Assembly (NCBI GenBank): GCA_964019425.1
Contig: OZ025795.1
Location: forward strand, 310,001-374,000
Reading direction: 5' to 3'
Length of the DNA stretch: 64,000 bases
Source: Flectonema sp. DT1601
Lineage: Eukaryota
Under the pieces are notes generated by a model. It did not search any database. It was given only the letters and a program-made list of their open reading frames with translations, and was not told the DNA's origin. Of the stretch, positions 1 through 64,000 are shown one piece after another. Numbering within the stretch: position 1 is the first letter of the stretch; each line of letters starts with the position of its first letter. Made by a program: the position numbers and the translations under genes.

Positions 1-1171
1 ACTAACAATCGCTAAATACTTTCCTGAAGGAACTACCTTATGAACTTCTGACAATTGAATAATGTGAATGTCGTGTTTACGAACAGGCTTAACCTGACTG
101 TATGGAATAATAATTTGACACGACTGCTGCTTTGTAGCTTCAACTGGTCTGTCCATCAAACAAATAGTACGAGCAACCTGACCAACCTTCTTCACTCTGT
201 CGGGAAAGTAAGTTGGATCCCCGACGATAAAACGGGCCTTTGCATATCCTTCTCCGGTCTGAATTCCTTGGAATTGACCTGTTTTATAATTGAATTGGTT
301 ATTGTATTGTGTGTTAGTAGTAGTAGGGAATAATTGATAGTCAGGTGCTGTTTTTTTTATAAATAAATAACATACCGTCAGCTCCGAAGTCGATCTTCTC
401 AACAGGAGTGTCCAACATGTAGGTTCCACCGTAGACAGCAGAAAGTCTAGCGAATGCCTGAGGTAGTTCACCTAGTCCATAAAGTGGGTAAACGAATGGG
501 GAAACAGTACCACCCTCGTACATTGATAAGGATGCCTCGTAAAGAGCAATCTTTTGAATAGTTTCGTAGGCTCTCTTGTCGAGGTACTCCTCAGACTCGT
601 TGAGAGCAATTGCGTGTCCGATAAACTCAATCGTATCCTTTGAAAGACCAAAGTGAGAGAACACGGCACGCATAGTCTGTTCCATTGGGTTGAGCTTTCC
701 AAATGTTTTTGGGTTTTCCTTATCAAAGTCTTGCGCCCAGGCAAAGAATTTCGCTGCGCGACGCTTCTCCAAAATTCCCATCAAACTAGAAGACAAAGCT
801 TCTCTCTCAGTACAAGGTACTTTATAAACGTGTGATCCACGGGCAACAAAACTACCATCGCACAACATGAACTCCATTTGGTATCTGTTGACAACTGTAG
901 CTCTCAATATTTTAACTAACTCACCGTCAGCTAATAAGAACTTTGCAATCTGATCGACGTTGTAAAGATGAGATTTTCCCATCGATGCTGAAGGCTCTCC
1001 CTTTGAAAAGTTCTTGTACAGCTGGTCTAAATTTAATGACGCGCTCTCTCCTCCGTAGTATCTATTTCTGTCCAAGTGAAGGACCTTTAATCCGGCGACT
1101 GAAAGCAGACCTGATAAGATACATTCAGTTAGACCAGTACCACACACAACTGCATCATATTCTTCCTCCAT
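1..1171 (-). CDS. GDI1: Rab GDP-dissociation inhibitor (3' end runs off window); exons 1171-376 and 278-<1
   Basis: N-terminus MEEEYDAVVCGTGLTECILSGLLSVAGLKVLHLDRNRYYGGESASL and YPLYGLGELPQAFARLSAVYGGTYML are GDI hallmarks. Intron 279-375 (GTATGT...TACTAAC...AAAACAG) restores frame into GQFQGIQTGEGYAKARFIVGDPTYFPDRVKKVGQVAR. Confidence 0.95.
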
Positions 1172-1424
1172 TTTGAGAGTGCTCTGTGTGATGTTTAAAA
1201 TATGATAGTAAACTGTAACCTATAACCCATACTACTGCTGTGGTGTTAAGATTCTTACTCCTGTAGGGGGGTAATTGTGGTGCTTTTGGATTAGGGATGG
1301 CAGAAACAAGTCTTTTTGTTTGTAACATTTAGTTCTAAAGAAATTCTAAAAACAGCGACAAGTTCAGATATTATTATTATCTGGAGAGAATTATAGTTTT
1401 TTTTTTTTTTTTAATTACTTTTGA

Positions 1425-3596
1425 TTATTTCGTGTTAAGTAAATCGAGAACTTCTCGAAGGACGTCGTCAGCTCTCTGACCACCAGACTCGAGAGTACTT
1501 ACTACTTCCTGAAGTTGCTGTAAGTGCTCAGTTTTCTTCCGTCTGTCAGGTGACATTGAAGGGGTATTCGGAAGAGGAACGAATCTACGAGGTGTTGGTG
1601 GTGAGTATATAATACGATCTGGTGGGAGTGTTGTATCCCTCACAGCGCTTAATGCCTCTGGTGACCCAGGTCTAAACGGAGACAGACGCTCCCTAAGAGT
1701 TGTTCTTGGAGAGCCGTGAGGTGAATTCTGAGGAGAAGAATCAACAACAAGATGTCGTGGAGACAATGATAACCCTCGAGGTGAACCAGCTCTCAATGGT
1801 GTCATTGCTCTCAGGATTGGTGGAGTATCTGAGGCTGCCATACCGAGGATGTCTTGTTTGTCTTTTTCTGTAAAACCAAAATCAGATTTCGATCTATCAA
1901 TTGGTTCTGGAGATTTATATTCCTGAACCTGATGACCACTAAAGTTCTTAAATGAAAAACAATTAGCATCTCTATTCGTACAAAGAGATATCGAACACTG
2001 CATACCTGCGAGTGAATCCGATCGGATTTCACTGAGCAATGTGCGAAAAAAGATATTCCTGGGCGAGGATCGAATAACATTACAAAAACCAGTAGTTAGT
2101 GCCCCAATAGGAGGAAAGCCATCTGTAGTGGTGATGACTGTAGTGCATGGGTTGAGTGTATGAGGTGCTGGTAATTGCTGAGTCTTCGTCCCTCGACTGT
2201 TGCAGACGTTTTGATATTGCAAGTCGACAACAGTTCCTCCAGGAGCAACGTCTAAGAATAATAACAGTTGTGTTTGCCTTGAGATACCTGAAAATATTTC
2301 AGAAAGCTGTTGCAACTTAATAACCTTATCATCCGACGTTAACAATCCATTCTCAGTCACAGACCCACAGTAGTAGACAATTAATTTACTTTCTGACTTC
2401 GCATCTCTACACAACCAATCAAAAGCAAGTCGTAGATTGTGGTAGGTAGGTGTTGACCCTACAACTTTCTCAGACAATGCTACCTGTTGTCTGTATCCGA
2501 AATCACCAAGTAGTGCACTAAATCTAGTCTGTAAAGTATGTCCACCTGAGAGAGTTACCAAAATAGCTTTATTCAAACTATCGAGAGCAACAGATGGTTG
2601 TTTTCTTATTGGACTTCTGGATATTTCTGATGGGACAATTTCAACCATTCTAGAATTCGGTTTTTGCCATTGTTTTCTACCAGTCTCAGTATGAACATAA
2701 AAAACATGTCCAGTTCGATTCTCTACGCAGATCCATCCTCCAGGTAAATTTTCATCTAAACCAGGAGTACGAGGTTCCGGTCCGTACATTCTAACCAACG
2801 ACTTGAACAGAGATTCTTCCATTCCTCTATACTCATTTAATGTGTTGATAGCATTAGATAGTTTCTCAGGACAGTAGAAGTGATAAAACCGAAGTAACCG
2901 ATCTCTAAATAACGGAGTCGATGAATTCCCAAAATGCCGAACAGGCTCCATTGTCGGCTGTGATACTATTGGTGCTTTCATTCCTAGACTGTGTGTGAGG
3001 ACATGAACCGCTGTCCACCCTGAAGCAGGACAAAAGTCATAACGAGGTTTAAAATATACCCAAGTTAGACCTGAAGGGTTTGGTCTCTGAAAACAGAATG
3101 CTTTTACAATAGGATTGTTGAATGCGAATTCTTTTGCATCTGCGACTGTCATTTCTATTGGAGAACCGCAGATGTTTGGGCCATTTAAATAACCTTCAAA
3201 TACTCGTACTGCTGGAGTTGCTTCAGTGAAATTATCCAATTCCGGGACTCGAACTGGGGAGAAATGAGGAGATAAAGGAACGGTCGCGGATCGCTCTTCA
3301 AGGATTTGATCGTTAAATTGACCTCTTGGTGAGAGATAATCAGCTTCTTCGAAGTCACCTTTTCCCTTTAATGAAACAACTGTGTTCCCAAGAGAGACGC
3401 CACTGAAATATTTTTGAGATGGAAGTGACATTCCGCCAGATCGGGATATCGGTGATGCAGGCCTGACACCATACCCACCATCAAGATTCTTAAACTGGTG
3501 GTCTATGTAGCTACTTAGTGCACCAAAGTCATTCTCAACACGACTGGCCACTGGCCTCCTGCGAGGTGAGATCCTACTGGCAGCATCATAGTGCAT
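1425..3596 (-). CDS. WW-domain protein with degenerate metacaspase-like (peptidase C14) domain and SP-rich tails
   Basis: WW motif LPGGWICVENRTGHVFYVHTETGRKQWQKP. PTYHNLRLAFDWL..LIVYYCGSV..LLLFLDVAPGGTVVDLQY resembles metacaspase PT..NI..A..WL..LFFHYSGHG..D(C/S)CHSGT.LDL.Y. First ATG at 3596. Confidence 0.65.
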   Translation of the reverse strand: MHYDAASRISPRRRPVASRVENDFGALSSYIDHQFKNLDGGYGVRPASPISRSGGMSLPSQKYFSGVSLGNTVVSLKGKGDFEEADYLSPRGQFNDQILEERSATVPLSPHFSPVRVPELDNFTEATPAVRVFEGYLNGPNICGSPIEMTVADAKEFAFNNPIVKAFCFQRPNPSGLTWVYFKPRYDFCPASGWTAVHVLTHSLGMKAPIVSQPTMEPVRHFGNSSTPLFRDRLLRFYHFYCPEKLSNAINTLNEYRGMEESLFKSLVRMYGPEPRTPGLDENLPGGWICVENRTGHVFYVHTETGRKQWQKPNSRMVEIVPSEISRSPIRKQPSVALDSLNKAILVTLSGGHTLQTRFSALLGDFGYRQQVALSEKVVGSTPTYHNLRLAFDWLCRDAKSESKLIVYYCGSVTENGLLTSDDKVIKLQQLSEIFSGISRQTQLLLFLDVAPGGTVVDLQYQNVCNSRGTKTQQLPAPHTLNPCTTVITTTDGFPPIGALTTGFCNVIRSSPRNIFFRTLLSEIRSDSLAGMQCSISLCTNRDANCFSFKNFSGHQVQEYKSPEPIDRSKSDFGFTEKDKQDILGMAASDTPPILRAMTPLRAGSPRGLSLSPRHLVVDSSPQNSPHGSPRTTLRERLSPFRPGSPEALSAVRDTTLPPDRIIYSPPTPRRFVPLPNTPSMSPDRRKKTEHLQQLQEVVSTLESGGQRADDVLREVLDLLNTK

Positions 3597-3861
3597 CAAT
3601 TTATATGAATTAATAAACACACATTGTTCTATAATTCTGAATAAGAAAGTATTTGTTACCGTGTTTTTTTGTAGTAAAAAGAAAAAAACTTTATTTATAA
3701 TTTCTATAATGTAGGAACAAGCAATTTTTTTCTTTTCCGTTTTTTTTTTTTTTTTTTTTTTTGGCTAGAACAAATAATACGAAATCTATAATTCTATGTA
3801 GATGCGTGTAAGGCAATAACTTAAAAAACAAAAAACAAAAACATATTTTCCCCCAACTCAA

Positions 3862-6800
3862 CTAAGGAAACTGTATTTGAATATCCGACACGCCGAGTAG
3901 CATTCTTGCGACGTCAGTAATACTGCGAGAGAGACCTTTACTGCTTCCTATGATCGTAGCTCTATTCGAGATGGACGATGATTGCATAATCAAACAAACA
4001 GGATCATCAAGAGCCATGGCAGAGGTACATAAAGCTCCCTGATAGTCAGGAAGAACTGATAACAGGCTCGATGATGATTCACAAAGATCAAGTAAAAGTT
4101 GAGGTCTCTCGGATTCATCATTTATTTTTGATGAATTTCGTATCCATTCCACCTTTAGAAGTTCCCAAGTGTCTATGCAGTTTGCCAGATGTTCAAAGTT
4201 TTGTAAACCCGAATGACTGAGTGCTTGGTATCGACTCGGTTCACAACGACCTAAAGCCTGAGAATACAACGTTGAAAACAGCTGAATAATCTGAACCTCA
4301 ACAGGATCGACAGGTACAATTGAAAATCTTGGTATCCCAACCTTATCAATCGCTTCGCTTAGTTTTAATCGAAGAATTGTCGAATCCTTCCCCGATTCCA
4401 ATTTAAACGCAATTTGTCTATCAGACGGCTTCAAACTTTCCAAACATATATAAGCCCATCCCGCACAGCAATCCAATTCTTTCTCATCTCGTTTTATACT
4501 ACAACAAAGCTCAATAAACAATCCATGAGTCAATTTCTTTGATGTAGCATAAGTCAAATTAACTTGACTACTGCTTATTGGTGCTGCGCTGTAAGTTTCT
4601 TTGTCTTTTTGTAGTTTGCAAGGGATGGTGTGGATATAACCGTCTTCGAGAACTCTTTTTGTATTGGTAATTGAGAGTCTAACTGAGAAAGATTTCGCAT
4701 CAGGTGAAGGGTAAACATCATTTATTGAAATGATTTGAAGTAAAACTGACTCCCGCTGATCAGCTACTGTTCTGCGATGGGCCGGATTGTTGACAAGTTG
4801 AGTTCCCAGTTGAGAAGCCGATCGCGTCTTTCCTTTAAAATTCAACTGCTCCCTCGCAAGATGACTAAATCCAAGAACTCTATTTTCACGAATCATATTA
4901 AATAATAACAACGGTGGTGTCGCAAAGACTATCTGACTTAGTAGAAGTTTCAAACCGTTTACATAACCAGACCGCTTCGATTCTTCTACTGGAAGAAGAT
5001 GAGCCAGACAAGCTTGACAATCTAACATTTCTCTATCATATACCATACTACTTGTTATTGACAGCACAGATGACCAGGTAGTTAGTAATTGACTGAAGCA
5101 GGTTGCTTCATCTGTCGATGACGGTTTGATTGGAATTTCAATTTTATCACAAAACATCCATCTGTTGCCTTCCTTTACTAGTCTTGGTTTTGATAAAGCT
5201 CGGTGTTCTGCGGTGGTATTTTTACCTGCCCTTCGACTTACTTTCATTGTTAACGCTCCTAGAGTGAGAGTTATACTTTCCTTTCCGTCAGATCCACTTA
5301 AGCTGATTGGATCCACAGCGTTTAACAAAGTCTGCAAGAAGATACTGCGGGGTAGGTAGCCGCCATGAATTTTACTTCCAGCACGGGACATCTTACTAAG
5401 GAGTCGGGTCTTTATTCCAATACTACCGTTGGGGCTCATTAGTTTCTCTTGAATTGCTCTTACAAATCCAAGGTTTTTAGACTCCGTTGGCCTAAAATTG
5501 AAGTGAAGCCCACTGAGTATTTCATTCTCGCGTAAGAATGGAATACAACGAAGTAAATTTGCCGTTTCATGTGCTGGGAACGATCCATCTTTAGCAGCAG
5601 CTTTTTGATATAAAGGAGTGAGGAGTGGTATCAGTTTTGGATTCAATCTGTCAGGGACAAGTTCAACTTCTCGTGGAGGAGGCCTTTGTCTAGACTTCCT
5701 TGAGACAGTAGAAATAGTAGCACTGCTAAAGCTGCTGCTATCATCAGTTGTTAAAGCAGATGATGATGATGATGATGAAGAGGAAGACGTATTAGTAGTC
5801 GCAGCAACAGCTTTGCCAATAGTTGATTCTGAGAAATCACTCTCAGATGAGCCATCAGTTGTTGATGTTAGTGTTGAAGTCCAGGATGATGATGATGATG
5901 ATGTTCCAACGACGGGTTGTTTTTTTGAAGTATTTACAGCAACCTTTTTCTTACCATCTGATACAAATGCCGCAGCAGCAGCAGCTGTCACCCTCCTCTT
6001 CTGGACGGTACTCTCACTAGTGCTGTCGGATAAATCAGAAGAATCTGTTGAACTTGTAGAAGTCCCCGTTGAGTCAGTACTCGTACCACTCGTACTACTA
6101 CCAGTTGTTCCACTCGTAGATGTTGATGAAGTAGTTGTTCCAGAATTTGAAGTACTTTGAGCATGAACTACTGCTGGTGTTTTAATTACCTTCTTTACTT
6201 CAGAGATGTCCGAACTACCACTTGTTGAAGTTGAAGTACTACTCCCACTAGTTGTAGTACTCCCACTAGTAGTGGTCCCACTGGTGGAACTACCGCTGGT
6301 ACTTGACGATGATGTTCCTGTTGAAGCGGAACTTGTGCTTCCACTACTCACTTGAATTACTTCTACTTTCTTTATGACTCTAACTGTCTGAGGTGGTCCT
6401 GGTTTTGTTTTCTTCTGCAGTGCAACAACATTCACATTGTCGTCACTCGAATCATCACTGGAGTCAGATGACGAAGACGTTGACTGGTCTGTACTTCCAC
6501 TGCTGGTGGTACCACTCCCACTGCTGGTAGTGCCGCTAGTGGTAGTGGTGGTTCCGCTCCCGCTGGTGGTACCACTTCCACTGGTAGTGGATGTGGTTGT
6601 CCCTGTTGTGGATGATGAAGAACTTGATTGTGCGCTGGGCTTAGCAGGAGCGATGAGTTTTTTAGTACTGTCAGTCTGACTAGAGCTCCCTGTTGTTGAA
6701 CTGTCACTCGTATCTGTAGATGAAGAACCTGATGAACTACTTTGAGTTGTCTTTCCTGTTGCAGTAGTAGTTTGATGGACTCGATTAGTTGTTTCTGTCG

Positions 6801-7062
6801 TATTTGAATCAGAGCTGCTGGTTGAACTACTGCTGGTGTTGGTTGAGGATCCGGAAGTCGTTGAAGTTGATACTTCGAATTCTGATTCAGATTTAATATT
6901 TTGAACTTTCTTAGTCTTTTTGATTACCTCCGTCACTTCCTCACTCGAACTTCCAGAAGCTGACGACGTCGAACTACTACCGTGAGATGAGGAGCTCTCT
7001 GTAGTTGAAGAACCACTTTCACCACCACCAGCAGACTTATACCTCGAGTTCTCCCTAACCAT
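3862..7062 (-). CDS. Ser/Thr-rich low-complexity protein with C-terminal region resembling nephrocystin-1 (NPHP1) C2-like domain
   Basis: 1066-aa ORF; first ~450 aa are S/T/G/D-rich. LGFSHLAREQLNF, VRLSITNTKRVLEDGYIHTIPC and LFIELCCS..ELDCCAGWAYICL resemble recalled NPHP1 motifs. CDS is solid; the family call is tentative. Confidence 0.5.
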   Translation of the reverse strand: MVRENSRYKSAGGGESGSSTTESSSSHGSSSTSSASGSSSEEVTEVIKKTKKVQNIKSESEFEVSTSTTSGSSTNTSSSSTSSSDSNTTETTNRVHQTTTATGKTTQSSSSGSSSTDTSDSSTTGSSSQTDSTKKLIAPAKPSAQSSSSSSTTGTTTSTTSGSGTTSGSGTTTTTSGTTSSGSGTTSSGSTDQSTSSSSDSSDDSSDDNVNVVALQKKTKPGPPQTVRVIKKVEVIQVSSGSTSSASTGTSSSSTSGSSTSGTTTSGSTTTSGSSTSTSTSGSSDISEVKKVIKTPAVVHAQSTSNSGTTTSSTSTSGTTGSSTSGTSTDSTGTSTSSTDSSDLSDSTSESTVQKRRVTAAAAAAFVSDGKKKVAVNTSKKQPVVGTSSSSSSWTSTLTSTTDGSSESDFSESTIGKAVAATTNTSSSSSSSSSSALTTDDSSSFSSATISTVSRKSRQRPPPREVELVPDRLNPKLIPLLTPLYQKAAAKDGSFPAHETANLLRCIPFLRENEILSGLHFNFRPTESKNLGFVRAIQEKLMSPNGSIGIKTRLLSKMSRAGSKIHGGYLPRSIFLQTLLNAVDPISLSGSDGKESITLTLGALTMKVSRRAGKNTTAEHRALSKPRLVKEGNRWMFCDKIEIPIKPSSTDEATCFSQLLTTWSSVLSITSSMVYDREMLDCQACLAHLLPVEESKRSGYVNGLKLLLSQIVFATPPLLLFNMIRENRVLGFSHLAREQLNFKGKTRSASQLGTQLVNNPAHRRTVADQRESVLLQIISINDVYPSPDAKSFSVRLSITNTKRVLEDGYIHTIPCKLQKDKETYSAAPISSSQVNLTYATSKKLTHGLFIELCCSIKRDEKELDCCAGWAYICLESLKPSDRQIAFKLESGKDSTILRLKLSEAIDKVGIPRFSIVPVDPVEVQIIQLFSTLYSQALGRCEPSRYQALSHSGLQNFEHLANCIDTWELLKVEWIRNSSKINDESERPQLLLDLCESSSSLLSVLPDYQGALCTSAMALDDPVCLIMQSSSISNRATIIGSSKGLSRSITDVARMLLGVSDIQIQFP

Positions 7063-7583
7063 ATTGTCTAAGTGGTACTGTAGTAAGAAGATAGTAAGGA
7101 ATCATTTCATAAATAAACATTTATCAGAGAATGAATTTTGTTATTTATGTCGCCGTATGCCTGCCTTAAAGAATTGATGCGTTACATGAATACATCACAA
7201 CAACACTTCACAAATGTCTACACGAATATAACTCAACCATATGCTACAAGGAATTTAATTTGAGAATACAAGTTCGTTCTACAGCAGTCAGAACTCGGTA
7301 CTCACAACTATAAAAGAGAACAATAAAGAAAAAGGGGAAGTAACAGAGAACTGGAACTGCGCATTAAAAAGAAAGAAAAAAAAAAGCTTTCGAAACTTAA
7401 AAGAAGGTACATGGGATACTGTTTTACTGGGTTTGATAATTGTTCATCTCTTTGTTATTCCTCAAGAGCATTTTTAAAAAAGAAAAGAAAAAAGAACATA
7501 AATACTATCATTGTACAAGAAATATAGATACAGGTGTTATTTTTTTTATTTTTTTATATTTCATATTCAAAAAAAAAAAGTTT

Positions 7584-10127
7584 TCATTGTTGAATTCCGT
7601 TTCTTTCGAGGGCGATCTTTTGCATTTGTTTAAACCTATCAGAACCAATGATATCTGAAGTACTTAGTGGAGATTGAGATTTTCTAGGAGGAGACCGAAG
7701 TGATGATCTTTGAACTGGGATGTCAAGATTGCCGAACTGATTCGAAGCTCTCTCCACTTCAGATTCAGCAACCGACCGCAATGCTTTTGAATGAGACAAA
7801 AGCTCAGACGTTATTTGACTTCGAGCATCAAGCAATGGTGACTGCTGGTATGATGGTTGAAATCGAGTAGCCATATTCTCAACAACATGAACTAGTTGTT
7901 CATTTTTTGATTGAAGTTCATTCATCTGACGAGTCATGCTAACAACCTGTTCTTGAAGATTAACACCACTTGATATTTCTACACCTCCTCCTTCGTATCC
8001 ACCACTTAATAGCATTGCACTTAAACTACAACCATCATGGATGCAGCATTCTTGAAGAGTGTAGTTTTCTCTCAGAGGACTATTGTTAAAAAATAAATCA
8101 AAAGTGCTTGGAGTTGGCATACCAGCTTGTGAGTAAAGTCGATTCTTTACAGAGCCTACAGTCTCTGATGACCTACAATCGATTGTTAGCATTTTGTATG
8201 GTATTCTACCAACATGATGAATGTCGTTTTTGTCGTTTATGTATGGCAGTGTTTCATCTATAATTGTTATTTTGAGAACATGTGAACGCGGTGATGGTGA
8301 TCGTGATTGTGACTGAGACTGTGAATATCCAGACTCAACACCACCACCATCATACATGTTCAAAACAGATGTCGATGAAATCCCATATGATGTAAGCAGT
8401 CTGTTATCAATAAGTGATTCACCACACCATTCTAAGACTTGGTTAGAAATAGGAATTCGTTCTTTCTCTTGGATTCGTTGCTTTAAAGAAGCAACAGTAG
8501 AATTATAAGGTACCGCCAACCGTACCTTGTGCCTCCCTTCGATATTAATAATAACATTACTAAGACCTGAAGATCTCGATATGTGTAGTGTATCACCAGA
8601 TTTAATACCATAAGATGATAACGTTCTGGTGTCTTCTAACTTTCTCTTTCGCCCATCAAGTAGTTGCTGTGAAAGACATTGGTTAAAGCTAGGCACTCCA
8701 TTGATTCCTTGTATTCTCAATTTCACTACAGATACGGTATCCGATGGGGAAACATTCTTTATAACAAACTCAACACCCGGTTCTGACAACTGCTGAACAA
8801 CAATCGTCATCTCATGTGGAGTTGCGTAGTTTAAATTATTAAAACCAGCTGGATCCGATGCAGGCGAAGCCGAATATATCTGCCCCCTCGACGTTGGCAC
8901 GGACTCGAACTGTGGGATAGCATTATTAAAAGACGGTGCTGGAATAGAAACAGCCGGTTGCTGAGGCTGTGCTTGTCCGTATATTTCAACATCACCAGGG
9001 GTAGGAGTAAAAAGAGAACTACCCATTCTGACAAGCCCACTTATTAGTTCTCCTAGGGTACCTGCTTCTATACTTTTACCATTTTCGAAATCAATCCTTC
9101 GAACAGCTCTGACTAAACTGCTAACTGGAGCTTCAGAACGCCATCCAACTCTACTCTGTTCTTGAAGATCTCGAAGTCCTTGAATCTTTTCCTTAAGTTG
9201 TTGAGCTTCAGTGTATTGTTCTGCCTTCACTGCTGCTTCTTTCTTCGCCATGAGTTCCTCCAATTCTGATGAAAATGGTTGACGAGCAGCACCACCAACA
9301 CCAGTATTAACCAAATGTGCTAGTTGATACGCCTGGTTGGGGTGTAGTTTTGCTGATGGTACTGCAGGGTCGACACCAGTGTCAGTGCTGGTTTGTTTTT
9401 TTTGTTCGGCTGTTGCTTCCAGTTTTGGATCTGTTGTGGGTTTTGCGGCTTCAGTCTCAACAGGTTTGTGTAGTTTTACTCTGGGTAGGCCATCTGGGCT
9501 TATTTCTTGAACAGTTGCTTCTTTCCATGGTTGAGAGTCATCGTCGCGGAATAATATTTTGTCACCAACTTTGTAAGTAGATCTCGGGGAGGTAGAAGTA
9601 GGGCTGGATAAACTCTTGAGCATTTGTTCTTTTAATCGACGTTCTTCGTCCTCTCGTTCTTGCGCTTTTTTACGACGATCTTCGTCCTCGCGTAGGCGCT
9701 CCTCACGTTCTCGCTTTCGACGTTCTTCATCGCGATCCATTGTTCGCCATCCTACTTCAATCCAACCACCGTTTTCATCGTGGGTCACATCACTTTTTAA
9801 TTGAAGTCGTTTTCTTGTTTCTTTATTATTATCAGACGTTACAAACAATTTAGCATAACTCATTACCATTTCATGAGGAGCATACTCAGGCTTATGAACT
9901 ATCTTAAATGTCAAGGCATTCCTCAACCTTCCAACTGTTTCCTTACTTGTTCCTTTTACTACATCATTCCAAACAGGGTCTCTTGTGTCTGTTACTTGGA
10001 AAGATGATCCTATCTTCTCTCCTGCGTATTCAATATTTACTTTCGGATTACATCTTCTATGTGTGTGTTCTGATCTGAATCCCAGAACGTTCTTCGCCTG
10101 GTAGATGTCAAACACCCACGAGGTCAT
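7584..10127 (-). CDS. Multidomain protein: C2 domain, coiled coil, Tudor/SH3-like barrel, UVR domain, three ubiquitin-like domains
   Basis: C2: FDIYQAKNVL..NPKVNIEY..DTRDPVWND. Barrel: YKVGDKILFRDDDSQPWKEATV. UVR: LEELMAKKEAAVKAEQYTEAQQLKEKI. Ubl x3: SDTVSVVKLRIQ..LEDTRTLSSYGIKSGDTLHI; STVASLKQRIQEKERIP..LIDNRLLTSYGI; SETVGSVKNRL..LRENYTLQECCIHDG. Likely ATG at 10127. Confidence 0.8.
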   Translation of the reverse strand: MTSWVFDIYQAKNVLGFRSEHTHRRCNPKVNIEYAGEKIGSSFQVTDTRDPVWNDVVKGTSKETVGRLRNALTFKIVHKPEYAPHEMVMSYAKLFVTSDNNKETRKRLQLKSDVTHDENGGWIEVGWRTMDRDEERRKREREERLREDEDRRKKAQEREDEERRLKEQMLKSLSSPTSTSPRSTYKVGDKILFRDDDSQPWKEATVQEISPDGLPRVKLHKPVETEAAKPTTDPKLEATAEQKKQTSTDTGVDPAVPSAKLHPNQAYQLAHLVNTGVGGAARQPFSSELEELMAKKEAAVKAEQYTEAQQLKEKIQGLRDLQEQSRVGWRSEAPVSSLVRAVRRIDFENGKSIEAGTLGELISGLVRMGSSLFTPTPGDVEIYGQAQPQQPAVSIPAPSFNNAIPQFESVPTSRGQIYSASPASDPAGFNNLNYATPHEMTIVVQQLSEPGVEFVIKNVSPSDTVSVVKLRIQGINGVPSFNQCLSQQLLDGRKRKLEDTRTLSSYGIKSGDTLHISRSSGLSNVIINIEGRHKVRLAVPYNSTVASLKQRIQEKERIPISNQVLEWCGESLIDNRLLTSYGISSTSVLNMYDGGGVESGYSQSQSQSRSPSPRSHVLKITIIDETLPYINDKNDIHHVGRIPYKMLTIDCRSSETVGSVKNRLYSQAGMPTPSTFDLFFNNSPLRENYTLQECCIHDGCSLSAMLLSGGYEGGGVEISSGVNLQEQVVSMTRQMNELQSKNEQLVHVVENMATRFQPSYQQSPLLDARSQITSELLSHSKALRSVAESEVERASNQFGNLDIPVQRSSLRSPPRKSQSPLSTSDIIGSDRFKQMQKIALERNGIQQ

Positions 10128-10277
10128 GTTTGTTCTATTTTTTGTGACATACTGAAGACATAAATGAATTATATATTTACTGACAGACTTCATCACCATA
10201 CTCGAAATGTCCTCCCGAGATTCCCAATAACATAAACAGCTCTTGACAGCTACCGTGTACTGAGTACTACAATAAGA

Positions 10278-10343
10278 ATATCTTCCGAGGTTGTCTGGAC
10301 CCACAAAACATAAAGAAGGTCGTGCAGGGGATTCGACTCGGCT
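10278..10343 (-). ncRNA. Single-hairpin H/ACA-like (AGA box) snoRNA H2; predicted SSU target UUGUCUGG-Psi-U-GAUUC
   Basis: Lower stem CCGAG/CUCGG, upper stem CCUGCA/UGUGGG, AGA 3 nt from the 3' end. Pocket arms GAAUC and CCAGACAA lie ~15 nt from AGA. Site corresponds to human 18S Psi1367 (recalled). Confidence 0.7.
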
Positions 10344-10409
10344 ATCCTTCAAGAACAGGCAGGCAATACGATGAATGGAACAACGCACTCACAACAGCAG
10401 GGCAACAAA

Positions 10410-10502
10410 AGGATCAGCTTGAAGGCCGAAATTACTTGAAATCAATAAAAAGGATTTTCATACGAACGAGATCTATTGGGTAATTTCTATATCATCATGA
10501 GA
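10410..10502 (-). ncRNA. Box C/D snoRNA family A, copy 1 (double guide)
   Basis: C box AUGAUGA (10498-10492), D box CUGA (10417-10414). D guide antisense to LSU UUGAAGGCCGAA. D' (AUGA) guide antisense to SSU ACGAACGAGAUCU; the D'+5 rule gives the A equivalent to human 18S Am1383 (recalled). Confidence 0.85.
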
Positions 10503-10544
10503 TATTGTGGAATCAATAACAACAGAAGGAAGAGAACGGCAATA

Positions 10545-10582
10545 GAAGGGTTGTGTGTGTTATCCATCATGTGAATCATGTG
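10545..10582 (-). pseudogene. Truncated 5' fragment of snoRNA family F (C-box end only)
   Basis: Near-identical to the C-box end of family F (11646-11683) but lacks the guide, D' and D boxes. Confidence 0.6.
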
Positions 10583-10604
10583 AAGGAAGTGAATGTTCGA
10601 AGAC

Positions 10605-10704
10605 CAGACAATCAGACAGCCCGTCGTTGTTTGTCACCAGATCTGCACCCAAAGGGAGCAGGTAAGGCATCAGCTTGCAATACGACTTTCTCATCATGTG
10701 TCTG
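10605..10704 (-). ncRNA. Box C/D snoRNA family B, copy 1 (SNORD43/snR70-like target)
   Basis: C AUGAUGA, D CUGA, D' CUGA, 6-bp terminal stem CAGACA/UGUCUG. D guide antisense to SSU GCCCGUCGUUGUUU; D+5 is the decoding-centre C (yeast Cm1639/human Cm1703, recalled). Confidence 0.85.
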
Positions 10705-10732
10705 AAATTACTTCAAAGGAGATACATCAAGA

Positions 10733-10798
10733 GATTCTTGTACACGTGGGTGTGCGTTAATTCCATATCCGGAAGGAACGCGACCGTATTGCGTACTT
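10733..10798 (-). ncRNA. Single-hairpin H/ACA-like (AGA box) snoRNA H1; predicted LSU target UGGGUU-Psi-A-GACCGU
   Basis: Lower stem GUACGC/GUGUAC, upper stem GCGUU/AACGC, pocket arms ACGGUC and ACACCCA, AGA 15 nt below the pocket top. The target is in the peptidyl-transferase region and requires one bulged guide base. Confidence 0.7.
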
Positions 10799-10868
10799 TC
10801 TAAAAAGAGATTGGGAACTTCTTCAACAACAAAAACGATCAGCAGGGAAGCAGGAACACGGCAGAAAA

Positions 10869-10974
10869 AGCAACGCTCAGACACGAAAGCTACGTCAACA
10901 AATAGCATTCAGGTGACTCACGGTCTGCAGAACTATGAGATCGGCTTTCTATCTCGTCAATCATTCGCGTTGCT
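10869..10974 (-). ncRNA. Box C/D snoRNA family C, copy 1
   Basis: 8-bp terminal stem AGCAACGC/GCGUUGCU, D and D' CUGA, atypical C box AUGAUUGA. Guides are antisense to ACACGAAAGCU and UGACUCACGGUCU; targets uncertain, possibly adjacent SSU sites. Confidence 0.7.
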
Positions 10975-11026
10975 ATGTTTCCCTTTTTTCCAACTCCCAC
11001 AAAACACAGAAAAGATGTCGTACACA

Positions 11027-11122
11027 CAGAGCTCAGACAGCAGGACGGTAGTTGCAGTTTGGTTTCATGAGTAAAGGTTGGAAGCCATCAAATATTATGA
11101 TAAGGTGATCATCTTCGCTCTG
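11027..11122 (-). ncRNA. Box C/D snoRNA family D, copy 1
   Basis: Terminal stem CAGAGC/GCUCUG, D CUGA, C variant AAGAUGA. 13-nt D guide antisense to conserved LSU ACAGCAGGACGGU. Confidence 0.8.
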
Positions 11123-11169
11123 AATGACGACAATTCAAATCAAAGACAGGTTCTGGAAAGGTTCTCAAA

Positions 11170-11243
11170 TCAGACAAAGTAGTAGTAAGAAGTTATCGTC
11201 AAATATAATCCGACATATGCTTGTTATGATATGTGATCATCAT
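11170..11243 (-). ncRNA. Box C/D snoRNA family E, copy 1 (U27/snR74-like target)
   Basis: C AUGAUGA, D CUGA. D'-like CGGA is preceded by a guide antisense to the SSU 5' end CAUAUGCUUGUU; D'+5 gives the conserved Am27/28 (recalled). Confidence 0.8.
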
Positions 11244-11271
11244 ATTACTTTAGACAGTCAGTTTCAGAGAA

Positions 11272-11377
11272 AGCAACGCTCAGACACGAAAGCTACGTCA
11301 ACAAATAGCATTCAGGTGACTCACGGTCTGCAGAACTATGAGATCGGCTTTCTATCTCGTCAATCATTCGCGTTGCT
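11272..11377 (-). ncRNA. Box C/D snoRNA family C, copy 2
   Basis: Identical by eye to 10869-10974. Confidence 0.7.
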
Positions 11378-11430
11378 CTTTTCCCCTTTTTTCCAACTCC
11401 TACAAAAACACAGAAAAGATGTCGCACACA

Positions 11431-11526
11431 CAGAGCTCAGACAGCAGGACGGTAGTTGCAGTTTGGTTTCATGAGTAAAGGTTGGAAGCCATCAAATATT
11501 ATGATAAGGTGATCATCTTCGCTCTG
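11431..11526 (-). ncRNA. Box C/D snoRNA family D, copy 2
   Basis: Identical by eye to 11027-11122. Confidence 0.8.
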
Positions 11527-11580
11527 AATGACGACAACTCAAATCAACGAGAAGAAGAAGAAGTGAGAACGACAAGGAAG

Positions 11581-11683
11581 CACGAAGTCAGCAAGTTTTA
11601 AACCTTTTTTCAAGTCACGAGAAATCAGAAGCAAGACTGGCGTTGGAAAGGTTGTGTGTGTTATCCATCATGTGATTCATGTG
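11581..11683 (-). ncRNA. Box C/D snoRNA family F, copy 1 (U38/snR61-like target)
   Basis: D CUGA (11591-11588), D' CUGA (11628-11625), C variant AUGAUGG. D' guide antisense to AAGCAAGACUGGCG versus LSU consensus AAGCAGAACUGGCG; D'+5 gives the yeast Am1133 equivalent (recalled). Confidence 0.75.
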
Positions 11684-11705
11684 AAGGAAGTGAATGTTCG
11701 AAGAC

Positions 11706-11805
11706 CAGACAATCAGACAGCCCGTCGTTGTTTGTCACCAGATCTGCACCCAAAGGGAGCAGGTAAGGCATCAGCTTGCGCTACGACTTTTTCATCACGT
11801 GTCTG
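11706..11805 (-). ncRNA. Box C/D snoRNA family B, copy 2
   Basis: As copy 1, but with C box GUGAUGA and substitutions in the D' guide region. Confidence 0.85.
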
Positions 11806-11868
11806 AAATAAATACATAAAAAGCCAGGTGTGAGGCCTCCCACAATACATAGCACAGCAAGGCTCAAG

Positions 11869-11942
11869 TCAGACAAAGTAGTAGTAAGAAGTTATCGTCA
11901 AATATAATCCGACATATGCTTGTTATGATATGTGATCATCAT
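11869..11942 (-). ncRNA. Box C/D snoRNA family E, copy 2
   Basis: Identical by eye to 11170-11243. Confidence 0.8.
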
Positions 11943-11970
11943 ATTACTTTAGACAGTCAGTTTCAGAGAA

Positions 11971-12076
11971 AGCAACGCTCAGACACGAAAGCTACGTCAA
12001 CAAATAGCATTCAGGTGACTCACGGTCTGCAGAACTATGAGATCGGCTTTCTATCTCGTCAATCATTCGCGTTGCT
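11971..12076 (-). ncRNA. Box C/D snoRNA family C, copy 3
   Basis: Identical by eye to 10869-10974. Confidence 0.7.
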
Positions 12077-12129
12077 ATTTTCCCCTTTTTTCCAACTCCC
12101 ACAAAAACACAGAAAAGATGTCGCACACA

Positions 12130-12225
12130 CAGAGCTCAGACAGCAGGACGGTAGTTGCAGTTTGGTTTCATGAGTAAAGGTTGGAAGCCATCAAATATTA
12201 TGATAAGGTGATCATCTTCGCTCTG
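12130..12225 (-). ncRNA. Box C/D snoRNA family D, copy 3
   Basis: Identical by eye to 11027-11122. Confidence 0.8.
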
Positions 12226-12276
12226 AATGACGACAACTCAAATCAACGAGAAGAAGAAGAGAGAACGACAAGGAAA

Positions 12277-12379
12277 CACGAAGTCAGCAAGTTTTAAACC
12301 TTTTTTCAAGTCACGAGAAATCAGAAGCAAGACTGGCGTTGGAAAGGTTGTGTGTGTTATCCATCATGTGAATCATGTG
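12277..12379 (-). ncRNA. Box C/D snoRNA family F, copy 2
   Basis: Near-identical to 11581-11683. Confidence 0.75.
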
Positions 12380-12452
12380 AGAAGTGCTGGTATTCCAAAT
12401 GCATGAAAGGAATCGAAAAAGAACAACGCACTCACAACAGCAGGGCAACAAA

Positions 12453-12545
12453 AGGATCAGCTTGAAGGCCGAAATTACTTGAAATCAATAAAAAGGATTT
12501 TCATACGAACGAGATCTATTGGGTAATTTCTATATCATCATGAGA
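12453..12545 (-). ncRNA. Box C/D snoRNA family A, copy 2
   Basis: Identical by eye to 10410-10502. Confidence 0.85.
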
Positions 12546-13077
12546 GAGACTTGTCAACAAATTTGAAATGTACAATCCGTATCTTATTATTTGTGACTGC
12601 TGCTAAATAAAATATTAACGTAACGGCGAACTAAAACCTATCTTACGATGAAGAAAGTAAAACGCAAAGCGTTACAATCACAAGAGTACTTCGCAATAAT
12701 ATTGTTAAGAAATAAGAATAAAAATAGAAGTTCAGCGGCAGCTAAACTCTACAATCAAATAAGAGCTGCGCCAACTGGTTGGCAAAAAAACAAATCAACT
12801 TCAACTCTGTACTTTCGTTTGGGTAGTTAGTGAGCCCAGGTTCCAAGAAAATCAAAAAAAAAAAAAAAAAAAAGTGTCTTTGACACTAAATATTTCCTGT
12901 CAATTATTAAAACACACACAAGTGAAATAAATTGAACGGTAGTTAATTCAAACAAACAGTCATCTCACAGAAATCGGTTCATGTCAGTGGTTAGAGTGAC
13001 TGATCAACATTCCTTCTTTGAAGGAATACAATTTCAGTGAATAATTGAAAGGTTTGTTGTGTTTGTTTGTATTGACT

Positions 13078-16000
13078 TCATTGAATATTGTGATCAAGTA
13101 ATGGATACTTACCACCAAGTCTGTAAACACTCAACACCTCAGCCAAGTGAGGAGGGGACACTACTTCATTAGCTTCTTTACGCTCAGCTTTAGAGAGCAG
13201 TTCCATATTTTGTCTGATCGCAGTTTTTATGCCTTCTCTGTTAATCCTTGATAATGGAAACCCATACTGATCAATAGTCAAATCAATAAGTGTCTTATTT
13301 CTAAGACAGCTATTATCTAACGACCCTCCAAGTACTAAACGAAAAGCACTGTGACCCCTCTCATCAATAGCATTATGACGAAGAGACAGAGAGAGAAGAG
13401 TTGTATTAAATCGCAAAGCCTCAGCTATTTGTTCAGCTCCGAAATTTTCAATTCTGTTGCAAAGCTCTCCAATAGCGACAGTCATTATAAGAAATCCGAG
13501 GTCTAATTTACGAACTGTTTTATTTATCTTTAAGAACTCAGCAACATACGTAGATCCAACTGAACCAATTCCTGAGGACGAAACATCCAACATCTCAAGC
13601 TTCATGTCCGTGACTGAAAATAACATTTTCGCACCTTCATCTCCCAGTCTATTACAACCCAAACCTAATGACCTGAGTCCCGTTGGCTTTCTGAGCATAT
13701 CACAAATAGAAGGAATTGACTTGATAGTTATTCCATTACCATTTAAGTAAAGAACTTGTAAGTGTTTATTATCAGTCAATCCCTTCATAAGTATTTCTGT
13801 ACCCTCATCAAGAAGACCTGTACAGGTTAGATCAAGAACTTTTAAGTGTCGATTTAATGAAATCATTTTTGATAAATGAACAGCAGCAAATGGCTTCAGA
13901 GGATTTCTCTTCAGCCATAATTGGTTTACGTAGTCATCAGTTTGAAGAGCGTCACACAAAGGTTTAATACCAACGTCAGTTAAGTGATTACCTGCTATGT
14001 ACCAAGTTGATACTGATGATGATTTATTTATTACCATGTCAGCTACCCCGTTACCAAGATTATCACCAGCAATGTTATTACCCAACAACAAGTGTCTCAC
14101 TTTACTTTGATTGTCATTTCGTAAGCTGTCAAGCAACGGTTCGATTCCCTTCGGACCGATTACCTGCTTACATAAATCAAGACGACCATCACCACACATG
14201 GTTCCTTTTGTAAATGCTATAAAGTCATTCGCTTTTTTAAGTTTATCAGCTGTTTTAATATAATCCAACACAGGTTGCATCTGAGTACCAGTTGCGATAT
14301 CAACAGGTTCTGGTTCTGGATGAAGTATCATTTGTGATAGAGGAAGGTCAGATACTAATTGTTGATATTCTTGTTGACTTCTCTGTTGATCGATAATGTT
14401 CTCCTTCCAGTTTGAGTAGATAATTGATTTCTTTAGATTGTAGTAATCAAGATTGTATTTGGTGTTTAAAATATCTTTTATTGATTTCACTACTTCATTA
14501 AACTTCTTAATCTTATCGTAGGTTGCCTTAGACGGTAATATTGATTCCATGTTACGAACTAACTTGTCACTCGTCAGTTTCACGAGTTCAGTTTTCTTCG
14601 CAGAGTAGGTACGACGAGTCTTCAAGCAATGGAGGACACAATCTGACGGACGCTCACTTGTCGATGCGGATATACATTTTTGGTAGTCTTCGTACAGCTT
14701 GTCAGCAATTAACTGCGACACTGTTTCCAACAACTCTCTGACGACTGGTTGTGAGCGATGGGATTCCTCATCCTGTTCTTGAACTACATCACAAAGACAG
14801 TTATTCTCTTTTTCACAAACATTTACCTTCCTAGAAGTTCCAGTACACGATAATAAACAAAGTCTTTCCATATCCTCCCAACCACCGTAGTATTGAATTG
14901 AATGAAGTAATTTCATTGTAATGTCAAAACGACTTTCTGATGTCGGCTGTTCATTTATAATAGCCCACCACAACCAATAGACTGTCTGGTTAGAACGTTC
15001 CTGTAGTGTCACGTAGTCAGAATTAGATATTTCTTTTTTCTTGAATGGAGATCTCAATTTCTTTTTTCCAACATTTACATACTGACACCATGAAAGAAGT
15101 AACAAGTCACTGTCTATTGTCTTTGTATCAACTGAAGGATGACCTCTCATTTCCTTAACGAATTCTCTAATGTCACTCTGTTGAAAACAGACATGAGGGT
15201 CCATAGCAATAGTCTTCCCTTTTGATTTACAAGTTTCCCAGAAAGTTGTTGTGAGTAAGAACTTGTTACAAATACCAACAGGAATGAGTGGGAATAAATC
15301 ATCTTCAGAACCTCTACACTTCATTGTTGATGATAGTTTTATTTGTAAGTCTGGTTCTGGTTGTGACTCCAGTGGATTAATAATAACAGAACTATCAAAT
15401 TGAGTATTGTCAGATACTTGAAGCTGATCTAACCAGTTTGAGATGTCATCGATGGGCCATTTTCCAATCGCTTTTTTAAAATGATCACCAGAATGACTTT
15501 TAACTAACGGATTTCTAAACACCTGAGAGAGTCTAACAGTCCTATCTGATGGCATGATGGTATCTGTTTCTCCATAAATATGAAATGATGGAATCTCAAG
15601 ATTCATTGAAGTGCTGTGAAGGTCTTTAAAACGATCACGAGAATCTCTACATTCTCCACCTGAAATACAAATATAACATTTTGGAGTAAAGTACTTAGCC
15701 TTGTCTGAACCAGATGCCTGTAGTGAAGCCATTATAGCGGCTATACAGGCACCTTGACTGAATCCTATCACACATTGAAACGGACCGTTAATGTTAAAAT
15801 AATTATTAAGATATTCAATAGATTCATCTAACCCTTCATAAATAAGATCACCTGACTCACTAGTTGTAGAGTTGTACCAATGTCTTCCTGTGTTTGCAAT
15901 CATTTGAACGTTTCCTTCTGAAAATGAACTTTTGTGAGGAGCGTCTGCGAACACGAATTCGACGTTGCTGTTTTTACTGATTCCAGTCAGGGCTTGTTTT

Positions 16001-16725
16001 GCTGCTCTTGAGAAGCTTCTTCCATTTTGACGAAGTCCATGTAACACCAGTACTCTGATCAAACCAGTTTTTGTACTAACAGATTGCTCAGGAACGACGT
16101 TACTCACGTTACTCTGTTTCGGAGATGACTTTGCCTCCACAGCAGAGATATACCTCATTTCAGATTGGGTTGATTCCCTTCCAAGTAATTCGTTGCGGAG
16201 AGGATCACGTTTAAATTTCTCGAGGATGCCACGCATTCGAATCGAGTCCTTAAAACATTTGTTAACACGAGTTCCAACAGAACTCCCAACACCACCATGA
16301 TGACTTATTATTGAAGTAAATCCAACAATAGCTCTTCTAACATCAAACATGATCTCAGAATCACACAAAGCTATGTAAATAAAACAAATATAAGTCCACG
16401 GAAGTGATGAAATTGAAGCTCCGATATCATCAGCTGCTGAATTTGATATTTTCGAAATGACTTCGTCGAATTCGAATCTTCTTTCTTTATTGATGACGCG
16501 GTGTATCTGACTTAGTAGTATTATTGAGGCTACCTTACCTTCGATACTACCTGACTCATTCCAGTCTTTCCATGTATTATCTTGTATGTAGTTATTAAAA
16601 GTACTTCTCATATAATCAATTGTTTCAACTCGACTTAATCTTCTTTGTGAATCAACACATCCCCACCATAGTTTACTTCTCCATTGGAGATTGTCTCCGA
16701 ACCAAAAATTTAAAACTTCGTTCAT
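13078..16725 (-). CDS. Fusion protein: DUF924-like + FSH1/OVCA2 serine hydrolase + ribonuclease-inhibitor-like LRR
   Basis: DUF924-like: EVLNFWFG..ASIILLSQIHR..ILEKFKRDPLRNELLGRESTQSE. FSH1: RVLVLHGLRQNG, IGFSQGA, PSFHIYGETDTIMP, HSGDH. C-terminus: FTKGTMCGDGRLDLCKQVIGP followed by ~28-aa LxxLxLxxNxI repeats. Intronless, 1215 aa. Confidence 0.85.
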   Translation of the reverse strand: MNEVLNFWFGDNLQWRSKLWWGCVDSQRRLSRVETIDYMRSTFNNYIQDNTWKDWNESGSIEGKVASIILLSQIHRVINKERRFEFDEVISKISNSAADDIGASISSLPWTYICFIYIALCDSEIMFDVRRAIVGFTSIISHHGGVGSSVGTRVNKCFKDSIRMRGILEKFKRDPLRNELLGRESTQSEMRYISAVEAKSSPKQSNVSNVVPEQSVSTKTGLIRVLVLHGLRQNGRSFSRAAKQALTGISKNSNVEFVFADAPHKSSFSEGNVQMIANTGRHWYNSTTSESGDLIYEGLDESIEYLNNYFNINGPFQCVIGFSQGACIAAIMASLQASGSDKAKYFTPKCYICISGGECRDSRDRFKDLHSTSMNLEIPSFHIYGETDTIMPSDRTVRLSQVFRNPLVKSHSGDHFKKAIGKWPIDDISNWLDQLQVSDNTQFDSSVIINPLESQPEPDLQIKLSSTMKCRGSEDDLFPLIPVGICNKFLLTTTFWETCKSKGKTIAMDPHVCFQQSDIREFVKEMRGHPSVDTKTIDSDLLLLSWCQYVNVGKKKLRSPFKKKEISNSDYVTLQERSNQTVYWLWWAIINEQPTSESRFDITMKLLHSIQYYGGWEDMERLCLLSCTGTSRKVNVCEKENNCLCDVVQEQDEESHRSQPVVRELLETVSQLIADKLYEDYQKCISASTSERPSDCVLHCLKTRRTYSAKKTELVKLTSDKLVRNMESILPSKATYDKIKKFNEVVKSIKDILNTKYNLDYYNLKKSIIYSNWKENIIDQQRSQQEYQQLVSDLPLSQMILHPEPEPVDIATGTQMQPVLDYIKTADKLKKANDFIAFTKGTMCGDGRLDLCKQVIGPKGIEPLLDSLRNDNQSKVRHLLLGNNIAGDNLGNGVADMVINKSSSVSTWYIAGNHLTDVGIKPLCDALQTDDYVNQLWLKRNPLKPFAAVHLSKMISLNRHLKVLDLTCTGLLDEGTEILMKGLTDNKHLQVLYLNGNGITIKSIPSICDMLRKPTGLRSLGLGCNRLGDEGAKMLFSVTDMKLEMLDVSSSGIGSVGSTYVAEFLKINKTVRKLDLGFLIMTVAIGELCNRIENFGAEQIAEALRFNTTLLSLSLRHNAIDERGHSAFRLVLGGSLDNSCLRNKTLIDLTIDQYGFPLSRINREGIKTAIRQNMELLSKAERKEANEVVSPPHLAEVLSVYRLGGKYPLLDHNIQ

Positions 16726-17346
16726 AATAGTTGTTGTGTATTTGGGTTTTTACTGAAAAAAGGAAACTGATGATTGAAAGTAACTACGTAGTAAGGATGA
16801 TTGTTAACAAAATGTGTGTGTACCACATGTTTGATCACAAAACATGTTTAAAAAGAACTTGAGTGTAATCTGTAGAGCATTGTGAATCTCAGTAGCTGTA
16901 AGAGGGGTGAATAAAAAAAGTATAATTAAAATTAAAATTATATAATAATAAAAAAACAAAGAAAACCAGATCACACTGATTAAAGTTCTTTCTCATGAGA
17001 CTTTAAAGCGACAGGGCGCCAAGTAAAGATCAAGGCAGGGCACCTGAAATGGCTTCTTGCAATTTTAATTCTCGTCTTGCGTTCTGCGAGCAGTCTTCTT
17101 CCCATTCTGATTGATAATTGGAGAGGAAGGCTGCAGCAGTTTTTTTTTTTGTTTTTTGTTTTTTTTAATATTATTTTTCATTTTTTTTGCTTTTTTTTTT
17201 TTTTCAAATCCGAAAACCTCTAGCAACCATCTCTTTTTTTTTTTTTCCCGCCGGTCGATTTACCAATCGACTATTCAGCCTGATCACTTTTCTAATCTGA
17301 CTGACTAAAGAAGTGAGTGATTTCCAAGGGAGCTGTTTATATGGTT

Positions 17347-20300
17347 TTAGCATTCTGACAACTTTAAACGAGGAATTACGTTCATTGACATCATCTCTTG
17401 AAATAATAATTTACAAGCGTATGGAACTTTAACAGAAGAAACGTGAGCGTATGAATTACAGAACTTGCAGTATCCTGAGTACCCAATCAGACCACAGTTA
17501 CCACAGACGTAGACAAGAAACTCATCAGAACTAAACATAAGTCGTTCATTGAGAAGCATTGCAGCACCGTAACCTACTAAGCAATCACGTTCCATCTCTC
17601 CAAGTCTCATACCTCCTCCTCTGGCTCTTCCTTCTGTTGGTTGGCGAGTCATGGTCGTTCTTCGTCCAACTGATCTAGCGTGCATTTTATCAAGAACCAT
17701 ATGCTTAAGTTTTTGGTAGTAGATTGGACCAAAGAATACGTATGCCGGCATCTGTTCACCAGTAATACCTGAAGTCATTAAATCTTTACCGTGGTAAGAG
17801 TAACCAGCTCTCACTAATCGTTCCCCAATGTCGTGAACCTTATCCGCACCAGTGTTTCTTTTTGTTTGATCACCAAATGCCGTGGCATATCCGTGTTTTC
17901 CAACTGTGATACCAGCCTTTCCAGATATCATCTCAATCATTTTTCCAACAGTCATACGACTAGGGAAACCATGGGGATTCATAATAAGATCTGGTGGCAT
18001 TCCAAGTCTATTAAATGGAAGCTCTGCTTGATGAACAATTAAACCACAAACACCCTTCTGTCCGTGACGACTTGAAAATTTGTCTCCGAATTCTGGTTGT
18101 CTTGTCTCTCTAAGAAGAACCTTAACAGTTCTTTGACCCTCAAATGAGCTAATTGAGACCTGATCCACTACCGCTTCTGTTCCTTTGAATCTGAGAACTG
18201 ACGGAGTGTACTCTACTTCGGATTTACCGTCTTTGTCAACACCTGTTTTGTTTATATTTTTGGGTATTTAAAAAAAGTAAAAAACCATTCAGATAAGCCT
18301 TATATTTTGTTGATCTCAGCTAGTTTTACTGGCGCACAGGGAAATAGATAACATGACATAATAAATAACGGCTCTTAATCTGAATAGTTTCTTCTCCGAC
18401 TTCGTCGGTGCAAAAAAGAAATATTAACATCCAATAAAACATACCAGCAATATGAGGGATGTGTTTATTCACAAGGATGTCTCCAGTTTTAACACGAGCT
18501 CCCTTTGGTACAATTCCATCTTGATCAAGAGCCTGTAGATCTTCAACTTTAGTATCAGCAGGTTTTGGACTAATAATATCACACCATGTTTCTAGAACGT
18601 TATTTGATGATTTTGCCTCTCGTAGGGTGCAGGAGTATTTCTTCATCATCATACACCTTCCAAGACCTCGTTCGATAGAACATTTATTCCAAATTTGAGC
18701 ATCTTCAATATCGTAACCGCTGTATGACATAACTGCGACCATGCAGTTGTTTCCAGCTGGGAGTTGTTCAAATCCAATTAGGTCAATAATTCTTGTCTTT
18801 ACCATTGGTTTTTGTGGATAGACTAACAGGTAAAGTACCGTGTCAATTCTAACTTGTTGATTTAACGCCATGCATCCCATTGCTTGCTTACCCATGGCAC
18901 ATTGATATGTATTTCTAGGACTTTGATTATGATGTGGAAATGGTACAAGACCAGCAACAACACCCATGATGGTGAATGGTTCGATTTCGATGTGAGTTGA
19001 CTGAGCTGAGATGTCTTCTTCTCTCATTGCAATGTATGAATTGTTTTCTTCATTGACGTCAAGATATTCAATAATACCGGATTTTAAGAAATCATAGAAA
19101 TTAGTAATTCCCTGAGCCAACTGTTTCATAAGAAACTTACTAACCCTTGGAACACCATTATCCACAATGATCAAAGGACGACAAACTCTTCCTTCATCCG
19201 TTGCTATTGTAATCGACTTTAGAGTAGCGTTGTACTGAATCGAAGTGAAAGGATCGATTCGACCTCGTCTACGAAGCTCTCTAAATTGTTGTAAAAATCT
19301 ATTGTGATATCTGTGGATTCCTAGTAAGTGACCGTTTAAAAACACGGTTACTTTCTTACGAATGTCGTCACCAGCAGTCATCTCGATGTCCTCGACTCCG
19401 ATATTTAAACAGATGTCAGCTATTGGTCCTTCCTTACCCATGTTAGTTACTTGACATAATAATGAGAAATTTTTTACAAGACCACACTTTTCTCCTTCAG
19501 GTGTGTCAGCTGGACACAACATTCCCCATTGGGATGGTTGAAGCGAACGCGGACCAGCCAATTTGAGCGATGCATCAACACCAGATGCAACTCTTGTCAT
19601 CATACCCAACGCTGCAATGTATGAGTAGCGACATAGCAGTTGTGTTACACCTTTTTTATCAATTTTGAAACGACGAATATTCCAATTACCGCTACTGATA
19701 GCTAGTTGTAAAGCTTTTGTAATTATCTGTGAACTCTGCATTAGAGCTCCGAAATGAAAAGCAGTCGCTCGTTGTTTTTTTGTTATACTTTTGTCAGCTT
19801 CCTTTTTAATTTCTTGATTGAAAATTTTGAAAAGATCTTCGAACTGAAGAGATAAAAGATTTCCAGCAAGTTCCAAACGTTTATTTCCATAGTAATCCTT
19901 ATCATCTAAGATAGAAGGATCGTCCCTCCCGAGGAGCATACGCCTCGTCATGATACACAACGTTGCTATTTTATTACGAAAACACCAATCATGAACTGGA
20001 ATATGACAAAGTACAATGTTAGCTAAATGATCAGCAGCTCTATCAGAACCGTCTTGGGCTTTGTAGATGTCACTTTTTGTTTTGTCAGGTACGAATCGAT
20101 TTCCTATATATTCTAATGCTTGGCTTTGAGTAAAAACTTCAGATGTAATACACTCATTCATCGTGTTTAGAAGTATAGTTTGAAATGATTTTTCTGTTCC
20201 AACCATTTGAATGAATTCCTGTTCATGTTCACAACCCATAGCCTTAAGGACGATCATTATGTTTATTTCTTCAGTCCAGGCATTGGTTTGAACTTTAATC

Positions 20301-21086
20301 TTTTCGTGTTTTATAACAATTAGCGTTCTAGATTTAGTTCTGTGAGTACTGCTGTTTACAACAGCTTGTAATTCTCCAGTCTTGTCTTGTTCGACGATAA
20401 TTCTATTTCTTGCTAAATTTTCTTGTACCAATGCTACCTTTTCTACTCCCTTGACAATGAAATAACCACCAGGATCGAGAGGACATTCTTGTAGACGTGC
20501 TAGTTCTTCAGGGCTTTTTCCGTGAAGATGACACCTCGCGCTTCTCAACATTATTGGAATCTTACCAATCGTGACTCCCTTACGACGTACCAGAGCAACA
20601 CCTGCTGCAGTTCGGTGAGTGTATTCGATGTTTACTTTAATATTACCGCTGTATGTGAGATCCCGAAGTCGACATTGATTAGGAGTTAGTTCATTGTGTC
20701 TTGACTTGTCCATGCTTTGTCTTGGTTGAGGATCCTCAGGATATTCAACATAGATATCATGGTATCTCAAATAGATTTCTGGGTCAACTGTTACTATTTC
20801 TCTGTTTGCGTTCATTATTTCCGTCATGTCTTTTTCAATCTGTTTTTTTTTTTTTTCTTTTTTTGTAGAACAATACGATTTTTTCTACAAAAATAACACA
20901 TACCAAGAAATTAAATGAATCAACGTGTTGTCTGACGAATCCTTTGACTTTAAGAAAGGCTGGTAATAATTTCCATTTTTCCTCGACAGTTGAAACACCG
21001 TTAGCTAGTATCTCATCATTGTACAAGTCACCTGCCTCATCTCTAGGAAGGACTCGCTGTGCGAGTTTAATGACGTCCTCCGACAT
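17347..21086 (-). CDS. RPC2: RNA polymerase III second-largest subunit; exons 21086-20904, 20839-18445, 18242-17347 (1157 aa)
   Basis: [72 protein letters not shown] and a C-terminal Zn ribbon. Two GTATGT..CAG introns keep frame. Confidence 0.95.
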
Positions 21087-21489
21087 TTTGACCAAATCTG
21101 AAGAAGAAAATAGAACCATTAAAAGAAGAGAAAAAAGTCAAAAAAAAAAAGAAAGTTAACATCAAATAGTTAGTGTCTAGCAGCGATAAGTCATCCAACA
21201 AGTACAACAAATAAGTCAAAAAAAATTTCAATTTAATTTAAAAAAAATTGTAAGGACTCAAACAAAGAATCGTTGCGTTTCGAGCCAAAATTAAAAAAGC
21301 TTTCTTCAGACCATTCCCCTTTCCCAACCCTCTTCAGCAAAGGAAAGCAAGGCCTCGTGTTTGCCCTTCTCAGCAAATAGTTGTTAGTTAGTTAAATATA
21401 AATATGGTTTCAAAGTCAACTAATATAACAATTAGTAATTTATGATACAGATCAGAAGGAGTAGAGATGAGAGTAATAAATAAAAGAAA

Positions 21490-22325
21490 TTTTCTATTCC
21501 AAATATAAAACCTTTCAATCACACGTGTCTACGAAAAAAATTAAAAAAGAAAACCCGGATTGGACCGCTCACCCCTAATTGTCCCAAGCGAGCATCACGA
21601 ATAACCATACCAATCTGTGAGGAACAAATCAAAAGTAAGTTAGAATATGAGTAAGTTAGCCAGGTCTTAGCTGTCGGGACCTACTAAGTTGGTTGGTAGT
21701 CTCTGAGAACACAATTGGGAAATGAAACAAGAAAAAAGAAATAAAAAAGTATATACGTTGGTTGTTAATAGTCATAAGAAAAACACCAAAAAAAAAAGGA
21801 TGACCTGTCCCAAGCTACATTTCAATTACTCTTTCACCTGACAAAACAACAATCTCAACCGGAGACGCGATACCAGCAGTAGTGTACGCATGATCTTCGA
21901 TTGTCGTCTATCTGACAAGGCAGGAGATAATTGTTTGACTTTATAAAACAACTGTAACACATGCAAGCCCCCCTCCAAGAGGTTATCATTCTCTTATCGA
22001 TTCCTCGATGTGGGAGTGTCATTCACCCACACACCGCTTTGCCAATTTTTTTGAAAAAATGCGAAAAAAAACTGAAAAGTATGAAAGATCAATAAAATAA
22101 AAGTATATTTTCGATTCCATATATAAAACCGTTCTTAATGAAATAATCACACGTCTAATGCCGCCGTACCACGAAAATAAAAAAAAATCCTGAACATGAC
22201 CAGGACAGACTGTTCACCCTAACTGTTTCAAGCATTAACATCGAAAGGGGCTACCGAAGACCTTAAAAAAATAGTACTAAAATCGAGCAACACAAATCAG
22301 TTTTAGGTTCAGCTGCTCTGGACCT
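21490..22325. repeat. Diverged direct duplication of ~200 bp (about 21490-21685 and 22108-22325)
   Basis: Collinear shared blocks tttc.attcca.atataaaacc, aatcacacgt, acgaaaa.aa, gac.g.tcacc.ctaa.tgt..caagc, acaaatca and aggt...agctg...ggacct. Confidence 0.55.
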
Positions 22326-22364
22326 TTATATATTTTGGGCTATAACCCATAATAAATGAAAACA

Positions 22365-24110
22365 CTAACAGGTGGTTGCACCTTGCGAGGCATCTAGAAC
22401 AGTGTTGGCGTATTTTCGAAGGATGCCAGTACCTGCCTTGGAAGGTGGGGGGTTCCACGATTTCAATCTCTCAGCTAAGATTTCCTCAGAAACATTAATA
22501 TGAAGACCCTTATTCTTAATATCGATGGTTACTTCATCTCCAGTTTTAATAAGTGCTATTGGACCACCCTTTGAGGCTTCTGGAACCACATGTCCAATCA
22601 TAATACCGTGAGATGCTCCACTGAAACGACCGTCTGTTATAAGAGGGCATTCAGCACCAAGACCACGACCGATAAGTGCAGCACCTGGTGAAAGCATTTC
22701 AGGCATTCCAGGAGCTCCATGTGGTCCTTCGTATCTGATTACGATTGCTTCACCTGGTTGGAGTACACCGTCAACAACACAATTATAGGCATCCATTTCA
22801 TTGTCACATACTCTTGCTTTACCTTTCCAGATATCAATTTGTTTACCGCTAAGTTTTATAACTGATCCACCAGGAGCTAATGAACCTTTTAAAATTAAGA
22901 TGTGATTACCAGCAGGTGAAACAGGTTTGCTAATCGGAAAGATAATATCCTGTCCTTCGGGAAGGTCAGAACTTACATTTTGAAGGTTTTCAGAAATAGT
23001 CTTACCAGTGACAGTAAGACAAGAACCATCAATCAAACCGTTAGCAAGCAAGTGTTTCATTACAACTGGAAGACCACCAATCGCGTGAAGATCAACGACG
23101 TTGTACTTACCAGCGGGAGTAAGATTCGAAATAAGCGGAACCTTCTCAGCGATCGTATTGAAATCATCAACCGCAAGAGGAACACCAGCCTCATGAGCAA
23201 TCGCTAACAGATGCAAGACTCCATTTGTTGATCCTCCGAGAGCCATCATGACTACCATTGCATTCTCAAATGCTTTCCTTGTCATAATATCTCTTACTCT
23301 AATATTCTTCTTTAGGAGTTGAAGTAATGCAGCAGCAGTGTCTTTACAGTTCTGTTTCACTTCCGGATGAATATTATTATCTTCATCAACAGCTGGACAT
23401 GTAGATGTTCCTGGTAGAGCCATTCCTAGTGCCTCAATACATGTAGACATTGTGTTTGCTGTGAACATACCAGAGCATGTTCCAGATCCAGGACAGGAAT
23501 TCTTCTCAATAGCATGAAGCTCTTCAAGGTCGATAAGACCGGCTGAGTATGAACCTTGGGCTTCGTAGGCACTTCCAGGAGTCAGTCTGACGTCAGGTTT
23601 ATTCGGATGTTTTCCCGACTTTGCTGTTCCAGGATAAAGTGTAATACCAATAGCATTAGTTCTAGCAAGAGGCATGAGTGCAGCAGGGTTGGTTTTATCA
23701 CAACCACCGAATGTCATGACTGCATCAGTTCTGTAAGCATCAGTCATTAGTTCAATACAGTCAGCTATGAGATCTCTACTGACGAGAGACATTCTCATTC
23801 CATCAGAACCCATAGTCTGGCCATCTGATACAACAGGAGTGTGATTAGCGAATGGTTTTAGTCCCAACTCATCACAACTAGCAGACGCTATTTTAACTAA
23901 CTCTTCACACTTCTGATTGCACATGTTCTGAGACATGTATGGCGCTGACACTGTTACTGTCGCTTTTTCGAAATCTCCGATCTTATAACCTGCTGCATAC
24001 AGCTGTGCTCTTGCTCCGCTCCTTGAAGTCCACTGTTTTGAATCTTCCTCACGAGGCTTACCCATCAGTTCCCATGATCGGTTTTTAAGATCTCTGGTAT
24101 TCTCAGTCAT
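22365..24110 (-). CDS. ilvD: Dihydroxy-acid dehydratase (IlvD/Edd family)
   Basis: MCN, GCDKT and [11 protein letters not shown]e-S motifs; [59 protein letters not shown] at 24110. Confidence 0.95.
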
Positions 24111-24869
24111 TGTTTGTGGTATGTGAACTGTGCTCTGATAGCTCTTCACTAATGCGATCACTGTAAAAGAAGTTGACAGTTAAAATTCCAAATAAATAAA
24201 AAAAACAAATAGTGGTTAACGATATAACTTTCTATGAATATCTATTCTTCGGTTTTTCACTACAATTATTCTAAGGAAGAACTACAACAATAATAAGATA
24301 AAGCGGTGCTTATATTAGGCGTTTTCTTTTTTTTTCAACTCATTCAAACAAAATGCACACAAGCCTTTCACAGCCATACTACATTTCATGTCTGAACCAC
24401 TCCACACAGGTTCCTATCTGTGGTAAGAAGCTTTTTATACTTTTTTTTCTTCTTTAGATTTAAGCTCCTGTAGGTTTTTTGAGTATATCCAACGCCCACA
24501 AAGGGAAGGGGAAGGTTTTTTTTTTTTTATTAAAAAAAAAAAAGAATTCTATAACGACAGGAACTAAAAAAAATATTTATTTCTGAACACGCACACCGAG
24601 GTTAACAAGTTGTAATGAAAAATGCTGTATTGCGAACATGCTGTAACTGCATGTACCGTTGCTTGTATAACCTTAGAGTATGCCCACCTTATAATAATAC
24701 GATAAGCGGACGGGTTGGGGGGGGGGGAGAGAGAACAGAATTGAAAGGGAAAATAATAAAACTACAAACAGTAATAAAAAATTCTAATAACAGCAATAAA
24801 GAAAAATAATAAAAAAAAAAAGAGATAACAACGGGGGGAACTTGTGTATAATATTTTATTTATCATTAA

Positions 24870-27800
24870 TTATGGCATCCCGGGGATGTATGAACGAGCT
24901 GCAAGAAGACTTCTACCCGACCTCGGTGGTGATCTTCCGGCTCTCAGAGGTGAGTTCCTCGCACTTACACTAGTCAAAGTAGCGAGTCTGCTTTGATAAG
25001 GAACTCTGGACATAGTTCCAGTTGGTGTGACTGGAGCTGAGCCAAGACCACTGTCTCTAATCCTTTCGGGAGTGTTTCTCGCCATTGGTGGAATCAATTC
25101 CTGTTTGTGTGTTGTTAAAGTAACTCGCACACTACAACAACAAATACAACTCAACAATATCATACCTCTCTCTTCAATGGAGAGAATGGACGTGTTGATC
25201 CAATCATTGAAGCGCTGACACGTTTAGCGGTAATGAGAGAGTCTTTTGATCCTGTTTGTGTTTTAACTGTTTTAAGAATTCAATAAATAATAAACTTAAC
25301 TAACTGTGACAGTGATGATAACAAACCTGGTGAAGGAGTTCTATCTCTTCGTGGTGATAGGCCAATCTTAATCCCTGAACCTGATCTCTGCCACGTTGAT
25401 GAAACAGCTGACGCTCGAGGTGTCATGACGGAGGAGGGTGTTGCGCCAGTTCTAATTTGACGAAGTTCGTCTTCAAGAAGAGCAGCTTTTCCCTTTTCAT
25501 CTTCAGTCGCCTCAGTCATTACTTGAAGTCGGCCATCAAGTCTAGCGAGGTTTGTTCTCAGTCTAATGACTTCATTATTTTTAGTAGCCAATTCAGTCAT
25601 TGCTGCTTCAGCATCCTGAGCCTTTCTTGAAAGCTCTCTACGGAGATCATTAGCTTCACGATCCTTCTCATTAAGAAGTGCTTCCAGGTCTGAAGTGCGA
25701 GCAGAAAGGTCTCTTACGGTAGCAACGTGGCCGTCTGATTGTTTTCCAGTGACGTCAATTGCTTCTCTTAGGCGTAGTAATTCTGCCTCTTTGTGTTCAA
25801 GGATTGCAGGAAGGTGTGATAGCTGCCTCAGTTTATTTACTTCCTCTTGAACAGCTGCTGCCTGTTCACGTGCACCCGTCATTTCTTCTTTTGCGCGGAT
25901 GAGAGTGATGCTATTTTCACTCGCTTGTCTTTCTGCGGTGTCCCTGGATATTTCTAAGGCACCAGTTCTCTCTCTGTAGCTGTTCAGCTCTCTTTCCATA
26001 ATTGATGCTTCATTTAGTGATGCGTCGACTTGTTTACGAAGTGCTTCCTTTTCACTCTCTTGAGCATTGCACTTCATCTGAGACTGTCTGTAAGCTTCAT
26101 CCATAGCGTCAATGCGACCTTCGAATCGAGCGATTGATCCTTTCATTCGAATACCTTCCTGAGCCTTTTCAGTTACCTGACACTCGAGATCATCTCTAAT
26201 TCTGATAATGTTTTGCATTTCAATCGAAAGTTCGTTTATTTTCATCTGAAGCTCATCACACGAAACTTCTTTCTCAGACACTCGCTGTTGAAGTGTTTGT
26301 GAAGATCTCGCGTAGTTCTGTGCCTCGTCTTCTGCCCTTGAAAGTGATTGCCTCAAACGAACTAATTCAGCTTCTTGAGTTTCAATTACTGATGGCAGGT
26401 TCTCGAGACGACGTACTTGAGTTTCAAGTCTGATCATTTGATCTTTCAGAAATGAGTTCTTCTCTTTCAAAGAAAGGATGTCTTCATCCTTAGCAGCAAG
26501 TCTTCCTTCAAGACGAGATATTTCTAAAGCTGCGGTACCAGTGGCGTTCTTCTCATCGTCTAGTTGTTGTTGAAGACTTCGAATATCACGCATACGATCT
26601 CCAATAGTCTGAGCCTGTTGTTGACATTTATCATCGAGTGTCTGTAGTTGGAGATGTTTGTCTTCGAGTGCTCGCTGAAGATTTTCGATTTCTTGTTCGC
26701 GTTTGTTGGTTGCGTCGTGAAGTACTTGGACTTCATCTCTTGAGATTCTTAACTCTTCTCTGTACTCGGCGTTCTTTTGTTGTAATCTACCAACTTGTGC
26801 TGATAAAGAAATACGTTCTTGTTCCAATACATCTGTTGCGTTCTGAGCATCTTCCTTCTCTCCTTGAAGCTTTACAATAACTGCACCCCACTCAGATAAT
26901 TCTCTTCTCTGTTCAGCTAGTCTGGCTTGAAACTGTGCACTTTGCGCTTCGCTGTCTCGGAGTTGTGCCTGAGCATCAGCGCGTAAATCTTCTGCTGTCG
27001 CTACCCTCCCTTCAAGTTGAGCGATCTTCCCCCTCGCTGCTGATAAATCAGCCTTAGCAGCTGATGACTGCCTTCGACTTTCTTCCAAGTCAGCTCTGGT
27101 TTGCTCTCTCAACATGTTTGACTCCTCTCTGATTCGAAGTATTTCAGTGTGAGAGTCATCGAGGTCAACATTCAACTTCTCAACCTGCTGCATGAAGGCG
27201 GTGCGTTCTCTGCTGAGTTCATCACAGCGGGAAGTACGCTCGCTGAGATCTTTCTCTTGACCAGCAAGCTTTGCTTCAGTGTAAGAGATGTGCTCAAGTC
27301 TTTCTTGAAGTTGTTTCTCAAGACTGCGAATACCAGCTTCGTGTTCACCTACTTGTGATGATTGATGTCTTCCTCTTTCACGAAGTTCTTCAATCTCATC
27401 TTCCTTACCGTGAATAGCTCTTTGAAGTCTTTCTAATTCACAGACTCTGTCTTCCAGTTGGCGGGTTAGGTCGTCGGACTTTCTCTGAGAGTCGTCGTGT
27501 TTGTTACACCAGCCGTCAATTTCTGACTCCAGTTGTCTTCTGATTTGTTCGCTGGAATTTATTCTTTCGCTCAAGGTTTGAGTTTGTAATCCACTTTCAG
27601 AAAGCTGTCTACGAAGACGGCCGAGTTCTTCCTGTCCATGAAGGGCCTCAACTCCCTGTTGTTTAGCTCTTTCTTGAAGAGTGAGAAGTTCACGTTCTCG
27701 TTCTTGAAGTATTACTTCGAGTTCACTGGATCTGACTCTGAGGGAACGAAGTTCTACTTGTGAATCTTCATTCTGTTGAGTAGCAGTACTCGCTACTCTC

Positions 27801-28357
27801 TGAAGTTGAGTTTCTCTCGAGATCAGATCATCATTTGATCGACGTTGTTGTTCCTGAGATCTTGCCAACTCATCAGTTAGCTGAGCTTGAACTCGTCGAA
27901 GGTCTTCTAATGCTCGTTCAGCAGCATCACATCTTTCAATTGAGAGATCCATATCTTGTTTTACTCTACTCGAACGAACTCGTTCTTCATCAAGTTCTTG
28001 CTGAAGCTTTGATGTGACTCCAGTGTATTTCAGTTGAACTCTGTCTCCATCATCAGCTGATCTTCTGGCATCTGCAACTTCCTTTTTCAGAGTCTGGACA
28101 GCAACAGCTAGTGATCTATTCTCTTCATCTTTATCCCTCAATTGATTCTTGTATAGTTGTAATGTGTGTGCGTGTCCTGAAATTGTGTCTTGCAAAGTTC
28201 CTACGTTCGATCTCAACGATTGAATTTCTCCTTTCGATTCATTCACAGCCAACTGTAGTAGCTCTGCTTTTCCCTTTGCTGCAGTGCTTGAGATGGAGAT
28301 GGGTGATCCCGCTAATGCATTTATTGGTGATTTACCATACGAGTCGTATGTCGACAT
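24870..28357 (-). CDS. Large coiled-coil protein (1115 aa) with SP/TP-rich tail; exons 28357-25327, 25251-25166, 25100-24870
   Basis: ~950 aa of E/Q/R/L heptads. Introns 25252-25326 (GTTTGT..AAACAG) and 25101-25165 (GTATGA..AAACAG) join three segments in frame. Confidence 0.8.
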
Positions 28358-28426
28358 CTTGCTGTCTGAGAGATGTAAAATAAATTGATAAAGAGTGATA
28401 CAAAAACTACAAAGATACATCTCCTA

Positions 28427-29545
28427 CTATTGTATGTACTTGCCTGTTGCCTTGGAATAATATTTTTTGCAATAGCCGTCGATTCGGAGGTTCTTCTTCT
28501 TTGCGTATTCAAGCAGGCTGTCAGCTGCGGGAGCATCTCTCAACAGTGAGTACAACTCCATCATCACTGTGAGTATTCTGGTTGATGTAATGCAATCACG
28601 TTTCTTAGCATCTTCAAATGCTTCTGTTGCAGCGACGGCATATTTATTGTCAGATGTGAATTTCAAAGCATCACAATGTGACTTTATAAGAGCACCATAC
28701 GCAATGCTATTCGGTTCGATGTTATCAGCAATCATTTCTTCCCATATCTCTGCTACTCTTTCATGAAGACCTGCAGCTTTAAACACTGTTAAGTACCCAG
28801 TCCATTCTTTAACAGATAATTTCATATTCTTATTGAGTTTTAGTTCTGTCATTAGTCTGTCAGCTTCGTCAGTATCAAGTGTTTTTGAACACACTTTGAA
28901 TAGAGAACCGTATGAAACAATGTCCAGTTCGAATCCCTCATCCTTCATTTCTTGCAGAATTGGCCGTGCGTCGTCCATGTCATCGCAAGCTGCTAAGAGC
29001 ATGTTGTAGACTGGTGTGGTTAGATGAGAACCTTGTTTTTTAAATGTTGCTGCTGCATGGAGGGCGGAATCCAATTGATTTCGTTTGCAGAGACCGTGAA
29101 CGACTGATGCGACCATGCCTCCGCTTATAGGAGTGTCGGGGTGGGATAATCTAAGTTTGTCCCATGTGGAAAAGAACTTTTTACCATCGTGATCAGTTTT
29201 ATCATGAGAACAAGCGAACAGTAGGCTGACGTACACACTAGGACCAGGAACCTTTCCGCTGTCGACCATATCATCGAATAGTTGCTGAGCTACCTTAGAG
29301 TTTCCATAACCAGCTACGGCTGATATCGCTATTGAGTAAGCCTTGTCTCCTAGATCCCATCCTTCACTCTTTAGCAATTCCATTTCTTTTACCATCTGTG
29401 TTGCGACATATTCACCTTGTAACTCATCACCATCACGTCTACCTCGATTGCTTTGAGGTTTTAAATTTTGAAGCCACAATCCAGCCAAGGCGTCTGTCAT
29501 TCGACGACGTTGGAACCGAACCATCGAATTTGTTAGTAAAAACAT
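28427..29545 (-). CDS. Pentatricopeptide repeat (PPR) protein, probably mitochondrial
   Basis: 35-aa repeats such as AYSIAISAVAGYGNSKVAQQLFDDMVDSGKVPG, VYNMLLAAC, DIVSYGSLFKVC and IEPNSIAYGALIKSHC; basic N-terminus. Confidence 0.88.
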   Translation of the reverse strand: MFLLTNSMVRFQRRRMTDALAGLWLQNLKPQSNRGRRDGDELQGEYVATQMVKEMELLKSEGWDLGDKAYSIAISAVAGYGNSKVAQQLFDDMVDSGKVPGPSVYVSLLFACSHDKTDHDGKKFFSTWDKLRLSHPDTPISGGMVASVVHGLCKRNQLDSALHAAATFKKQGSHLTTPVYNMLLAACDDMDDARPILQEMKDEGFELDIVSYGSLFKVCSKTLDTDEADRLMTELKLNKNMKLSVKEWTGYLTVFKAAGLHERVAEIWEEMIADNIEPNSIAYGALIKSHCDALKFTSDNKYAVAATEAFEDAKKRDCITSTRILTVMMELYSLLRDAPAADSLLEYAKKKNLRIDGYCKKYYSKATGKYIQ

Positions 29546-30369
29546 AGTGTGCGAAATCTATAATCACATCAGTGTTTTATCGTTTTTAGATTTTCCTGGA
29601 AGAAATAATAATTACATGGGTCTTAAAAAACATTTTATCTGCGATGCGTTCAGCAATAATCCTGTTGTTTTGTTTTCTTTTTTTTTTTTTTTTTCTTCTT
29701 CATTTTTCTTTTATTTTTTTTTGTTTTTTCCTTCTGTTAAGCCTTATTCGCAACTCAAAAAAAAAAAAAAAAAAAGAACAAATCTCGCTGAACCGGACCC
29801 CACAAATAGTCAGGGTTTTTAATATACAGTTTGAATCTCGTGGCATTCCTTTGATAAAGATGACTTGACGAGATCAGTAGTGAGCATAATGTTCTGAGAA
29901 GGGAAGGATCGTATGTCCTGCGAGAAATTTACCTTTTATTTTTTTATTTTTTTTATTTTTTTTTTCACTCGCGGTAACACACGCGGCAAAGACAACGAAG
30001 AATATCGTAAAAAAGAGTGGACTTTTAAAAAAAAAATAAAAATAAAAGAGGAACGGCAGCTATACCACGCCCAATTTAAAAAAAATTTAAAAAAAATCAA
30101 AAAAAAAAAAAAAAAAAAAGAAGTCTTGGTTCAACATAATTTTTTAAAGAGAGGAAATCAAAGGAGTATAGCGCAAGGATTTATTTTTCTTTTTTTTTTT
30201 ATTGAACAGTATTTGCTTTTTTTTGAAAGCCAACTACTGTGCTCCAAGAAGCTACCCGAATGATTTCTTTTAATCGAACACCCGGAAAGGTTGTTTGAAA
30301 AGTAGGGAGCGGATTCCTCAGCAACCACTTGTGGTGGCTGACTTACGGAAACAAAACATCAACTGCAAA

Positions 30370-30405
<36 letters not shown>

Positions 30406-31337
30406 TTCAGTTTTGCCACCAATTTAAAAATAAAGGAAAAAAATCAGGTCGTTTGTTCAGCCGTCACGCGAGCAACTGACTGAGACCGATAAAAACAAAA
30501 TGAAAACCCCTAAAGGTGAATATTTTTTCACCGATGAGGTAATAAAAGGAGTGAAAGGGAATAGTAATGACACAATAGTATTATATTAAGATTATGAGTT
30601 TTTTTCTTTTTTTTTTTTTTAATTTTTTTTTTTTTTTTTGTATATTTCTGATTTAGCACCAGCGTCACATCACAGAAACCTGTACCCCCAAAAAACTGTT
30701 TCACGGAACAACAGTGGGTAAAAATATTTGTAGTTTCGTTTTTTTTTTTTTTTTTTTTTTTTCGTTCATGTCCTACTTCAAAGGAAAAAAAAAAAACAAG
30801 CAACAACCAGCAATACAACGCAGAATCATTGCCATGATAAACTATGAAAACATTCACGAGATTTGTCTTCTAAATAAAAACATCACACTCTCAGAATCTC
30901 AACAACAAATGCATCTTCGTTATAATGACACTACAGTAATCAATGTCATCCGTCAATAAGTTTTTCAGATTAACATTTTACTATAACGGTAATCCTTACG
31001 TTGTAGATGGTCGATTGTTTCTTGTTTAGTTTTTTTTCTTTTTCCACTTCGTTTTTTTTTTTTTTTTTAAATTCTCATTATTACTATTATAAACACACCC
31101 TTCACCTGGCAGCAATTGCAAACACACGACTTCTCATCTTCATGGTTTCTCGTCCATTATAAAAATAATAACGAGTTTACACTGAAAATTGATAACGCGT
31201 GGCAGGTTCAAGAGAGAGGGAATAATAAATCGTTTAGTTGTCATCTCGGCAGAGGTCTCACGCCCCGGGATTAAAAGATCCGGGTATGCGAACGAGTGTA
31301 ACTCCACAAGACCGAGGTAGTTAGAATGGTTTTAGAT

Positions 31338-34300
31338 TTAGGCTTCCTTCCAAGGTTCAATTTCAAGTACGAGATCACCTCCCTGAATCTGTTTTTTTTA
31401 TATTGAACAAGGTGATTGTATTTGAAAAGGTAATTACAACAAAATAAATAATAACATACCTGCTCACCCTTCTCAACAGCAATACGTTTAATGGTACCAG
31501 AGATTGGAGCTCCAACAACAGTTTCCATCTTCATAGCGGACATGACTACTAGAGGGTCACCCTTTACAACTTGTTGGTTCTTTTCAACCTTAACGTCAAC
31601 AACTTCACCAGGCATCGGTGCACCAATACTGGCATCGTTGGTCTTGTCTGCCTTCTCTCTGGCAGCACCACTCTCAAGAGCTTCCTTGCATAGAATGTAA
31701 ACAGATCTTGGCTGACCGTTCATCTCAAAGAATACCTCACGATGACCAGTAGAATCAATATGACCAATAGTCTTTAATTTAATGTGAACAGTCTTTCCCT
31801 TTTGGATATCAACTGTTACTTCTTGACCATCCTTAAGACCACAGAAGTAAACTGGTGTTGGAAGTTCTGTAACATTTCCATAGTCCTGCTTAAAGGCTTT
31901 GTACTCAGCGAATACCTTTGGGTACATAACGTGAGACTGAATGTCATCATCAGAGACGTTTCCAAACTTCGCTTCCAATTCCTTGCGAACTGCTGCGAAG
32001 TCGACTGGATCCAAATCAGCACCTGGACGAGCATCGTAGGTCTTTGCTCCCTTCAAGACCTTTGTACGAAGAGGTTCTGGGAAGCCACCTGGTGGGTGAC
32101 CAATTAACCCCTGGAAGTATTCAATTACACTTGTTGGGAATGACAAGTTGTCAGCTTTCTCAGTTAACATGTCTGAGCTGGTGATTTCATTTGAAACCAT
32201 AAACTGTGCGAGATCACCAACAACCTTTGATGAAGGAGTTACCTTTACGATATCACCCAAGGCCTTGTTAGCTTCTGCGTACATCTTTTTAATATCACCC
32301 CACTTGTCAGATAGTCCTAAGCTGAATGCCTGGAAGTGCATGTTAGTGTACTGACCTCCCGGAATCTCGTGGTTGTAAACATCAGAAGATCCACTCTTCA
32401 TTGTGGCGGTACACTCGAATGGTCCGTAGAGACCACGAGCTGCCTCCCAGTAATCATTCAGCTTTCCAACTTCCTCCATGTCAAGACCGGTGTCAAGTTC
32501 AGTTCCCTTGACGGAAGCTGCGAGGGCTCCAAGTGACGGCTGTGATGTCATTCCACTCATCGAGTCCAGTGCGACGTCAACAACATCTGCACCAGCCTTC
32601 GCTGCAAAATACATCGCAGCAACACCTGCACCACTCGTATCGTGAGTGTGAACGTGAATTACGGTGTCAGGGAATTTATTTCTCAACTCCGACACCAACA
32701 ACTCTGCTGAGTTTGGTTTCAACAGTCCAGCCATGTCCTTAATTGCGAGACAATGAGCACCTGCGTCCATTAACTCTTCAGCGAACTTCAAATAATAATC
32801 AAGAGTGTACTTAGTACGGGAAGGATCACAAATGTCACCAGTGTAGCAGATGGAAGCTTCGGCAACACCACCAGACTTTCTGGCAGCATCGATTCCGAGA
32901 ACCATGTTAGGGGTGTAGTTGAGAGAATCAAACACACGAAAGACGTCGACACCTGCCTCGTTAGCGTGTTTGCAGAATTCGTAGATGGCGTTATCTGGGT
33001 AAGAAGTGTATCCGACAGCATTCGCTCCACGCAACAACATTTGAAATGGAATGTTTGGAATCTTCTCACGTAGGATACGTAATCTGTCCCACGGACATTC
33101 TCTCAAGAATCTCAAAGCCACATCGAATGTAGCACCTCCCCAACACTCTAAAGAGTAAGAAGAGTTAGCCATCGCCTTAGCAGTGTATGGAGCAATAGCT
33201 TCTAAATCACGTGTTCTTACTCTAGTTGCGAGAAGTGACTGATGAGCATCTCTCATAGTAGTGTCCATAAACAACAATCCCTTGTGATCACGAACTCTCT
33301 TCAAATAGGCATCAACACCCTCATTTATAAGAGTGTGTCTAAATCCGTTCTCTTCAACGAACTTTTCACCTTCAGCGTCAAGCTGTGGTGCATTTGGCTC
33401 CACAGTAATTGGTTCGATAGGTGTAGCGAGAGGAGTCTTTGGTCCGTTAACTCTGATATCAGCGAGGTAATAAAGAAGTTTCTGAGCTCTGTTTAATGAT
33501 GTTGAAGGAACTAATAATTCCGGGTGACTATCAATAAAACTTGTATCAGTCAATCCTTGTCTAAACACTGGATGACCCAAAGTTGATGTAATGAATGGGA
33601 TGTTAGTAGAAACACCACGGACACGGAACTCTTCAAGAGCACGGGACAATTTACGTGCGGCTTGTCCGTGATTTTGAGCCTTAGCAGTAACCTTGACAAG
33701 GAGAGAGTCGTAGTGAGGAGAGATGATACCACCTGAGTAAGCTTGACCATCCAGTCTAATTCCCATTCCTTCACCAGTACGGAATACTTCAAGTCTTCCA
33801 GTATCTGGTTGGAATCCATTTGAAGGATCTTCAGTTGTTACACGAGCTTGGATGGCAGCTCCCTTGAAAGTAATCTCATCTTGAGTGAGTCCCAATTCTG
33901 GAAGTGATTCAGCAGCTGCGATTCTAATCTGAGACTGAACGATATCAATTCCTGTGATCTCTTCAGTCACAGTGTGCTCAACTTGAAGACGTGGGTTTAC
34001 TTCAATAAAATAAAACTGATTGTCTTGATCAAGAAGGAACTCTACTGTTCCAGCATTACGATAACCAACTGACTTACATAAATGGACAGCAGCTGCAGTC
34101 ATGGAGTCACGAACTGAGTCTGGGAGATTTGGAGCAGGTGCGATTTCTACAACTTTCTGATGTCTTCTCTGAACAGAACAGTCACGTTCAAACAAGTGAA
34201 CAACATTACCGTAGTTGTCTGCAAGTACCTGAACTTCAATGTGTCTTGGCTTTACAATAAACTTCTCAATAAAGACAGATCCGTTTCCAAAAGCTGCCAA

Positions 34301-34966
34301 TGCTTCTGAAGTACATCTCGTGAAGTTGTCTTCCAATTCGTCTGCTTTGTGAACAACACGCATTCCTCTACCACCTCCTCCGTATGCTGCCTTTAGAATA
34401 ATTGGGTATCCCATCTTCTCACAGACTGATTTTGCCTGTTCGATGTCGTCAATGGCACCTTCAGCACCACCAGCAACAGGAATACCACATTGGATTGCAG
34501 CTTGTTTTGCTTCAAGTTTATCACCCATAGTGTGAACAATTGAAGGAGTGGGTCCGATAAAGGTCATGCCTGCGTCTTCTACGGCTTGTGCAAAGTCAGC
34601 ACGTTCACTCAAAAAACCATAACCAGGATGAATAGCATCGACTTCGTTTTCCTTGGCAACCTTAACAATCTCTTCAATGTTTAGGTAAGCTTCAACAGGT
34701 GCGAGATTCTTACCAATTTGGAATGCCTGATCAGCCTTGAGTCTGTGAGTATTCGTAGCGTCTTCCTTTGAGTAGATTGCAACAGTTTTTAATCCCATTT
34801 CTGCTGCGGCTCTGAAAACTCTCAGAGCAATCTCACCTCTGTTTGCAGCCATAACTTTTTTAATTGGATTTGGTGTGTCGAACGTCAAAGGTGTTAACGA
34901 ACTCAACGATGAGATCCCGCGGCCATGGCGAGAGGCGGTGAACCGCCCTGGCACTACCCGATACAT
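31338..34966 (-). CDS. PC: Pyruvate carboxylase (1185 aa); exons 34966-31460 and 31388-31338
   Basis: [52 protein letters not shown] and biotin motif AMKM. Intron 31389-31459 gives the C-terminus [18 protein letters not shown]-rich presequence. Confidence 0.97.
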
Positions 34967-35355
34967 TGTTATGCGTAGCAGTTGTCTGGTGTGGAAAACA
35001 AAATTAAAAAAGAAACATTGAAAGCAATCTAACTACACAACATCTTCCGGCCTTCAACATACGGTTTTTCCTGAAATGCGAATTGTGAGTAAAAAAAAAA
35101 ATTAAAGAATCAAAATATATATTCTAATGTTAAATAACGAAAGATTGTCTCAAGAACGTAACAAACAAAAACAAAAAAATAGAAATCGAATGGACGATCA
35201 GTAAGAACGGTTCGTCCCTTACATTTTCTGAGATACTTTCGTCAACTTAAGCAAGACTGAAGCTGAACAAAATAGACTACGTAATATAACAAAGTAAAAT
35301 ACTTTACATTTTTGACATTCTGTGGAGTAATTAATAGATAGGTACCTTCTCTCTC

Positions 35356-37569
35356 CTACGTACACTTACAGCTAGCCAATGCTCTATCCTTCACAGTTAT
35401 AATAGTACGAAGTTGATTGATCGTGTCTTGAAGGTCTGCCTGGTCAGTTGATTTCGCAACCCCTGAAGAAAACCACATCCAAACAACCACTAAGAACACA
35501 CTAAGTGTTATAACAAGCTGTTTTGTAGTCGGCTTGAACACTGGACGAGATACAGGCTTTCTCAAAGCAGAGGGATGAGAATCTGAAGCAGCAGATTTCA
35601 CTATGTCGATGACACTGGGTGAACCAGGTCTTGCTATGCTGACACTCCTTCTTGATGAAGGTCTTTCTTCACTGTTTCGTTGTTTAGCTAACTGCTCATC
35701 TTTTATTCTTATGATCTCTCCTACTTTACGATCAGATTCAAGAACTCGTTGTCTAAGTTGTTGAATTTCTAAATCTTTTGATTCGACGAGTTGCTGGGTG
35801 TCACGTTCACCACCCTCTCTGTGCATCAGATCACTTTTTGCTCTTTCAAATTCAAATTCAATATTGTTGATGTGAGTGTCTTTTTTTTTATTTTCTCGAA
35901 CGCATTCCGCCAGTTCAGATTTCAAGTTTTGATGAGATTGTTGTTCATCACTAAGTAGAGTTGATAATGAAGTAATTCGATCAGCTAAGTTAGTAATATC
36001 GACATCACGTTGGTTAATTAATTCTTCTTTAGACTCTAAGTTCTCAATGTACGTAGCAGACTGAGATTCCAATCCTTGTAAACGAGCGCGTACATCTTCG
36101 GTATCGTGGTACATGTCGGTAATGGTATCGTCTTTACGTCTGACATCACCTCTCTGTTCCTCAATATGCTGAAGCAGTTGTTGTACTGTTTCTTTTTCAT
36201 CTTCCAATCGCTGTGAGAGGTGATTATTTTGTTGTTGTAGTTCTGGAATCTTTGATTGCAACTCAAATATCTCACGTTGTTTGTGTTGCTGTTCCTGTCC
36301 AATCGCCTCCACGCGAACATTCTGTTGAGTCTTTGCCCGTTCGATTTCCTCCGCTGCGGCAGATAATTTTTCCTCAAAAAAACTGATTTTATTTTCTAAT
36401 AAAACCGTTGCTTCTTTATGTTCTTGAACGCTGTGGTCAAGTTTTGATGTTTCGCTTTCGACTTCTTCTTCCAATTGCCGGATGCGAGCAGATTTTTCTT
36501 CTACAGATTGCCTGGTCTGATTAAGTTTTTTTTCAATGTTTAGTGAGGCCCAGTGAGCGTCTTCCAGTTCTTTGTTAACTTTTTGAACTTCCGACTCTAA
36601 CTCTGAAATTCTATTCGAAGTGTCTTCCTCATCAGAGGGTTGCGCTTCAAGTTGTTCATCAACACCTCCCGTTGGAGATACTGCTCTTCTTGTTGCTAAT
36701 CTTTCTCTGAGATCTTCAATCTCTTTAACGTATTTCTTCTGGTTGCTCTGTTGTTGTTGTTGTTGTTGTTAGTGTTCGTTAGCAGTGTTTAGTAATGGTT
36801 TTTTTTTGATAAACAAAAAATAAATATATAAAAAAAGGAATACCTCAGTACGTTCCTTCCATGTTTCCATTCGGGTATGCATCATATCCAAATCAGCTTT
36901 CTTTTCTGATTCCAGCTGGTCTCTCGCACTCTCTGCTAAAGCTGCTTTCTTCTCCAATCGGATCATGTCATTCTGAACTTGTTTATCTCGTTCTTTAAAG
37001 GATTCAATTTGTCGAGTTAGACCTGTTGAATATTTAAGTTGTTTGTTATCCAAACACTTAAAAGTAACACAATAAGAGAATTGTGATGATAATGAGACAT
37101 TACAAACCTTGAATATAAATTTCATCGACGTTTTTACCAGCTTTTTCAGAAGCCTCTGTCAGTTCCTGTTTTTTTTTTTTTTTTTATTAATGGAATTTAA
37201 AACATAATGCATACGGAAGTTATAATAATAATAATAAATCATTAATTTATATACCTTTATTGCGTGTTGCTCTTGAGTCAACGATCTTCGAAGTGTTTTT
37301 AATTCTTGATCGCTCTTTCTTTTATAGTCGTCGTACTCTATACGAAGGGTGTGTGTTTCAGCTAACAGACGCTGGTAGTCTTCATCTTTCTTTTGAAGTT
37401 TTTGTTCAGCGCGTTTAAGCATTACCTCAAACAATTCGGAACTGTCGCCAACAACATCACCGTCACCACCACCTTCAGTACATTTCAGTTCATCGACTTC
37501 CTTCTGAAGTAGTTCACCCTCTTCGGAAATGTCAACCATCTTTTTAAATTCATTGATAAACGAGGACAT
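35356..37569 (-). CDS. Coiled-coil protein with near-C-terminal transmembrane helix (golgin/tether-like, 647 aa); exons 37569-37255, 37165-37108, 37022-36844, 36747-35356
   Basis: Three GT-AG introns join three predicted ORFs in frame. TM segment LVITLSVFLVVVWMWFSS. The 5' end may be incomplete. Confidence 0.75.
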
Positions 37570-37843
37570 AATGTCCTTATATTCACCTGTTTAAGTTTTT
37601 TAGGAAATTTATTCGTGTTTATCTCAGATTCGTTAGTCAGCAATCGGCATTTTTAAGTTAATTAATTTTTTTTTTAATAAAAAGATAATAATAATTTTTT
37701 GAATTAATTTAATCAGGTCATTTAATAAAAATAGTTTGTATTTCTTGATATTTATGCAAATTTTTTTTTTTTAAAAAAAAAAATAATAATAATGAAAAGA
37801 ATAATATGGAAATAAATCGCAGCAGCGAAAAATCACTTTTTTT

Positions 37844-40800
37844 TTAAACCAGAGAGGGTTTCTTGGCGAATTTTAATCCACGCTTTGATAGTGGAATTCT
37901 CTGTTTAGTAGTGAGTTTTTTGATATTTTTATCAGACAGTTGGGGATCTTCACCACAGAGTTTGCGAACAGACTTATAAATGTTAATTATACCAGGTGAT
38001 GCTTCGGTACCTAGCTCCTTAAGAGCAATATTAGAAACACGAAGACACGTTGAGATTAGATTTTCTGCTGGGGCGGTCAATCTACTCAGTGTAGTATAAC
38101 AAGTTGAAATGGCGATGTTAAAAACAACGTGAAGGTCTGGTTGATCTGAAGTACTGGTAGTGAAATATTCAGACATTTGTTGTCGATATTTCTCAAAATT
38201 AATAATGTCTCCGCATTCTTTGCAAACGTTTAAAAGTTCAATCCAATCTCTGTTTCGAGGAGCTGGGATCATCTTGAAAACGATCTCAGCTGATTTTAAA
38301 TCCCTATCAACAGCACAAGGTTTTAACATAGATCCTAACAGAGCTGGATGCTCTCCAAGGATTGGAGAGAATCCAGAAAATTTTTTCAAAATATCAGTAG
38401 CGTCAGAATACGTAACACATGATGAAATCAATGCGACTATAGATGAAATGTCGAGTGGAATGTCAATTGAAAGCATGTGTTGTACCAACGCAAGCTGTTT
38501 ATCAACAGCGACGCCTCCCTTAGCCATTCCCCAAACCAACTGAGTACACATATAGTTGTCAGGTAGGACTCCTAGCTTTGATGATTCGACCCATATTTTT
38601 ATAACATCTATTGCTGAGTCTGCAGTTGTGTAGGTACTCATCATGGCAGTTGCCGCAGATCTGTATTCAGTTTTTAAAATTTCTGATGTTTGCAACAATG
38701 ATTTTACCTTATTGTAATAATAGATAGCCTTATCAACGAGACCTACATTTCCGTATAAACTTATTAAAGTTGTGAATGTCGCTGCCCCTTGTAAGTGTTC
38801 TTCGTGTTCTTGCAAAGAATTTTCAATTATCGCAACGTATTGTGATAGGATTTTGTTATTTCCTTTTCTTCTAACGGTTCGCTGATCAACTCTGTTCGGA
38901 AGCCGGCATCTAATTCGTAAATATTTCGCAAGAGTTTTATCATCTGAAACATCACCAAGAGCATCTAGACTGGTCATAGATAACCCCGTTAGTCTTTTAT
39001 ACAAAGCTTTGGTTCTATCATTTGCTGATAGGCCCTGATCCTTCATTTTTGCTAGATGACAAAGACCTAATTCTTGATTTTCAACAGTCTCATTAGAACA
39101 GTATAGATCACAATAAATCTGACACATGCTGTTCCATATCAACATGTTGTGTTGATATCCGTGAGTGGTAATCGCTTTTAAAAAGTGTTGTTCTGCTTTG
39201 TGTAAGGCAGAAGTAACATCTGTTGTAACCTGACTAGTCACACGACGTTGATAAACACCTAGTAAGATAGAATAAGCTTGAGGTGTCGGTACTATGTCAT
39301 CTGAGATCATGTCGTCCCATCTTTTTACGATGGCGATGTCATTCCCGGATGATTCATAGCATCTTAACAATGCTCTCCATTGAGGTGCTTTAGGAGTAAA
39401 TCCAAAGTGAGTCATAGTTAAGAAAAACTCTTCAGCTTTATCTGGTTCTCCGAGATTGATGCAAAGCTGTAACACAGCTTGGATACTTTTGTGTGTTACA
39501 GAACAATTTTTTTGAATGGATTTAAATATAGAAAGACCTTCCTCAAAGGAATTAACAAATTTTAACAACGGCAATACTGTTTCTTCTGAAGTATGACCCA
39601 AATCATGACTAAGTGAGACGAGTTTATGAATTATGCTCAGTTGTGTTCTTCCATTGCTAAACTCTTCAGGGATGTCTGAAGCCCAAGTCGCTGCGTGAAT
39701 TACGTAGTTTAAGTTCTTATAGTCAACATTCACATTGTGTATTAACATCTCGTTGATATAATAAATAGTTTTACGAAGTGACCTCCGACACCAAACAGAG
39801 AGTATGAGTGAATACATTCGAGTGTCTGGTTTTATGTTCTCCATCAACATTGTTTCATAAAGAGTGTCAATGGTCGAGGCTCTTGAGATGTTTGCCAACA
39901 CGAGAAGGGCTGCTCTGTATGTTTGGAATCCAGCATAGCTACTCAACTTCAGGTTGTTTAACATTTGAAGTAATTCTTTTGCTATTTCTAATGTGTTTGA
40001 AACAGTTCTCACTCCTTGAAATGAGCGGCGGATTTCTGTTGAGTTCGCTCTGTCTTCATCTTCTTCTTGAAGAGTTGTCGAAACTTTTTCATTCTTTCGA
40101 ATTGTTTTTGTTGTTTTTAGAAGGACCTCTTGAGTTATTAAATTCCGCTCAATCTCCGCTTGTGTCGCACGAGTCTCATTAGCAGGTGGAATATCCTCTT
40201 CTTCTAACATTCCTATCGTAGCTTCGTATTCACTCGGAATATGTTGTGGCAGAGTTTCAGGTTCAGTTAGCTGTACCTTTGACTCAACGTTATCAGACTT
40301 AGCTGCAGCTATTGCTAAGTTCACCTTTGAGTTACCTCCCATTTTCTTTATATCTTCATCATTGTACAGAGGTGACAGAATGTCTAATACGCCTTGAAGA
40401 CATTGTCTGCTCTTTTGATCTTTTTTAATCATAACGTCTCTAACATGTGCCATTCTAAGTCCTATTTTACTAGTTTCCATCTCTGTTTCTGGTATGAACC
40501 AGTCCTCTACGGATCCAAATACGAAGTTACGATTTAATTTTAATTTCTTTTTCTTCGGTTTCCAAACCAACATCCGAGAGCTCGTTGACGATACACTCGA
40601 CAACACTTCATGAGACACAGGTAATTGTTTAACCTCATCCCAAGTTAAAACTGAATCAGGATTCTGTGGAGGAATACTGACGAAATCAATATTCGTCTCA
40701 CGGCTGTCATGATATGCAGCAGCAGCCCACTCGAGGGATGATCCTTTAGAAGTAACATCATCAGCATCCCATGTTGGTAAGTCTGAAAAATCATTATTCT

Positions 40801-42286
40801 TCGTACTAATTACAACATCACCCGATGAGCTAGTTTTAGGTTTAATCGCTATCGTTGGTTGTGATGTCATTCCTTTTGGTGATTCAGCAGTGAAGTTATT
40901 TTTCGTCTCTTGGTCAATTTGAGAATCGTATTTTTCATCAAACAGTGGTATCGGATCTGTTTTTGTATTAGACACAGTCTTCTGATTGTCGTCGTCTGAC
41001 ATCTGTTTTGGTGTTGGAGAATCGAATTCATTTTCTGTGACTTCCGTTTGGAGTACTTTTGTAAATCCCATTTCCTCATCGAAGTCATCATTTTCATAAT
41101 CAGAAGCAACCCATCGAAAGTGAGAACTTGAACTCTTTTCACCCGTTTCAATGTGTGATGCTGTTGTGTAATTCTGTCGAAGAATATTTAGTGTTTGCTG
41201 GCTGTCAGTGATCGTATTTTGATCACTTTTTATAGGTTTACTGATTTCTTTTATACTTTTGACGGTTTTCTTAGGCTTTTCTGATGGTATTTTTGTAACT
41301 TCCCACGTGGGGAGTGTTTTGCTTTCGTCTGGTTTTTGTCTCGCAGAATGCGTTTTTTTCTTTTTGACAGCTCCAATGTTATTTAATGATTTCTCGCTCT
41401 CCTTTTTAGAACTTTGTGAGTGTTGTTCCGACTGCTGGTCGATAAGCGTGTCCTTGTCTGGAGTGCTTTGTTTTGATGATGTCAACTGTTCAGAATGACT
41501 TGGTTGACTATGATTTAATGATACCTCGCTCTCCTTTTTAGAACTTTGTGAGTGTTGTTCTGGCTGCTGGTCGATAACCGTTCCCCTGTCTAAAGTGCTT
41601 TGTTTTGATGATGTCAACTGTACAGAATGACTTGGTTGACTATGGTGTGGTTTGCTGATGGTAGTCCTATTGTAGGAGGTGTTGCCTTGATTCTCCTTGG
41701 CCTTAATTGGTTGGGATGCCCCTCCCGTGATATGAATATTCTGAGATGTTTTATCAGATTCTGACCTAGCTCGATGATCAAGAAAGCCTGTTGATAACTT
41801 AACCCATCGTTTAGTAAGATCTGCTGTTGTATTTGGAGCTCCGTTAACAGGCCATGCTCGTAAAGATGCTGCTGTTGCTGCTTTGTAGAATACTGATGGT
41901 TTAACTAGACCTAGTGACTTGTAAGTCGATATGTTGACATTCAAAGGTCTTGTCATCTTGCATGATAAATAATTCTTTAGCAACTGGTTCCATTTGTTTG
42001 TTATTTTTATGTGAGGATCGTATTGCTGTATTGTTCTTAATTCTTGCATTGCTTTCTTATTCTCTTTTCCGATGATTGCAATACCATCCTTAACAGGTGT
42101 CGATAATAATACTTTATTGCCACCTGTTGATGGAATGTATGCTCTGAGTCCTGCTCTGCCAAGCAATGCGATCATCGTTTCAGCATCATCCCCCAAACCT
42201 TCAATAACACAAGCACCTGGAATCCCCCGTCTTCCGTCTCGTATTAATTTCACAGCAGCATTCGCAGCTACACCCCTAATATTCAT
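37844..42286 (-). CDS. Large PPR-containing protein with disordered N-terminal half (1480 aa)
   Basis: PPR-like units such as IKPDTRMYSLILSVW, FTPKAPQWRALLRCY, IVPTPQAYSILLGVY, ATFTTLISLYGNVGLVDKAI and VLPDNYMCTQLVWG. Confidence 0.8.
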   Translation of the reverse strand: MNIRGVAANAAVKLIRDGRRGIPGACVIEGLGDDAETMIALLGRAGLRAYIPSTGGNKVLLSTPVKDGIAIIGKENKKAMQELRTIQQYDPHIKITNKWNQLLKNYLSCKMTRPLNVNISTYKSLGLVKPSVFYKAATAASLRAWPVNGAPNTTADLTKRWVKLSTGFLDHRARSESDKTSQNIHITGGASQPIKAKENQGNTSYNRTTISKPHHSQPSHSVQLTSSKQSTLDRGTVIDQQPEQHSQSSKKESEVSLNHSQPSHSEQLTSSKQSTPDKDTLIDQQSEQHSQSSKKESEKSLNNIGAVKKKKTHSARQKPDESKTLPTWEVTKIPSEKPKKTVKSIKEISKPIKSDQNTITDSQQTLNILRQNYTTASHIETGEKSSSSHFRWVASDYENDDFDEEMGFTKVLQTEVTENEFDSPTPKQMSDDDNQKTVSNTKTDPIPLFDEKYDSQIDQETKNNFTAESPKGMTSQPTIAIKPKTSSSGDVVISTKNNDFSDLPTWDADDVTSKGSSLEWAAAAYHDSRETNIDFVSIPPQNPDSVLTWDEVKQLPVSHEVLSSVSSTSSRMLVWKPKKKKLKLNRNFVFGSVEDWFIPETEMETSKIGLRMAHVRDVMIKKDQKSRQCLQGVLDILSPLYNDEDIKKMGGNSKVNLAIAAAKSDNVESKVQLTEPETLPQHIPSEYEATIGMLEEEDIPPANETRATQAEIERNLITQEVLLKTTKTIRKNEKVSTTLQEEDEDRANSTEIRRSFQGVRTVSNTLEIAKELLQMLNNLKLSSYAGFQTYRAALLVLANISRASTIDTLYETMLMENIKPDTRMYSLILSVWCRRSLRKTIYYINEMLIHNVNVDYKNLNYVIHAATWASDIPEEFSNGRTQLSIIHKLVSLSHDLGHTSEETVLPLLKFVNSFEEGLSIFKSIQKNCSVTHKSIQAVLQLCINLGEPDKAEEFFLTMTHFGFTPKAPQWRALLRCYESSGNDIAIVKRWDDMISDDIVPTPQAYSILLGVYQRRVTSQVTTDVTSALHKAEQHFLKAITTHGYQHNMLIWNSMCQIYCDLYCSNETVENQELGLCHLAKMKDQGLSANDRTKALYKRLTGLSMTSLDALGDVSDDKTLAKYLRIRCRLPNRVDQRTVRRKGNNKILSQYVAIIENSLQEHEEHLQGAATFTTLISLYGNVGLVDKAIYYYNKVKSLLQTSEILKTEYRSAATAMMSTYTTADSAIDVIKIWVESSKLGVLPDNYMCTQLVWGMAKGGVAVDKQLALVQHMLSIDIPLDISSIVALISSCVTYSDATDILKKFSGFSPILGEHPALLGSMLKPCAVDRDLKSAEIVFKMIPAPRNRDWIELLNVCKECGDIINFEKYRQQMSEYFTTSTSDQPDLHVVFNIAISTCYTTLSRLTAPAENLISTCLRVSNIALKELGTEASPGIINIYKSVRKLCGEDPQLSDKNIKKLTTKQRIPLSKRGLKFAKKPSLV
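41381..41644. repeat. Intragenic tandem duplication, 2 x 132 bp (44 aa)
   Basis: HSQPSHS(V/E)QLTSSKQST..D..T.IDQQ.EQHSQSSKKESE.SLN occurs twice in frame. Confidence 0.9.
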
Positions 42287-42500
42287 TTTTTTTTTGGTTA
42301 TAAGTTGTTATTTATGATTTCATTTTATTTTTGAGAATAAAACCAAAAAAAAAAAAAAAAAAATTAGACACTGAAAAAAAAAAAAATGTTAAAAAGAACC
42401 AACAGCGATAACAAGACTCAGATAATTCCTTCACAGGAATCAGTTAAAAAAAAACACAAATTGTTTTTTTTTTTTAGTGTTTCTTTTTTATAAAAATAAA

Positions 42501-42725
42501 TCACATTTTCATACTCGTAAAGTATTGTTTAGTAAATTGCAACGTATCCTCTGGCTGGTGTATTAAGACAGCTTGCATAAAGTCATGCAAATAATTTTGT
42601 AAATCACTATGTTCCTCAAGATACGTTCTATAGGAATTCTCCAACTCTTTCCTTCGGTCATAGAGAGCACAAGATTTATCATATGCGAGGTCAACTACTT
42701 CAGACTGAGGTGTGAAAGACGACAT
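42501..42725 (-). CDS. Small RIIa dimerisation/docking-domain protein (CATIP C-terminus/RIIAD1-like), probably flagellar
   Basis: YLEEHSDLQNYLHDFMQAVLIHQPEDTLQFTKQYF fits the RIIa D/D pattern. A U-rich tract plus TAG lies directly before the ATG. Confidence 0.7.
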   Translation of the reverse strand: MSSFTPQSEVVDLAYDKSCALYDRRKELENSYRTYLEEHSDLQNYLHDFMQAVLIHQPEDTLQFTKQYFTSMKM

Positions 42726-43182
42726 CTATGAAAAAAACCAGTTCTGAAAGTAATAAAATGAGGTTATTCAATTCTCTGGTTGGAATAACAATCTTCTATC
42801 AGACAACTCAAACATAACTCCGTTGAAGAACTGGGGAAAAAAAAGAAATTCATAATCAAACTGCCATACAATAAAACAAGGTAAGCACCACTAATTTGCT
42901 TTTTGCGCGGTTGTAAACCACCCTTCTGATCAAGAACCGGAGGAAATAACAAGAAAGGAAAAAAAGAAAATTGTTTTTTTCCGGTCCAGACCAACCCCCA
43001 GTTATGAAAATAAAAAATAAAAACTGACAAAATAAACAACTCCAGAAAAATCCCCAAAAAAAATAAACACTTATGAAAAATAAGACATCAAGAGATTGAA
43101 ACCGAATATAAAAAAGAAATCACTATATAATCCTATTCACGTTCGCTTAACTAAGGCGACTACCGTGTGCGGAGACGAAAAC

Positions 43183-43781
43183 CTATTCCATGAAGAGACC
43201 AATTTTCTTCTGACGGGCTTCCTCCTCAAACCATACCTGTGATGTTGTTTTTTAGTCCAATTCACTTCCAGGTGTGAAAATCTTAAAGCGCACCCGACAG
43301 ATTTAGTATTTCTCCACAATGATAAAACAATACATACCGGTCCTGGGCCACCCCACTTAGTACCCAAAGAAAAGATAAGCTGATAAAGAGCTCTCTGTGT
43401 TGTGTTTAATATTTGTTATTGCTGTAGTCATTCTTCGTCTATTATTATTATTTCTTTTTAAAATAATTAACATACCTGAGTGTCACTCTCAAAGTGAAGA
43501 CCGTATACCCAGGCAAACCCTCCAGAGAATAGTCCGAGAAGGCCACCGCAGACCCAAATAGTCGTCGCAAAAATTACATCAAAGTGAGATTGAATAAAAG
43601 GTACAAATGATCCGTATGAAAAATTTCTCTTAGTGTACTCAGTCTGCTCTCTGTGTGAAAGCATTAAATATTTACCTGCGAATCTCCAGTTCTCTCTCAT
43701 CACAGTTCTAGTAGTGTTTCTTGGAAGTGAAAAGTATGGGTTTGGTGTCCCCAAAGCGATTCTTGATGCACGGAGTGCCAT
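43183..43781 (-). CDS. Small putative mitochondrial membrane protein (138 aa); exons 43781-43476, 43394-43338, 43236-43183
   Basis: Presequence-like MALRASRIAL and a hydrophobic segment VIFATTIWVCGGLLGLFSGGFAWVYGL. Two GTATGT..CACAG introns keep frame. Confidence 0.65.
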
Positions 43782-44132
43782 GTTACCAATTATCTGAAAG
43801 TAGTAATGAATAAAGTTATGATGATTGAGACTTATTAGAAAACAAGAATTTTTTTTTTTTTTTCTTTTTTAAAATATGATCTAGAAATAGGAAGTGGAAG
43901 CGCAACAAAGCACCTCTAGAGGGTTGCAATCTTTTTGAGACAACAACATTTAATAAAAAAAGGGGAAAAAAAAAATGAAATAAGAATTTCTTTTATATGA
44001 AAAAAAAGATAACAATCTAAGGATTCTACTTCCAAGTCGGTACTGCTTGACTCACTGACACAAAACTCACTGAACAACTAATTCTATAGAACGGAAGATA
44101 CAAAAAAAATTATATATGGCAAAAAAAATAGA

Positions 44133-47100
44133 TTAACCAAGAGCTGCATGTCTAACCCTTTCAGACATTGATTGAGGTTGATTCCAACCTGACTCTTCAG
44201 GTACGATGTGAACGTCGGGTTGTTCTGAAATACGATCTCTTATAAACTGTTCTCTCATGTTAGCTGTTAGACCTCGTGAGATCATACTTTGAGGGTAGTC
44301 ACCTAGTGATTGTATTTCAACCTGAGGATTACCAACGTCACTAAATGAATAATTAGCGGACAGTGGATTCTGATCAGCTTCTGTATGCACATCTCTCCTT
44401 GAGAATGTCGCTTCAATAGGATTGTGAGCTATCAGTTCTTCCCCACTCTTAGTAGTCGCATCACTAGGTAGTGGTGCAAATTGTTTTTCCTGAAGAACTG
44501 GATCATAAGCTGCAGAATTATGATGCCCTGAAGGTTTATACAAGTATTCATTTTGTTGATTGCGGGGAACCTCTGCGGGGGCAACGTCTTTGTTGTTGAC
44601 AGCCGCCTCTTGCGCTGCTTTCCTCCTTTTTTTACGTCTCCACAAGAAGAATATTATCCCCGCGATAACAGCAAGTAATATAACACCAGCGATTACCAAC
44701 ACGACAATCCAAACTGTGTCAAGACCTGAGTCTGATGTTGATCCAGCTGTGGGCATTGGATTATTACCTTGACCGTTTACATTACCTCTTGGGTAAGCTT
44801 CTAATAACTGTAAAGACTGTCTTAGTGATGTGGAGGAAGTAGCAGCTGCTAAGAATCGATCAGTCAGCACAGCTGAAGTAACCTCACCAGGAGCACCAGT
44901 ATTTGAGAATTGAAAATCTACAATCGTATCAGGTTTGATGTCTGTGATTAATACTCTGTCGGGTGGTATTCCCAACTCATTTCCTACAATTGATTTGAAG
45001 GTGTTTGCGTCAAAGCTTGCCTGAGGCATATCAAGAACAGCTCTAATTGTATTAGAAGCCTGGTTGTTAATTACAATCTGTAATACTTGTGGAATTGATA
45101 CTGCTCCCTGTGAATCACGAGCCGTAACAACAATCGTAGAATTACCAACAGCATTTGGAGCAGCGATAAAGGTCAAAACTCCGTTTGGAGATATTGATGG
45201 CCCAGGAGTAGTAAACAACTCTGGATTCGAAACAGATAAAACAAAAGTAACTCCTTGAGGTTCATCTGCAGGACCAGCGCTAATTTGAGTTGCCCACTGC
45301 CGAGAAACTGTACCACCGGAGGTACCTGAAACAGTAGAGACAGTTGGAATACCTGGACTAAACACTGGAGGGTCATTCACTGGGTTAACAGTCAACCTAA
45401 AGGCAGCTGGATCTGTGCTGTCGATACCTCCATTTGCAACACCTCCGTCATCAGCTAGCACTGCAGTCATTAACACAACTCCATTAGCATTCGGTGCTAA
45501 TGAGAATTGAACATCACCTCCTGGAACTCTGATAGTCGGTTGAACGAGAAACATCTCTGGCTTGTCAGTCGTAACAAAGAATTGAAGCTGTTGTTGTTAT
45601 CACTTAGTTGTTGTTGTTGTTGTTTGACATAATCAAAACACGTAATACGAATCATAAAGATAATTATACCTTCTGCCCCACCTCATCTGGAGGACCAGGT
45701 GACAGCTGCGATGCCCAGTTTGGTATGAGAACAGGCGCTGAGTCTTCATCAGCCTGTTTGATGATTTTATATTGGTGTTGTTGTTGTTGCATTATACACT
45801 AACAAATCAATTGAAAACTAAAAGGGTGTCACAATCCTTTCTTTTGTTTTATAATAAATTAATTAAGTACTGAAGACAATAAACTCATACCAGAACATCA
45901 GAACCAATAGTAAAACTTGGCCTATCATTAACAGGAATAATATTAATAAAAAAGAACGTTGAATACGTTCCAAGACCCATATTATCAGAACCACCATTAT
46001 CACTGAGAGTAACATCAACTCGGACATCTCCGTTTCTGTCTGCGGCAGGTGCGAAAGTCAGATCTCCAGAAGCAACCCAAACCTTTGGAATTACAGAAAA
46101 CATTCCAATAAGAGATGAAGTTGTGTATGTCAATGCTTGTGAATCTTCAAACGGCCCAGGAGATGCTGACTTTGCCCAGTTTGGGAATGTCTGGTCAGGA
46201 GCATCTTCAAGAACAGACACATCAGGTCCTCTTAAAAAGAACGGAGGATCGTTAACTGGTGTTATCGAAATTGAAAACGGAACAGGCGCGCTTTCTGAAA
46301 TCCCACCGTTTGCAGTACCTCCAGAATCGGATGCCACGATGTCAATTACAACATCACCAAATGCTGAGGGAGCAACTGTGAAACAAAGATCTCCGGTAAT
46401 CGGATCAATATTTGGACCAGTTCCAAATAGTTGACAACATCGAGGAGTTGCTGTGAATGATATCAATTGATTCCTTTCATTAGCAGGTCCAGACATTATA
46501 TTTGAAGCCCACCTAGTGATACAAACTGGAGGTGAATCTTCTAAAACAGTTAAGTCTGCACCCTTGTTGAATGTCGGAGGGTCATTTACTGGTTGAATTG
46601 TAATCGAGAAAACTTCAATCTCACTGCTGTCCATCAGGTTTAAACCCCCTCCGCTATCAATTGCACGGACAGTCACTAATGCTTCTCCGAATGCATTCTG
46701 AGCAGGTACGAATGTTAAGATACCTTCACTTGATATTGCTGGTTGTTCTACAAATAGTTCAGGTACAGCAGCTGATACAGCAAATCGAACTGTTTGTTCT
46801 ACTTCTAAGGGACCTGGTAGGATGTCAGTCGCCCACGTGTTTACATATCTAGGTGAGTCTTCCAACACGATAACGTCTTGTCCTCTTTTGAAAGTTGGTT
46901 TATCGTTGACTGGATTTATCGTTATCGTGAACTGTTCTCTGGTAACGTCTTGACACCCGTTTAGAATACCTCCATTGTCCTGTAAGACGATAGTAATGAT
47001 CGCAGTACCTGATGCATGAGGTGCTGGTGTGAATGTCAAATCACCAGTTGTTTGAGAAAGAGTTGGTAACTGAGTGAATAACTGTCTCTTATCAGGAGGA

Positions 47101-50100
47101 GTCTCTAATTGAACAACTTCTAACACTTGATGTCGTTCATCAAGTGGACCTGTTGTAAGTTGTTCCATCCAACGAGCAAATGTAACCTGTCCGCTGTCTT
47201 CAGTTACTTCAACATTAGCAGCATTTAAAAACTGAGGAGGATCATTACAAGGCTCAACTGTAATCGTAAACTCATCACAAAAAGTATCAGCTCCATCAAG
47301 ACAAGTTGCAAGTCCATTAGTTGCTGACACAGAACTCTGAGGACCAGGTATGAGAATTCCTTGCAAAGTAGTAACAGCTCTGCTACGAACTATTGTTCCT
47401 CCACTGTCCTTTAGACAAGCTGATACTCTTGTGATTCCGTTGGCATTATTCGCCAAAACTAAAGTTAAATCTCCCGTAACTGGATGAATAGCTGGCTGAA
47501 TACTAAACAGTTCAGGTCTATCAGCTCTAAGTATGAATTCCAAAGTCTGTAAATTCTCCGATCCAGGAGCTGCTGTTGGACCTTTAACGATGTTCTTCGC
47601 CCAGGCAGGATTGAAGTACGGTGGTGCATCTTCAATCAAGATGATATCACTCCCCTTTCTGTATGATGGAGGGTCATTAACAGCTCTAACAGTTATCGTG
47701 AATTGATCTGTAGGTGCACAATTTTGATGAGGAGGAATACTATTTCCATTATCACATAACAACACAGTTACCGTCGCTATACCATTAGCATTTGGAGAAG
47801 GTGTAAAAGATAAAGAACAAGTCTTCCTATCAATCTGAGGTTGGACTAAGAACAAGTCTGGTGTATTTGTTGTCAGAGTAAATGTCAACAGTTGTTGATG
47901 AGGAGGACAGTTTTCATTAATTAGCGGTCCTGGTGTCTGACTTGAACACCACTGTGGAACAATTTGCGCACCTGAGTCTTCACAAACAACAATAGAAGGA
48001 CCCATATTGAATGATGGAGCGTCATTGATACACTCAATTACTATTGGGAATGTTTGTGTTATAGATCTGTCGATACCAGAATGGTCAACACCACCCGAAT
48101 CAATCAGTGTTATTGTAACAGTCGAAGTACCACATTGATCTTGAGCAGGATGAAAACACAATTCACCAGTACTTGACACAACAGGTTGAACTGTAAATAA
48201 ATCTGTATTAGTATTCGTTACTTCATATCTCAGTGATTGTCTATCACATGATCCTGATGTGAAGTCTTCGAATGCTCCAGCGTTTGATTCTTTAATCCAC
48301 TGAGTGCATGTTGCTCCATTGTCTTCGTTAGCAGTAACCTCACCTTGACCTCTAAAAGTAGGTTGATCATTAACAGGTAATACAGAAAGAGTAAACCTAC
48401 AAGTTCTAACGTTATTTAAAGCTTGAGAGTCATCAAGTGAAACAGTTATTTCAGTACTTCCACACTGATCAGGTCCTGATGTGAATGTCAGAGTACCAGT
48501 TGATGAATCAATCTGTGGAGGATCTGAAAACATAGTCGGAGTGTCACTCACGAGAGAAAACTGCAACACCTGAGACAGTTCATCTGGAGGACCAGCAGTG
48601 ATATCTGTTACATGTGATAGTATTGTAGTCGGACCAGCATCTTCAAGAACACTAACATCACCTCCACAAGTAAAACATGGAGCATTATTAACTGGTAGGA
48701 TCTCTAATTGTAATGTTCTAATAGCAGTGTCTTGTCCTGGACATGTTGAGACTCCATTCATAACACCACCTTGAACACTTCCACCATCATCTCTTGCAGT
48801 AATAACGAGTGTTATTGGTGTTTGAGTATTAGCACCAACTCTAGTTGTGAAGGATAACGTACCAGAAACCGGATCAATAAAAGGAGGGACCGTAAAGAGA
48901 TCTGCGGCATTAGCGTCAACTGCAACAGAGAAAACCACCGACTGAGATATTTCATTAGAAGGACCTGGTGCAGATCCAGGATTACCAGGTAGGACGTCAA
49001 AAATCCAATTTGGAAAAGATCTCGAGCAACCTGGAGCTGTTGAGGGTAACGTACATCCCCGTGGATCATATGGAGCTGTACACTCTCTAACTGTATTACC
49101 GAGTAAGTCAGATCTAATTGAAAAGGTCGGGGGATCATTTGATGGTCTGATTGTGATAACGTAGTTCTCAACTTCTGATGTCATCGGAGGAACTCCATCA
49201 TCAGTGAGAGTTACTCTCATCAGAGCCTCACCAAAAGCATCTCTAGCAGTAGTAAATGTTAATGTTCCAGTAGGGGAAATAGAAGGAGGAGTACTAAATA
49301 ATGAATCACTGTCAGTTGTAACAGTGAATGCGACATTCATACTATTCTCATCAAACTTATCAGGACCAGGTCTGATATTCGTCGCAAATGCTGATTGAAG
49401 GTATCCATTCACCGCTTCATCCTCACACAATATTATAGCACAGACAGCACCTGTACAGGTGGTTCTCTTTGCACAACACTCCGGACCAAGTCTAAAGGTG
49501 GGTACATCATTAACACAATCAACTTTTATTTGAAAAGGTCGCCTAGCAGTATTAGACCCCCTTCCATTACAAGCTTGAATGTCACCATTATCTGATAAGA
49601 TGATGTCAAGGTTTGCTACTCCGCACATGTCAGGAGCCAGTTCAAAGCGAAGCCTCCCAGTAGTTGTTGAGATCAGTTCAATATCAGGCTGAACAGTAAA
49701 CAATCTTGGATTGTCATTCGTAACTGAAAATGACAGAGTCTGTGAGGCTTCATCACTAGGACCCCTCGACACCTGAACAGCAAAATTTGGCCAATCTGTA
49801 AGACTAGGTGGGTCATCCTCTGTCACAATCAACGGCATTGCCAACGGCAACTGAAACGACGGCGGATCAGACACTGGTAAAACTGTTATAGTAAAAGTAC
49901 ACGTCGGTCCCGCATTACTACCTGGCGGACCAGCTGGTCCAGTATCTCTACTGTTTACGGTTACTGTCGCAACACCATTTGCATTAGGAACTAGTTCAAA
50001 TGTGAGAGTACCCGCAGCATCAATTGAGGGACCGTTTGCAAATAGCGCAGGATTACTATTTATTAAAGTAAAGATCATTCTCTGTCCTTCAAATCCTAAC

Positions 50101-51731
50101 CCGACACCTTCATTAACAGCTCCCAGTGATATTTGAGTAGCCCAACCATTACCATCAGTGTATATAGGTGGTGTAGGTGATACAGGAAGATTATCCAAGT
50201 CTTCACACACAACTATGTCAGGACCACAAACATAAGAAGGTGGGTCGTTGATTGCATTTATAATAATAGTTAACCTACAGCACGAGGTAATTGGATCACA
50301 GGATCTATCACGTGGAGCCATTCCCCCGTCATCTCGTAGTCGGACATACAGCTCGACAACTCTCCCAAATGTATTAGCATCAGGCAGTGCTTGGAATGTA
50401 AGTGTTCCTGTAGTTGGGCTTATCGTCGGTTGCACCGCAAATAGATTAGCATGTGCCGGATTCACAAATTGCAAATCAAAAAATAAATTTTGAGTATTCT
50501 CAGCACTATCCATAAATCCATTTCCCTTACTAATTAAAGTAGCCCAGTTCGTTTGAGTGTAGAATCCATGGTCTTCATTAATCTGAACAGTATCACCACA
50601 AGTAAAAGATGGAGGATCGTTATCACAAGTTATTGTTATCAAGAATGTTCTTGGGGGAACCATCGTATCTGAACCTCCGTTATTTGTACCACCAGAATCT
50701 TGTAGCTGCACTGTCACCTGTGCCATTCCACACTGCCCTGCTGCTGGAGCATACGTTAAGTCAGCTGTCGCTGGATTCATAGCGTCCCATAAAATAGTCG
50801 GTTGAATAGCAAACAGCTGTGGGTTGTTATTGGTGACAGTCCACATTAAACTCTGTTCAAGTTCAAAATTTGTGATAGCAGCTCTGCTGTCACCAGCTCC
50901 CTTATTTATTTGGAAGGCCCAATTAACAACAGTGACAGTACCAGAGTCTTCTATTGAGACTTGGTCACCCAGATCACGAAATCTAGGAGGGTCATTAACA
51001 CAAATCACAGTTACTACAAACTCAACTTCAACGGACACGTGACAATCTGTTGGTGAACATGCACCAGGACAGACAAACATACCATTGTTGGTTGTCACAC
51101 CGTCGACACATGCAGGGTTTCCATCATCACGGAGTTCAACGCTTACAGTAGAAGTACCACATTGATCTGGAGCAGGAGTAAACGTCAGTATACCATCATC
51201 AGCAATAGTAGGCTGACCAGCAACCCCATCGAACAAAATAGGGTTTGCCGCAACTACTGTAAATGCAACACTTTGTCTGCCGGAGTTTGTTTCTCTGCCA
51301 GCAACAAGTGGACCATCTCCATCTACGATGTTTCTAGCCCATAACTCCGGTCCAAAAATGCCACTGTCCTCAACAACAGTGATGTCAGATCCCCTGTCAA
51401 ATAACGGGTTGTGGTTAGGAATACCAGCCCCTGGCACTCCTGCCACGTGGTCCAAGGTTGTAATCCATCTTCTTGCTGTCGGTAACTTCTCCGATTCTTG
51501 TATAAGTCGATGGGTCTCATTATAAAGTGGTCTCACTGGTGCGTTCCTTTGGTTGTTCTTTCTCGCAGCAGCACCTGCAATCAGTGAGCGTCCCTCTACA
51601 AGTTCGAAATTCAAAGGACCCACCAATATCATATCATGTCCCTTTCTCGAATTCTCCACTTTGTGTTCTGATGCGACCACTATAGCAATGGTGAGCATCA
51701 GAGCGAACATTATACGTGGTGGATCTTTCAT
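44133..51731 (-). CDS. Giant type I membrane adhesin-like protein (2459 aa) with ~17 bacterial-type cadherin-like/Ig repeats; exons 51731-45891, 45753-45670, 45587-44133
   Basis: Signal peptide; ~120-aa repeats VNDPPxF..V.ED..WA..I..GP..E..Q.L.F..LF..QP.I...G.LTF.P.....G...V.V...D.GG; TM VWIVVLVIAGVILLAVIAGIIFFLW followed by RRKKRRK. Two introns keep frame. Confidence 0.88.
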
Positions 51732-51930
51732 ATCATTTGACGGGACTGAAAGAATACTGAATTACAATTTTTTTCGGCAATGAGCAGCACATCAACAGGG
51801 GAAAAAAAAAGAGGGAGGGGAATTCCCTTTTCTCTCATCATTTTCATCACCTGGGGAAATTTTTTTTTATACAAGAATAGAAATCTCATATAATAATAAA
51901 TAAAATAAATAAAATTTCGATTCCGCCAGA

Positions 51931-52003
51931 GCAGCTGTCGTCTAGTGGTTAGGACGCTCGCCTCACACGCGAGAGATCACCAGTTCGATCCTGGTCAGTT
52001 GTA
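51931..52003 (+). tRNA. trnV-CAC: tRNA-Val(CAC)
   Basis: Acceptor GCAGCTG/CAGTTGT, D arm GTCTAGTGGTTAGGAC, anticodon arm CTCGC-CTCACAC-GCGAG, T arm ACCAG-TTCGATC-CTGGT, discriminator A, then a TTTTT Pol III terminator. Confidence 0.95.
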
Positions 52004-52164
52004 CTTTTTACACTGTAAAAAGACGAAAACCCCACTGACTAAACTATTGCTGGGTCGTGCAATAGTAGATAAAGTAAAAAGGAAGGACTTGCCCGTGAAA
52101 CACATCCCCGCTAAAGGGGGCATAAAGTCACTGAGTAGTTCTTTGTTTTGTCATCATTTCTCAA

Positions 52165-53136
52165 TTAGTTTTGCTTGGCCTTTTTTGCATACAGTGATGC
52201 CTGATAGTCGAACCACATGTAAAAAGGAGTCTGAACAAGCACAATAAGAGGCTGAAGGATAAGTTCCAGGAAGAAGAAGGCTCTTGGAGTCACCCCTGAC
52301 ATGGAGCTGACAAGGAGGTTTTGAATGACATCGGCAGACTGAATGTGGTAATCACCCTGAAGAAAGCTGTGGATGGTCTGGTTTGCCACAGCTTCTGGGG
52401 AGTATGGCGTTGCTGGGAAACAGTTCTTGCATTCCTCAGGCTTTATTTCCATTTCTCTTTTAAATCCCGGGGTGTCTGTATCTGGAGGATAGCAAATTGA
52501 AACCTTGATGTTAAAGCCACTTAACTCATTGCGAAGTACATCAGCAAGTCCTCTGAGAGCCCACTTTGTAGGAGAATAGGTAGAAAATCCAATGAATCCA
52601 CAAATACCAGCAGCTGAAGAGACGATCATAATTCTACCACCATCGTTTGAAACCATGAGGGGTGCAACAGTCTTGACAACGTTGACGGTTCCCATGTAAT
52701 TAAGATTCATATTGTTTTCGAAAATTGATGTGTCTTGCTCCAAGAAGTATCCAGGGAAACTTGCACCAGCTGACGAAACCAGATAGTCAGGTGTTCCGAA
52801 CTCCTTGTGCGCTGCACTAATTCCTTTCTTTACACTTTCCAAGTTGGTAACATCAATTGAGTAAGCCGCAAACTTCTGATCCTTGTTAAGGGCTACCTTC
52901 TTTAATTGTGCAACAGCGACTTCTAACTTGCTCATCGTTCTTGCCATTAATACAACATTAGCGCCTCTTCTGCTGAACTCTTCTCCCAAACAGAGACCAA
53001 TGCCTTCAGATCCACCAGTGATAAAAACTAACTTTCCTTTCACATCCGCAGTTTTCTTAAGCATCCTTCTCACAAACGGAAGAAGCACCAGGCCAGCTAG
53101 GGCCAACCACCAGTAGCAGTTACAGCTGCAGACCAT
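52165..53136 (-). CDS. KDSR: 3-ketodihydrosphingosine reductase (SDR family; TSC10/FVT1)
   Basis: N-terminal TM, TGGSEGIG, YSPTKWALRGLADVLRNE, PPDTDTPGF and C-terminal hydrophobic helices. Confidence 0.9.
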   Translation of the reverse strand: MVCSCNCYWWLALAGLVLLPFVRRMLKKTADVKGKLVFITGGSEGIGLCLGEEFSRRGANVVLMARTMSKLEVAVAQLKKVALNKDQKFAAYSIDVTNLESVKKGISAAHKEFGTPDYLVSSAGASFPGYFLEQDTSIFENNMNLNYMGTVNVVKTVAPLMVSNDGGRIMIVSSAAGICGFIGFSTYSPTKWALRGLADVLRNELSGFNIKVSICYPPDTDTPGFKREMEIKPEECKNCFPATPYSPEAVANQTIHSFLQGDYHIQSADVIQNLLVSSMSGVTPRAFFFLELILQPLIVLVQTPFYMWFDYQASLYAKKAKQN

Positions 53137-53312
53137 TGTTTATTCTTATTTCTGTGTGAAAGGCTGATTGACTTTATTGATCCATGTACTTAAAAGGTGC
53201 TTCTCAATCGCTTACAACTGTAGAGATGATCATGGAAAACTGAGCACTAAACTTGTCTAAAAAAAGCCAATTCAAAATTCTAAGGTACAGATTACAGTGT
53301 TATTTTATTTGT

Positions 53313-53726
53313 TCACACCATTGCAGTTTTTAATTTATTTCTGCAGTCAGCTATTTGGAGGTCTCGGGTGGCAAGTTCTGATGTAAGTGACGCGATACGA
53401 GACTGGACAACAGATATCTGTGATGAAACATATTGCTGTCTTGCTAATGCAGCTTCTTCAGGTGACAGCGGATGGTGTTGCTGTTGTCGCAAAGTTGGGT
53501 TGTCACTTGTAACCAGCACTGACCCACATCTACCGAGTGACGAGTGCCGAGCTGTGCGTATGCTCGACTGCCGACTTTGTGCTCTCGATCCACTTCTGCT
53601 TGCCTTTTCAAAGCAATTCGGCAACTCGTAGTGTCCAGGTCCCGGAGCTACATCACCTGCATCTCTCTTGGCCTTAGCTAATGATCTCTTCCAATCCTGC
53701 TCGGCTGCATTGGCATCGGAATACAT
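53313..53726 (-). CDS. Small protein with one SHIPPO/STPG-like PGPGxY motif and C-terminal coiled coil
   Basis: VAPGPGHYE motif; ATG at 53726. Confidence 0.55.
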   Translation of the reverse strand: MYSDANAAEQDWKRSLAKAKRDAGDVAPGPGHYELPNCFEKASRSGSRAQSRQSSIRTARHSSLGRCGSVLVTSDNPTLRQQQHHPLSPEEAALARQQYVSSQISVVQSRIASLTSELATRDLQIADCRNKLKTAMV

Positions 53727-53988
53727 AAGGAATACTGTTCTGGGTGGAAACCTTTTGAGCACACAAAGCAAAAAGAATGCAACACAAAATAATCTCTTGT
53801 CAACTATTCATATTTATCTCCTGATGAAGTATTCTAACTCATCAAATCAAAAGTAATATAAATTAATGTGACTTCAGAATTGAGGAACCACACAGTGGGA
53901 GTTCCAGAAGTCATTTTCAGCGAGAAAGTATAATTATATTTAAATCTATTTCACTGTTTGAAGTGTTAGGCTCTATATGAGAGACCAA

Positions 53989-55692
53989 TCAGGTAGCAGA
54001 GCCAGGCTGGGCAATACTCGCAAAGATGTCATCGATCCAACCTTCTCGTACCTGGTTTGTGCCGTTAAAATGGTGGTCCCTGAATAAAAGGTTGTTTGGT
54101 TGGGGGAAAATAATACACACCCAGTTGAGATAATGTGCTCCGTCAGGAGAAGTGTGAATCATTGGCCAGCTCTTTGCAAAAGTATCAACAATCGGATAAT
54201 TACGAAGACGAGCCAGCTCGTATTGTACTTTGTTGTATAATCTGTTTGTTAATTTCTTTTTGTTTTCTTGTAAACTTTTTGTTTAATTGTCATACCTGTG
54301 TCTCAGATTATTCCTGCAATCAACGCGGTGTTGGTGACTTCGAATATGTTTATTCAGAGGATGGGCAGGTACTCCCAACCAGATTATTTTTAATTTTGGA
54401 TGAGCGTCGAATGTTGACATTGCCTCATTTACAACTTCAGAGTGTTTCCGAATTGACCAACAGCTTGATGCGTGGTGCTGACCAACACCAGCAACAATAA
54501 TATCTCCATTTGAGAGCATATCCCGTGCTGTTGGTCTGGACATGTTCAGAAAGTAAGCCGCTACATATGAGATAGAAATATTATGTGAAGCTATTCTGTC
54601 AGTTCGATCCCCTCTCCAGACTTTATTATGCGGGAAATTGATGTTCATTCTTTGCAACAATCCATAAAATGTCATTCGCATGTGTGAGTCACCAAAAAGT
54701 GTAATTCTTCGATTCCGAAGAATCTCCAAAATCATTTCTTTTGGATACTTCGTATGTGTACAGCTGTAGGGTTCCCACTTGTACGATCTCTCAAAATTAA
54801 TCCTTCCGAGAATATCAGGAGTGTGCTTATTTACTTTAGCTTCGTGTTTATAATGAAGCCAGTATCCAGGATATTCTTTCTGAAAATTAGAACGGTCTGA
54901 ACCTGCATCGACCCATCTGCCCCATTCTAAACTTTGCGAAACACCACATGAATGACCTGGCTGGACCATGTCTTTCTTGCATACTAATTCCGTGTGTTCT
55001 GTCAAGTCGGTCCCTAAGATTGGATACCATGTCTTTTCCACAGTCTCAGCCACAGCACCATACTTTTCATAAAGATGCTCTGCCCACAACGAATACGTTC
55101 CAACCCTACCCAGAACAAAGTGTGAAATATAACTACAAGGTGGTTGCTTTCTTCCCTGAATTGACACTTCATCTAAATGAAATGTTGTATTCCCCATTAC
55201 TATTTCTGGTCCTCGTAGCTGAATGCGAAGGTGTTCTGGTCCAAAGAATGTTTTAATCCAATTAAATATCGGAGGGTCGTTACTAAAGTGTTGATCTGTA
55301 ACATAATCTTTACAGGAAGGTAACGATTCCCTAGAGACTGAAAGCCAACCAACACAAGATACTTGATCGTAGTACAGTTTACTTATGAACCCAGAAGCTG
55401 TGTAGGTTTTGACTAACAAATCGTTAGTGGAGTTCAACGTAGAATCCCACTCAGTACGCCCCTTTGTTTGTTGAGTCTTTGGTTGTGGGGTTTTTACATC
55501 TCTTTTGACATCACTGTCAGTGACATTAATTGTACTTCTCACAGGTGTCAATCTGTTTGTTGATTGCACAGTGCTAGTAGTACTTTGATAATAACCTTCT
55601 TCTTTCACCTCAGCCAAAGAAAACATCCCCACATAGCCAAGTGTTATTGCAGCGATACCAATGAGCCATAATCCTTTAATGCGAATGCCCAT
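53989..55692 (-). CDS. NXPE/PC-esterase-like SGNH hydrolase or O-acyltransferase, type II membrane (526 aa); exons 55692-54296, 54241-54121, 54051-53989
   Basis: N-terminal TM, YKWEPYSC and ITLFGDSHMR (GDS). Spliced exon 2 supplies the catalytic DxxH (PDGAHY). Confidence 0.8.
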
Positions 55693-55910
55693 TTTGAATT
55701 ATAAAAAGAAAACAGATCCTCAGTTACATAATCTCAGACAACCAGCCATCCTGTCAAAAAACAATAATTATGAAAAGAAAATTGATATTAACTTCTACAA
55801 CAAGTACTCTCTTAGAGGAATAAAATTTGAACTCACTTTAAATACTAGGTTTGGTAATGGAAATTACCAAAGATGGTTAAACAAAAAATATCCGAATGAT
55901 GCGGCTATTG

Positions 55911-58900
55911 TTATGCTGTGTTGTTGAGTCTGCGATAACGTGAATGTGCTGCCGTTGAGGGTCGTTCTGTGGATGGTTGAATAGGAATCTTGTGAGAGTA
56001 CCACAACATTCTATTTAAACAACTATCTGTTATCTCATCTGTGGATGCGTTGGCACCGTTTACTAAGTACTTTTGAGCGAAGGTACGAAATCCACCAGCC
56101 TTGTGCCGTCGTTGCTGCTCTCTCTTGAGACGGAGTTCTCTAAGAAAATCTTCTCTGCATCGAATTTCCTGATGTGATAAATCAATAACAAGCTGACGAT
56201 GATTCTGCTCCTCATCCCAAATTTTCGCAACCCTACTGAGGTAGCTGTTCAACAACAGTTTTGGTAACTGGATATTTAATAAAGAAGGTGGTAGACTTTG
56301 CTTTGCAGTCAAGGCAATGTGTGTGAATCCCAATGCCCAAGATGATTTTATTAACACCCTCTCGCGGTTCTCTCGAAGGTAATATTTCCAGAAATACCAA
56401 ACTCGTTGTAGTTTCATAGCAGCGGCGATGTGTAACAATTTCCCAACGCATATCCAACTCTTTATTACAGAATCCGCACCCCTCCGTCGTAATTCAACTC
56501 TCCAGTAGAATTGGATGGTTGCAATTGCTCTGCGGCGGTGCATTACAAGGACGCCAGCTCGTAAGAATTTCGTAATTTTTCTTGCAGCTCGATCTCGTCG
56601 TTTAGCACGACTCTTTCTGTGAAGTCGATACCAAGCTTGAATCTGAAGTGTTGGAGCAAGAGCTGGCCGCTTCCACTGAATCCAAGCTCTCCAACAGAGT
56701 TGGACGGCCATCGCTGCCCATGCCTGTTCTCTTCCAAGAACTGCAACATTCTCTTGATACGATTCGTTACACATTCCTTCGATTGTCTTTCTAGAGAGTG
56801 CTACTCTCCAGGCTCTCTGAATAGTTAGTATTGATTCGTGAGTTATATTCTTATCATGAGACCACATGTTTCCCTTTTCTTGAAGAGCCAACATACGAAT
56901 GTGACGTTTTAGACGAACATTTCTTGCGGCAAGTCTTCCTCTCCGACCTCTGTAACAAGATTGTATTCTGAGACAGCAGTTGGTTAATATTGCCGTCATG
57001 GCCCTGTCCTGTTTACATTCGTGATCGACGCGATTATCTTCGGTTCTCTTCTTCTTTTCAAATAAGCTCTTCAATAGCGACTGCGCTACTGACCGTCTGA
57101 ATGCCGATTGTAGTTTGACTGCTGCCTTTTCACCAGCAGCAATGTCGTAGTAATTATCATTCGCTACGCGGGTTTCAGTAATCTCGTGAAGGACTCTCTT
57201 CCTTCGGAAGAGTTCTCGCCGAGCTCTGTAAAACGCTACCCAGTAAGAGCTGTGTGTTTTTACTTTTTGAACTACTTCATCCTGGTAGTTCTCTATCTCT
57301 ACTCGTTTCTTTTGAAGTAGGATGTTGTTTTGAATCTTTTGTCGTAAGTCTAGTCTCACGGAATAGTTTCGCCATTCGGTTTGAATTTGCTTTGCGAATT
57401 CTGACCAGCGTATGTCCCTGACGTAGATTTCAATAAGTTTTGTTAAATGTCGTACATGTGCGATGGCCTGATGACGCCTCACGATTGATTGTATTCGAAC
57501 TGCACTCTCAGTTCTGATAACAAGTTGATACGCAGTATTCTCTTTAGACATTAAGGCTGCTATGTATTCCTGTGATGATAGTTGTCTTCGATAAAGTCTG
57601 ACACGTGCTCGAAATGATCTCGCCGCTTGCTGGAGTGTTATCGGAATGTTAGTACATGAGATATTCTCAAACCAAACTCTTGAACTGTTCCACTCGTTGT
57701 TATTATGGATCATTGTTTTCAATTGTTGTTTTGCTGAAAGTACTCTTCTATGTTCCTTCCAGAGTTCACTAATCTTAATAATGAATGCTTCGAGAGCATT
57801 CTCTGATGATAATAAATCTAAAATATTATTCTGAACAGTTGTTTTGATTATTCTAATCTTCTCTTTCGATTGGATCATCGCTGACTGCATTCGATACCAC
57901 TGTTGAATTCTTACTGTCATATTGTGTTTGTCTTTTATAACTTCCTCCTGAAGTCTTGTTGTGTTGTAGAGTTTAATATGCTTTGATAAGAAGAATCGTT
58001 TTCGGTATCCTAACAATATCAACAGTCGATTAACTGATGGTGATTCCTCAATACAATTCTCTACGCGAATACGATTGTTGTTGTTTGTTTGAATTGCTAT
58101 TTGTAGTTTACGTCTGCAGTAAATAGCTCTGAGAACCAGAATCGAATTCCTGAAAGCGAGGATCTCAGTTTGGTATTCCAATCCGTGAAGCTGCTTAATG
58201 TAATTACCAATTGCTAACTTTCTGTTTTGAAATTCCAAAACAGCAGCTCTATTTCTACCTAATCTCTGAATGGTTTGAGAGCTGATATCTCTGATGTTGT
58301 CTCGTTGAATCTGTGTTGTGATATAAAGTTGAACGACATGTTTAGTGTTACTGACAGTCATTTTAGACAAACAGGATTTCATCCAATATTGTATTGTGGT
58401 AGCAGCATGTGTGGTTCTGTCTTTTGTTATCAACTCAGTTATGTAATTCTTCACGTTGACAGATATCATCTCATATTGGATTCTAGTGACGTACCCTTTC
58501 CAGACTTTCTGAATTATGTTCGCTACCTGGTGTGGGTTTGAGTGTATTTCGAGGATCTTTTGAATGTAAGTTTCAACATTTCCTTTAATCGCAGTGTACT
58601 TGAGTCGTGCTAAGTACCCTCGCCAGTTCTTTTGAATAACACAACACGCAGAGTGCTCATGTCTTTCTATCACTACAAATATCTTTAAGTAGTCGCAGAC
58701 AGCAGATTGTCTTTTTGTAAATAATGTGCGAGAATGGTGACACCTCCACGTTCTCTGAATGCAACAAGCAGGTTGATAATACGTATCTACTCCCTTAAGA
58801 AGCTTCAGGTAGTCGCCTACAGCGGTCTCCCTTTTTATTAACAACTTGCGAGATTGATGACACGCCCATGCTCTCTGAATGCAACAGACAGACTGAAATT

Positions 58901-60479
58901 GTTCCTCAAGAAGAAGAAGGTGGCTCACGTAATCGCATACAGCTGTCTGCTTTTTTGCGAACAACAGTCGAGAACGGTGGCACTTCCATGCTCTTTGAAT
59001 GCAGTGGATGGGTTTATCGTAACCGTCACTTCTTGTAAGCAGCCTCAAGTAGTCGTCTGCAGTGGTTTGCCTTTTCGTAAACAACTTGCGAGCTTGTTGA
59101 CATTTCCATGCTCTCTGAATGCAACAGGCAGACTGAAATTGTTTTTCAAGGAGAAAAAGATGCTCCAAGTGGTGACGCACAGCCGTCTGCTTTCTTACAA
59201 ACAACAAACGACATTGATGCTGTCTCCAGTACCTTTGAATTATACGAGCTGGTTGATTACAAGTCTCAAAGAAATGAAGATTATTTAGGTAATCGCGTGC
59301 AGTAATTTGTTTTCTTGCAAATAACCCACGGGAGTAGTGACACTTCCAAAATCTTTGAATAGCAGCAGCGTTATTGTTTAGATTGATTACTGATTCAGAC
59401 TCCAGTAACTTAGTTTGGAATTCGATTTGTGAGCTTTTCTTTTTAAATAACAGCTGCCGAGCACAATAACATCTCCAACTCTTCTGAATGATTAAAACTG
59501 CAGGACACTCAAATACAACAGTCTTTATGTAGCTTTGAGTGACTGATTGCAGGTGTTTGAAATTAGTAACCGTCTTAAGACCTTTCCAGATCTTTTGAAT
59601 AGTGATTGCTGCATTATCATTGACATTCATCGTCTTTATATAAGATCGTATGTTGGAAACCTTTTTACTAAGAATTCCAGTTGCTGAAAACCTTCTCCAA
59701 TTTCTTTGAATAATTATTGCGAAAACATCATCATCAACAATCCGCAAACATAAATTATTGATGTGCGATTTAACTTCATTCAATTTTTGTTGAAGTTGTT
59801 TACATGCGAGACGTCTTTTCCAAATTTTTTGAATCACAACAGCCGCATAATATTCTCGATCGTTGCTTAGGTAGTTCCGTATGGCGACTACTTTGCTCTT
59901 ACAAACTGAAAGTGAATAATGTCTTCTCCAATTTGTTTGTATAAGGATCGCTGGGTGATGTGGAATTTCCTGTCTCCCTGTTATGTATTTATGAACAGCT
60001 TTCCTCAATCTAAAATAATATTTCATCGCTAATCGTCTTCTCACGGCTGATTGTATTCTGCAACAGGCATAGTCTTCGCGTATTTCTTGTTGCGCGTTTT
60101 TCAATCTAAAGCTGCGAATGATCTGTTGTTTGGTTGTGACTCTCTCGCAGCTTTGAAGTCTTCGTATCCAACGCTGGATTGATGTGGCAGCATTTTGATG
60201 ATAAATAGGAATTTCTTCGTGTTGGCTGTCGATGATGTATTTTTGTATTGTTTTTAATTTTCGTTTTAAATTGTTTCGTGCCAACACCATTCTCATCCAA
60301 TTTTGAATCAACAAAACATTTTTAAGAATCATTTTATTACTCTCAGATGTGATTCTATTCTCATTATAGACGTTAATTCGTGACTCACGTACCTCTCTCT
60401 CTGTCACTGCAACAACCCTCCTCCAGTTCCGCTGGATTACATTTACCGCCTTAACAGAATCGTTATACAGTTCCGTCAT
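55911..60479 (-). CDS. IQ calmodulin-binding repeat protein (ASPM-like repeat region, 1522 aa)
   Basis: More than 25 IQxxWR/IQxxWK motifs at roughly 40-aa spacing. No CH domain recognised. Confidence 0.8.
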   Translation of the reverse strand: MTELYNDSVKAVNVIQRNWRRVVAVTEREVRESRINVYNENRITSESNKMILKNVLLIQNWMRMVLARNNLKRKLKTIQKYIIDSQHEEIPIYHQNAATSIQRWIRRLQSCERVTTKQQIIRSFRLKNAQQEIREDYACCRIQSAVRRRLAMKYYFRLRKAVHKYITGRQEIPHHPAILIQTNWRRHYSLSVCKSKVVAIRNYLSNDREYYAAVVIQKIWKRRLACKQLQQKLNEVKSHINNLCLRIVDDDVFAIIIQRNWRRFSATGILSKKVSNIRSYIKTMNVNDNAAITIQKIWKGLKTVTNFKHLQSVTQSYIKTVVFECPAVLIIQKSWRCYCARQLLFKKKSSQIEFQTKLLESESVINLNNNAAAIQRFWKCHYSRGLFARKQITARDYLNNLHFFETCNQPARIIQRYWRQHQCRLLFVRKQTAVRHHLEHLFLLEKQFQSACCIQRAWKCQQARKLFTKRQTTADDYLRLLTRSDGYDKPIHCIQRAWKCHRSRLLFAKKQTAVCDYVSHLLLLEEQFQSVCCIQRAWACHQSRKLLIKRETAVGDYLKLLKGVDTYYQPACCIQRTWRCHHSRTLFTKRQSAVCDYLKIFVVIERHEHSACCVIQKNWRGYLARLKYTAIKGNVETYIQKILEIHSNPHQVANIIQKVWKGYVTRIQYEMISVNVKNYITELITKDRTTHAATTIQYWMKSCLSKMTVSNTKHVVQLYITTQIQRDNIRDISSQTIQRLGRNRAAVLEFQNRKLAIGNYIKQLHGLEYQTEILAFRNSILVLRAIYCRRKLQIAIQTNNNNRIRVENCIEESPSVNRLLILLGYRKRFFLSKHIKLYNTTRLQEEVIKDKHNMTVRIQQWYRMQSAMIQSKEKIRIIKTTVQNNILDLLSSENALEAFIIKISELWKEHRRVLSAKQQLKTMIHNNNEWNSSRVWFENISCTNIPITLQQAARSFRARVRLYRRQLSSQEYIAALMSKENTAYQLVIRTESAVRIQSIVRRHQAIAHVRHLTKLIEIYVRDIRWSEFAKQIQTEWRNYSVRLDLRQKIQNNILLQKKRVEIENYQDEVVQKVKTHSSYWVAFYRARRELFRRKRVLHEITETRVANDNYYDIAAGEKAAVKLQSAFRRSVAQSLLKSLFEKKKRTEDNRVDHECKQDRAMTAILTNCCLRIQSCYRGRRGRLAARNVRLKRHIRMLALQEKGNMWSHDKNITHESILTIQRAWRVALSRKTIEGMCNESYQENVAVLGREQAWAAMAVQLCWRAWIQWKRPALAPTLQIQAWYRLHRKSRAKRRDRAARKITKFLRAGVLVMHRRRAIATIQFYWRVELRRRGADSVIKSWICVGKLLHIAAAMKLQRVWYFWKYYLRENRERVLIKSSWALGFTHIALTAKQSLPPSLLNIQLPKLLLNSYLSRVAKIWDEEQNHRQLVIDLSHQEIRCREDFLRELRLKREQQRRHKAGGFRTFAQKYLVNGANASTDEITDSCLNRMLWYSHKIPIQPSTERPSTAAHSRYRRLNNTA

Positions 60480-60995
60480 TTATTATTATGAGACGGCATT
60501 GCTGTAAATAGAACTAAAAGAGAAATTAAAAGTTAAATTTGGAATTACTCTTCAGAAAAGATAACGACCTCCGTAAATGGTCAGATAAATATTTTGTGTG
60601 GATAGCTTCCAGTGAGAGGACTGGACGAATCCCCAGAGCATCCAACAACAACAAAAAAAATATATTTTTAAAAAAAAAAAATCAAGGCAAGGAAGCATAT
60701 TAACAAACAATTATGAATTATAATAAAAATAAAAACGAAAAACGAAAACAATAATAGGTTTTTAACTAACTGAATCGAATGGTGCACGAAAAAATCTTTT
60801 TTCAATAATATTATCCTCTCTCAGGTAAGCTAATATTGCATTATATTTTACTTACAAATTAACAAACAATCACTTTTGTGAGTACACAAAAAAACGTGTC
60901 ATCTCTAATATGTGTTGTAAAAGATAAAATAGCAACAAAAGAGTCTTGAGATTACTATTTGTTCACATCAAATAATAAATAATAATTCCAAACAA

Positions 60996-61829
60996 TTATG
61001 TATACACAAACAATAATATCAATACGAGTATCCAATCTGTTTCAGTTTGTGGTAACGTGTCTAACCAAGTACCAACCCTCCAAGCAGCAGTGGCAATGAG
61101 AAAACTAATAAAAATAGTACTGGACATCAGTACTACGATTCGAAACCAAGGCGTTGGATTTATAGCGTGAATAATGTAATGTCTGTTAACGTGAGGACAC
61201 AAAGCAACAGGATTTAGAGAAAACCACCACTTCAGAGTTGCTGAACAAACATACCAACCAAGTACGAACAGAGGGATGAATAAAATACCCGCTGCTGACA
61301 CAGTCCACACTCTCCAAGAAAAGTGAACAACATCAATAATTGCCAACACTGTTGGGTAGAACAACATATCCTGAACAAAGTCACGAATCTGAACGAGGAT
61401 TCGAAGAGCAGCACTCCCAGCATCGTTTGCTTCTTTTGATAGTAATTTTGCTGCTCGCAACTTTGTTGGATATAATAAACATATTTCAGCTAACTCTTTG
61501 TGAAGTTCATCAGAATCATGTTCTGCGATACAGATTAAATGATCAGAAGAAACACGTTCGAATATCTGACGACGATCACCTTTTAAAACACTAACAACAA
61601 CACTTCTTAATAAACTGTTAGTGTGAGCAAGCAAGAGCGCCTGTTGGATATTTACAACAGACATCTGTTTCTCGAATATATAAGAAAGGATTTGACTCCA
61701 ACAGTCTACAGGGATACCCATTCCTAAATATCTTAAATCAGCGACTACTGATCGTGGTATCACTTGTGGAACGCTTAATAAAGGAATTCGTTCTTCCCTT
61801 TCATTCTCTTCTTCAAATATCCTCAGCAT
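60996..61829 (-). CDS. Hypothetical membrane protein with F-box-like motif and 3-4 C-terminal TM helices
   Basis: IPVDCWSQILSYI resembles the F-box LP.E....I.SYL pattern; hydrophobic C-terminal helices. Confidence 0.5.
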   Translation of the reverse strand: MLRIFEEENEREERIPLLSVPQVIPRSVVADLRYLGMGIPVDCWSQILSYIFEKQMSVVNIQQALLLAHTNSLLRSVVVSVLKGDRRQIFERVSSDHLICIAEHDSDELHKELAEICLLYPTKLRAAKLLSKEANDAGSAALRILVQIRDFVQDMLFYPTVLAIIDVVHFSWRVWTVSAAGILFIPLFVLGWYVCSATLKWWFSLNPVALCPHVNRHYIIHAINPTPWFRIVVLMSSTIFISFLIATAAWRVGTWLDTLPQTETDWILVLILLFVYT

Positions 61830-62134
61830 TTGATCAGATTGTAGTTATATAATCATTTGTTATGTGTGTGGGGATGTGGTGTTCTCTATAATGTTAAGGA
61901 ATGGGATTTAATCAAATTAATAATAAAGTATTTCAATAAAAATTGCTGACAAAACCAAAAAAACAAAAAACAAAAAAACACTTTTTTTTTTATTTTCCAT
62001 CATGATCACACTTACTAAACTGAAATCAAAGATAAGAGACTGAGACCCGACAGCCACAGCCCTGACGCATAGTAACGAAAGAAAAGCAATATTTTTATTC
62101 ACAAATAGTAGTAAAAGTAGTACTCTACCATCAA

Positions 62135-63691
62135 CTACTGTTTAAAGTACCTTGAGAAAGCTTTCATGTACGGCATCTTTCGTACTAGTTGTCTCCAGAA
62201 GTCTTCGACGGTTTTAATATCTTTATGACGTCTGTTCATATTCTTAGACACTCTCAAAACCATTAAATTCCATTTCGTGACGTTAACAGGAAGCTCTTCG
62301 TCGTCGTATTGAACGTGAAAACCGGCTATTTTACTGTTTTTTTTTGGGAATAAAATGTGTTGATTGTCTTATTTAGGTGGATATTGATTTTTTTTAAAAA
62401 AAGAAAATAATAATAATAAAGCATACTTTAATACATCACGAGGTTCAGCTTTCTCCTTATCTCCATAGAATCCTTCAAATTGCCATTTTTGACCAGACAC
62501 CAAAATTGCACAGACATAAGGCCATTCTTCTGGTCTCCTGTAGTTGTTTTAGTTTTTTTTTTTTTTTGTCTTTTTTTGTTTTTTTCTGTTTCAAAATAAA
62601 TTAAATACAAACATTTGCTTCACATTATCTCTAACAAGAAAATCTGTGAAAGGACAGTTAGACCTGTCGACTTTCATAACCTGACCTGACGGTAGGATTT
62701 CATGTTTAACCTTCAGAGGATCCTCCCACTTACCAGATGCTAAGAATGATCTCGCATTTCTTATATTAACAGCTGAAGTGATAGAACTCGGAACGAATAT
62801 GATTGGACGGATCGAAGGAGTTAATGAAAGCTGTTTTGGTAAAGACTTCGAAAGGACTCTAATCGTTCTTGTTAAGATCTTGTGGATGTGTTCATTAGTA
62901 GCGTGTGGTTGAAACGAATTACGAATACTGTCGTATCCGAAACACTCGTCTCTAAATGAACATAACTTCTTACTGACAACATAGTTGACAGGTGCTAAGG
63001 CTTTTACTTTTAGTGTTTCTATGTCGTATTCAGACATTCTCTTTAGGATTTGCTCACATCTGTCATGACATTGTTTTAATTTCTTATTACTATTAGTTGG
63101 TCTTACAGCAGGACCAATTGCAGGTCCAATAATTGGTGTTGCTCCTGACAACCGAGACGATGTCTGCGATCCAATGTCATCATAAACGGGACTCGCTTCA
63201 TACGCAGTTTTTGGTCGTTTTTTACGATATTTTGTTATATCTGTGTGGCTTCCAGCATCTCTACTGCTTCGGGTACCCGCAGAAGACAGGTATTCACTTG
63301 CACTAATTTCACTACCACCTCCATAGTTTGATACCTGACCAGTGATATTAATTACTGAATCAAAGAAACCTTCTTGTTGAGAAGGAACATCTTTACCCAT
63401 TTTTTGATACAAGAAGTCGTGAACTTTTGCTTTTCTTGATCTCAAACTCTCACCCACACTGATTAGAGGAGTTGTATGTTTCTCTGTCTGTGCAGTACTC
63501 GATGATATTAACTGTCGAAGAGACTCTCTTGGTAGCTCTGCAGCAACAGCGTTATTCATGCTATTTATATCATGGAGGGTGGGATAAGTTTCAGAAGCAG
63601 TAGGTTCATCATTTGATGCGAAGTATCTATCGACGTAAGTCTCCCACTCAGAATAAGCGCTTTCAAAAGTCTTCTTTTCGGTGGTCGTCAT
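62135..63691 (-). CDS. CDC73: CDC73/parafibromin (Paf1 complex, 462 aa); exons 63691-62613, 62537-62427, 62333-62135
   Basis: PIIFVPSSITSAVNIRNARSFL. Spliced exons give MRPEEWPYVCAILVSGQKWQFEG and GFHVQYDDEELPVNVTKWNL..RRHKD..FWRQL, matching the Cdc73 C-terminal domain. Confidence 0.88.
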
Positions 63692-64000
63692 TTTTCCTAC
63701 CTGCCTATGGGGGAGAAAAAAAAAATTCAACAAAAAAAAAAAAAAAAAAAAAAAAACCTCACCAAATATCACTCATAACATTAGTTGCTGTAATAAAGAA
63801 GAATCATTCAATGGATGTGTTTTAAAAAATAAAAAATTTCTTTTTTTCTTTTTTTCCCCCAGGGATAGGACAGAAAAAAGAAAAAAAATAAGAGGGAAGA
63901 CACCACTGCAGTTCCCCTCGAAAAGTATCAAAAGAAAAAAAAAATTATTATTCATAAGCCTATATTATGTAAAGAAAGTGAGCTCCAGGAGAAGCTTTAA

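What the first reader, a model, noticed from the sequence alone, without database searches (positions are those of the whole stretch)
279..62612. Inverted 3' splice-site code: cis introns end in A/C-rich tracts, putative trans-splice acceptors in U-rich tracts
Seen: all 17 frame-preserving coding introns (54-202 nt) end in CAG preceded by A/C-rich sequence with no polypyrimidine tract. Examples: AAAAAAAAAAAACAG (20840, 37166), ATAAACAAAACAG (18243), AACACACAAACAG (25101), ATAAAAAAAACAG (31389), CAACAACAACAG (36748), CCCAAAAAAAAAACAG (62334). AGs just upstream of start codons instead have classic U/C tracts: TTTTCTTCTTCAG (21098), CTTCTTTTACAG (24161), TTTCCTTTTTTCAG (16753), TTTTACATCTCTCAG (28366), TACTACTTTCAG (43794), TTCTATTTACAG (60502). 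Pyrimidine-rich AGs inside introns appear to be skipped (TTTTATTCAG at 54080; CCCTTTTAG in 45754-45890). Established: U2AF65 binds polypyrimidine tracts, and euglenozoan spliced-leader acceptors use them. Inference: the organism marks cis acceptors with an A-rich signal so they do not capture the spliced leader, implying cis 3' splice-site recognition that does not rely on the usual tract. I do not know of this being described, but cannot search the literature.
Basis: partly seen in the sequence, partly recalled or inferred. Interest (0 to 1): 0.9.

Follow-up and report, generated by a model that had tools for sequence, protein, structure and literature searches.

The report
Two splice-acceptor signatures in one genome
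In this stretch of a marine protist (diplonemid) genome all 17 predicted introns end in A-rich sequence while most gene starts are preceded by a U-rich splice signal, which likely helps the cell tell intron removal from the addition of a shared leader RNA; A-rich intron ends were already reported for a related species.

Summary
The window is a unidirectional cluster of 21 minus-strand genes of a diplonemid (Diplonemidae). All 17 introns (54-202 nt) restore open frames; 13 are backed by homology, 9 of them exactly. All end in CAG (16 ACAG) after a tail of 67% A and 15% T (p<1e-4 against the intron bodies). A pyrimidine-rich CAG lies within 120 nt of the ATG in 19 of 21 genes, against 33% of distal windows (p~1e-7). 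Two homology-fixed introns bypass U-rich AGs. The contrast is real in the DNA.

Limits: no RNA could be laid, so leader addition is inferred from the lineage. The A-rich cis half is published for Diplonema japonicum (PMC12621601). Introns do hold U-tracts, next to the donor (16 of 17). One gene with a conserved start has only A-rich AGs upstream.

Best reading: cis acceptors avoid U so that they are poor substrates for leader addition and the coupled cleavage; short introns are likely defined from the donor side. I did not find the cis/trans contrast in 10 literature searches, but one key supplement was unreadable. New variant of a known kind; interest 0.5.

The parts
279..375 (-). cis intron, Rab-GDI gene, 97 nt, A-rich ACAG end; inner A-rich CAG at 348 (28 nt from donor) not used
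   Evidence: gap-free junction against P0122 and P0123
18243..18444 (-). cis intron 2, RNA pol III RPC2, 202 nt; pyrimidine-rich CAG at 18329 bypassed
   Evidence: frame; homologue length fits, exact AG not resolved from two downstream in-frame AGs by score
20840..20903 (-). cis intron 1, RPC2, 64 nt, A14-CAG end
   Evidence: gap-free junction against D. papillatum P0003
25101..25165 (-). cis intron 2, coiled-coil gene CC1, 65 nt
   Evidence: frame only
25252..25326 (-). cis intron 1, CC1, 75 nt
   Evidence: frame only
31389..31459 (-). cis intron, pyruvate carboxylase, 71 nt
   Evidence: frame; exon 1 stops about 11 residues short of the human chain end; approximate
36748..36843 (-). cis intron 3, coiled-coil gene CC2, 96 nt, (CAA)n-CAG end
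   Evidence: gap-free against F. neradi transcript protein P0243
37023..37107 (-). cis intron 2, CC2, 85 nt
   Evidence: gap-free against P0243
37166..37254 (-). cis intron 1, CC2, 89 nt, poly-A-CAG end
   Evidence: gap-free against P0243
43237..43337 (-). cis intron 2 of a 138-aa membrane protein gene, 101 nt
   Evidence: frame only
43395..43475 (-). cis intron 1 of the same gene, 81 nt
   Evidence: frame only
45588..45669 (-). cis intron 2, Ig/cadherin-repeat gene, 82 nt
   Evidence: gap-free against an internal repeat of the protein
45754..45890 (-). cis intron 1, Ig/cadherin-repeat gene, 137 nt; U-rich TAGs at 45818 and 45799 bypassed
   Evidence: gap-free against internal repeat; 45799 would insert 15 aa
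54052..54120 (-). cis intron 2, NXPE/PC-esterase-like gene, 69 nt; U-rich CAG at 54080 (41 nt from donor) bypassed; least A-rich tail (40%)
   Evidence: gap-free against P0246 and P0247; 54080 would truncate a conserved motif
54242..54295 (-). cis intron 1 of the same gene, 54 nt, A-rich throughout (the only one without a 5' U-tract)
   Evidence: gap-free against P0246 and P0247
62334..62426 (-). cis intron 2, CDC73, 93 nt
   Evidence: frame; Pfam spacing; approximate
62538..62612 (-). cis intron 1, CDC73, 75 nt
   Evidence: frame; Pfam spacing; approximate
21098..21115 (-). U/C-rich CAG 11 nt before the RPC2 ATG (21086); putative spliced-leader acceptor
   Evidence: sequence; start supported by homologues; leader addition untested
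16753..16770 (-). U-rich CAG before ATG 16725; putative leader acceptor
   Evidence: untested
24161..24178 (-). U-rich CAG 50 nt before the dihydroxy-acid dehydratase ATG; putative leader acceptor
   Evidence: untested
28366..28383 (-). U-rich CAG before the CC1 ATG 28357, only about 60 nt after the upstream stop; putative leader acceptor
   Evidence: ATG chosen by judgement; untested
42371..42388 (-). poly-U CAG 84 nt before the PPR gene ATG 42286; putative leader acceptor
   Evidence: untested
43794..43811 (-). U-rich CAG before ATG 43781; putative leader acceptor
   Evidence: untested
60502..60519 (-). U-rich CAG before the IQ-repeat gene ATG 60479; putative leader acceptor. Further sites of this class: 63788, 61946, 55751, 53218, 51746, 42744, 34986, 29596, 10152, 7078, 3637, 1261
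   Evidence: untested
37587..37640 (-). exception: A-rich ACAG with a GACTAAC branch-point-like motif, 17 nt before the conserved CC2 start; no U-rich YAG and no canonical donor in the 274-nt spacer
1184..1232 (-). possible 5'-UTR cis intron of GDI (GTATGG donor, A/C-leaning ACAG end, 49 nt)
   Evidence: sequence only
34986..35062 (-). ambiguous: GTATGT donor followed by a U-rich CAG in the pyruvate carboxylase leader region; a U-rich cis acceptor or an alternative leader acceptor
   Evidence: sequence only

Best explanation
The 17 introns of this diplonemid gene cluster end in a U-poor, A-rich tail plus ACAG, whereas most genes have a U-rich CAG just before the start codon that likely receives the spliced leader; the split likely exists because a U-tract plus AG inside a coding intron would attract leader addition and the coupled upstream cleavage, truncating the mRNA. 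Shown: the introns, the two compositions, and bypass of U-rich AGs in homology-fixed introns. Taken from the lineage: polycistronic transcription, a leader on essentially all mRNAs, and (in trypanosomes) tract-directed trans-splicing coupled to polyadenylation about 100 nt upstream, with purines and pure C tracts working poorly. Inferred: the cis 3' site is found from the donor side across a short intron (GTWTG donor with +4 T in 17/17, U-rich stretch just after it, then a U-poor CAG at least about 50 nt on). The tail is then mainly an avoidance of U and G, filled with A in this AT-rich genome and with C or CA in other Diplonemidae. It is a bias that tilts the choice, not an absolute code.
For: Tail A 67%, T 15%, G 3%, against intron bodies A 43%, T 33% and a T-rich sense strand in spacers, so it runs against the background. 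Nearest pre-ATG CAG against cis CAG: A 24% vs 67%, p=4e-7. Pyrimidine-rich CAGs per kb: 9.7 near ATGs, 3.2 in distal spacers, about 1.0 on the antisense strand. Bypass of 54080, 45799 and 45818 and 18329. Lineage. Trypanosome rules: PMC6597758 and PMC9639853. A-, C- or CA-rich cis tails across Diplonemidae: PMC12621601. An unspliced gene call from another diplonemid assembly (P0004) reads through an intron end as HTHTHTHTQ, which fits a (CA)n-CAG end (indirect).
Against: No RNA read was seen. The CC2 gene has only A-rich AGs before a conserved start. Pyrimidine-rich CAGs are not clearly depleted inside introns (3 in 1485 nt, 2.0/kb, against 3.2/kb in distal spacers). Three of the five skipped inner CAGs at 40 nt or more from the donor are not pyrimidine-rich, so skipping does not need a U rule. 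Euglena has cis and trans splicing with the same C-rich tract (PMC11170887), Sulcionema specki cis introns keep a short C/T tract, and kinetoplastid cis introns contain tracts, so the split is not required for the two modes to coexist. Only 17 introns and 21 genes from one window.
Confidence: 0.55

Rival explanations
1. Donor-presence rule with a by-product composition. Any acceptor with an upstream donor is cis-spliced and any without one takes the leader. Trans acceptors need a strong U-tract because no U1 helps them; cis acceptors have simply lost the need for one and drifted.
For: CC2 would have to take the leader at an A-rich AG. Strong donors G|GTWTG are slightly scarce in spacers, 1 against 4.4 expected, p=0.045. 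The premise is stated for other trans-splicing organisms (PMC5832876), and flatworms share acceptors between the modes (PMC12582326). Many eukaryotes lack a 3' tract without any trans-splicing (PMC2483917).
Against: Drift predicts a tail like the intron body or the T-rich spacers; T is instead halved and A reaches 94% at -4. The donor depletion is marginal, one of 12 motifs tested, and absent for GTATG.
Confidence: 0.25
2. Positive A-tract signal: a dedicated A- or AC-binding factor (a changed or duplicated U2AF65, or another RNA-binding protein) recognises cis acceptors, so two 3' splice-site pathways run in one nucleus.
For: A rises steadily towards the AG (14/17 at -5, 16/17 at -4), and the A:C ratio is higher in the tail (4.5) than in the body (2.9). 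The putative leader sites have T at -5 in 15 of 19, though these were picked for pyrimidines.
Against: The tail is not one motif (poly-A, CAA repeats, mixed; 40-100% A). U2AF1/2 were found in D. japonicum with no special paralogue mentioned in the passages read. No splicing-factor gene of this organism could be examined (no genome).
Confidence: 0.15
3. Displaced tract: cis introns still use U2AF65 or a TIA1/Nam8-like protein, but on the U-rich stretch in the 5' part of the intron, as proposed for fungi; the A-rich tail is only the branch-point-to-AG spacer. This can hold together with the best explanation.
For: 16 of 17 introns have a U-rich 12-mer 31-169 nt before the 3' end; T is 54% in the first fifth and 17% in the last. 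Non-terminal poly-T patterns occur in fungi and amoebozoa (PMC2483917).
Against: The 54-nt intron 54295-54242 has no U-tract and is homology-confirmed. A YTRAY motif was found in the last 60 nt of only 8 of 17 introns, at scattered distances.
Confidence: 0.2
4. The U/G-rich 5' half and the A/C-rich 3' half pair to bring the intron ends together, as in euglenozoan non-canonical introns.
For: Complementary polarity; 3 of 17 introns fold better than shuffles, z about -2.5 to -2.9.
Against: Mean z -0.17 (global shuffles) and -0.06 (half-wise shuffles), not different from zero; the tail is almost unpaired in 7 of 17.
Confidence: 0.03

Closest known systems
A-rich 'poly(A) tract in the PPT' of canonical introns in Diplonema japonicum (Thakur et al. 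2025, PMC12621601)
   Same: Same family (Diplonemidae), GTATG donors, CAG end, A as the commonest base where the tract should be; weaker A and CA motifs in Lacrimia lanifica and Rhynchopus humris; U2AF1/2 present.
   Different: That paper's main text does not analyse leader acceptors (2 hits for 'trans-splic', none on acceptors) and offers no cis/trans rationale. Introns here are longer (54-202 nt against a median of 41). The species here was not identified.
Kinetoplastid spliced-leader acceptors (PMC6597758, PMC9639853)
   Same: Unidirectional gene cluster; U-rich tract plus AG shortly before the start codon.
   Different: Kinetoplastids have only 2-3 cis introns, which do contain tracts (PMC11613528); here 9 of 21 genes carry introns.
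Euglena gracilis introns and outrons (PMC11170887)
   Same: Both splicing modes in a euglenozoan; CAG ends; T-poor cis tract.
   Different: Cis and trans acceptors share one C-rich pattern; no inversion.
Schistosoma mansoni cis versus trans acceptors (PMC5832876)
   Same: Trans acceptors are more U-rich with longer tracts than cis-only acceptors: the same direction.
   Different: A difference of degree with much sharing of sites; here the two classes barely overlap in A minus T content.
Introns without a 3' polypyrimidine tract in fungi, Trichomonas, Giardia and amoebozoa (PMC2483917)
   Same: 3' splice-site choice without a terminal U-tract; poly-T located further 5'.
   Different: No fixed strong branch point here, and the same genome keeps terminal U-tracts at a second class of AG.

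Membership tests
Canonical U2-type cis introns of Diplonemidae | GT...AG ends whose removal restores a conserved protein | tested here: met
   17/17 GT-CAG with open frames; 13 homology-backed, 9 exact
Canonical U2-type cis introns of Diplonemidae | (G)/GTATG-type donor | tested here: met
   GTATG 10, GTTTG 3, GTATA 2, GTATT 1, GTGTG 1; T at +4 in 17/17
Canonical U2-type cis introns of Diplonemidae | Host is a member of Diplonemidae | tested here: met
   RPC2 tree, 100/99 clade with S. specki, D. papillatum and R. euleeides; some species labels are my reading of source prefixes
Canonical U2-type cis introns of Diplonemidae | Junction reads from this organism | not testable with these tools
   no sequencing run was listed
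D. japonicum-type A-rich acceptor | A is the commonest base in the last 20 intron bases | tested here: met
   A commonest or tied at every position from -30 to -4
Euglenozoan spliced-leader acceptor | Pyrimidine tract plus AG shortly upstream of the start codon in a unidirectional cluster | tested here: met
   19 of 21 genes
Euglenozoan spliced-leader acceptor | Leader exon joined at that AG in mRNA | not testable with these tools
   no RNA for this organism; only a related GDI transcript contig (L001) starts with a leader-like 24-mer, which I recognised from memory
Euglenozoan spliced-leader acceptor | Coupled polyadenylation of the upstream gene | not testable with these tools
   needs 3'-end reads; the 69-nt spacer at 28358-28426 is short for the trypanosome distance of about 100 nt
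Non-canonical structured introns of euglenids and Hemistasiidae | Non-GT-AG ends with strong end-to-end pairing | tested here: not met
   all GT-AG; no folding excess

The most novel reading that the evidence does not exclude
Diplonemidae run two 3' splice-site recognition routes in one nucleus: a U-tract/U2AF65 route reserved for spliced-leader addition and coupled polyadenylation, and a U-free, A/C-tail route for cis introns, so that acceptor sequence alone sorts each AG into cis or trans. This would explain how an intron-rich genome survives obligatory polycistronic processing.
Probability: 0.3. Interest if true: 0.8.

Novelty: new variant of a known kind. Interest (0 to 1): 0.5.

Why it matters
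How one spliceosome chooses between cis-splicing and leader addition is open in every lineage that does both; where compared (Euglena, flatworms) the acceptors look the same or differ only in degree. Diplonemids combine leader addition on essentially all mRNAs with thousands of introns. A near-binary acceptor signature would give the published but unexplained A-rich tract of D. japonicum a reason, and existing RNA-seq and the transformable Paradiplonema papillatum make it testable at once. It would also help gene finders split merged diplonemid gene models.

Tried and rejected
No whole genome is held for this window, so no genome-wide logos and no U2AF or SF1 inspection. No sequencing run was listed for 16000-25900; this is no evidence either way. 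A metagenome scan with a diplonemid GDI alignment gave 16 loci: one intronless transcript-like contig at 68% identity (L001) and 15 at 34-46% best-segment identity that I did not use (only the 5' end of L004 was viewed); no genomic diplonemid locus was recognised. Intron end-pairing was rejected. A branch-point consensus was not established: YTRAY in 8 of 17 introns and 9 of 19 pre-ATG sites. Donor depletion in spacers was marginal. Rfam found only a tRNA, no leader RNA or snRNA gene. The ESM Atlas did not answer, so the 138-aa gene stays without homologues. Three look-ups in earlier scan notes returned nothing relevant. Assembly artefact was considered: homopolymer errors could change run lengths but not create CAA/ACA tails or the strand-specific pattern.
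Full report
Setting. The window is 39% GC. Every open frame over 190 codons lies on the minus strand, giving 21 genes in one direction, among them Rab-GDI, RPC2, dihydroxy-acid dehydratase, pyruvate carboxylase, CDC73 and two PPR genes. The best RPC2 hits are Sulcionema specki (70%) and Diplonema papillatum (69%), with non-diplonemids at 54% or less. The RPC2 tree puts the window in a 100/99 clade with S. specki, D. papillatum and Rhynchopus euleeides; the GDI tree agrees on diplonemids but leaves the family fork open (12 and 17 hand-picked rows; labels for Sspe, Hpha, Tbor, RCo and GGOE are my reading of source prefixes). One coiled-coil gene had a single non-self hit, from Flectonema neradi. 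The species was not identified. No genome and no sequencing run were available.

Introns. I rebuilt 17 GT-AG introns of 54-202 nt in 9 genes, all giving open spliced frames. Nine junctions are fixed without gaps by homology: GDI and RPC2 intron 1, three in CC2 against the F. neradi transcript protein P0243, two in the Ig-repeat gene against its own internal repeat, and two in the NXPE-like gene against P0246 and P0247. Four are supported approximately: RPC2 intron 2 (local scores were a little higher for two downstream in-frame AGs, but the length fits D. papillatum), pyruvate carboxylase and two in CDC73 (my middle-exon query was off frame and gave nothing). Four rest on frame alone.

Cis acceptors. 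17/17 end in CAG and 16/17 in ACAG. Positions -18..-4 are 67% A, 15% C, 15% T, 3% G. The A count is 171 against 113 (base shuffles) or 109 (random windows of the same introns); the T count is 39 against 82; p=5e-5 each. Spacers on the same strand are T-rich (37% T, 29-32% A), so this is not background. The introns are polar: T falls from 54% in the first fifth to 17% in the last, and 16 of 17 have a U-rich 12-mer away from the 3' end. Donors are GTWTG-like with T at +4 in all 17. Folding shows no excess over shuffles (mean z -0.17).

Pre-ATG sites. With a CAG and at least 10 of 15 pyrimidines, 19 of 21 genes have a site within 120 nt, against 33% of random distal windows (p=8e-8) and 6.2 of 21 in dinucleotide shuffles (none of 1000 reached 19). 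Density is 9.7 per kb near ATGs, 3.2 distally and about 1 on the antisense strand. The threshold was post hoc, and three ATGs were curated (RPC2 by homology, two by judgement). With first in-frame ATGs and stricter thresholds the enrichment stayed at p<0.05 in 11 of 12 settings. Taking simply the nearest CAG, A is 24% against 67% at cis sites (p=4e-7); A minus T is +3 or more for all 17 cis sites and negative for 16 of 21 nearest CAGs.

Skipped AGs. The U-rich CAG at 54080, 41 nt from its donor, would cut off a conserved C-terminal motif and is bypassed. TAG 45799 would insert 15 residues and 45818 shifts frame. CAG 18329 shifts frame. But an A-rich CAG 28 nt from the GDI donor and three mixed CAGs at 54-65 nt are skipped too, and pyrimidine-rich CAGs are not clearly rarer in introns than in distal spacers. 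Skipping is compatible with the code and does not prove it.

Exceptions. CC2 starts at the same methionine as its F. neradi orthologue, yet the 274 nt back to the upstream stop hold only A-rich AGs, the nearest (37587) with a branch-point-like GACTAAC, and no canonical donor. Either the leader is added at an A-rich site, or processing begins inside the upstream gene. GDI's nearest CAG is A/C-leaning but has a GTATGG 49 nt upstream and may end a 5'-UTR intron. The U-rich AG at 34986 has a GTATGT 77 nt upstream, and the TAG at 63705 a GTGAGG, so some U-rich sites might be cis acceptors. A second F. neradi isoform (P0242) starts inside exon 3, which could be intron retention or leader capture at a cis acceptor; I could not tell.

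Literature. PMC12621601 (read: abstract, introduction, first results sections, discussion, passages; supplement not available) reports that A is the most abundant base in the tract region of D. japonicum introns, weaker in L. lanifica and R. humris, C-preferring elsewhere, with CA motifs and U2AF1/2 present; its main text does not treat leader acceptors. PMC10161547 (passages; Additional file 1 too large to read; one other file searched with no hits) gives unidirectional clusters, a leader on essentially all mRNAs and 5'-UTRs of about 70 nt. Passages only: PMC11170887 (Euglena, same C-rich tract for both modes), PMC11613528, PMC5832876 (schistosome trans acceptors more U-rich), PMC6597758 and PMC9639853 (trypanosome tract rules, including inactive (C)17 and harmful purines, cited there from earlier work), PMC12582326, PMC2483917, and two that added nothing. 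The cis/trans contrast in diplonemids did not appear in ten full-text searches of an open-access library; the unread supplements could hold it. The roles of TIA1/Nam8 and intron definition are recalled, not from a call.

Mechanism. In trypanosomes a U-tract plus AG triggers leader addition and cleavage about 100 nt upstream. In an intron-rich relative the same signal inside a gene would truncate it, so selection should strip U from intron ends. What is left is A in an AT-rich genome and C or CA in other family members, which is what is published for them. Short introns with a strong donor and a 5' U-stretch can likely be defined from the donor side. I give this 0.55, a donor-only rule with drift 0.25, and a dedicated A-binding route 0.15; a displaced tract (0.2) can hold alongside the first.

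Verdict. Observation confirmed; interpretation partly supported; half already published. The new element is the within-genome contrast and its rationale, seen in 17 introns and 21 genes and untested on RNA. New variant of a known kind, interest 0.5.

Noticed in passing
37570-37843 and 37992: The spacer between the PPR gene and CC2 has intron-like polarity (U-rich, then A-rich, GACTAAC, ACAG). A GTATAA at 37992 inside the PPR frame would splice in frame to CC2; a GTTTAA overlaps the PPR stop. Possible shared cis/trans acceptor or fused isoform.
   Followed up: partly
28358-28426: Only 69 nt between the second PPR gene's stop and the next ATG, with the U-rich CAG about 60 nt after the stop: little room for a 3'-UTR if polyadenylation lies about 100 nt upstream as in trypanosomes.
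   Followed up: no
60477-60499: An out-of-frame ATG 2 nt after the U-rich CAG opens a 7-codon frame whose stop overlaps the main ATG of the IQ-repeat gene; a uORF or an assembly slip.
   Followed up: no
51931-52004: tRNA-Val(CAC) on the plus strand inside the minus-strand gene cluster.
   Followed up: no
about 10400-12700: Block of near-identical repeats of several hundred bases (about three copies seen by eye); Tandem Repeats Finder with period up to 500 found nothing. The start of the downstream ubiquitin-domain gene is uncertain.
   Followed up: partly
21590-21635: A U-rich CAG followed 4 nt later by the only strong G|GTATG donor in the spacers, 524 nt before the RPC2 ATG; possible micro-exon or 5'-UTR intron.
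   Followed up: no
29662 and 29827: A cis-type A-rich ACAG 116 nt before the PPR ATG 29545, with a GTATAT 166 nt upstream; possible non-coding intron.
   Followed up: no
   Followed up: partly
13078-16722: One 1,200-aa frame joins DUF924, a serine hydrolase (FSH1) and leucine-rich repeats.
   Followed up: no

Follow-up and report, generated by a model that had tools for sequence, protein, structure and literature searches.

In Euglena gracilis, the genes of modification-guide snoRNAs are clustered. In the trypanosomatids T. brucei and Leishmania, C/D RNAs and single-hairpin AGA RNAs are encoded together in reiterated clusters with partial tandem repeats and polycistronic processing, as described in the part of the trypanosomatid survey used here (PMC2613932). 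Within the same part of that survey, the H/ACA-like form is a single hairpin of 57-91 nt with a stem I of 5-8 bp ending 1-3 nt before the AGA box, which is placed 3 nt from the 3' end, and H/ACA-like RNAs are told apart from 'AGA-like' RNAs by Cbf5-dependent stability and pseudouridylation. In diplonemids, the 28S rRNA is unfragmented (PMC10161547; PMC9082867), and no such cluster was described for this group in the literature searched.

The window analyzed in this study, a stretch of 64,000 nt, belongs to a host placed among diplonemids by a quick version of an RPC2 tree. Between two genes, it carries a minus-strand array of about 2.3 kb (10278-12545) with 16 intact modules of eight kinds and one fragment. 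We consider that the array is very probably a mixed, reiterated snoRNA cluster of the trypanosome/Euglena type, likely released from a polycistronic transcript, since the modules carry the expected boxes, box-adjacent antisense segments, D+5 predictions on mapped sites and AGA hairpins, together with signs of purifying selection. The sequence-only reading had suspected a hidden snoRNA cluster from the boxes, hairpins and guide segments, and the present evidence supports it; the kind of cluster that it named also stood, although the host is itself a diplonemid and thus neither a trypanosomatid nor Euglena.

Organization of the array

Six kinds of module are of the box C/D type, with lengths of 74-88 nt, and two are of the single-hairpin AGA type, with 65 nt each; the two types are intermingled on the same strand in several copies (Table 1), and the array end at 10278 is AGA+3 of H2. 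The transcript order A-F-D-C-E-B-F-D-C-E-D-C-H1-B-(F fragment)-A-H2 matches exactly the one proposed earlier, and the repeats are real; they include two identical 125-bp direct repeats (10378-10502 and 12421-12545). All 22 long minus-strand ORFs of the window share the strand of the array, as had been stated for the flanking genes.

A scan of the intergenic DNA for C...D candidates placed 16 of 22 rows (11 distinct loci) on the minus strand of the array, none on its plus strand and six in the remaining intergenic DNA, with a filter that failed to pick up three module C copies. The corresponding AGA-hairpin scan gave 13 rows, H1 and H2 being two of them. A C-like box at the start and CTGA at the end were found in all six C/D-type kinds, which agrees with the earlier description of minus-strand C/D boxes in each module. 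A box C/D methylation guide, a small RNA bound by fibrillarin, Nop56/58 and Snu13, is expected to have its C and D boxes 70-100 nt apart, with 10-21 nt antisense to rRNA immediately before D or D' and a terminal stem around the boxes; the spacing in the six kinds, of 74-88 nt, agrees with this. Compared with the RUGAUGA-like consensus, the C box is exact in A, B and E, and has one mismatch in D and F and two in C. The 'several' terminal stems of that description are clear in three of the six kinds (C, B and D) and weak or absent elsewhere, namely 3-4 bp in E, none in A and only an offset 6-bp pairing in F.

Concerning the mechanism, the cluster would be read within a co-directional polycistronic transcript between the two mRNAs, and the precursor would be trimmed into RNAs of 65-100 nt. 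Fibrillarin loaded onto the C/D RNAs would methylate the base paired five nt upstream of D or D', and Cbf5 loaded onto the AGA RNAs would convert the U in the pocket. The added copies probably arose from unequal crossing-over, and would supply more of each guide in a setting that allows no gene-by-gene control of transcription. The truncated F fragment is likely a remnant of duplication.

Table 1. Features of the array in transcript order, with the two flanking ORFs given as context only.
Feature	Coordinates	Strand	Remarks
Upstream co-directional ORF	13078..16725	-	DUF924 + FSH1 hydrolase + LRR
Module A copy 1, 85 nt	12457..12541	-	D' ATGA 12504; predicted SSU Am1330 (Arabidopsis numbering)
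Module F copy 1, 84 nt	12284..12367	-	D' CTGA 12324; predicted LSU Am1143 (third-ranked match, one mismatch)
Module D copy 1, 83 nt	12136..12218	-	6-bp terminal stem; D guide, 16 pairs with LSU
Module C copy 1, 88 nt	11979..12066	-	8-bp terminal stem; internal CTCA (12041), CTGA (12014)
Module E copy 1, 74 nt	11869..11942	-	D' CGGA 11911; predicted SSU Am28
Module B copy 1, 86 nt	11713..11798	-	7-bp terminal stem; D guide, predicted SSU Cm1645 (yeast Cm1639, human Cm1703)
Module F copy 2	11588..11671	-	core = copy 1
Module D copy 2	11437..11519	-	core = copy 1
Module C copy 2	11280..11367	-	core = copy 1
Module E copy 2	11170..11243	-	core = copy 1
Module D copy 3	11033..11115	-	core = copy 1
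Module C copy 3	10877..10964	-	core = copy 1
H1, 65 nt, single hairpin	10733..10797	-	AGA box 10738-10736
Module B copy 2	10612..10697	-	4 differences from copy 1, 0 in D guide
Module F 5' fragment	10547..10570	-	C box + about 17 nt, truncated
Module A copy 2	10414..10498	-	inside 125-bp block 10378-10502 (= 12421-12545)
H2, 65 nt, single hairpin	10278..10342	-	AGA box 10283-10281
Downstream co-directional ORF	7584..10199	-	ubiquitin-like repeats

Guide complementarity and predicted modification sites

The guide targets were evaluated on bodonid and other eukaryotic rDNA, from which the rRNA of the host itself may differ. A metagenome scan for rRNA yielded 50 loci, all kinetoplastid-like where legible, and two scans of viral contigs for diplonemid rRNA gave no matches. 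The public runs X1 and X2, compared with bodonid rDNA, returned short universal pieces only, with no variant rows. Exact 10-mers were left unused because the control strand held about as many of them as the guide strand.

On the rRNA of other species, a score of at least 12 was attained by 6 of the 13 box-adjacent guides and by 24 of the 721 CTGA boxes that served as controls (p 2e-6 in a binomial test; 3e-4 without B-D and F-D'), and each C/D kind possessed at least one guide with 11-20 pairs (with one mismatch in F). Scores below 10 were obtained for five of the 13 guides (F-D, E-D, B-D', C-D' and F-D', the last at its known site). When box position was ignored, the observed score was reached by 5 of 100 shuffles for B, 9 for E, 39 for A, 44 for F and 60 for D, and by none for C, the sole kind that surpassed all 100.

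Methylation sites mapped in Arabidopsis, namely 18S Am28, Am1330 and Cm1645 and 25S Am1143, coincide with four of the D/D'+5 predictions; one of these predictions is only third-ranked (F-D'), and one of the guides had served as search bait. The four conserved sites proposed earlier agree with the published tables, as judged on other species' rRNA. Arabidopsis Nm sites were reached by the top match of 3 of the 13 guides, in addition to the third-ranked match of F-D', with position offsets verified at 55 listed sites; the coincidence has p 0.002 for 3/13 guides and 0.025 for 2/12 without B-D.

Six guide target words had been named as conserved rRNA, and in the rRNA of other species four were found exactly and two inexactly. 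An exact copy of the word CAUAUGCUUGUU occurs in 19 of the 50 metagenome loci, many of which are without the SSU 5' end, and GCCCGUCGUUGUUU is present in 50 of 50, as the construction of the bait ensures. The plant-type reference L088 contains exact copies of both ACAGCAGGACGGU and UUGAAGGCCGAA. For ACGAACGAGAUCU there was no exact match, with 12 pairs including one G-U in bodonids and 10 pairs in L088 and L072, and the pairing of AAGCA..ACUGGCG includes a G-U and a mismatch.

Among the other guides, the D box of module A (CTGA 12460) predicts LSU A1484 and the D guide of module D predicts LSU C1238, both absent from the Arabidopsis table. The segment at a candidate D' box of module D (CTCA 12174) makes 11 pairs with the bodonid LSU, immediately 5' of the A-loop, and the D guide of module C forms 11 pairs with bodonid SSU. 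A convincing target for the D guide of module F was not found in other species' rRNA, nor was any target found in the tested rRNA for the D' guide of module B, which differs among copies. A 17-nt match of the latter region to the contig L009 was discarded as belonging to the non-rRNA part of a chimera.

Module C is present in three copies and has two internal D'-like boxes and 18-20 nt antisense to the 5' part of 5.8S rRNA; its 5' segment makes 20 consecutive pairs with nt 21-40 of the bodonid 5.8S. It is conceivable, but rather doubtful, that module C is a three-guide C/D RNA, or a chaperone of 5.8S processing or folding, and not a plain two-guide RNA. As a chaperone, it would hold the 5.8S 5' end until the pairing with 28S. 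A longer pairing over the whole 5.8S 5' end (-34 to -45 kcal/mol) was rejected as not significant against shuffles (-40.4 vs -36.3 +/- 2.6, best shuffle -43.4, n=40). The setting of module C is a euglenozoan with an unfragmented large-subunit rRNA.

When the pocket is constrained to stay open, H1 and H2 each form a single hairpin in which the AGA box is 3 nt away from the predicted 3' end, as the claim of AGA-box hairpin modules had it. Stem I has 6 bp in H1 and 5 bp in H2, 1 nt before AGA in both. The pocket criterion used was 3-9 paired nt on each side and a target U at a distance of 13-16 nt from the box. H1 forms 5+6 pairs flanking uridines of the peptidyl-transferase loop, 14 nt from the box, at the human U4502 site or 1 nt before it, and H2 forms 8+5 pairs around an SSU U, 16 nt from the box, which is likely Arabidopsis U1311/human U1367. 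The best pocket pairing of both hairpins lies at or adjoining mapped pseudouridines, on other species' rRNA. The pocket score was reached by 23 of 150 shuffles for H1 and 4 of 150 for H2, and the unconstrained folding of H2 was no better than that of shuffles (z 0.44). With their predicted 3' ends, both hairpins have the structure and pocket of the trypanosomatid H/ACA-like RNAs as given in the part of the survey used (PMC2613932), and H2 has a G before stem I, a base that does not appear there in that part of the survey (PMC2613932).

Module conservation and alternative readings

Copy-to-copy differences number 4 in 693 nt of modules and 14 in 392 nt of spacers (p 6e-4); the copies of A, C, D, E and F have identical cores, and the spacers drift. 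Pieces of the array were also found in two public runs (X1 and X2), whose coverage leaves out the flanks; a search of sequencing runs listed no RNA run with the array. Two of the 20 differences in these runs lie in modules, or 2 of 12 (p 0.005) once the eight at or adjoining known copy differences are set aside, and one of the two merely trims the apical part of H2. The C box of module B is altered in one contig, with a depth of 2.5. The apparent purifying selection on the modules supports their reading as snoRNA genes.

In an Rfam search, no snoRNA family reached the gathering score, the best being SNORD27 (RF00086) at 31 bits where 52 are required, and none of the trypanosome families matched at E up to 10. 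The best matches of module E, SNORD27 and TtnuCD28, are below the cut-off; module E would act as U27 does but stays outside the Rfam family. Module D showed a weak resemblance to snoR31 (E 6.1), which was taken as chance.

The same snoRNA genes may instead lie in an intron, for instance one in a 5' UTR or in a non-coding host RNA, and be freed by cis-splicing instead of being cut from an intergenic portion of a polycistronic transcript. This reading differs on biogenesis only, and we regard it as unlikely, although it deserves some weight. The host has GT-AG introns (in RPC2), about 41% of D. papillatum genes contain introns (PMC10161547), and AG sites resembling acceptors lie on either side of the array, near 12808, 12630 and 10151. 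However, the upstream ORF terminates with a stop codon at 13078 and the start of the downstream ORF comes after the array, which places the array outside coding introns.

That the array consists of recent duplicates that are partly dead, with some kinds or copies silent or mismatched to host rRNA, is very improbable. The truncated F fragment, the drift of the module B D' guide among copies, the several guides without a target in the tested rRNA and the C-box change in one contig speak for decay, but the A, C, D, E and F cores have stayed identical among copies despite the drift of the spacers.

A non-autonomous LTR-type (TRIM-like) or selfish repeat bounded by the 125-bp direct repeats, in which the box-like words would be chance, can be dismissed almost entirely: the direct repeats are identical and dispersed rRNA-derived repeats occur in D. 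papillatum (PMC10161547), but each 125-bp repeat consists of module A and a further 36 nt, has neither TG...CA ends nor matching flanks and does not include H2, no stop-to-stop frame inside exceeds 122 codons, six frames that were examined gave no Pfam match below E 0.1, the interior consists of more repeated modules with changes that spare the cores, and run X1 continues from H2 into another A-F junction, as for a tandem gene array. Lacking LTR-type termini, matching flanks and gag/pol coding capacity, the array resembles an LTR element only superficially, as had been anticipated.

Comparison with known systems

A mixed, reiterated snoRNA cluster is of a kind already well known, and the array adds members of such clusters in diplonemids. 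The array indicates that AGA guides of the single-hairpin form, like mixed clusters with reiteration, extend to the third main euglenozoan group. Because the diplonemid 28S rRNA is unfragmented, it is likely that these traits were present in the common ancestor of Euglenozoa and did not arise from rRNA fragmentation; such an origin is expected from parsimony, and the surprise is therefore modest. The sequences may serve as seeds for annotating diplonemid snoRNAs that lie below Rfam thresholds and are possibly hidden by repeat maskers, and the predicted modification sites bear on the link between rRNA modification and fragmentation, a question posed previously (PMC9082867).

As in the trypanosomatid clusters, to the extent that these are covered by the part of the survey used (PMC2613932), the C/D and single-hairpin AGA genes of the array are clustered and repeated; unlike them, the array has a diplonemid host and a module set and order of its own. 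Single-hairpin guides and clustering are also reported for Euglena gracilis (PMC2613932, in the part used; PMC2784804), a likeness of description only. No guides like A-D', C, D-D' or D-D were found among the T. brucei and Leishmania C/D sequences searched.

For three modules, guides of the same or homologous sites are known elsewhere. The D' target of module F is homologous to that of U38, snR61 and TB9Cs4C1-LM35Cs3C7 (LSU Am1143, Am1133; Leishmania 1190). Its pairing with the references contains one mismatch and one G-U, a hint that the host rRNA may have a local variant there. Module B is predicted to target the same decoding-centre cytidine as U43, snR70 and TB10Cs4C3-LM18Cs1C1 (SSU Cm1645, Cm1639, Cm1703), using its D box where the trypanosomatid TB10Cs4C3-LM18Cs1C1 use D'; TB10Cs4C3 has a further role in LSU processing (PMC6411936). 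SSU Am28, the predicted target of module E, is guided by TB8Cs2C1/LM36Cs2C1, by U27 (SNORD27) and by yeast snR74. The D guide of module E, for which a target was not found in the tested rRNA, is unrelated to the D guide of T. brucei TB8Cs2C1, whereas the D' guide of module E is identical to the 13-nt guide of TB8Cs2C1, with which it shares the target SSU Am28.

Composition of the array and its box motifs

Near-identical repeats lie between two ORFs, of which one stops at 13078 and the next starts at 10199. Alignments and box positions resolve them into 17 minus-strand elements, in the order given by the sequence-only reading: six box C/D-type kinds (A ×2, B ×2, C ×3, D ×3, E ×2, F ×2), one F fragment, and the 65-nt AGA-type hairpins H1 and H2. 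In the C/D kinds, the C box and D box span 74–88 nt, and terminal stems of 6–8 bp are present in B, C, and D. When both strands of the intergenic DNA (15,894 bases) were scanned for C...D candidates, with a filter that missed module C, 22 rows resulted: 16 on the array minus strand (11 loci), none on the array plus strand, and six elsewhere. In Rfam, no snoRNA reached the gathering score in the window. In E-value mode, C/D families made up 17 of the 22 weak matches, 16 of these 17 on the minus strand, and the top one was SNORD27 on module E (E 0.012 in a 3-kb search; 0.26 in the window).

The two single-copy spacers (Table) could represent processing signals or additional small RNAs. The open frame through H2 has no Pfam match, and a 13-nt deletion there in the public sequencing run X1 would shift it; therefore, this frame is probably non-coding. 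An LTR element as the identity of the array was rejected: the terminal repeat is module A, without TG...CA and enclosing no coding domain.

Table. Features by position (in the window unless an rDNA locus is named)
Position	Strand	Feature
7124-7198	-	Isolated C...D-like candidate; 7-bp terminal stem; no rRNA target (score 8.25)
10200-10388	-	Frame of downstream gene open 63 codons 5' of first ATG, through H2
10278-12545	-	Predicted snoRNA array
11800-11868; 12378-12456	-	Single-copy array spacers; hairpin-capable; without C/D or AGA box
13078-16725	-	1215-aa ORF: DUF924 (described as bacterial family), FSH1 serine hydrolase, leucine-rich repeats
17347-21100	-	RNA polymerase III second-largest subunit (RPC2); GT-AG introns ~20902-20840 (A-rich tract before AG in place of pyrimidine tract) and near 18440-18240
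25280-28420; 28427-29545	-	Coiled-coil ORF and PPR ORF, 6 nt between; possible GT...AG intron near 28420-28366 could alter gene model
44133-45554		ORF into which a repeat unit like that of its neighbor (45885-51731) reaches
45885-51731	-	1948-aa ORF; repeated bacterial Ig-like and cadherin-like domains
51931-52004	+	Lone tRNA-Val(CAC) gene within co-directional array, opposite to protein genes
L038 2292-2619		Group I intron in rDNA (bodonid-like metagenome contig)
L053 3184-3604; 9237-9723		Group I introns in rDNA (contaminant contig)

Guide pairing and predicted rRNA targets

Guides were paired with rRNA of organisms other than the host, taken from bodonid-like metagenome rDNA and eukaryotic rDNA contaminants in prokaryote assemblies, with rRNA limits set using Rfam. 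Four of the 91 loci (the plant-type L088, L072, L033, and L007), picked as long and complete operons, were used. Among contigs assigned to prokaryote genomes, at least 41 (L051–L091) match a eukaryotic SSU rDNA motif, and all four checked by Rfam were eukaryotic rDNA.

Against these other-species references, 6 of 13 box-adjacent guides (a set without the second copy of B-D' and without two additional trial boxes) scored at least 12, versus 24 of 721 other CTGA boxes of the window (p 2e-6). B-D, the guide upstream of the D box in module B, had been bait in the metagenome rDNA search, and the top match of F-D' is off-target; without both, 4 of 11 guides score at least 12 (p 3e-4). Since module C alone clearly beats shuffles once box position is ignored, the position beside the boxes carries the pairing signal.

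Local offsets between L088 and Arabidopsis numbering were constant over 35 SSU sites and 17 of the 20 LSU sites tested (positions 803–1518). On L088, the D/D'+5 rule predicts Am28 for E-D', Am1330 for A-D' (presumably human Am1383), Cm1645 for B-D (yeast Cm1639, human Cm1703), and Am1143 for F-D'. All four are in Arabidopsis Table 1 of PMC8053127, and Am28, Cm1639, and Am1133 appear in the yeast list of PMC5699541; the sequence-only reading had placed four predictions on sites conserved in yeast or human. Trypanosomatid rows in the supplementary table of PMC13487219 (11 of 18 supplementary files searched) name the same sites for E, F, and B. A-D (A1484) and D-D (C1238) pair well, yet are absent from the Arabidopsis table of PMC8053127, and F-D, E-D, B-D', and C-D' had no convincing target in the other-species references.

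Over 20 consecutive positions, the 5' segment of module C pairs with nt 21–40 of L027-type 5.8S rRNA (16 Watson–Crick, 4 G-U), a match reached by 0 of 100 shuffles; the first few pairs overlap the C box of the module. This segment is followed by CTCA, a second possible guide, CTGA, and the D guide. If CTCA is taken as D', the prediction falls on G24 of 5.8S, a position found neither among the Arabidopsis sites in the table of PMC8053127 nor among the trypanosomatid 5.8S rows listed (positions 7, 36, 41, 43, 75, 101, and 162; 30 of 36 places). For a longer pairing between module C and the 5' end of 5.8S, no significance was reached.

In computed folds, H1 and H2 fit the trypanosomatid H/ACA-like model, whose criteria were taken from PMC2613932; a hairpin plus AGA alone is unspecific (13 rows in intergenic DNA). 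The best H1 target is one peptidyl-transferase loop in three references, with 11 Watson–Crick pairs, a result that 23 of 150 shuffles also attain. The mapped pseudouridine human U4502/Arabidopsis U2945 (a supplement row of PMC8351944) lies one base after the top prediction, as counted from the A-loop uridine (human Um4468) on L088 assuming no indels, and fits the H1 pocket given one bulge. H2 pairs best (12.5 points, attained by 4 of 150 shuffles) around a uridine of the SSU that precedes the A-D' site by 16 nt and is likely Arabidopsis U1311/human U1367, with the 3-nt offset between two Arabidopsis numberings taken as given.

Host and copy variation

The minus strand carries 22 of the 23 ORFs of at least 120 aa found by ORF scan of the window, and the host RPC2 gene contains GT-AG introns. 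The 833-aa RPC2 ORF shares 70% identity with RPC2 of Sulcionema (label Sspe) and Diplonema papillatum and 58% with Hemistasia (label Hpha), reading these labels as the two genera; other matches listed share 45–54%. From the 120 proteins listed, 20 were placed in a quick maximum-likelihood tree, which nests the host with these diplonemids; SH-aLRT support is 100 for the whole group and 99 for the subgroup of host, Sulcionema, and Diplonema. D. papillatum has unidirectional gene arrays, spliced-leader trans-splicing, and unfragmented 28S rRNA (PMC10161547).

The duplicated blocks differ at 4 of 693 module bases versus 14 of 392 spacer bases (p 6e-4), which supports purifying selection on the modules. 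All four module differences sit in B: its C box carries an R-to-R change, a second difference directly follows this box, and the D' guide, for which no target was found, holds the other two. Array pieces were found in two public runs of different studies at 95–100% identity, with 2 of 20 differences within modules. One cuts 13 nt out of the apical part of H2, leaving the pocket intact; the other alters the C box of B, is seen in a single contig with a depth of 2.5, and may be an error. Along an X1 contig, the order is H2, 45 nt, A, F; therefore, a related array goes on head to tail.

Biogenesis and comparison with known clusters

As trypanosomatid clusters work in this way (PMC2613932), the cluster would most likely be co-transcribed with its neighboring genes and trimmed into small RNAs guiding fibrillarin and Cbf5 on pre-rRNA; the main rival, which contests the biogenesis, is release of the snoRNAs from an intron. 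No description of diplonemid snoRNAs was found among literature listings and abstracts on diplonemids, Diplonema, or Paradiplonema, where coverage is thin for subscription journals, nor by text searches of PMC10161547, PMC9082867, and PMC11613528.

According to PMC2784804, the guide snoRNA genes of trypanosomatids and Euglena occur in clusters. Since some C/D RNAs of T. brucei act in both modification and processing (PMC6411936), a dual role would make module C a variant rather than a new class. The 13-nt guide of module E is identical to that of TB8Cs2C1 of T. brucei. The snoRNA cluster is real; its members are new, and its type is already known.
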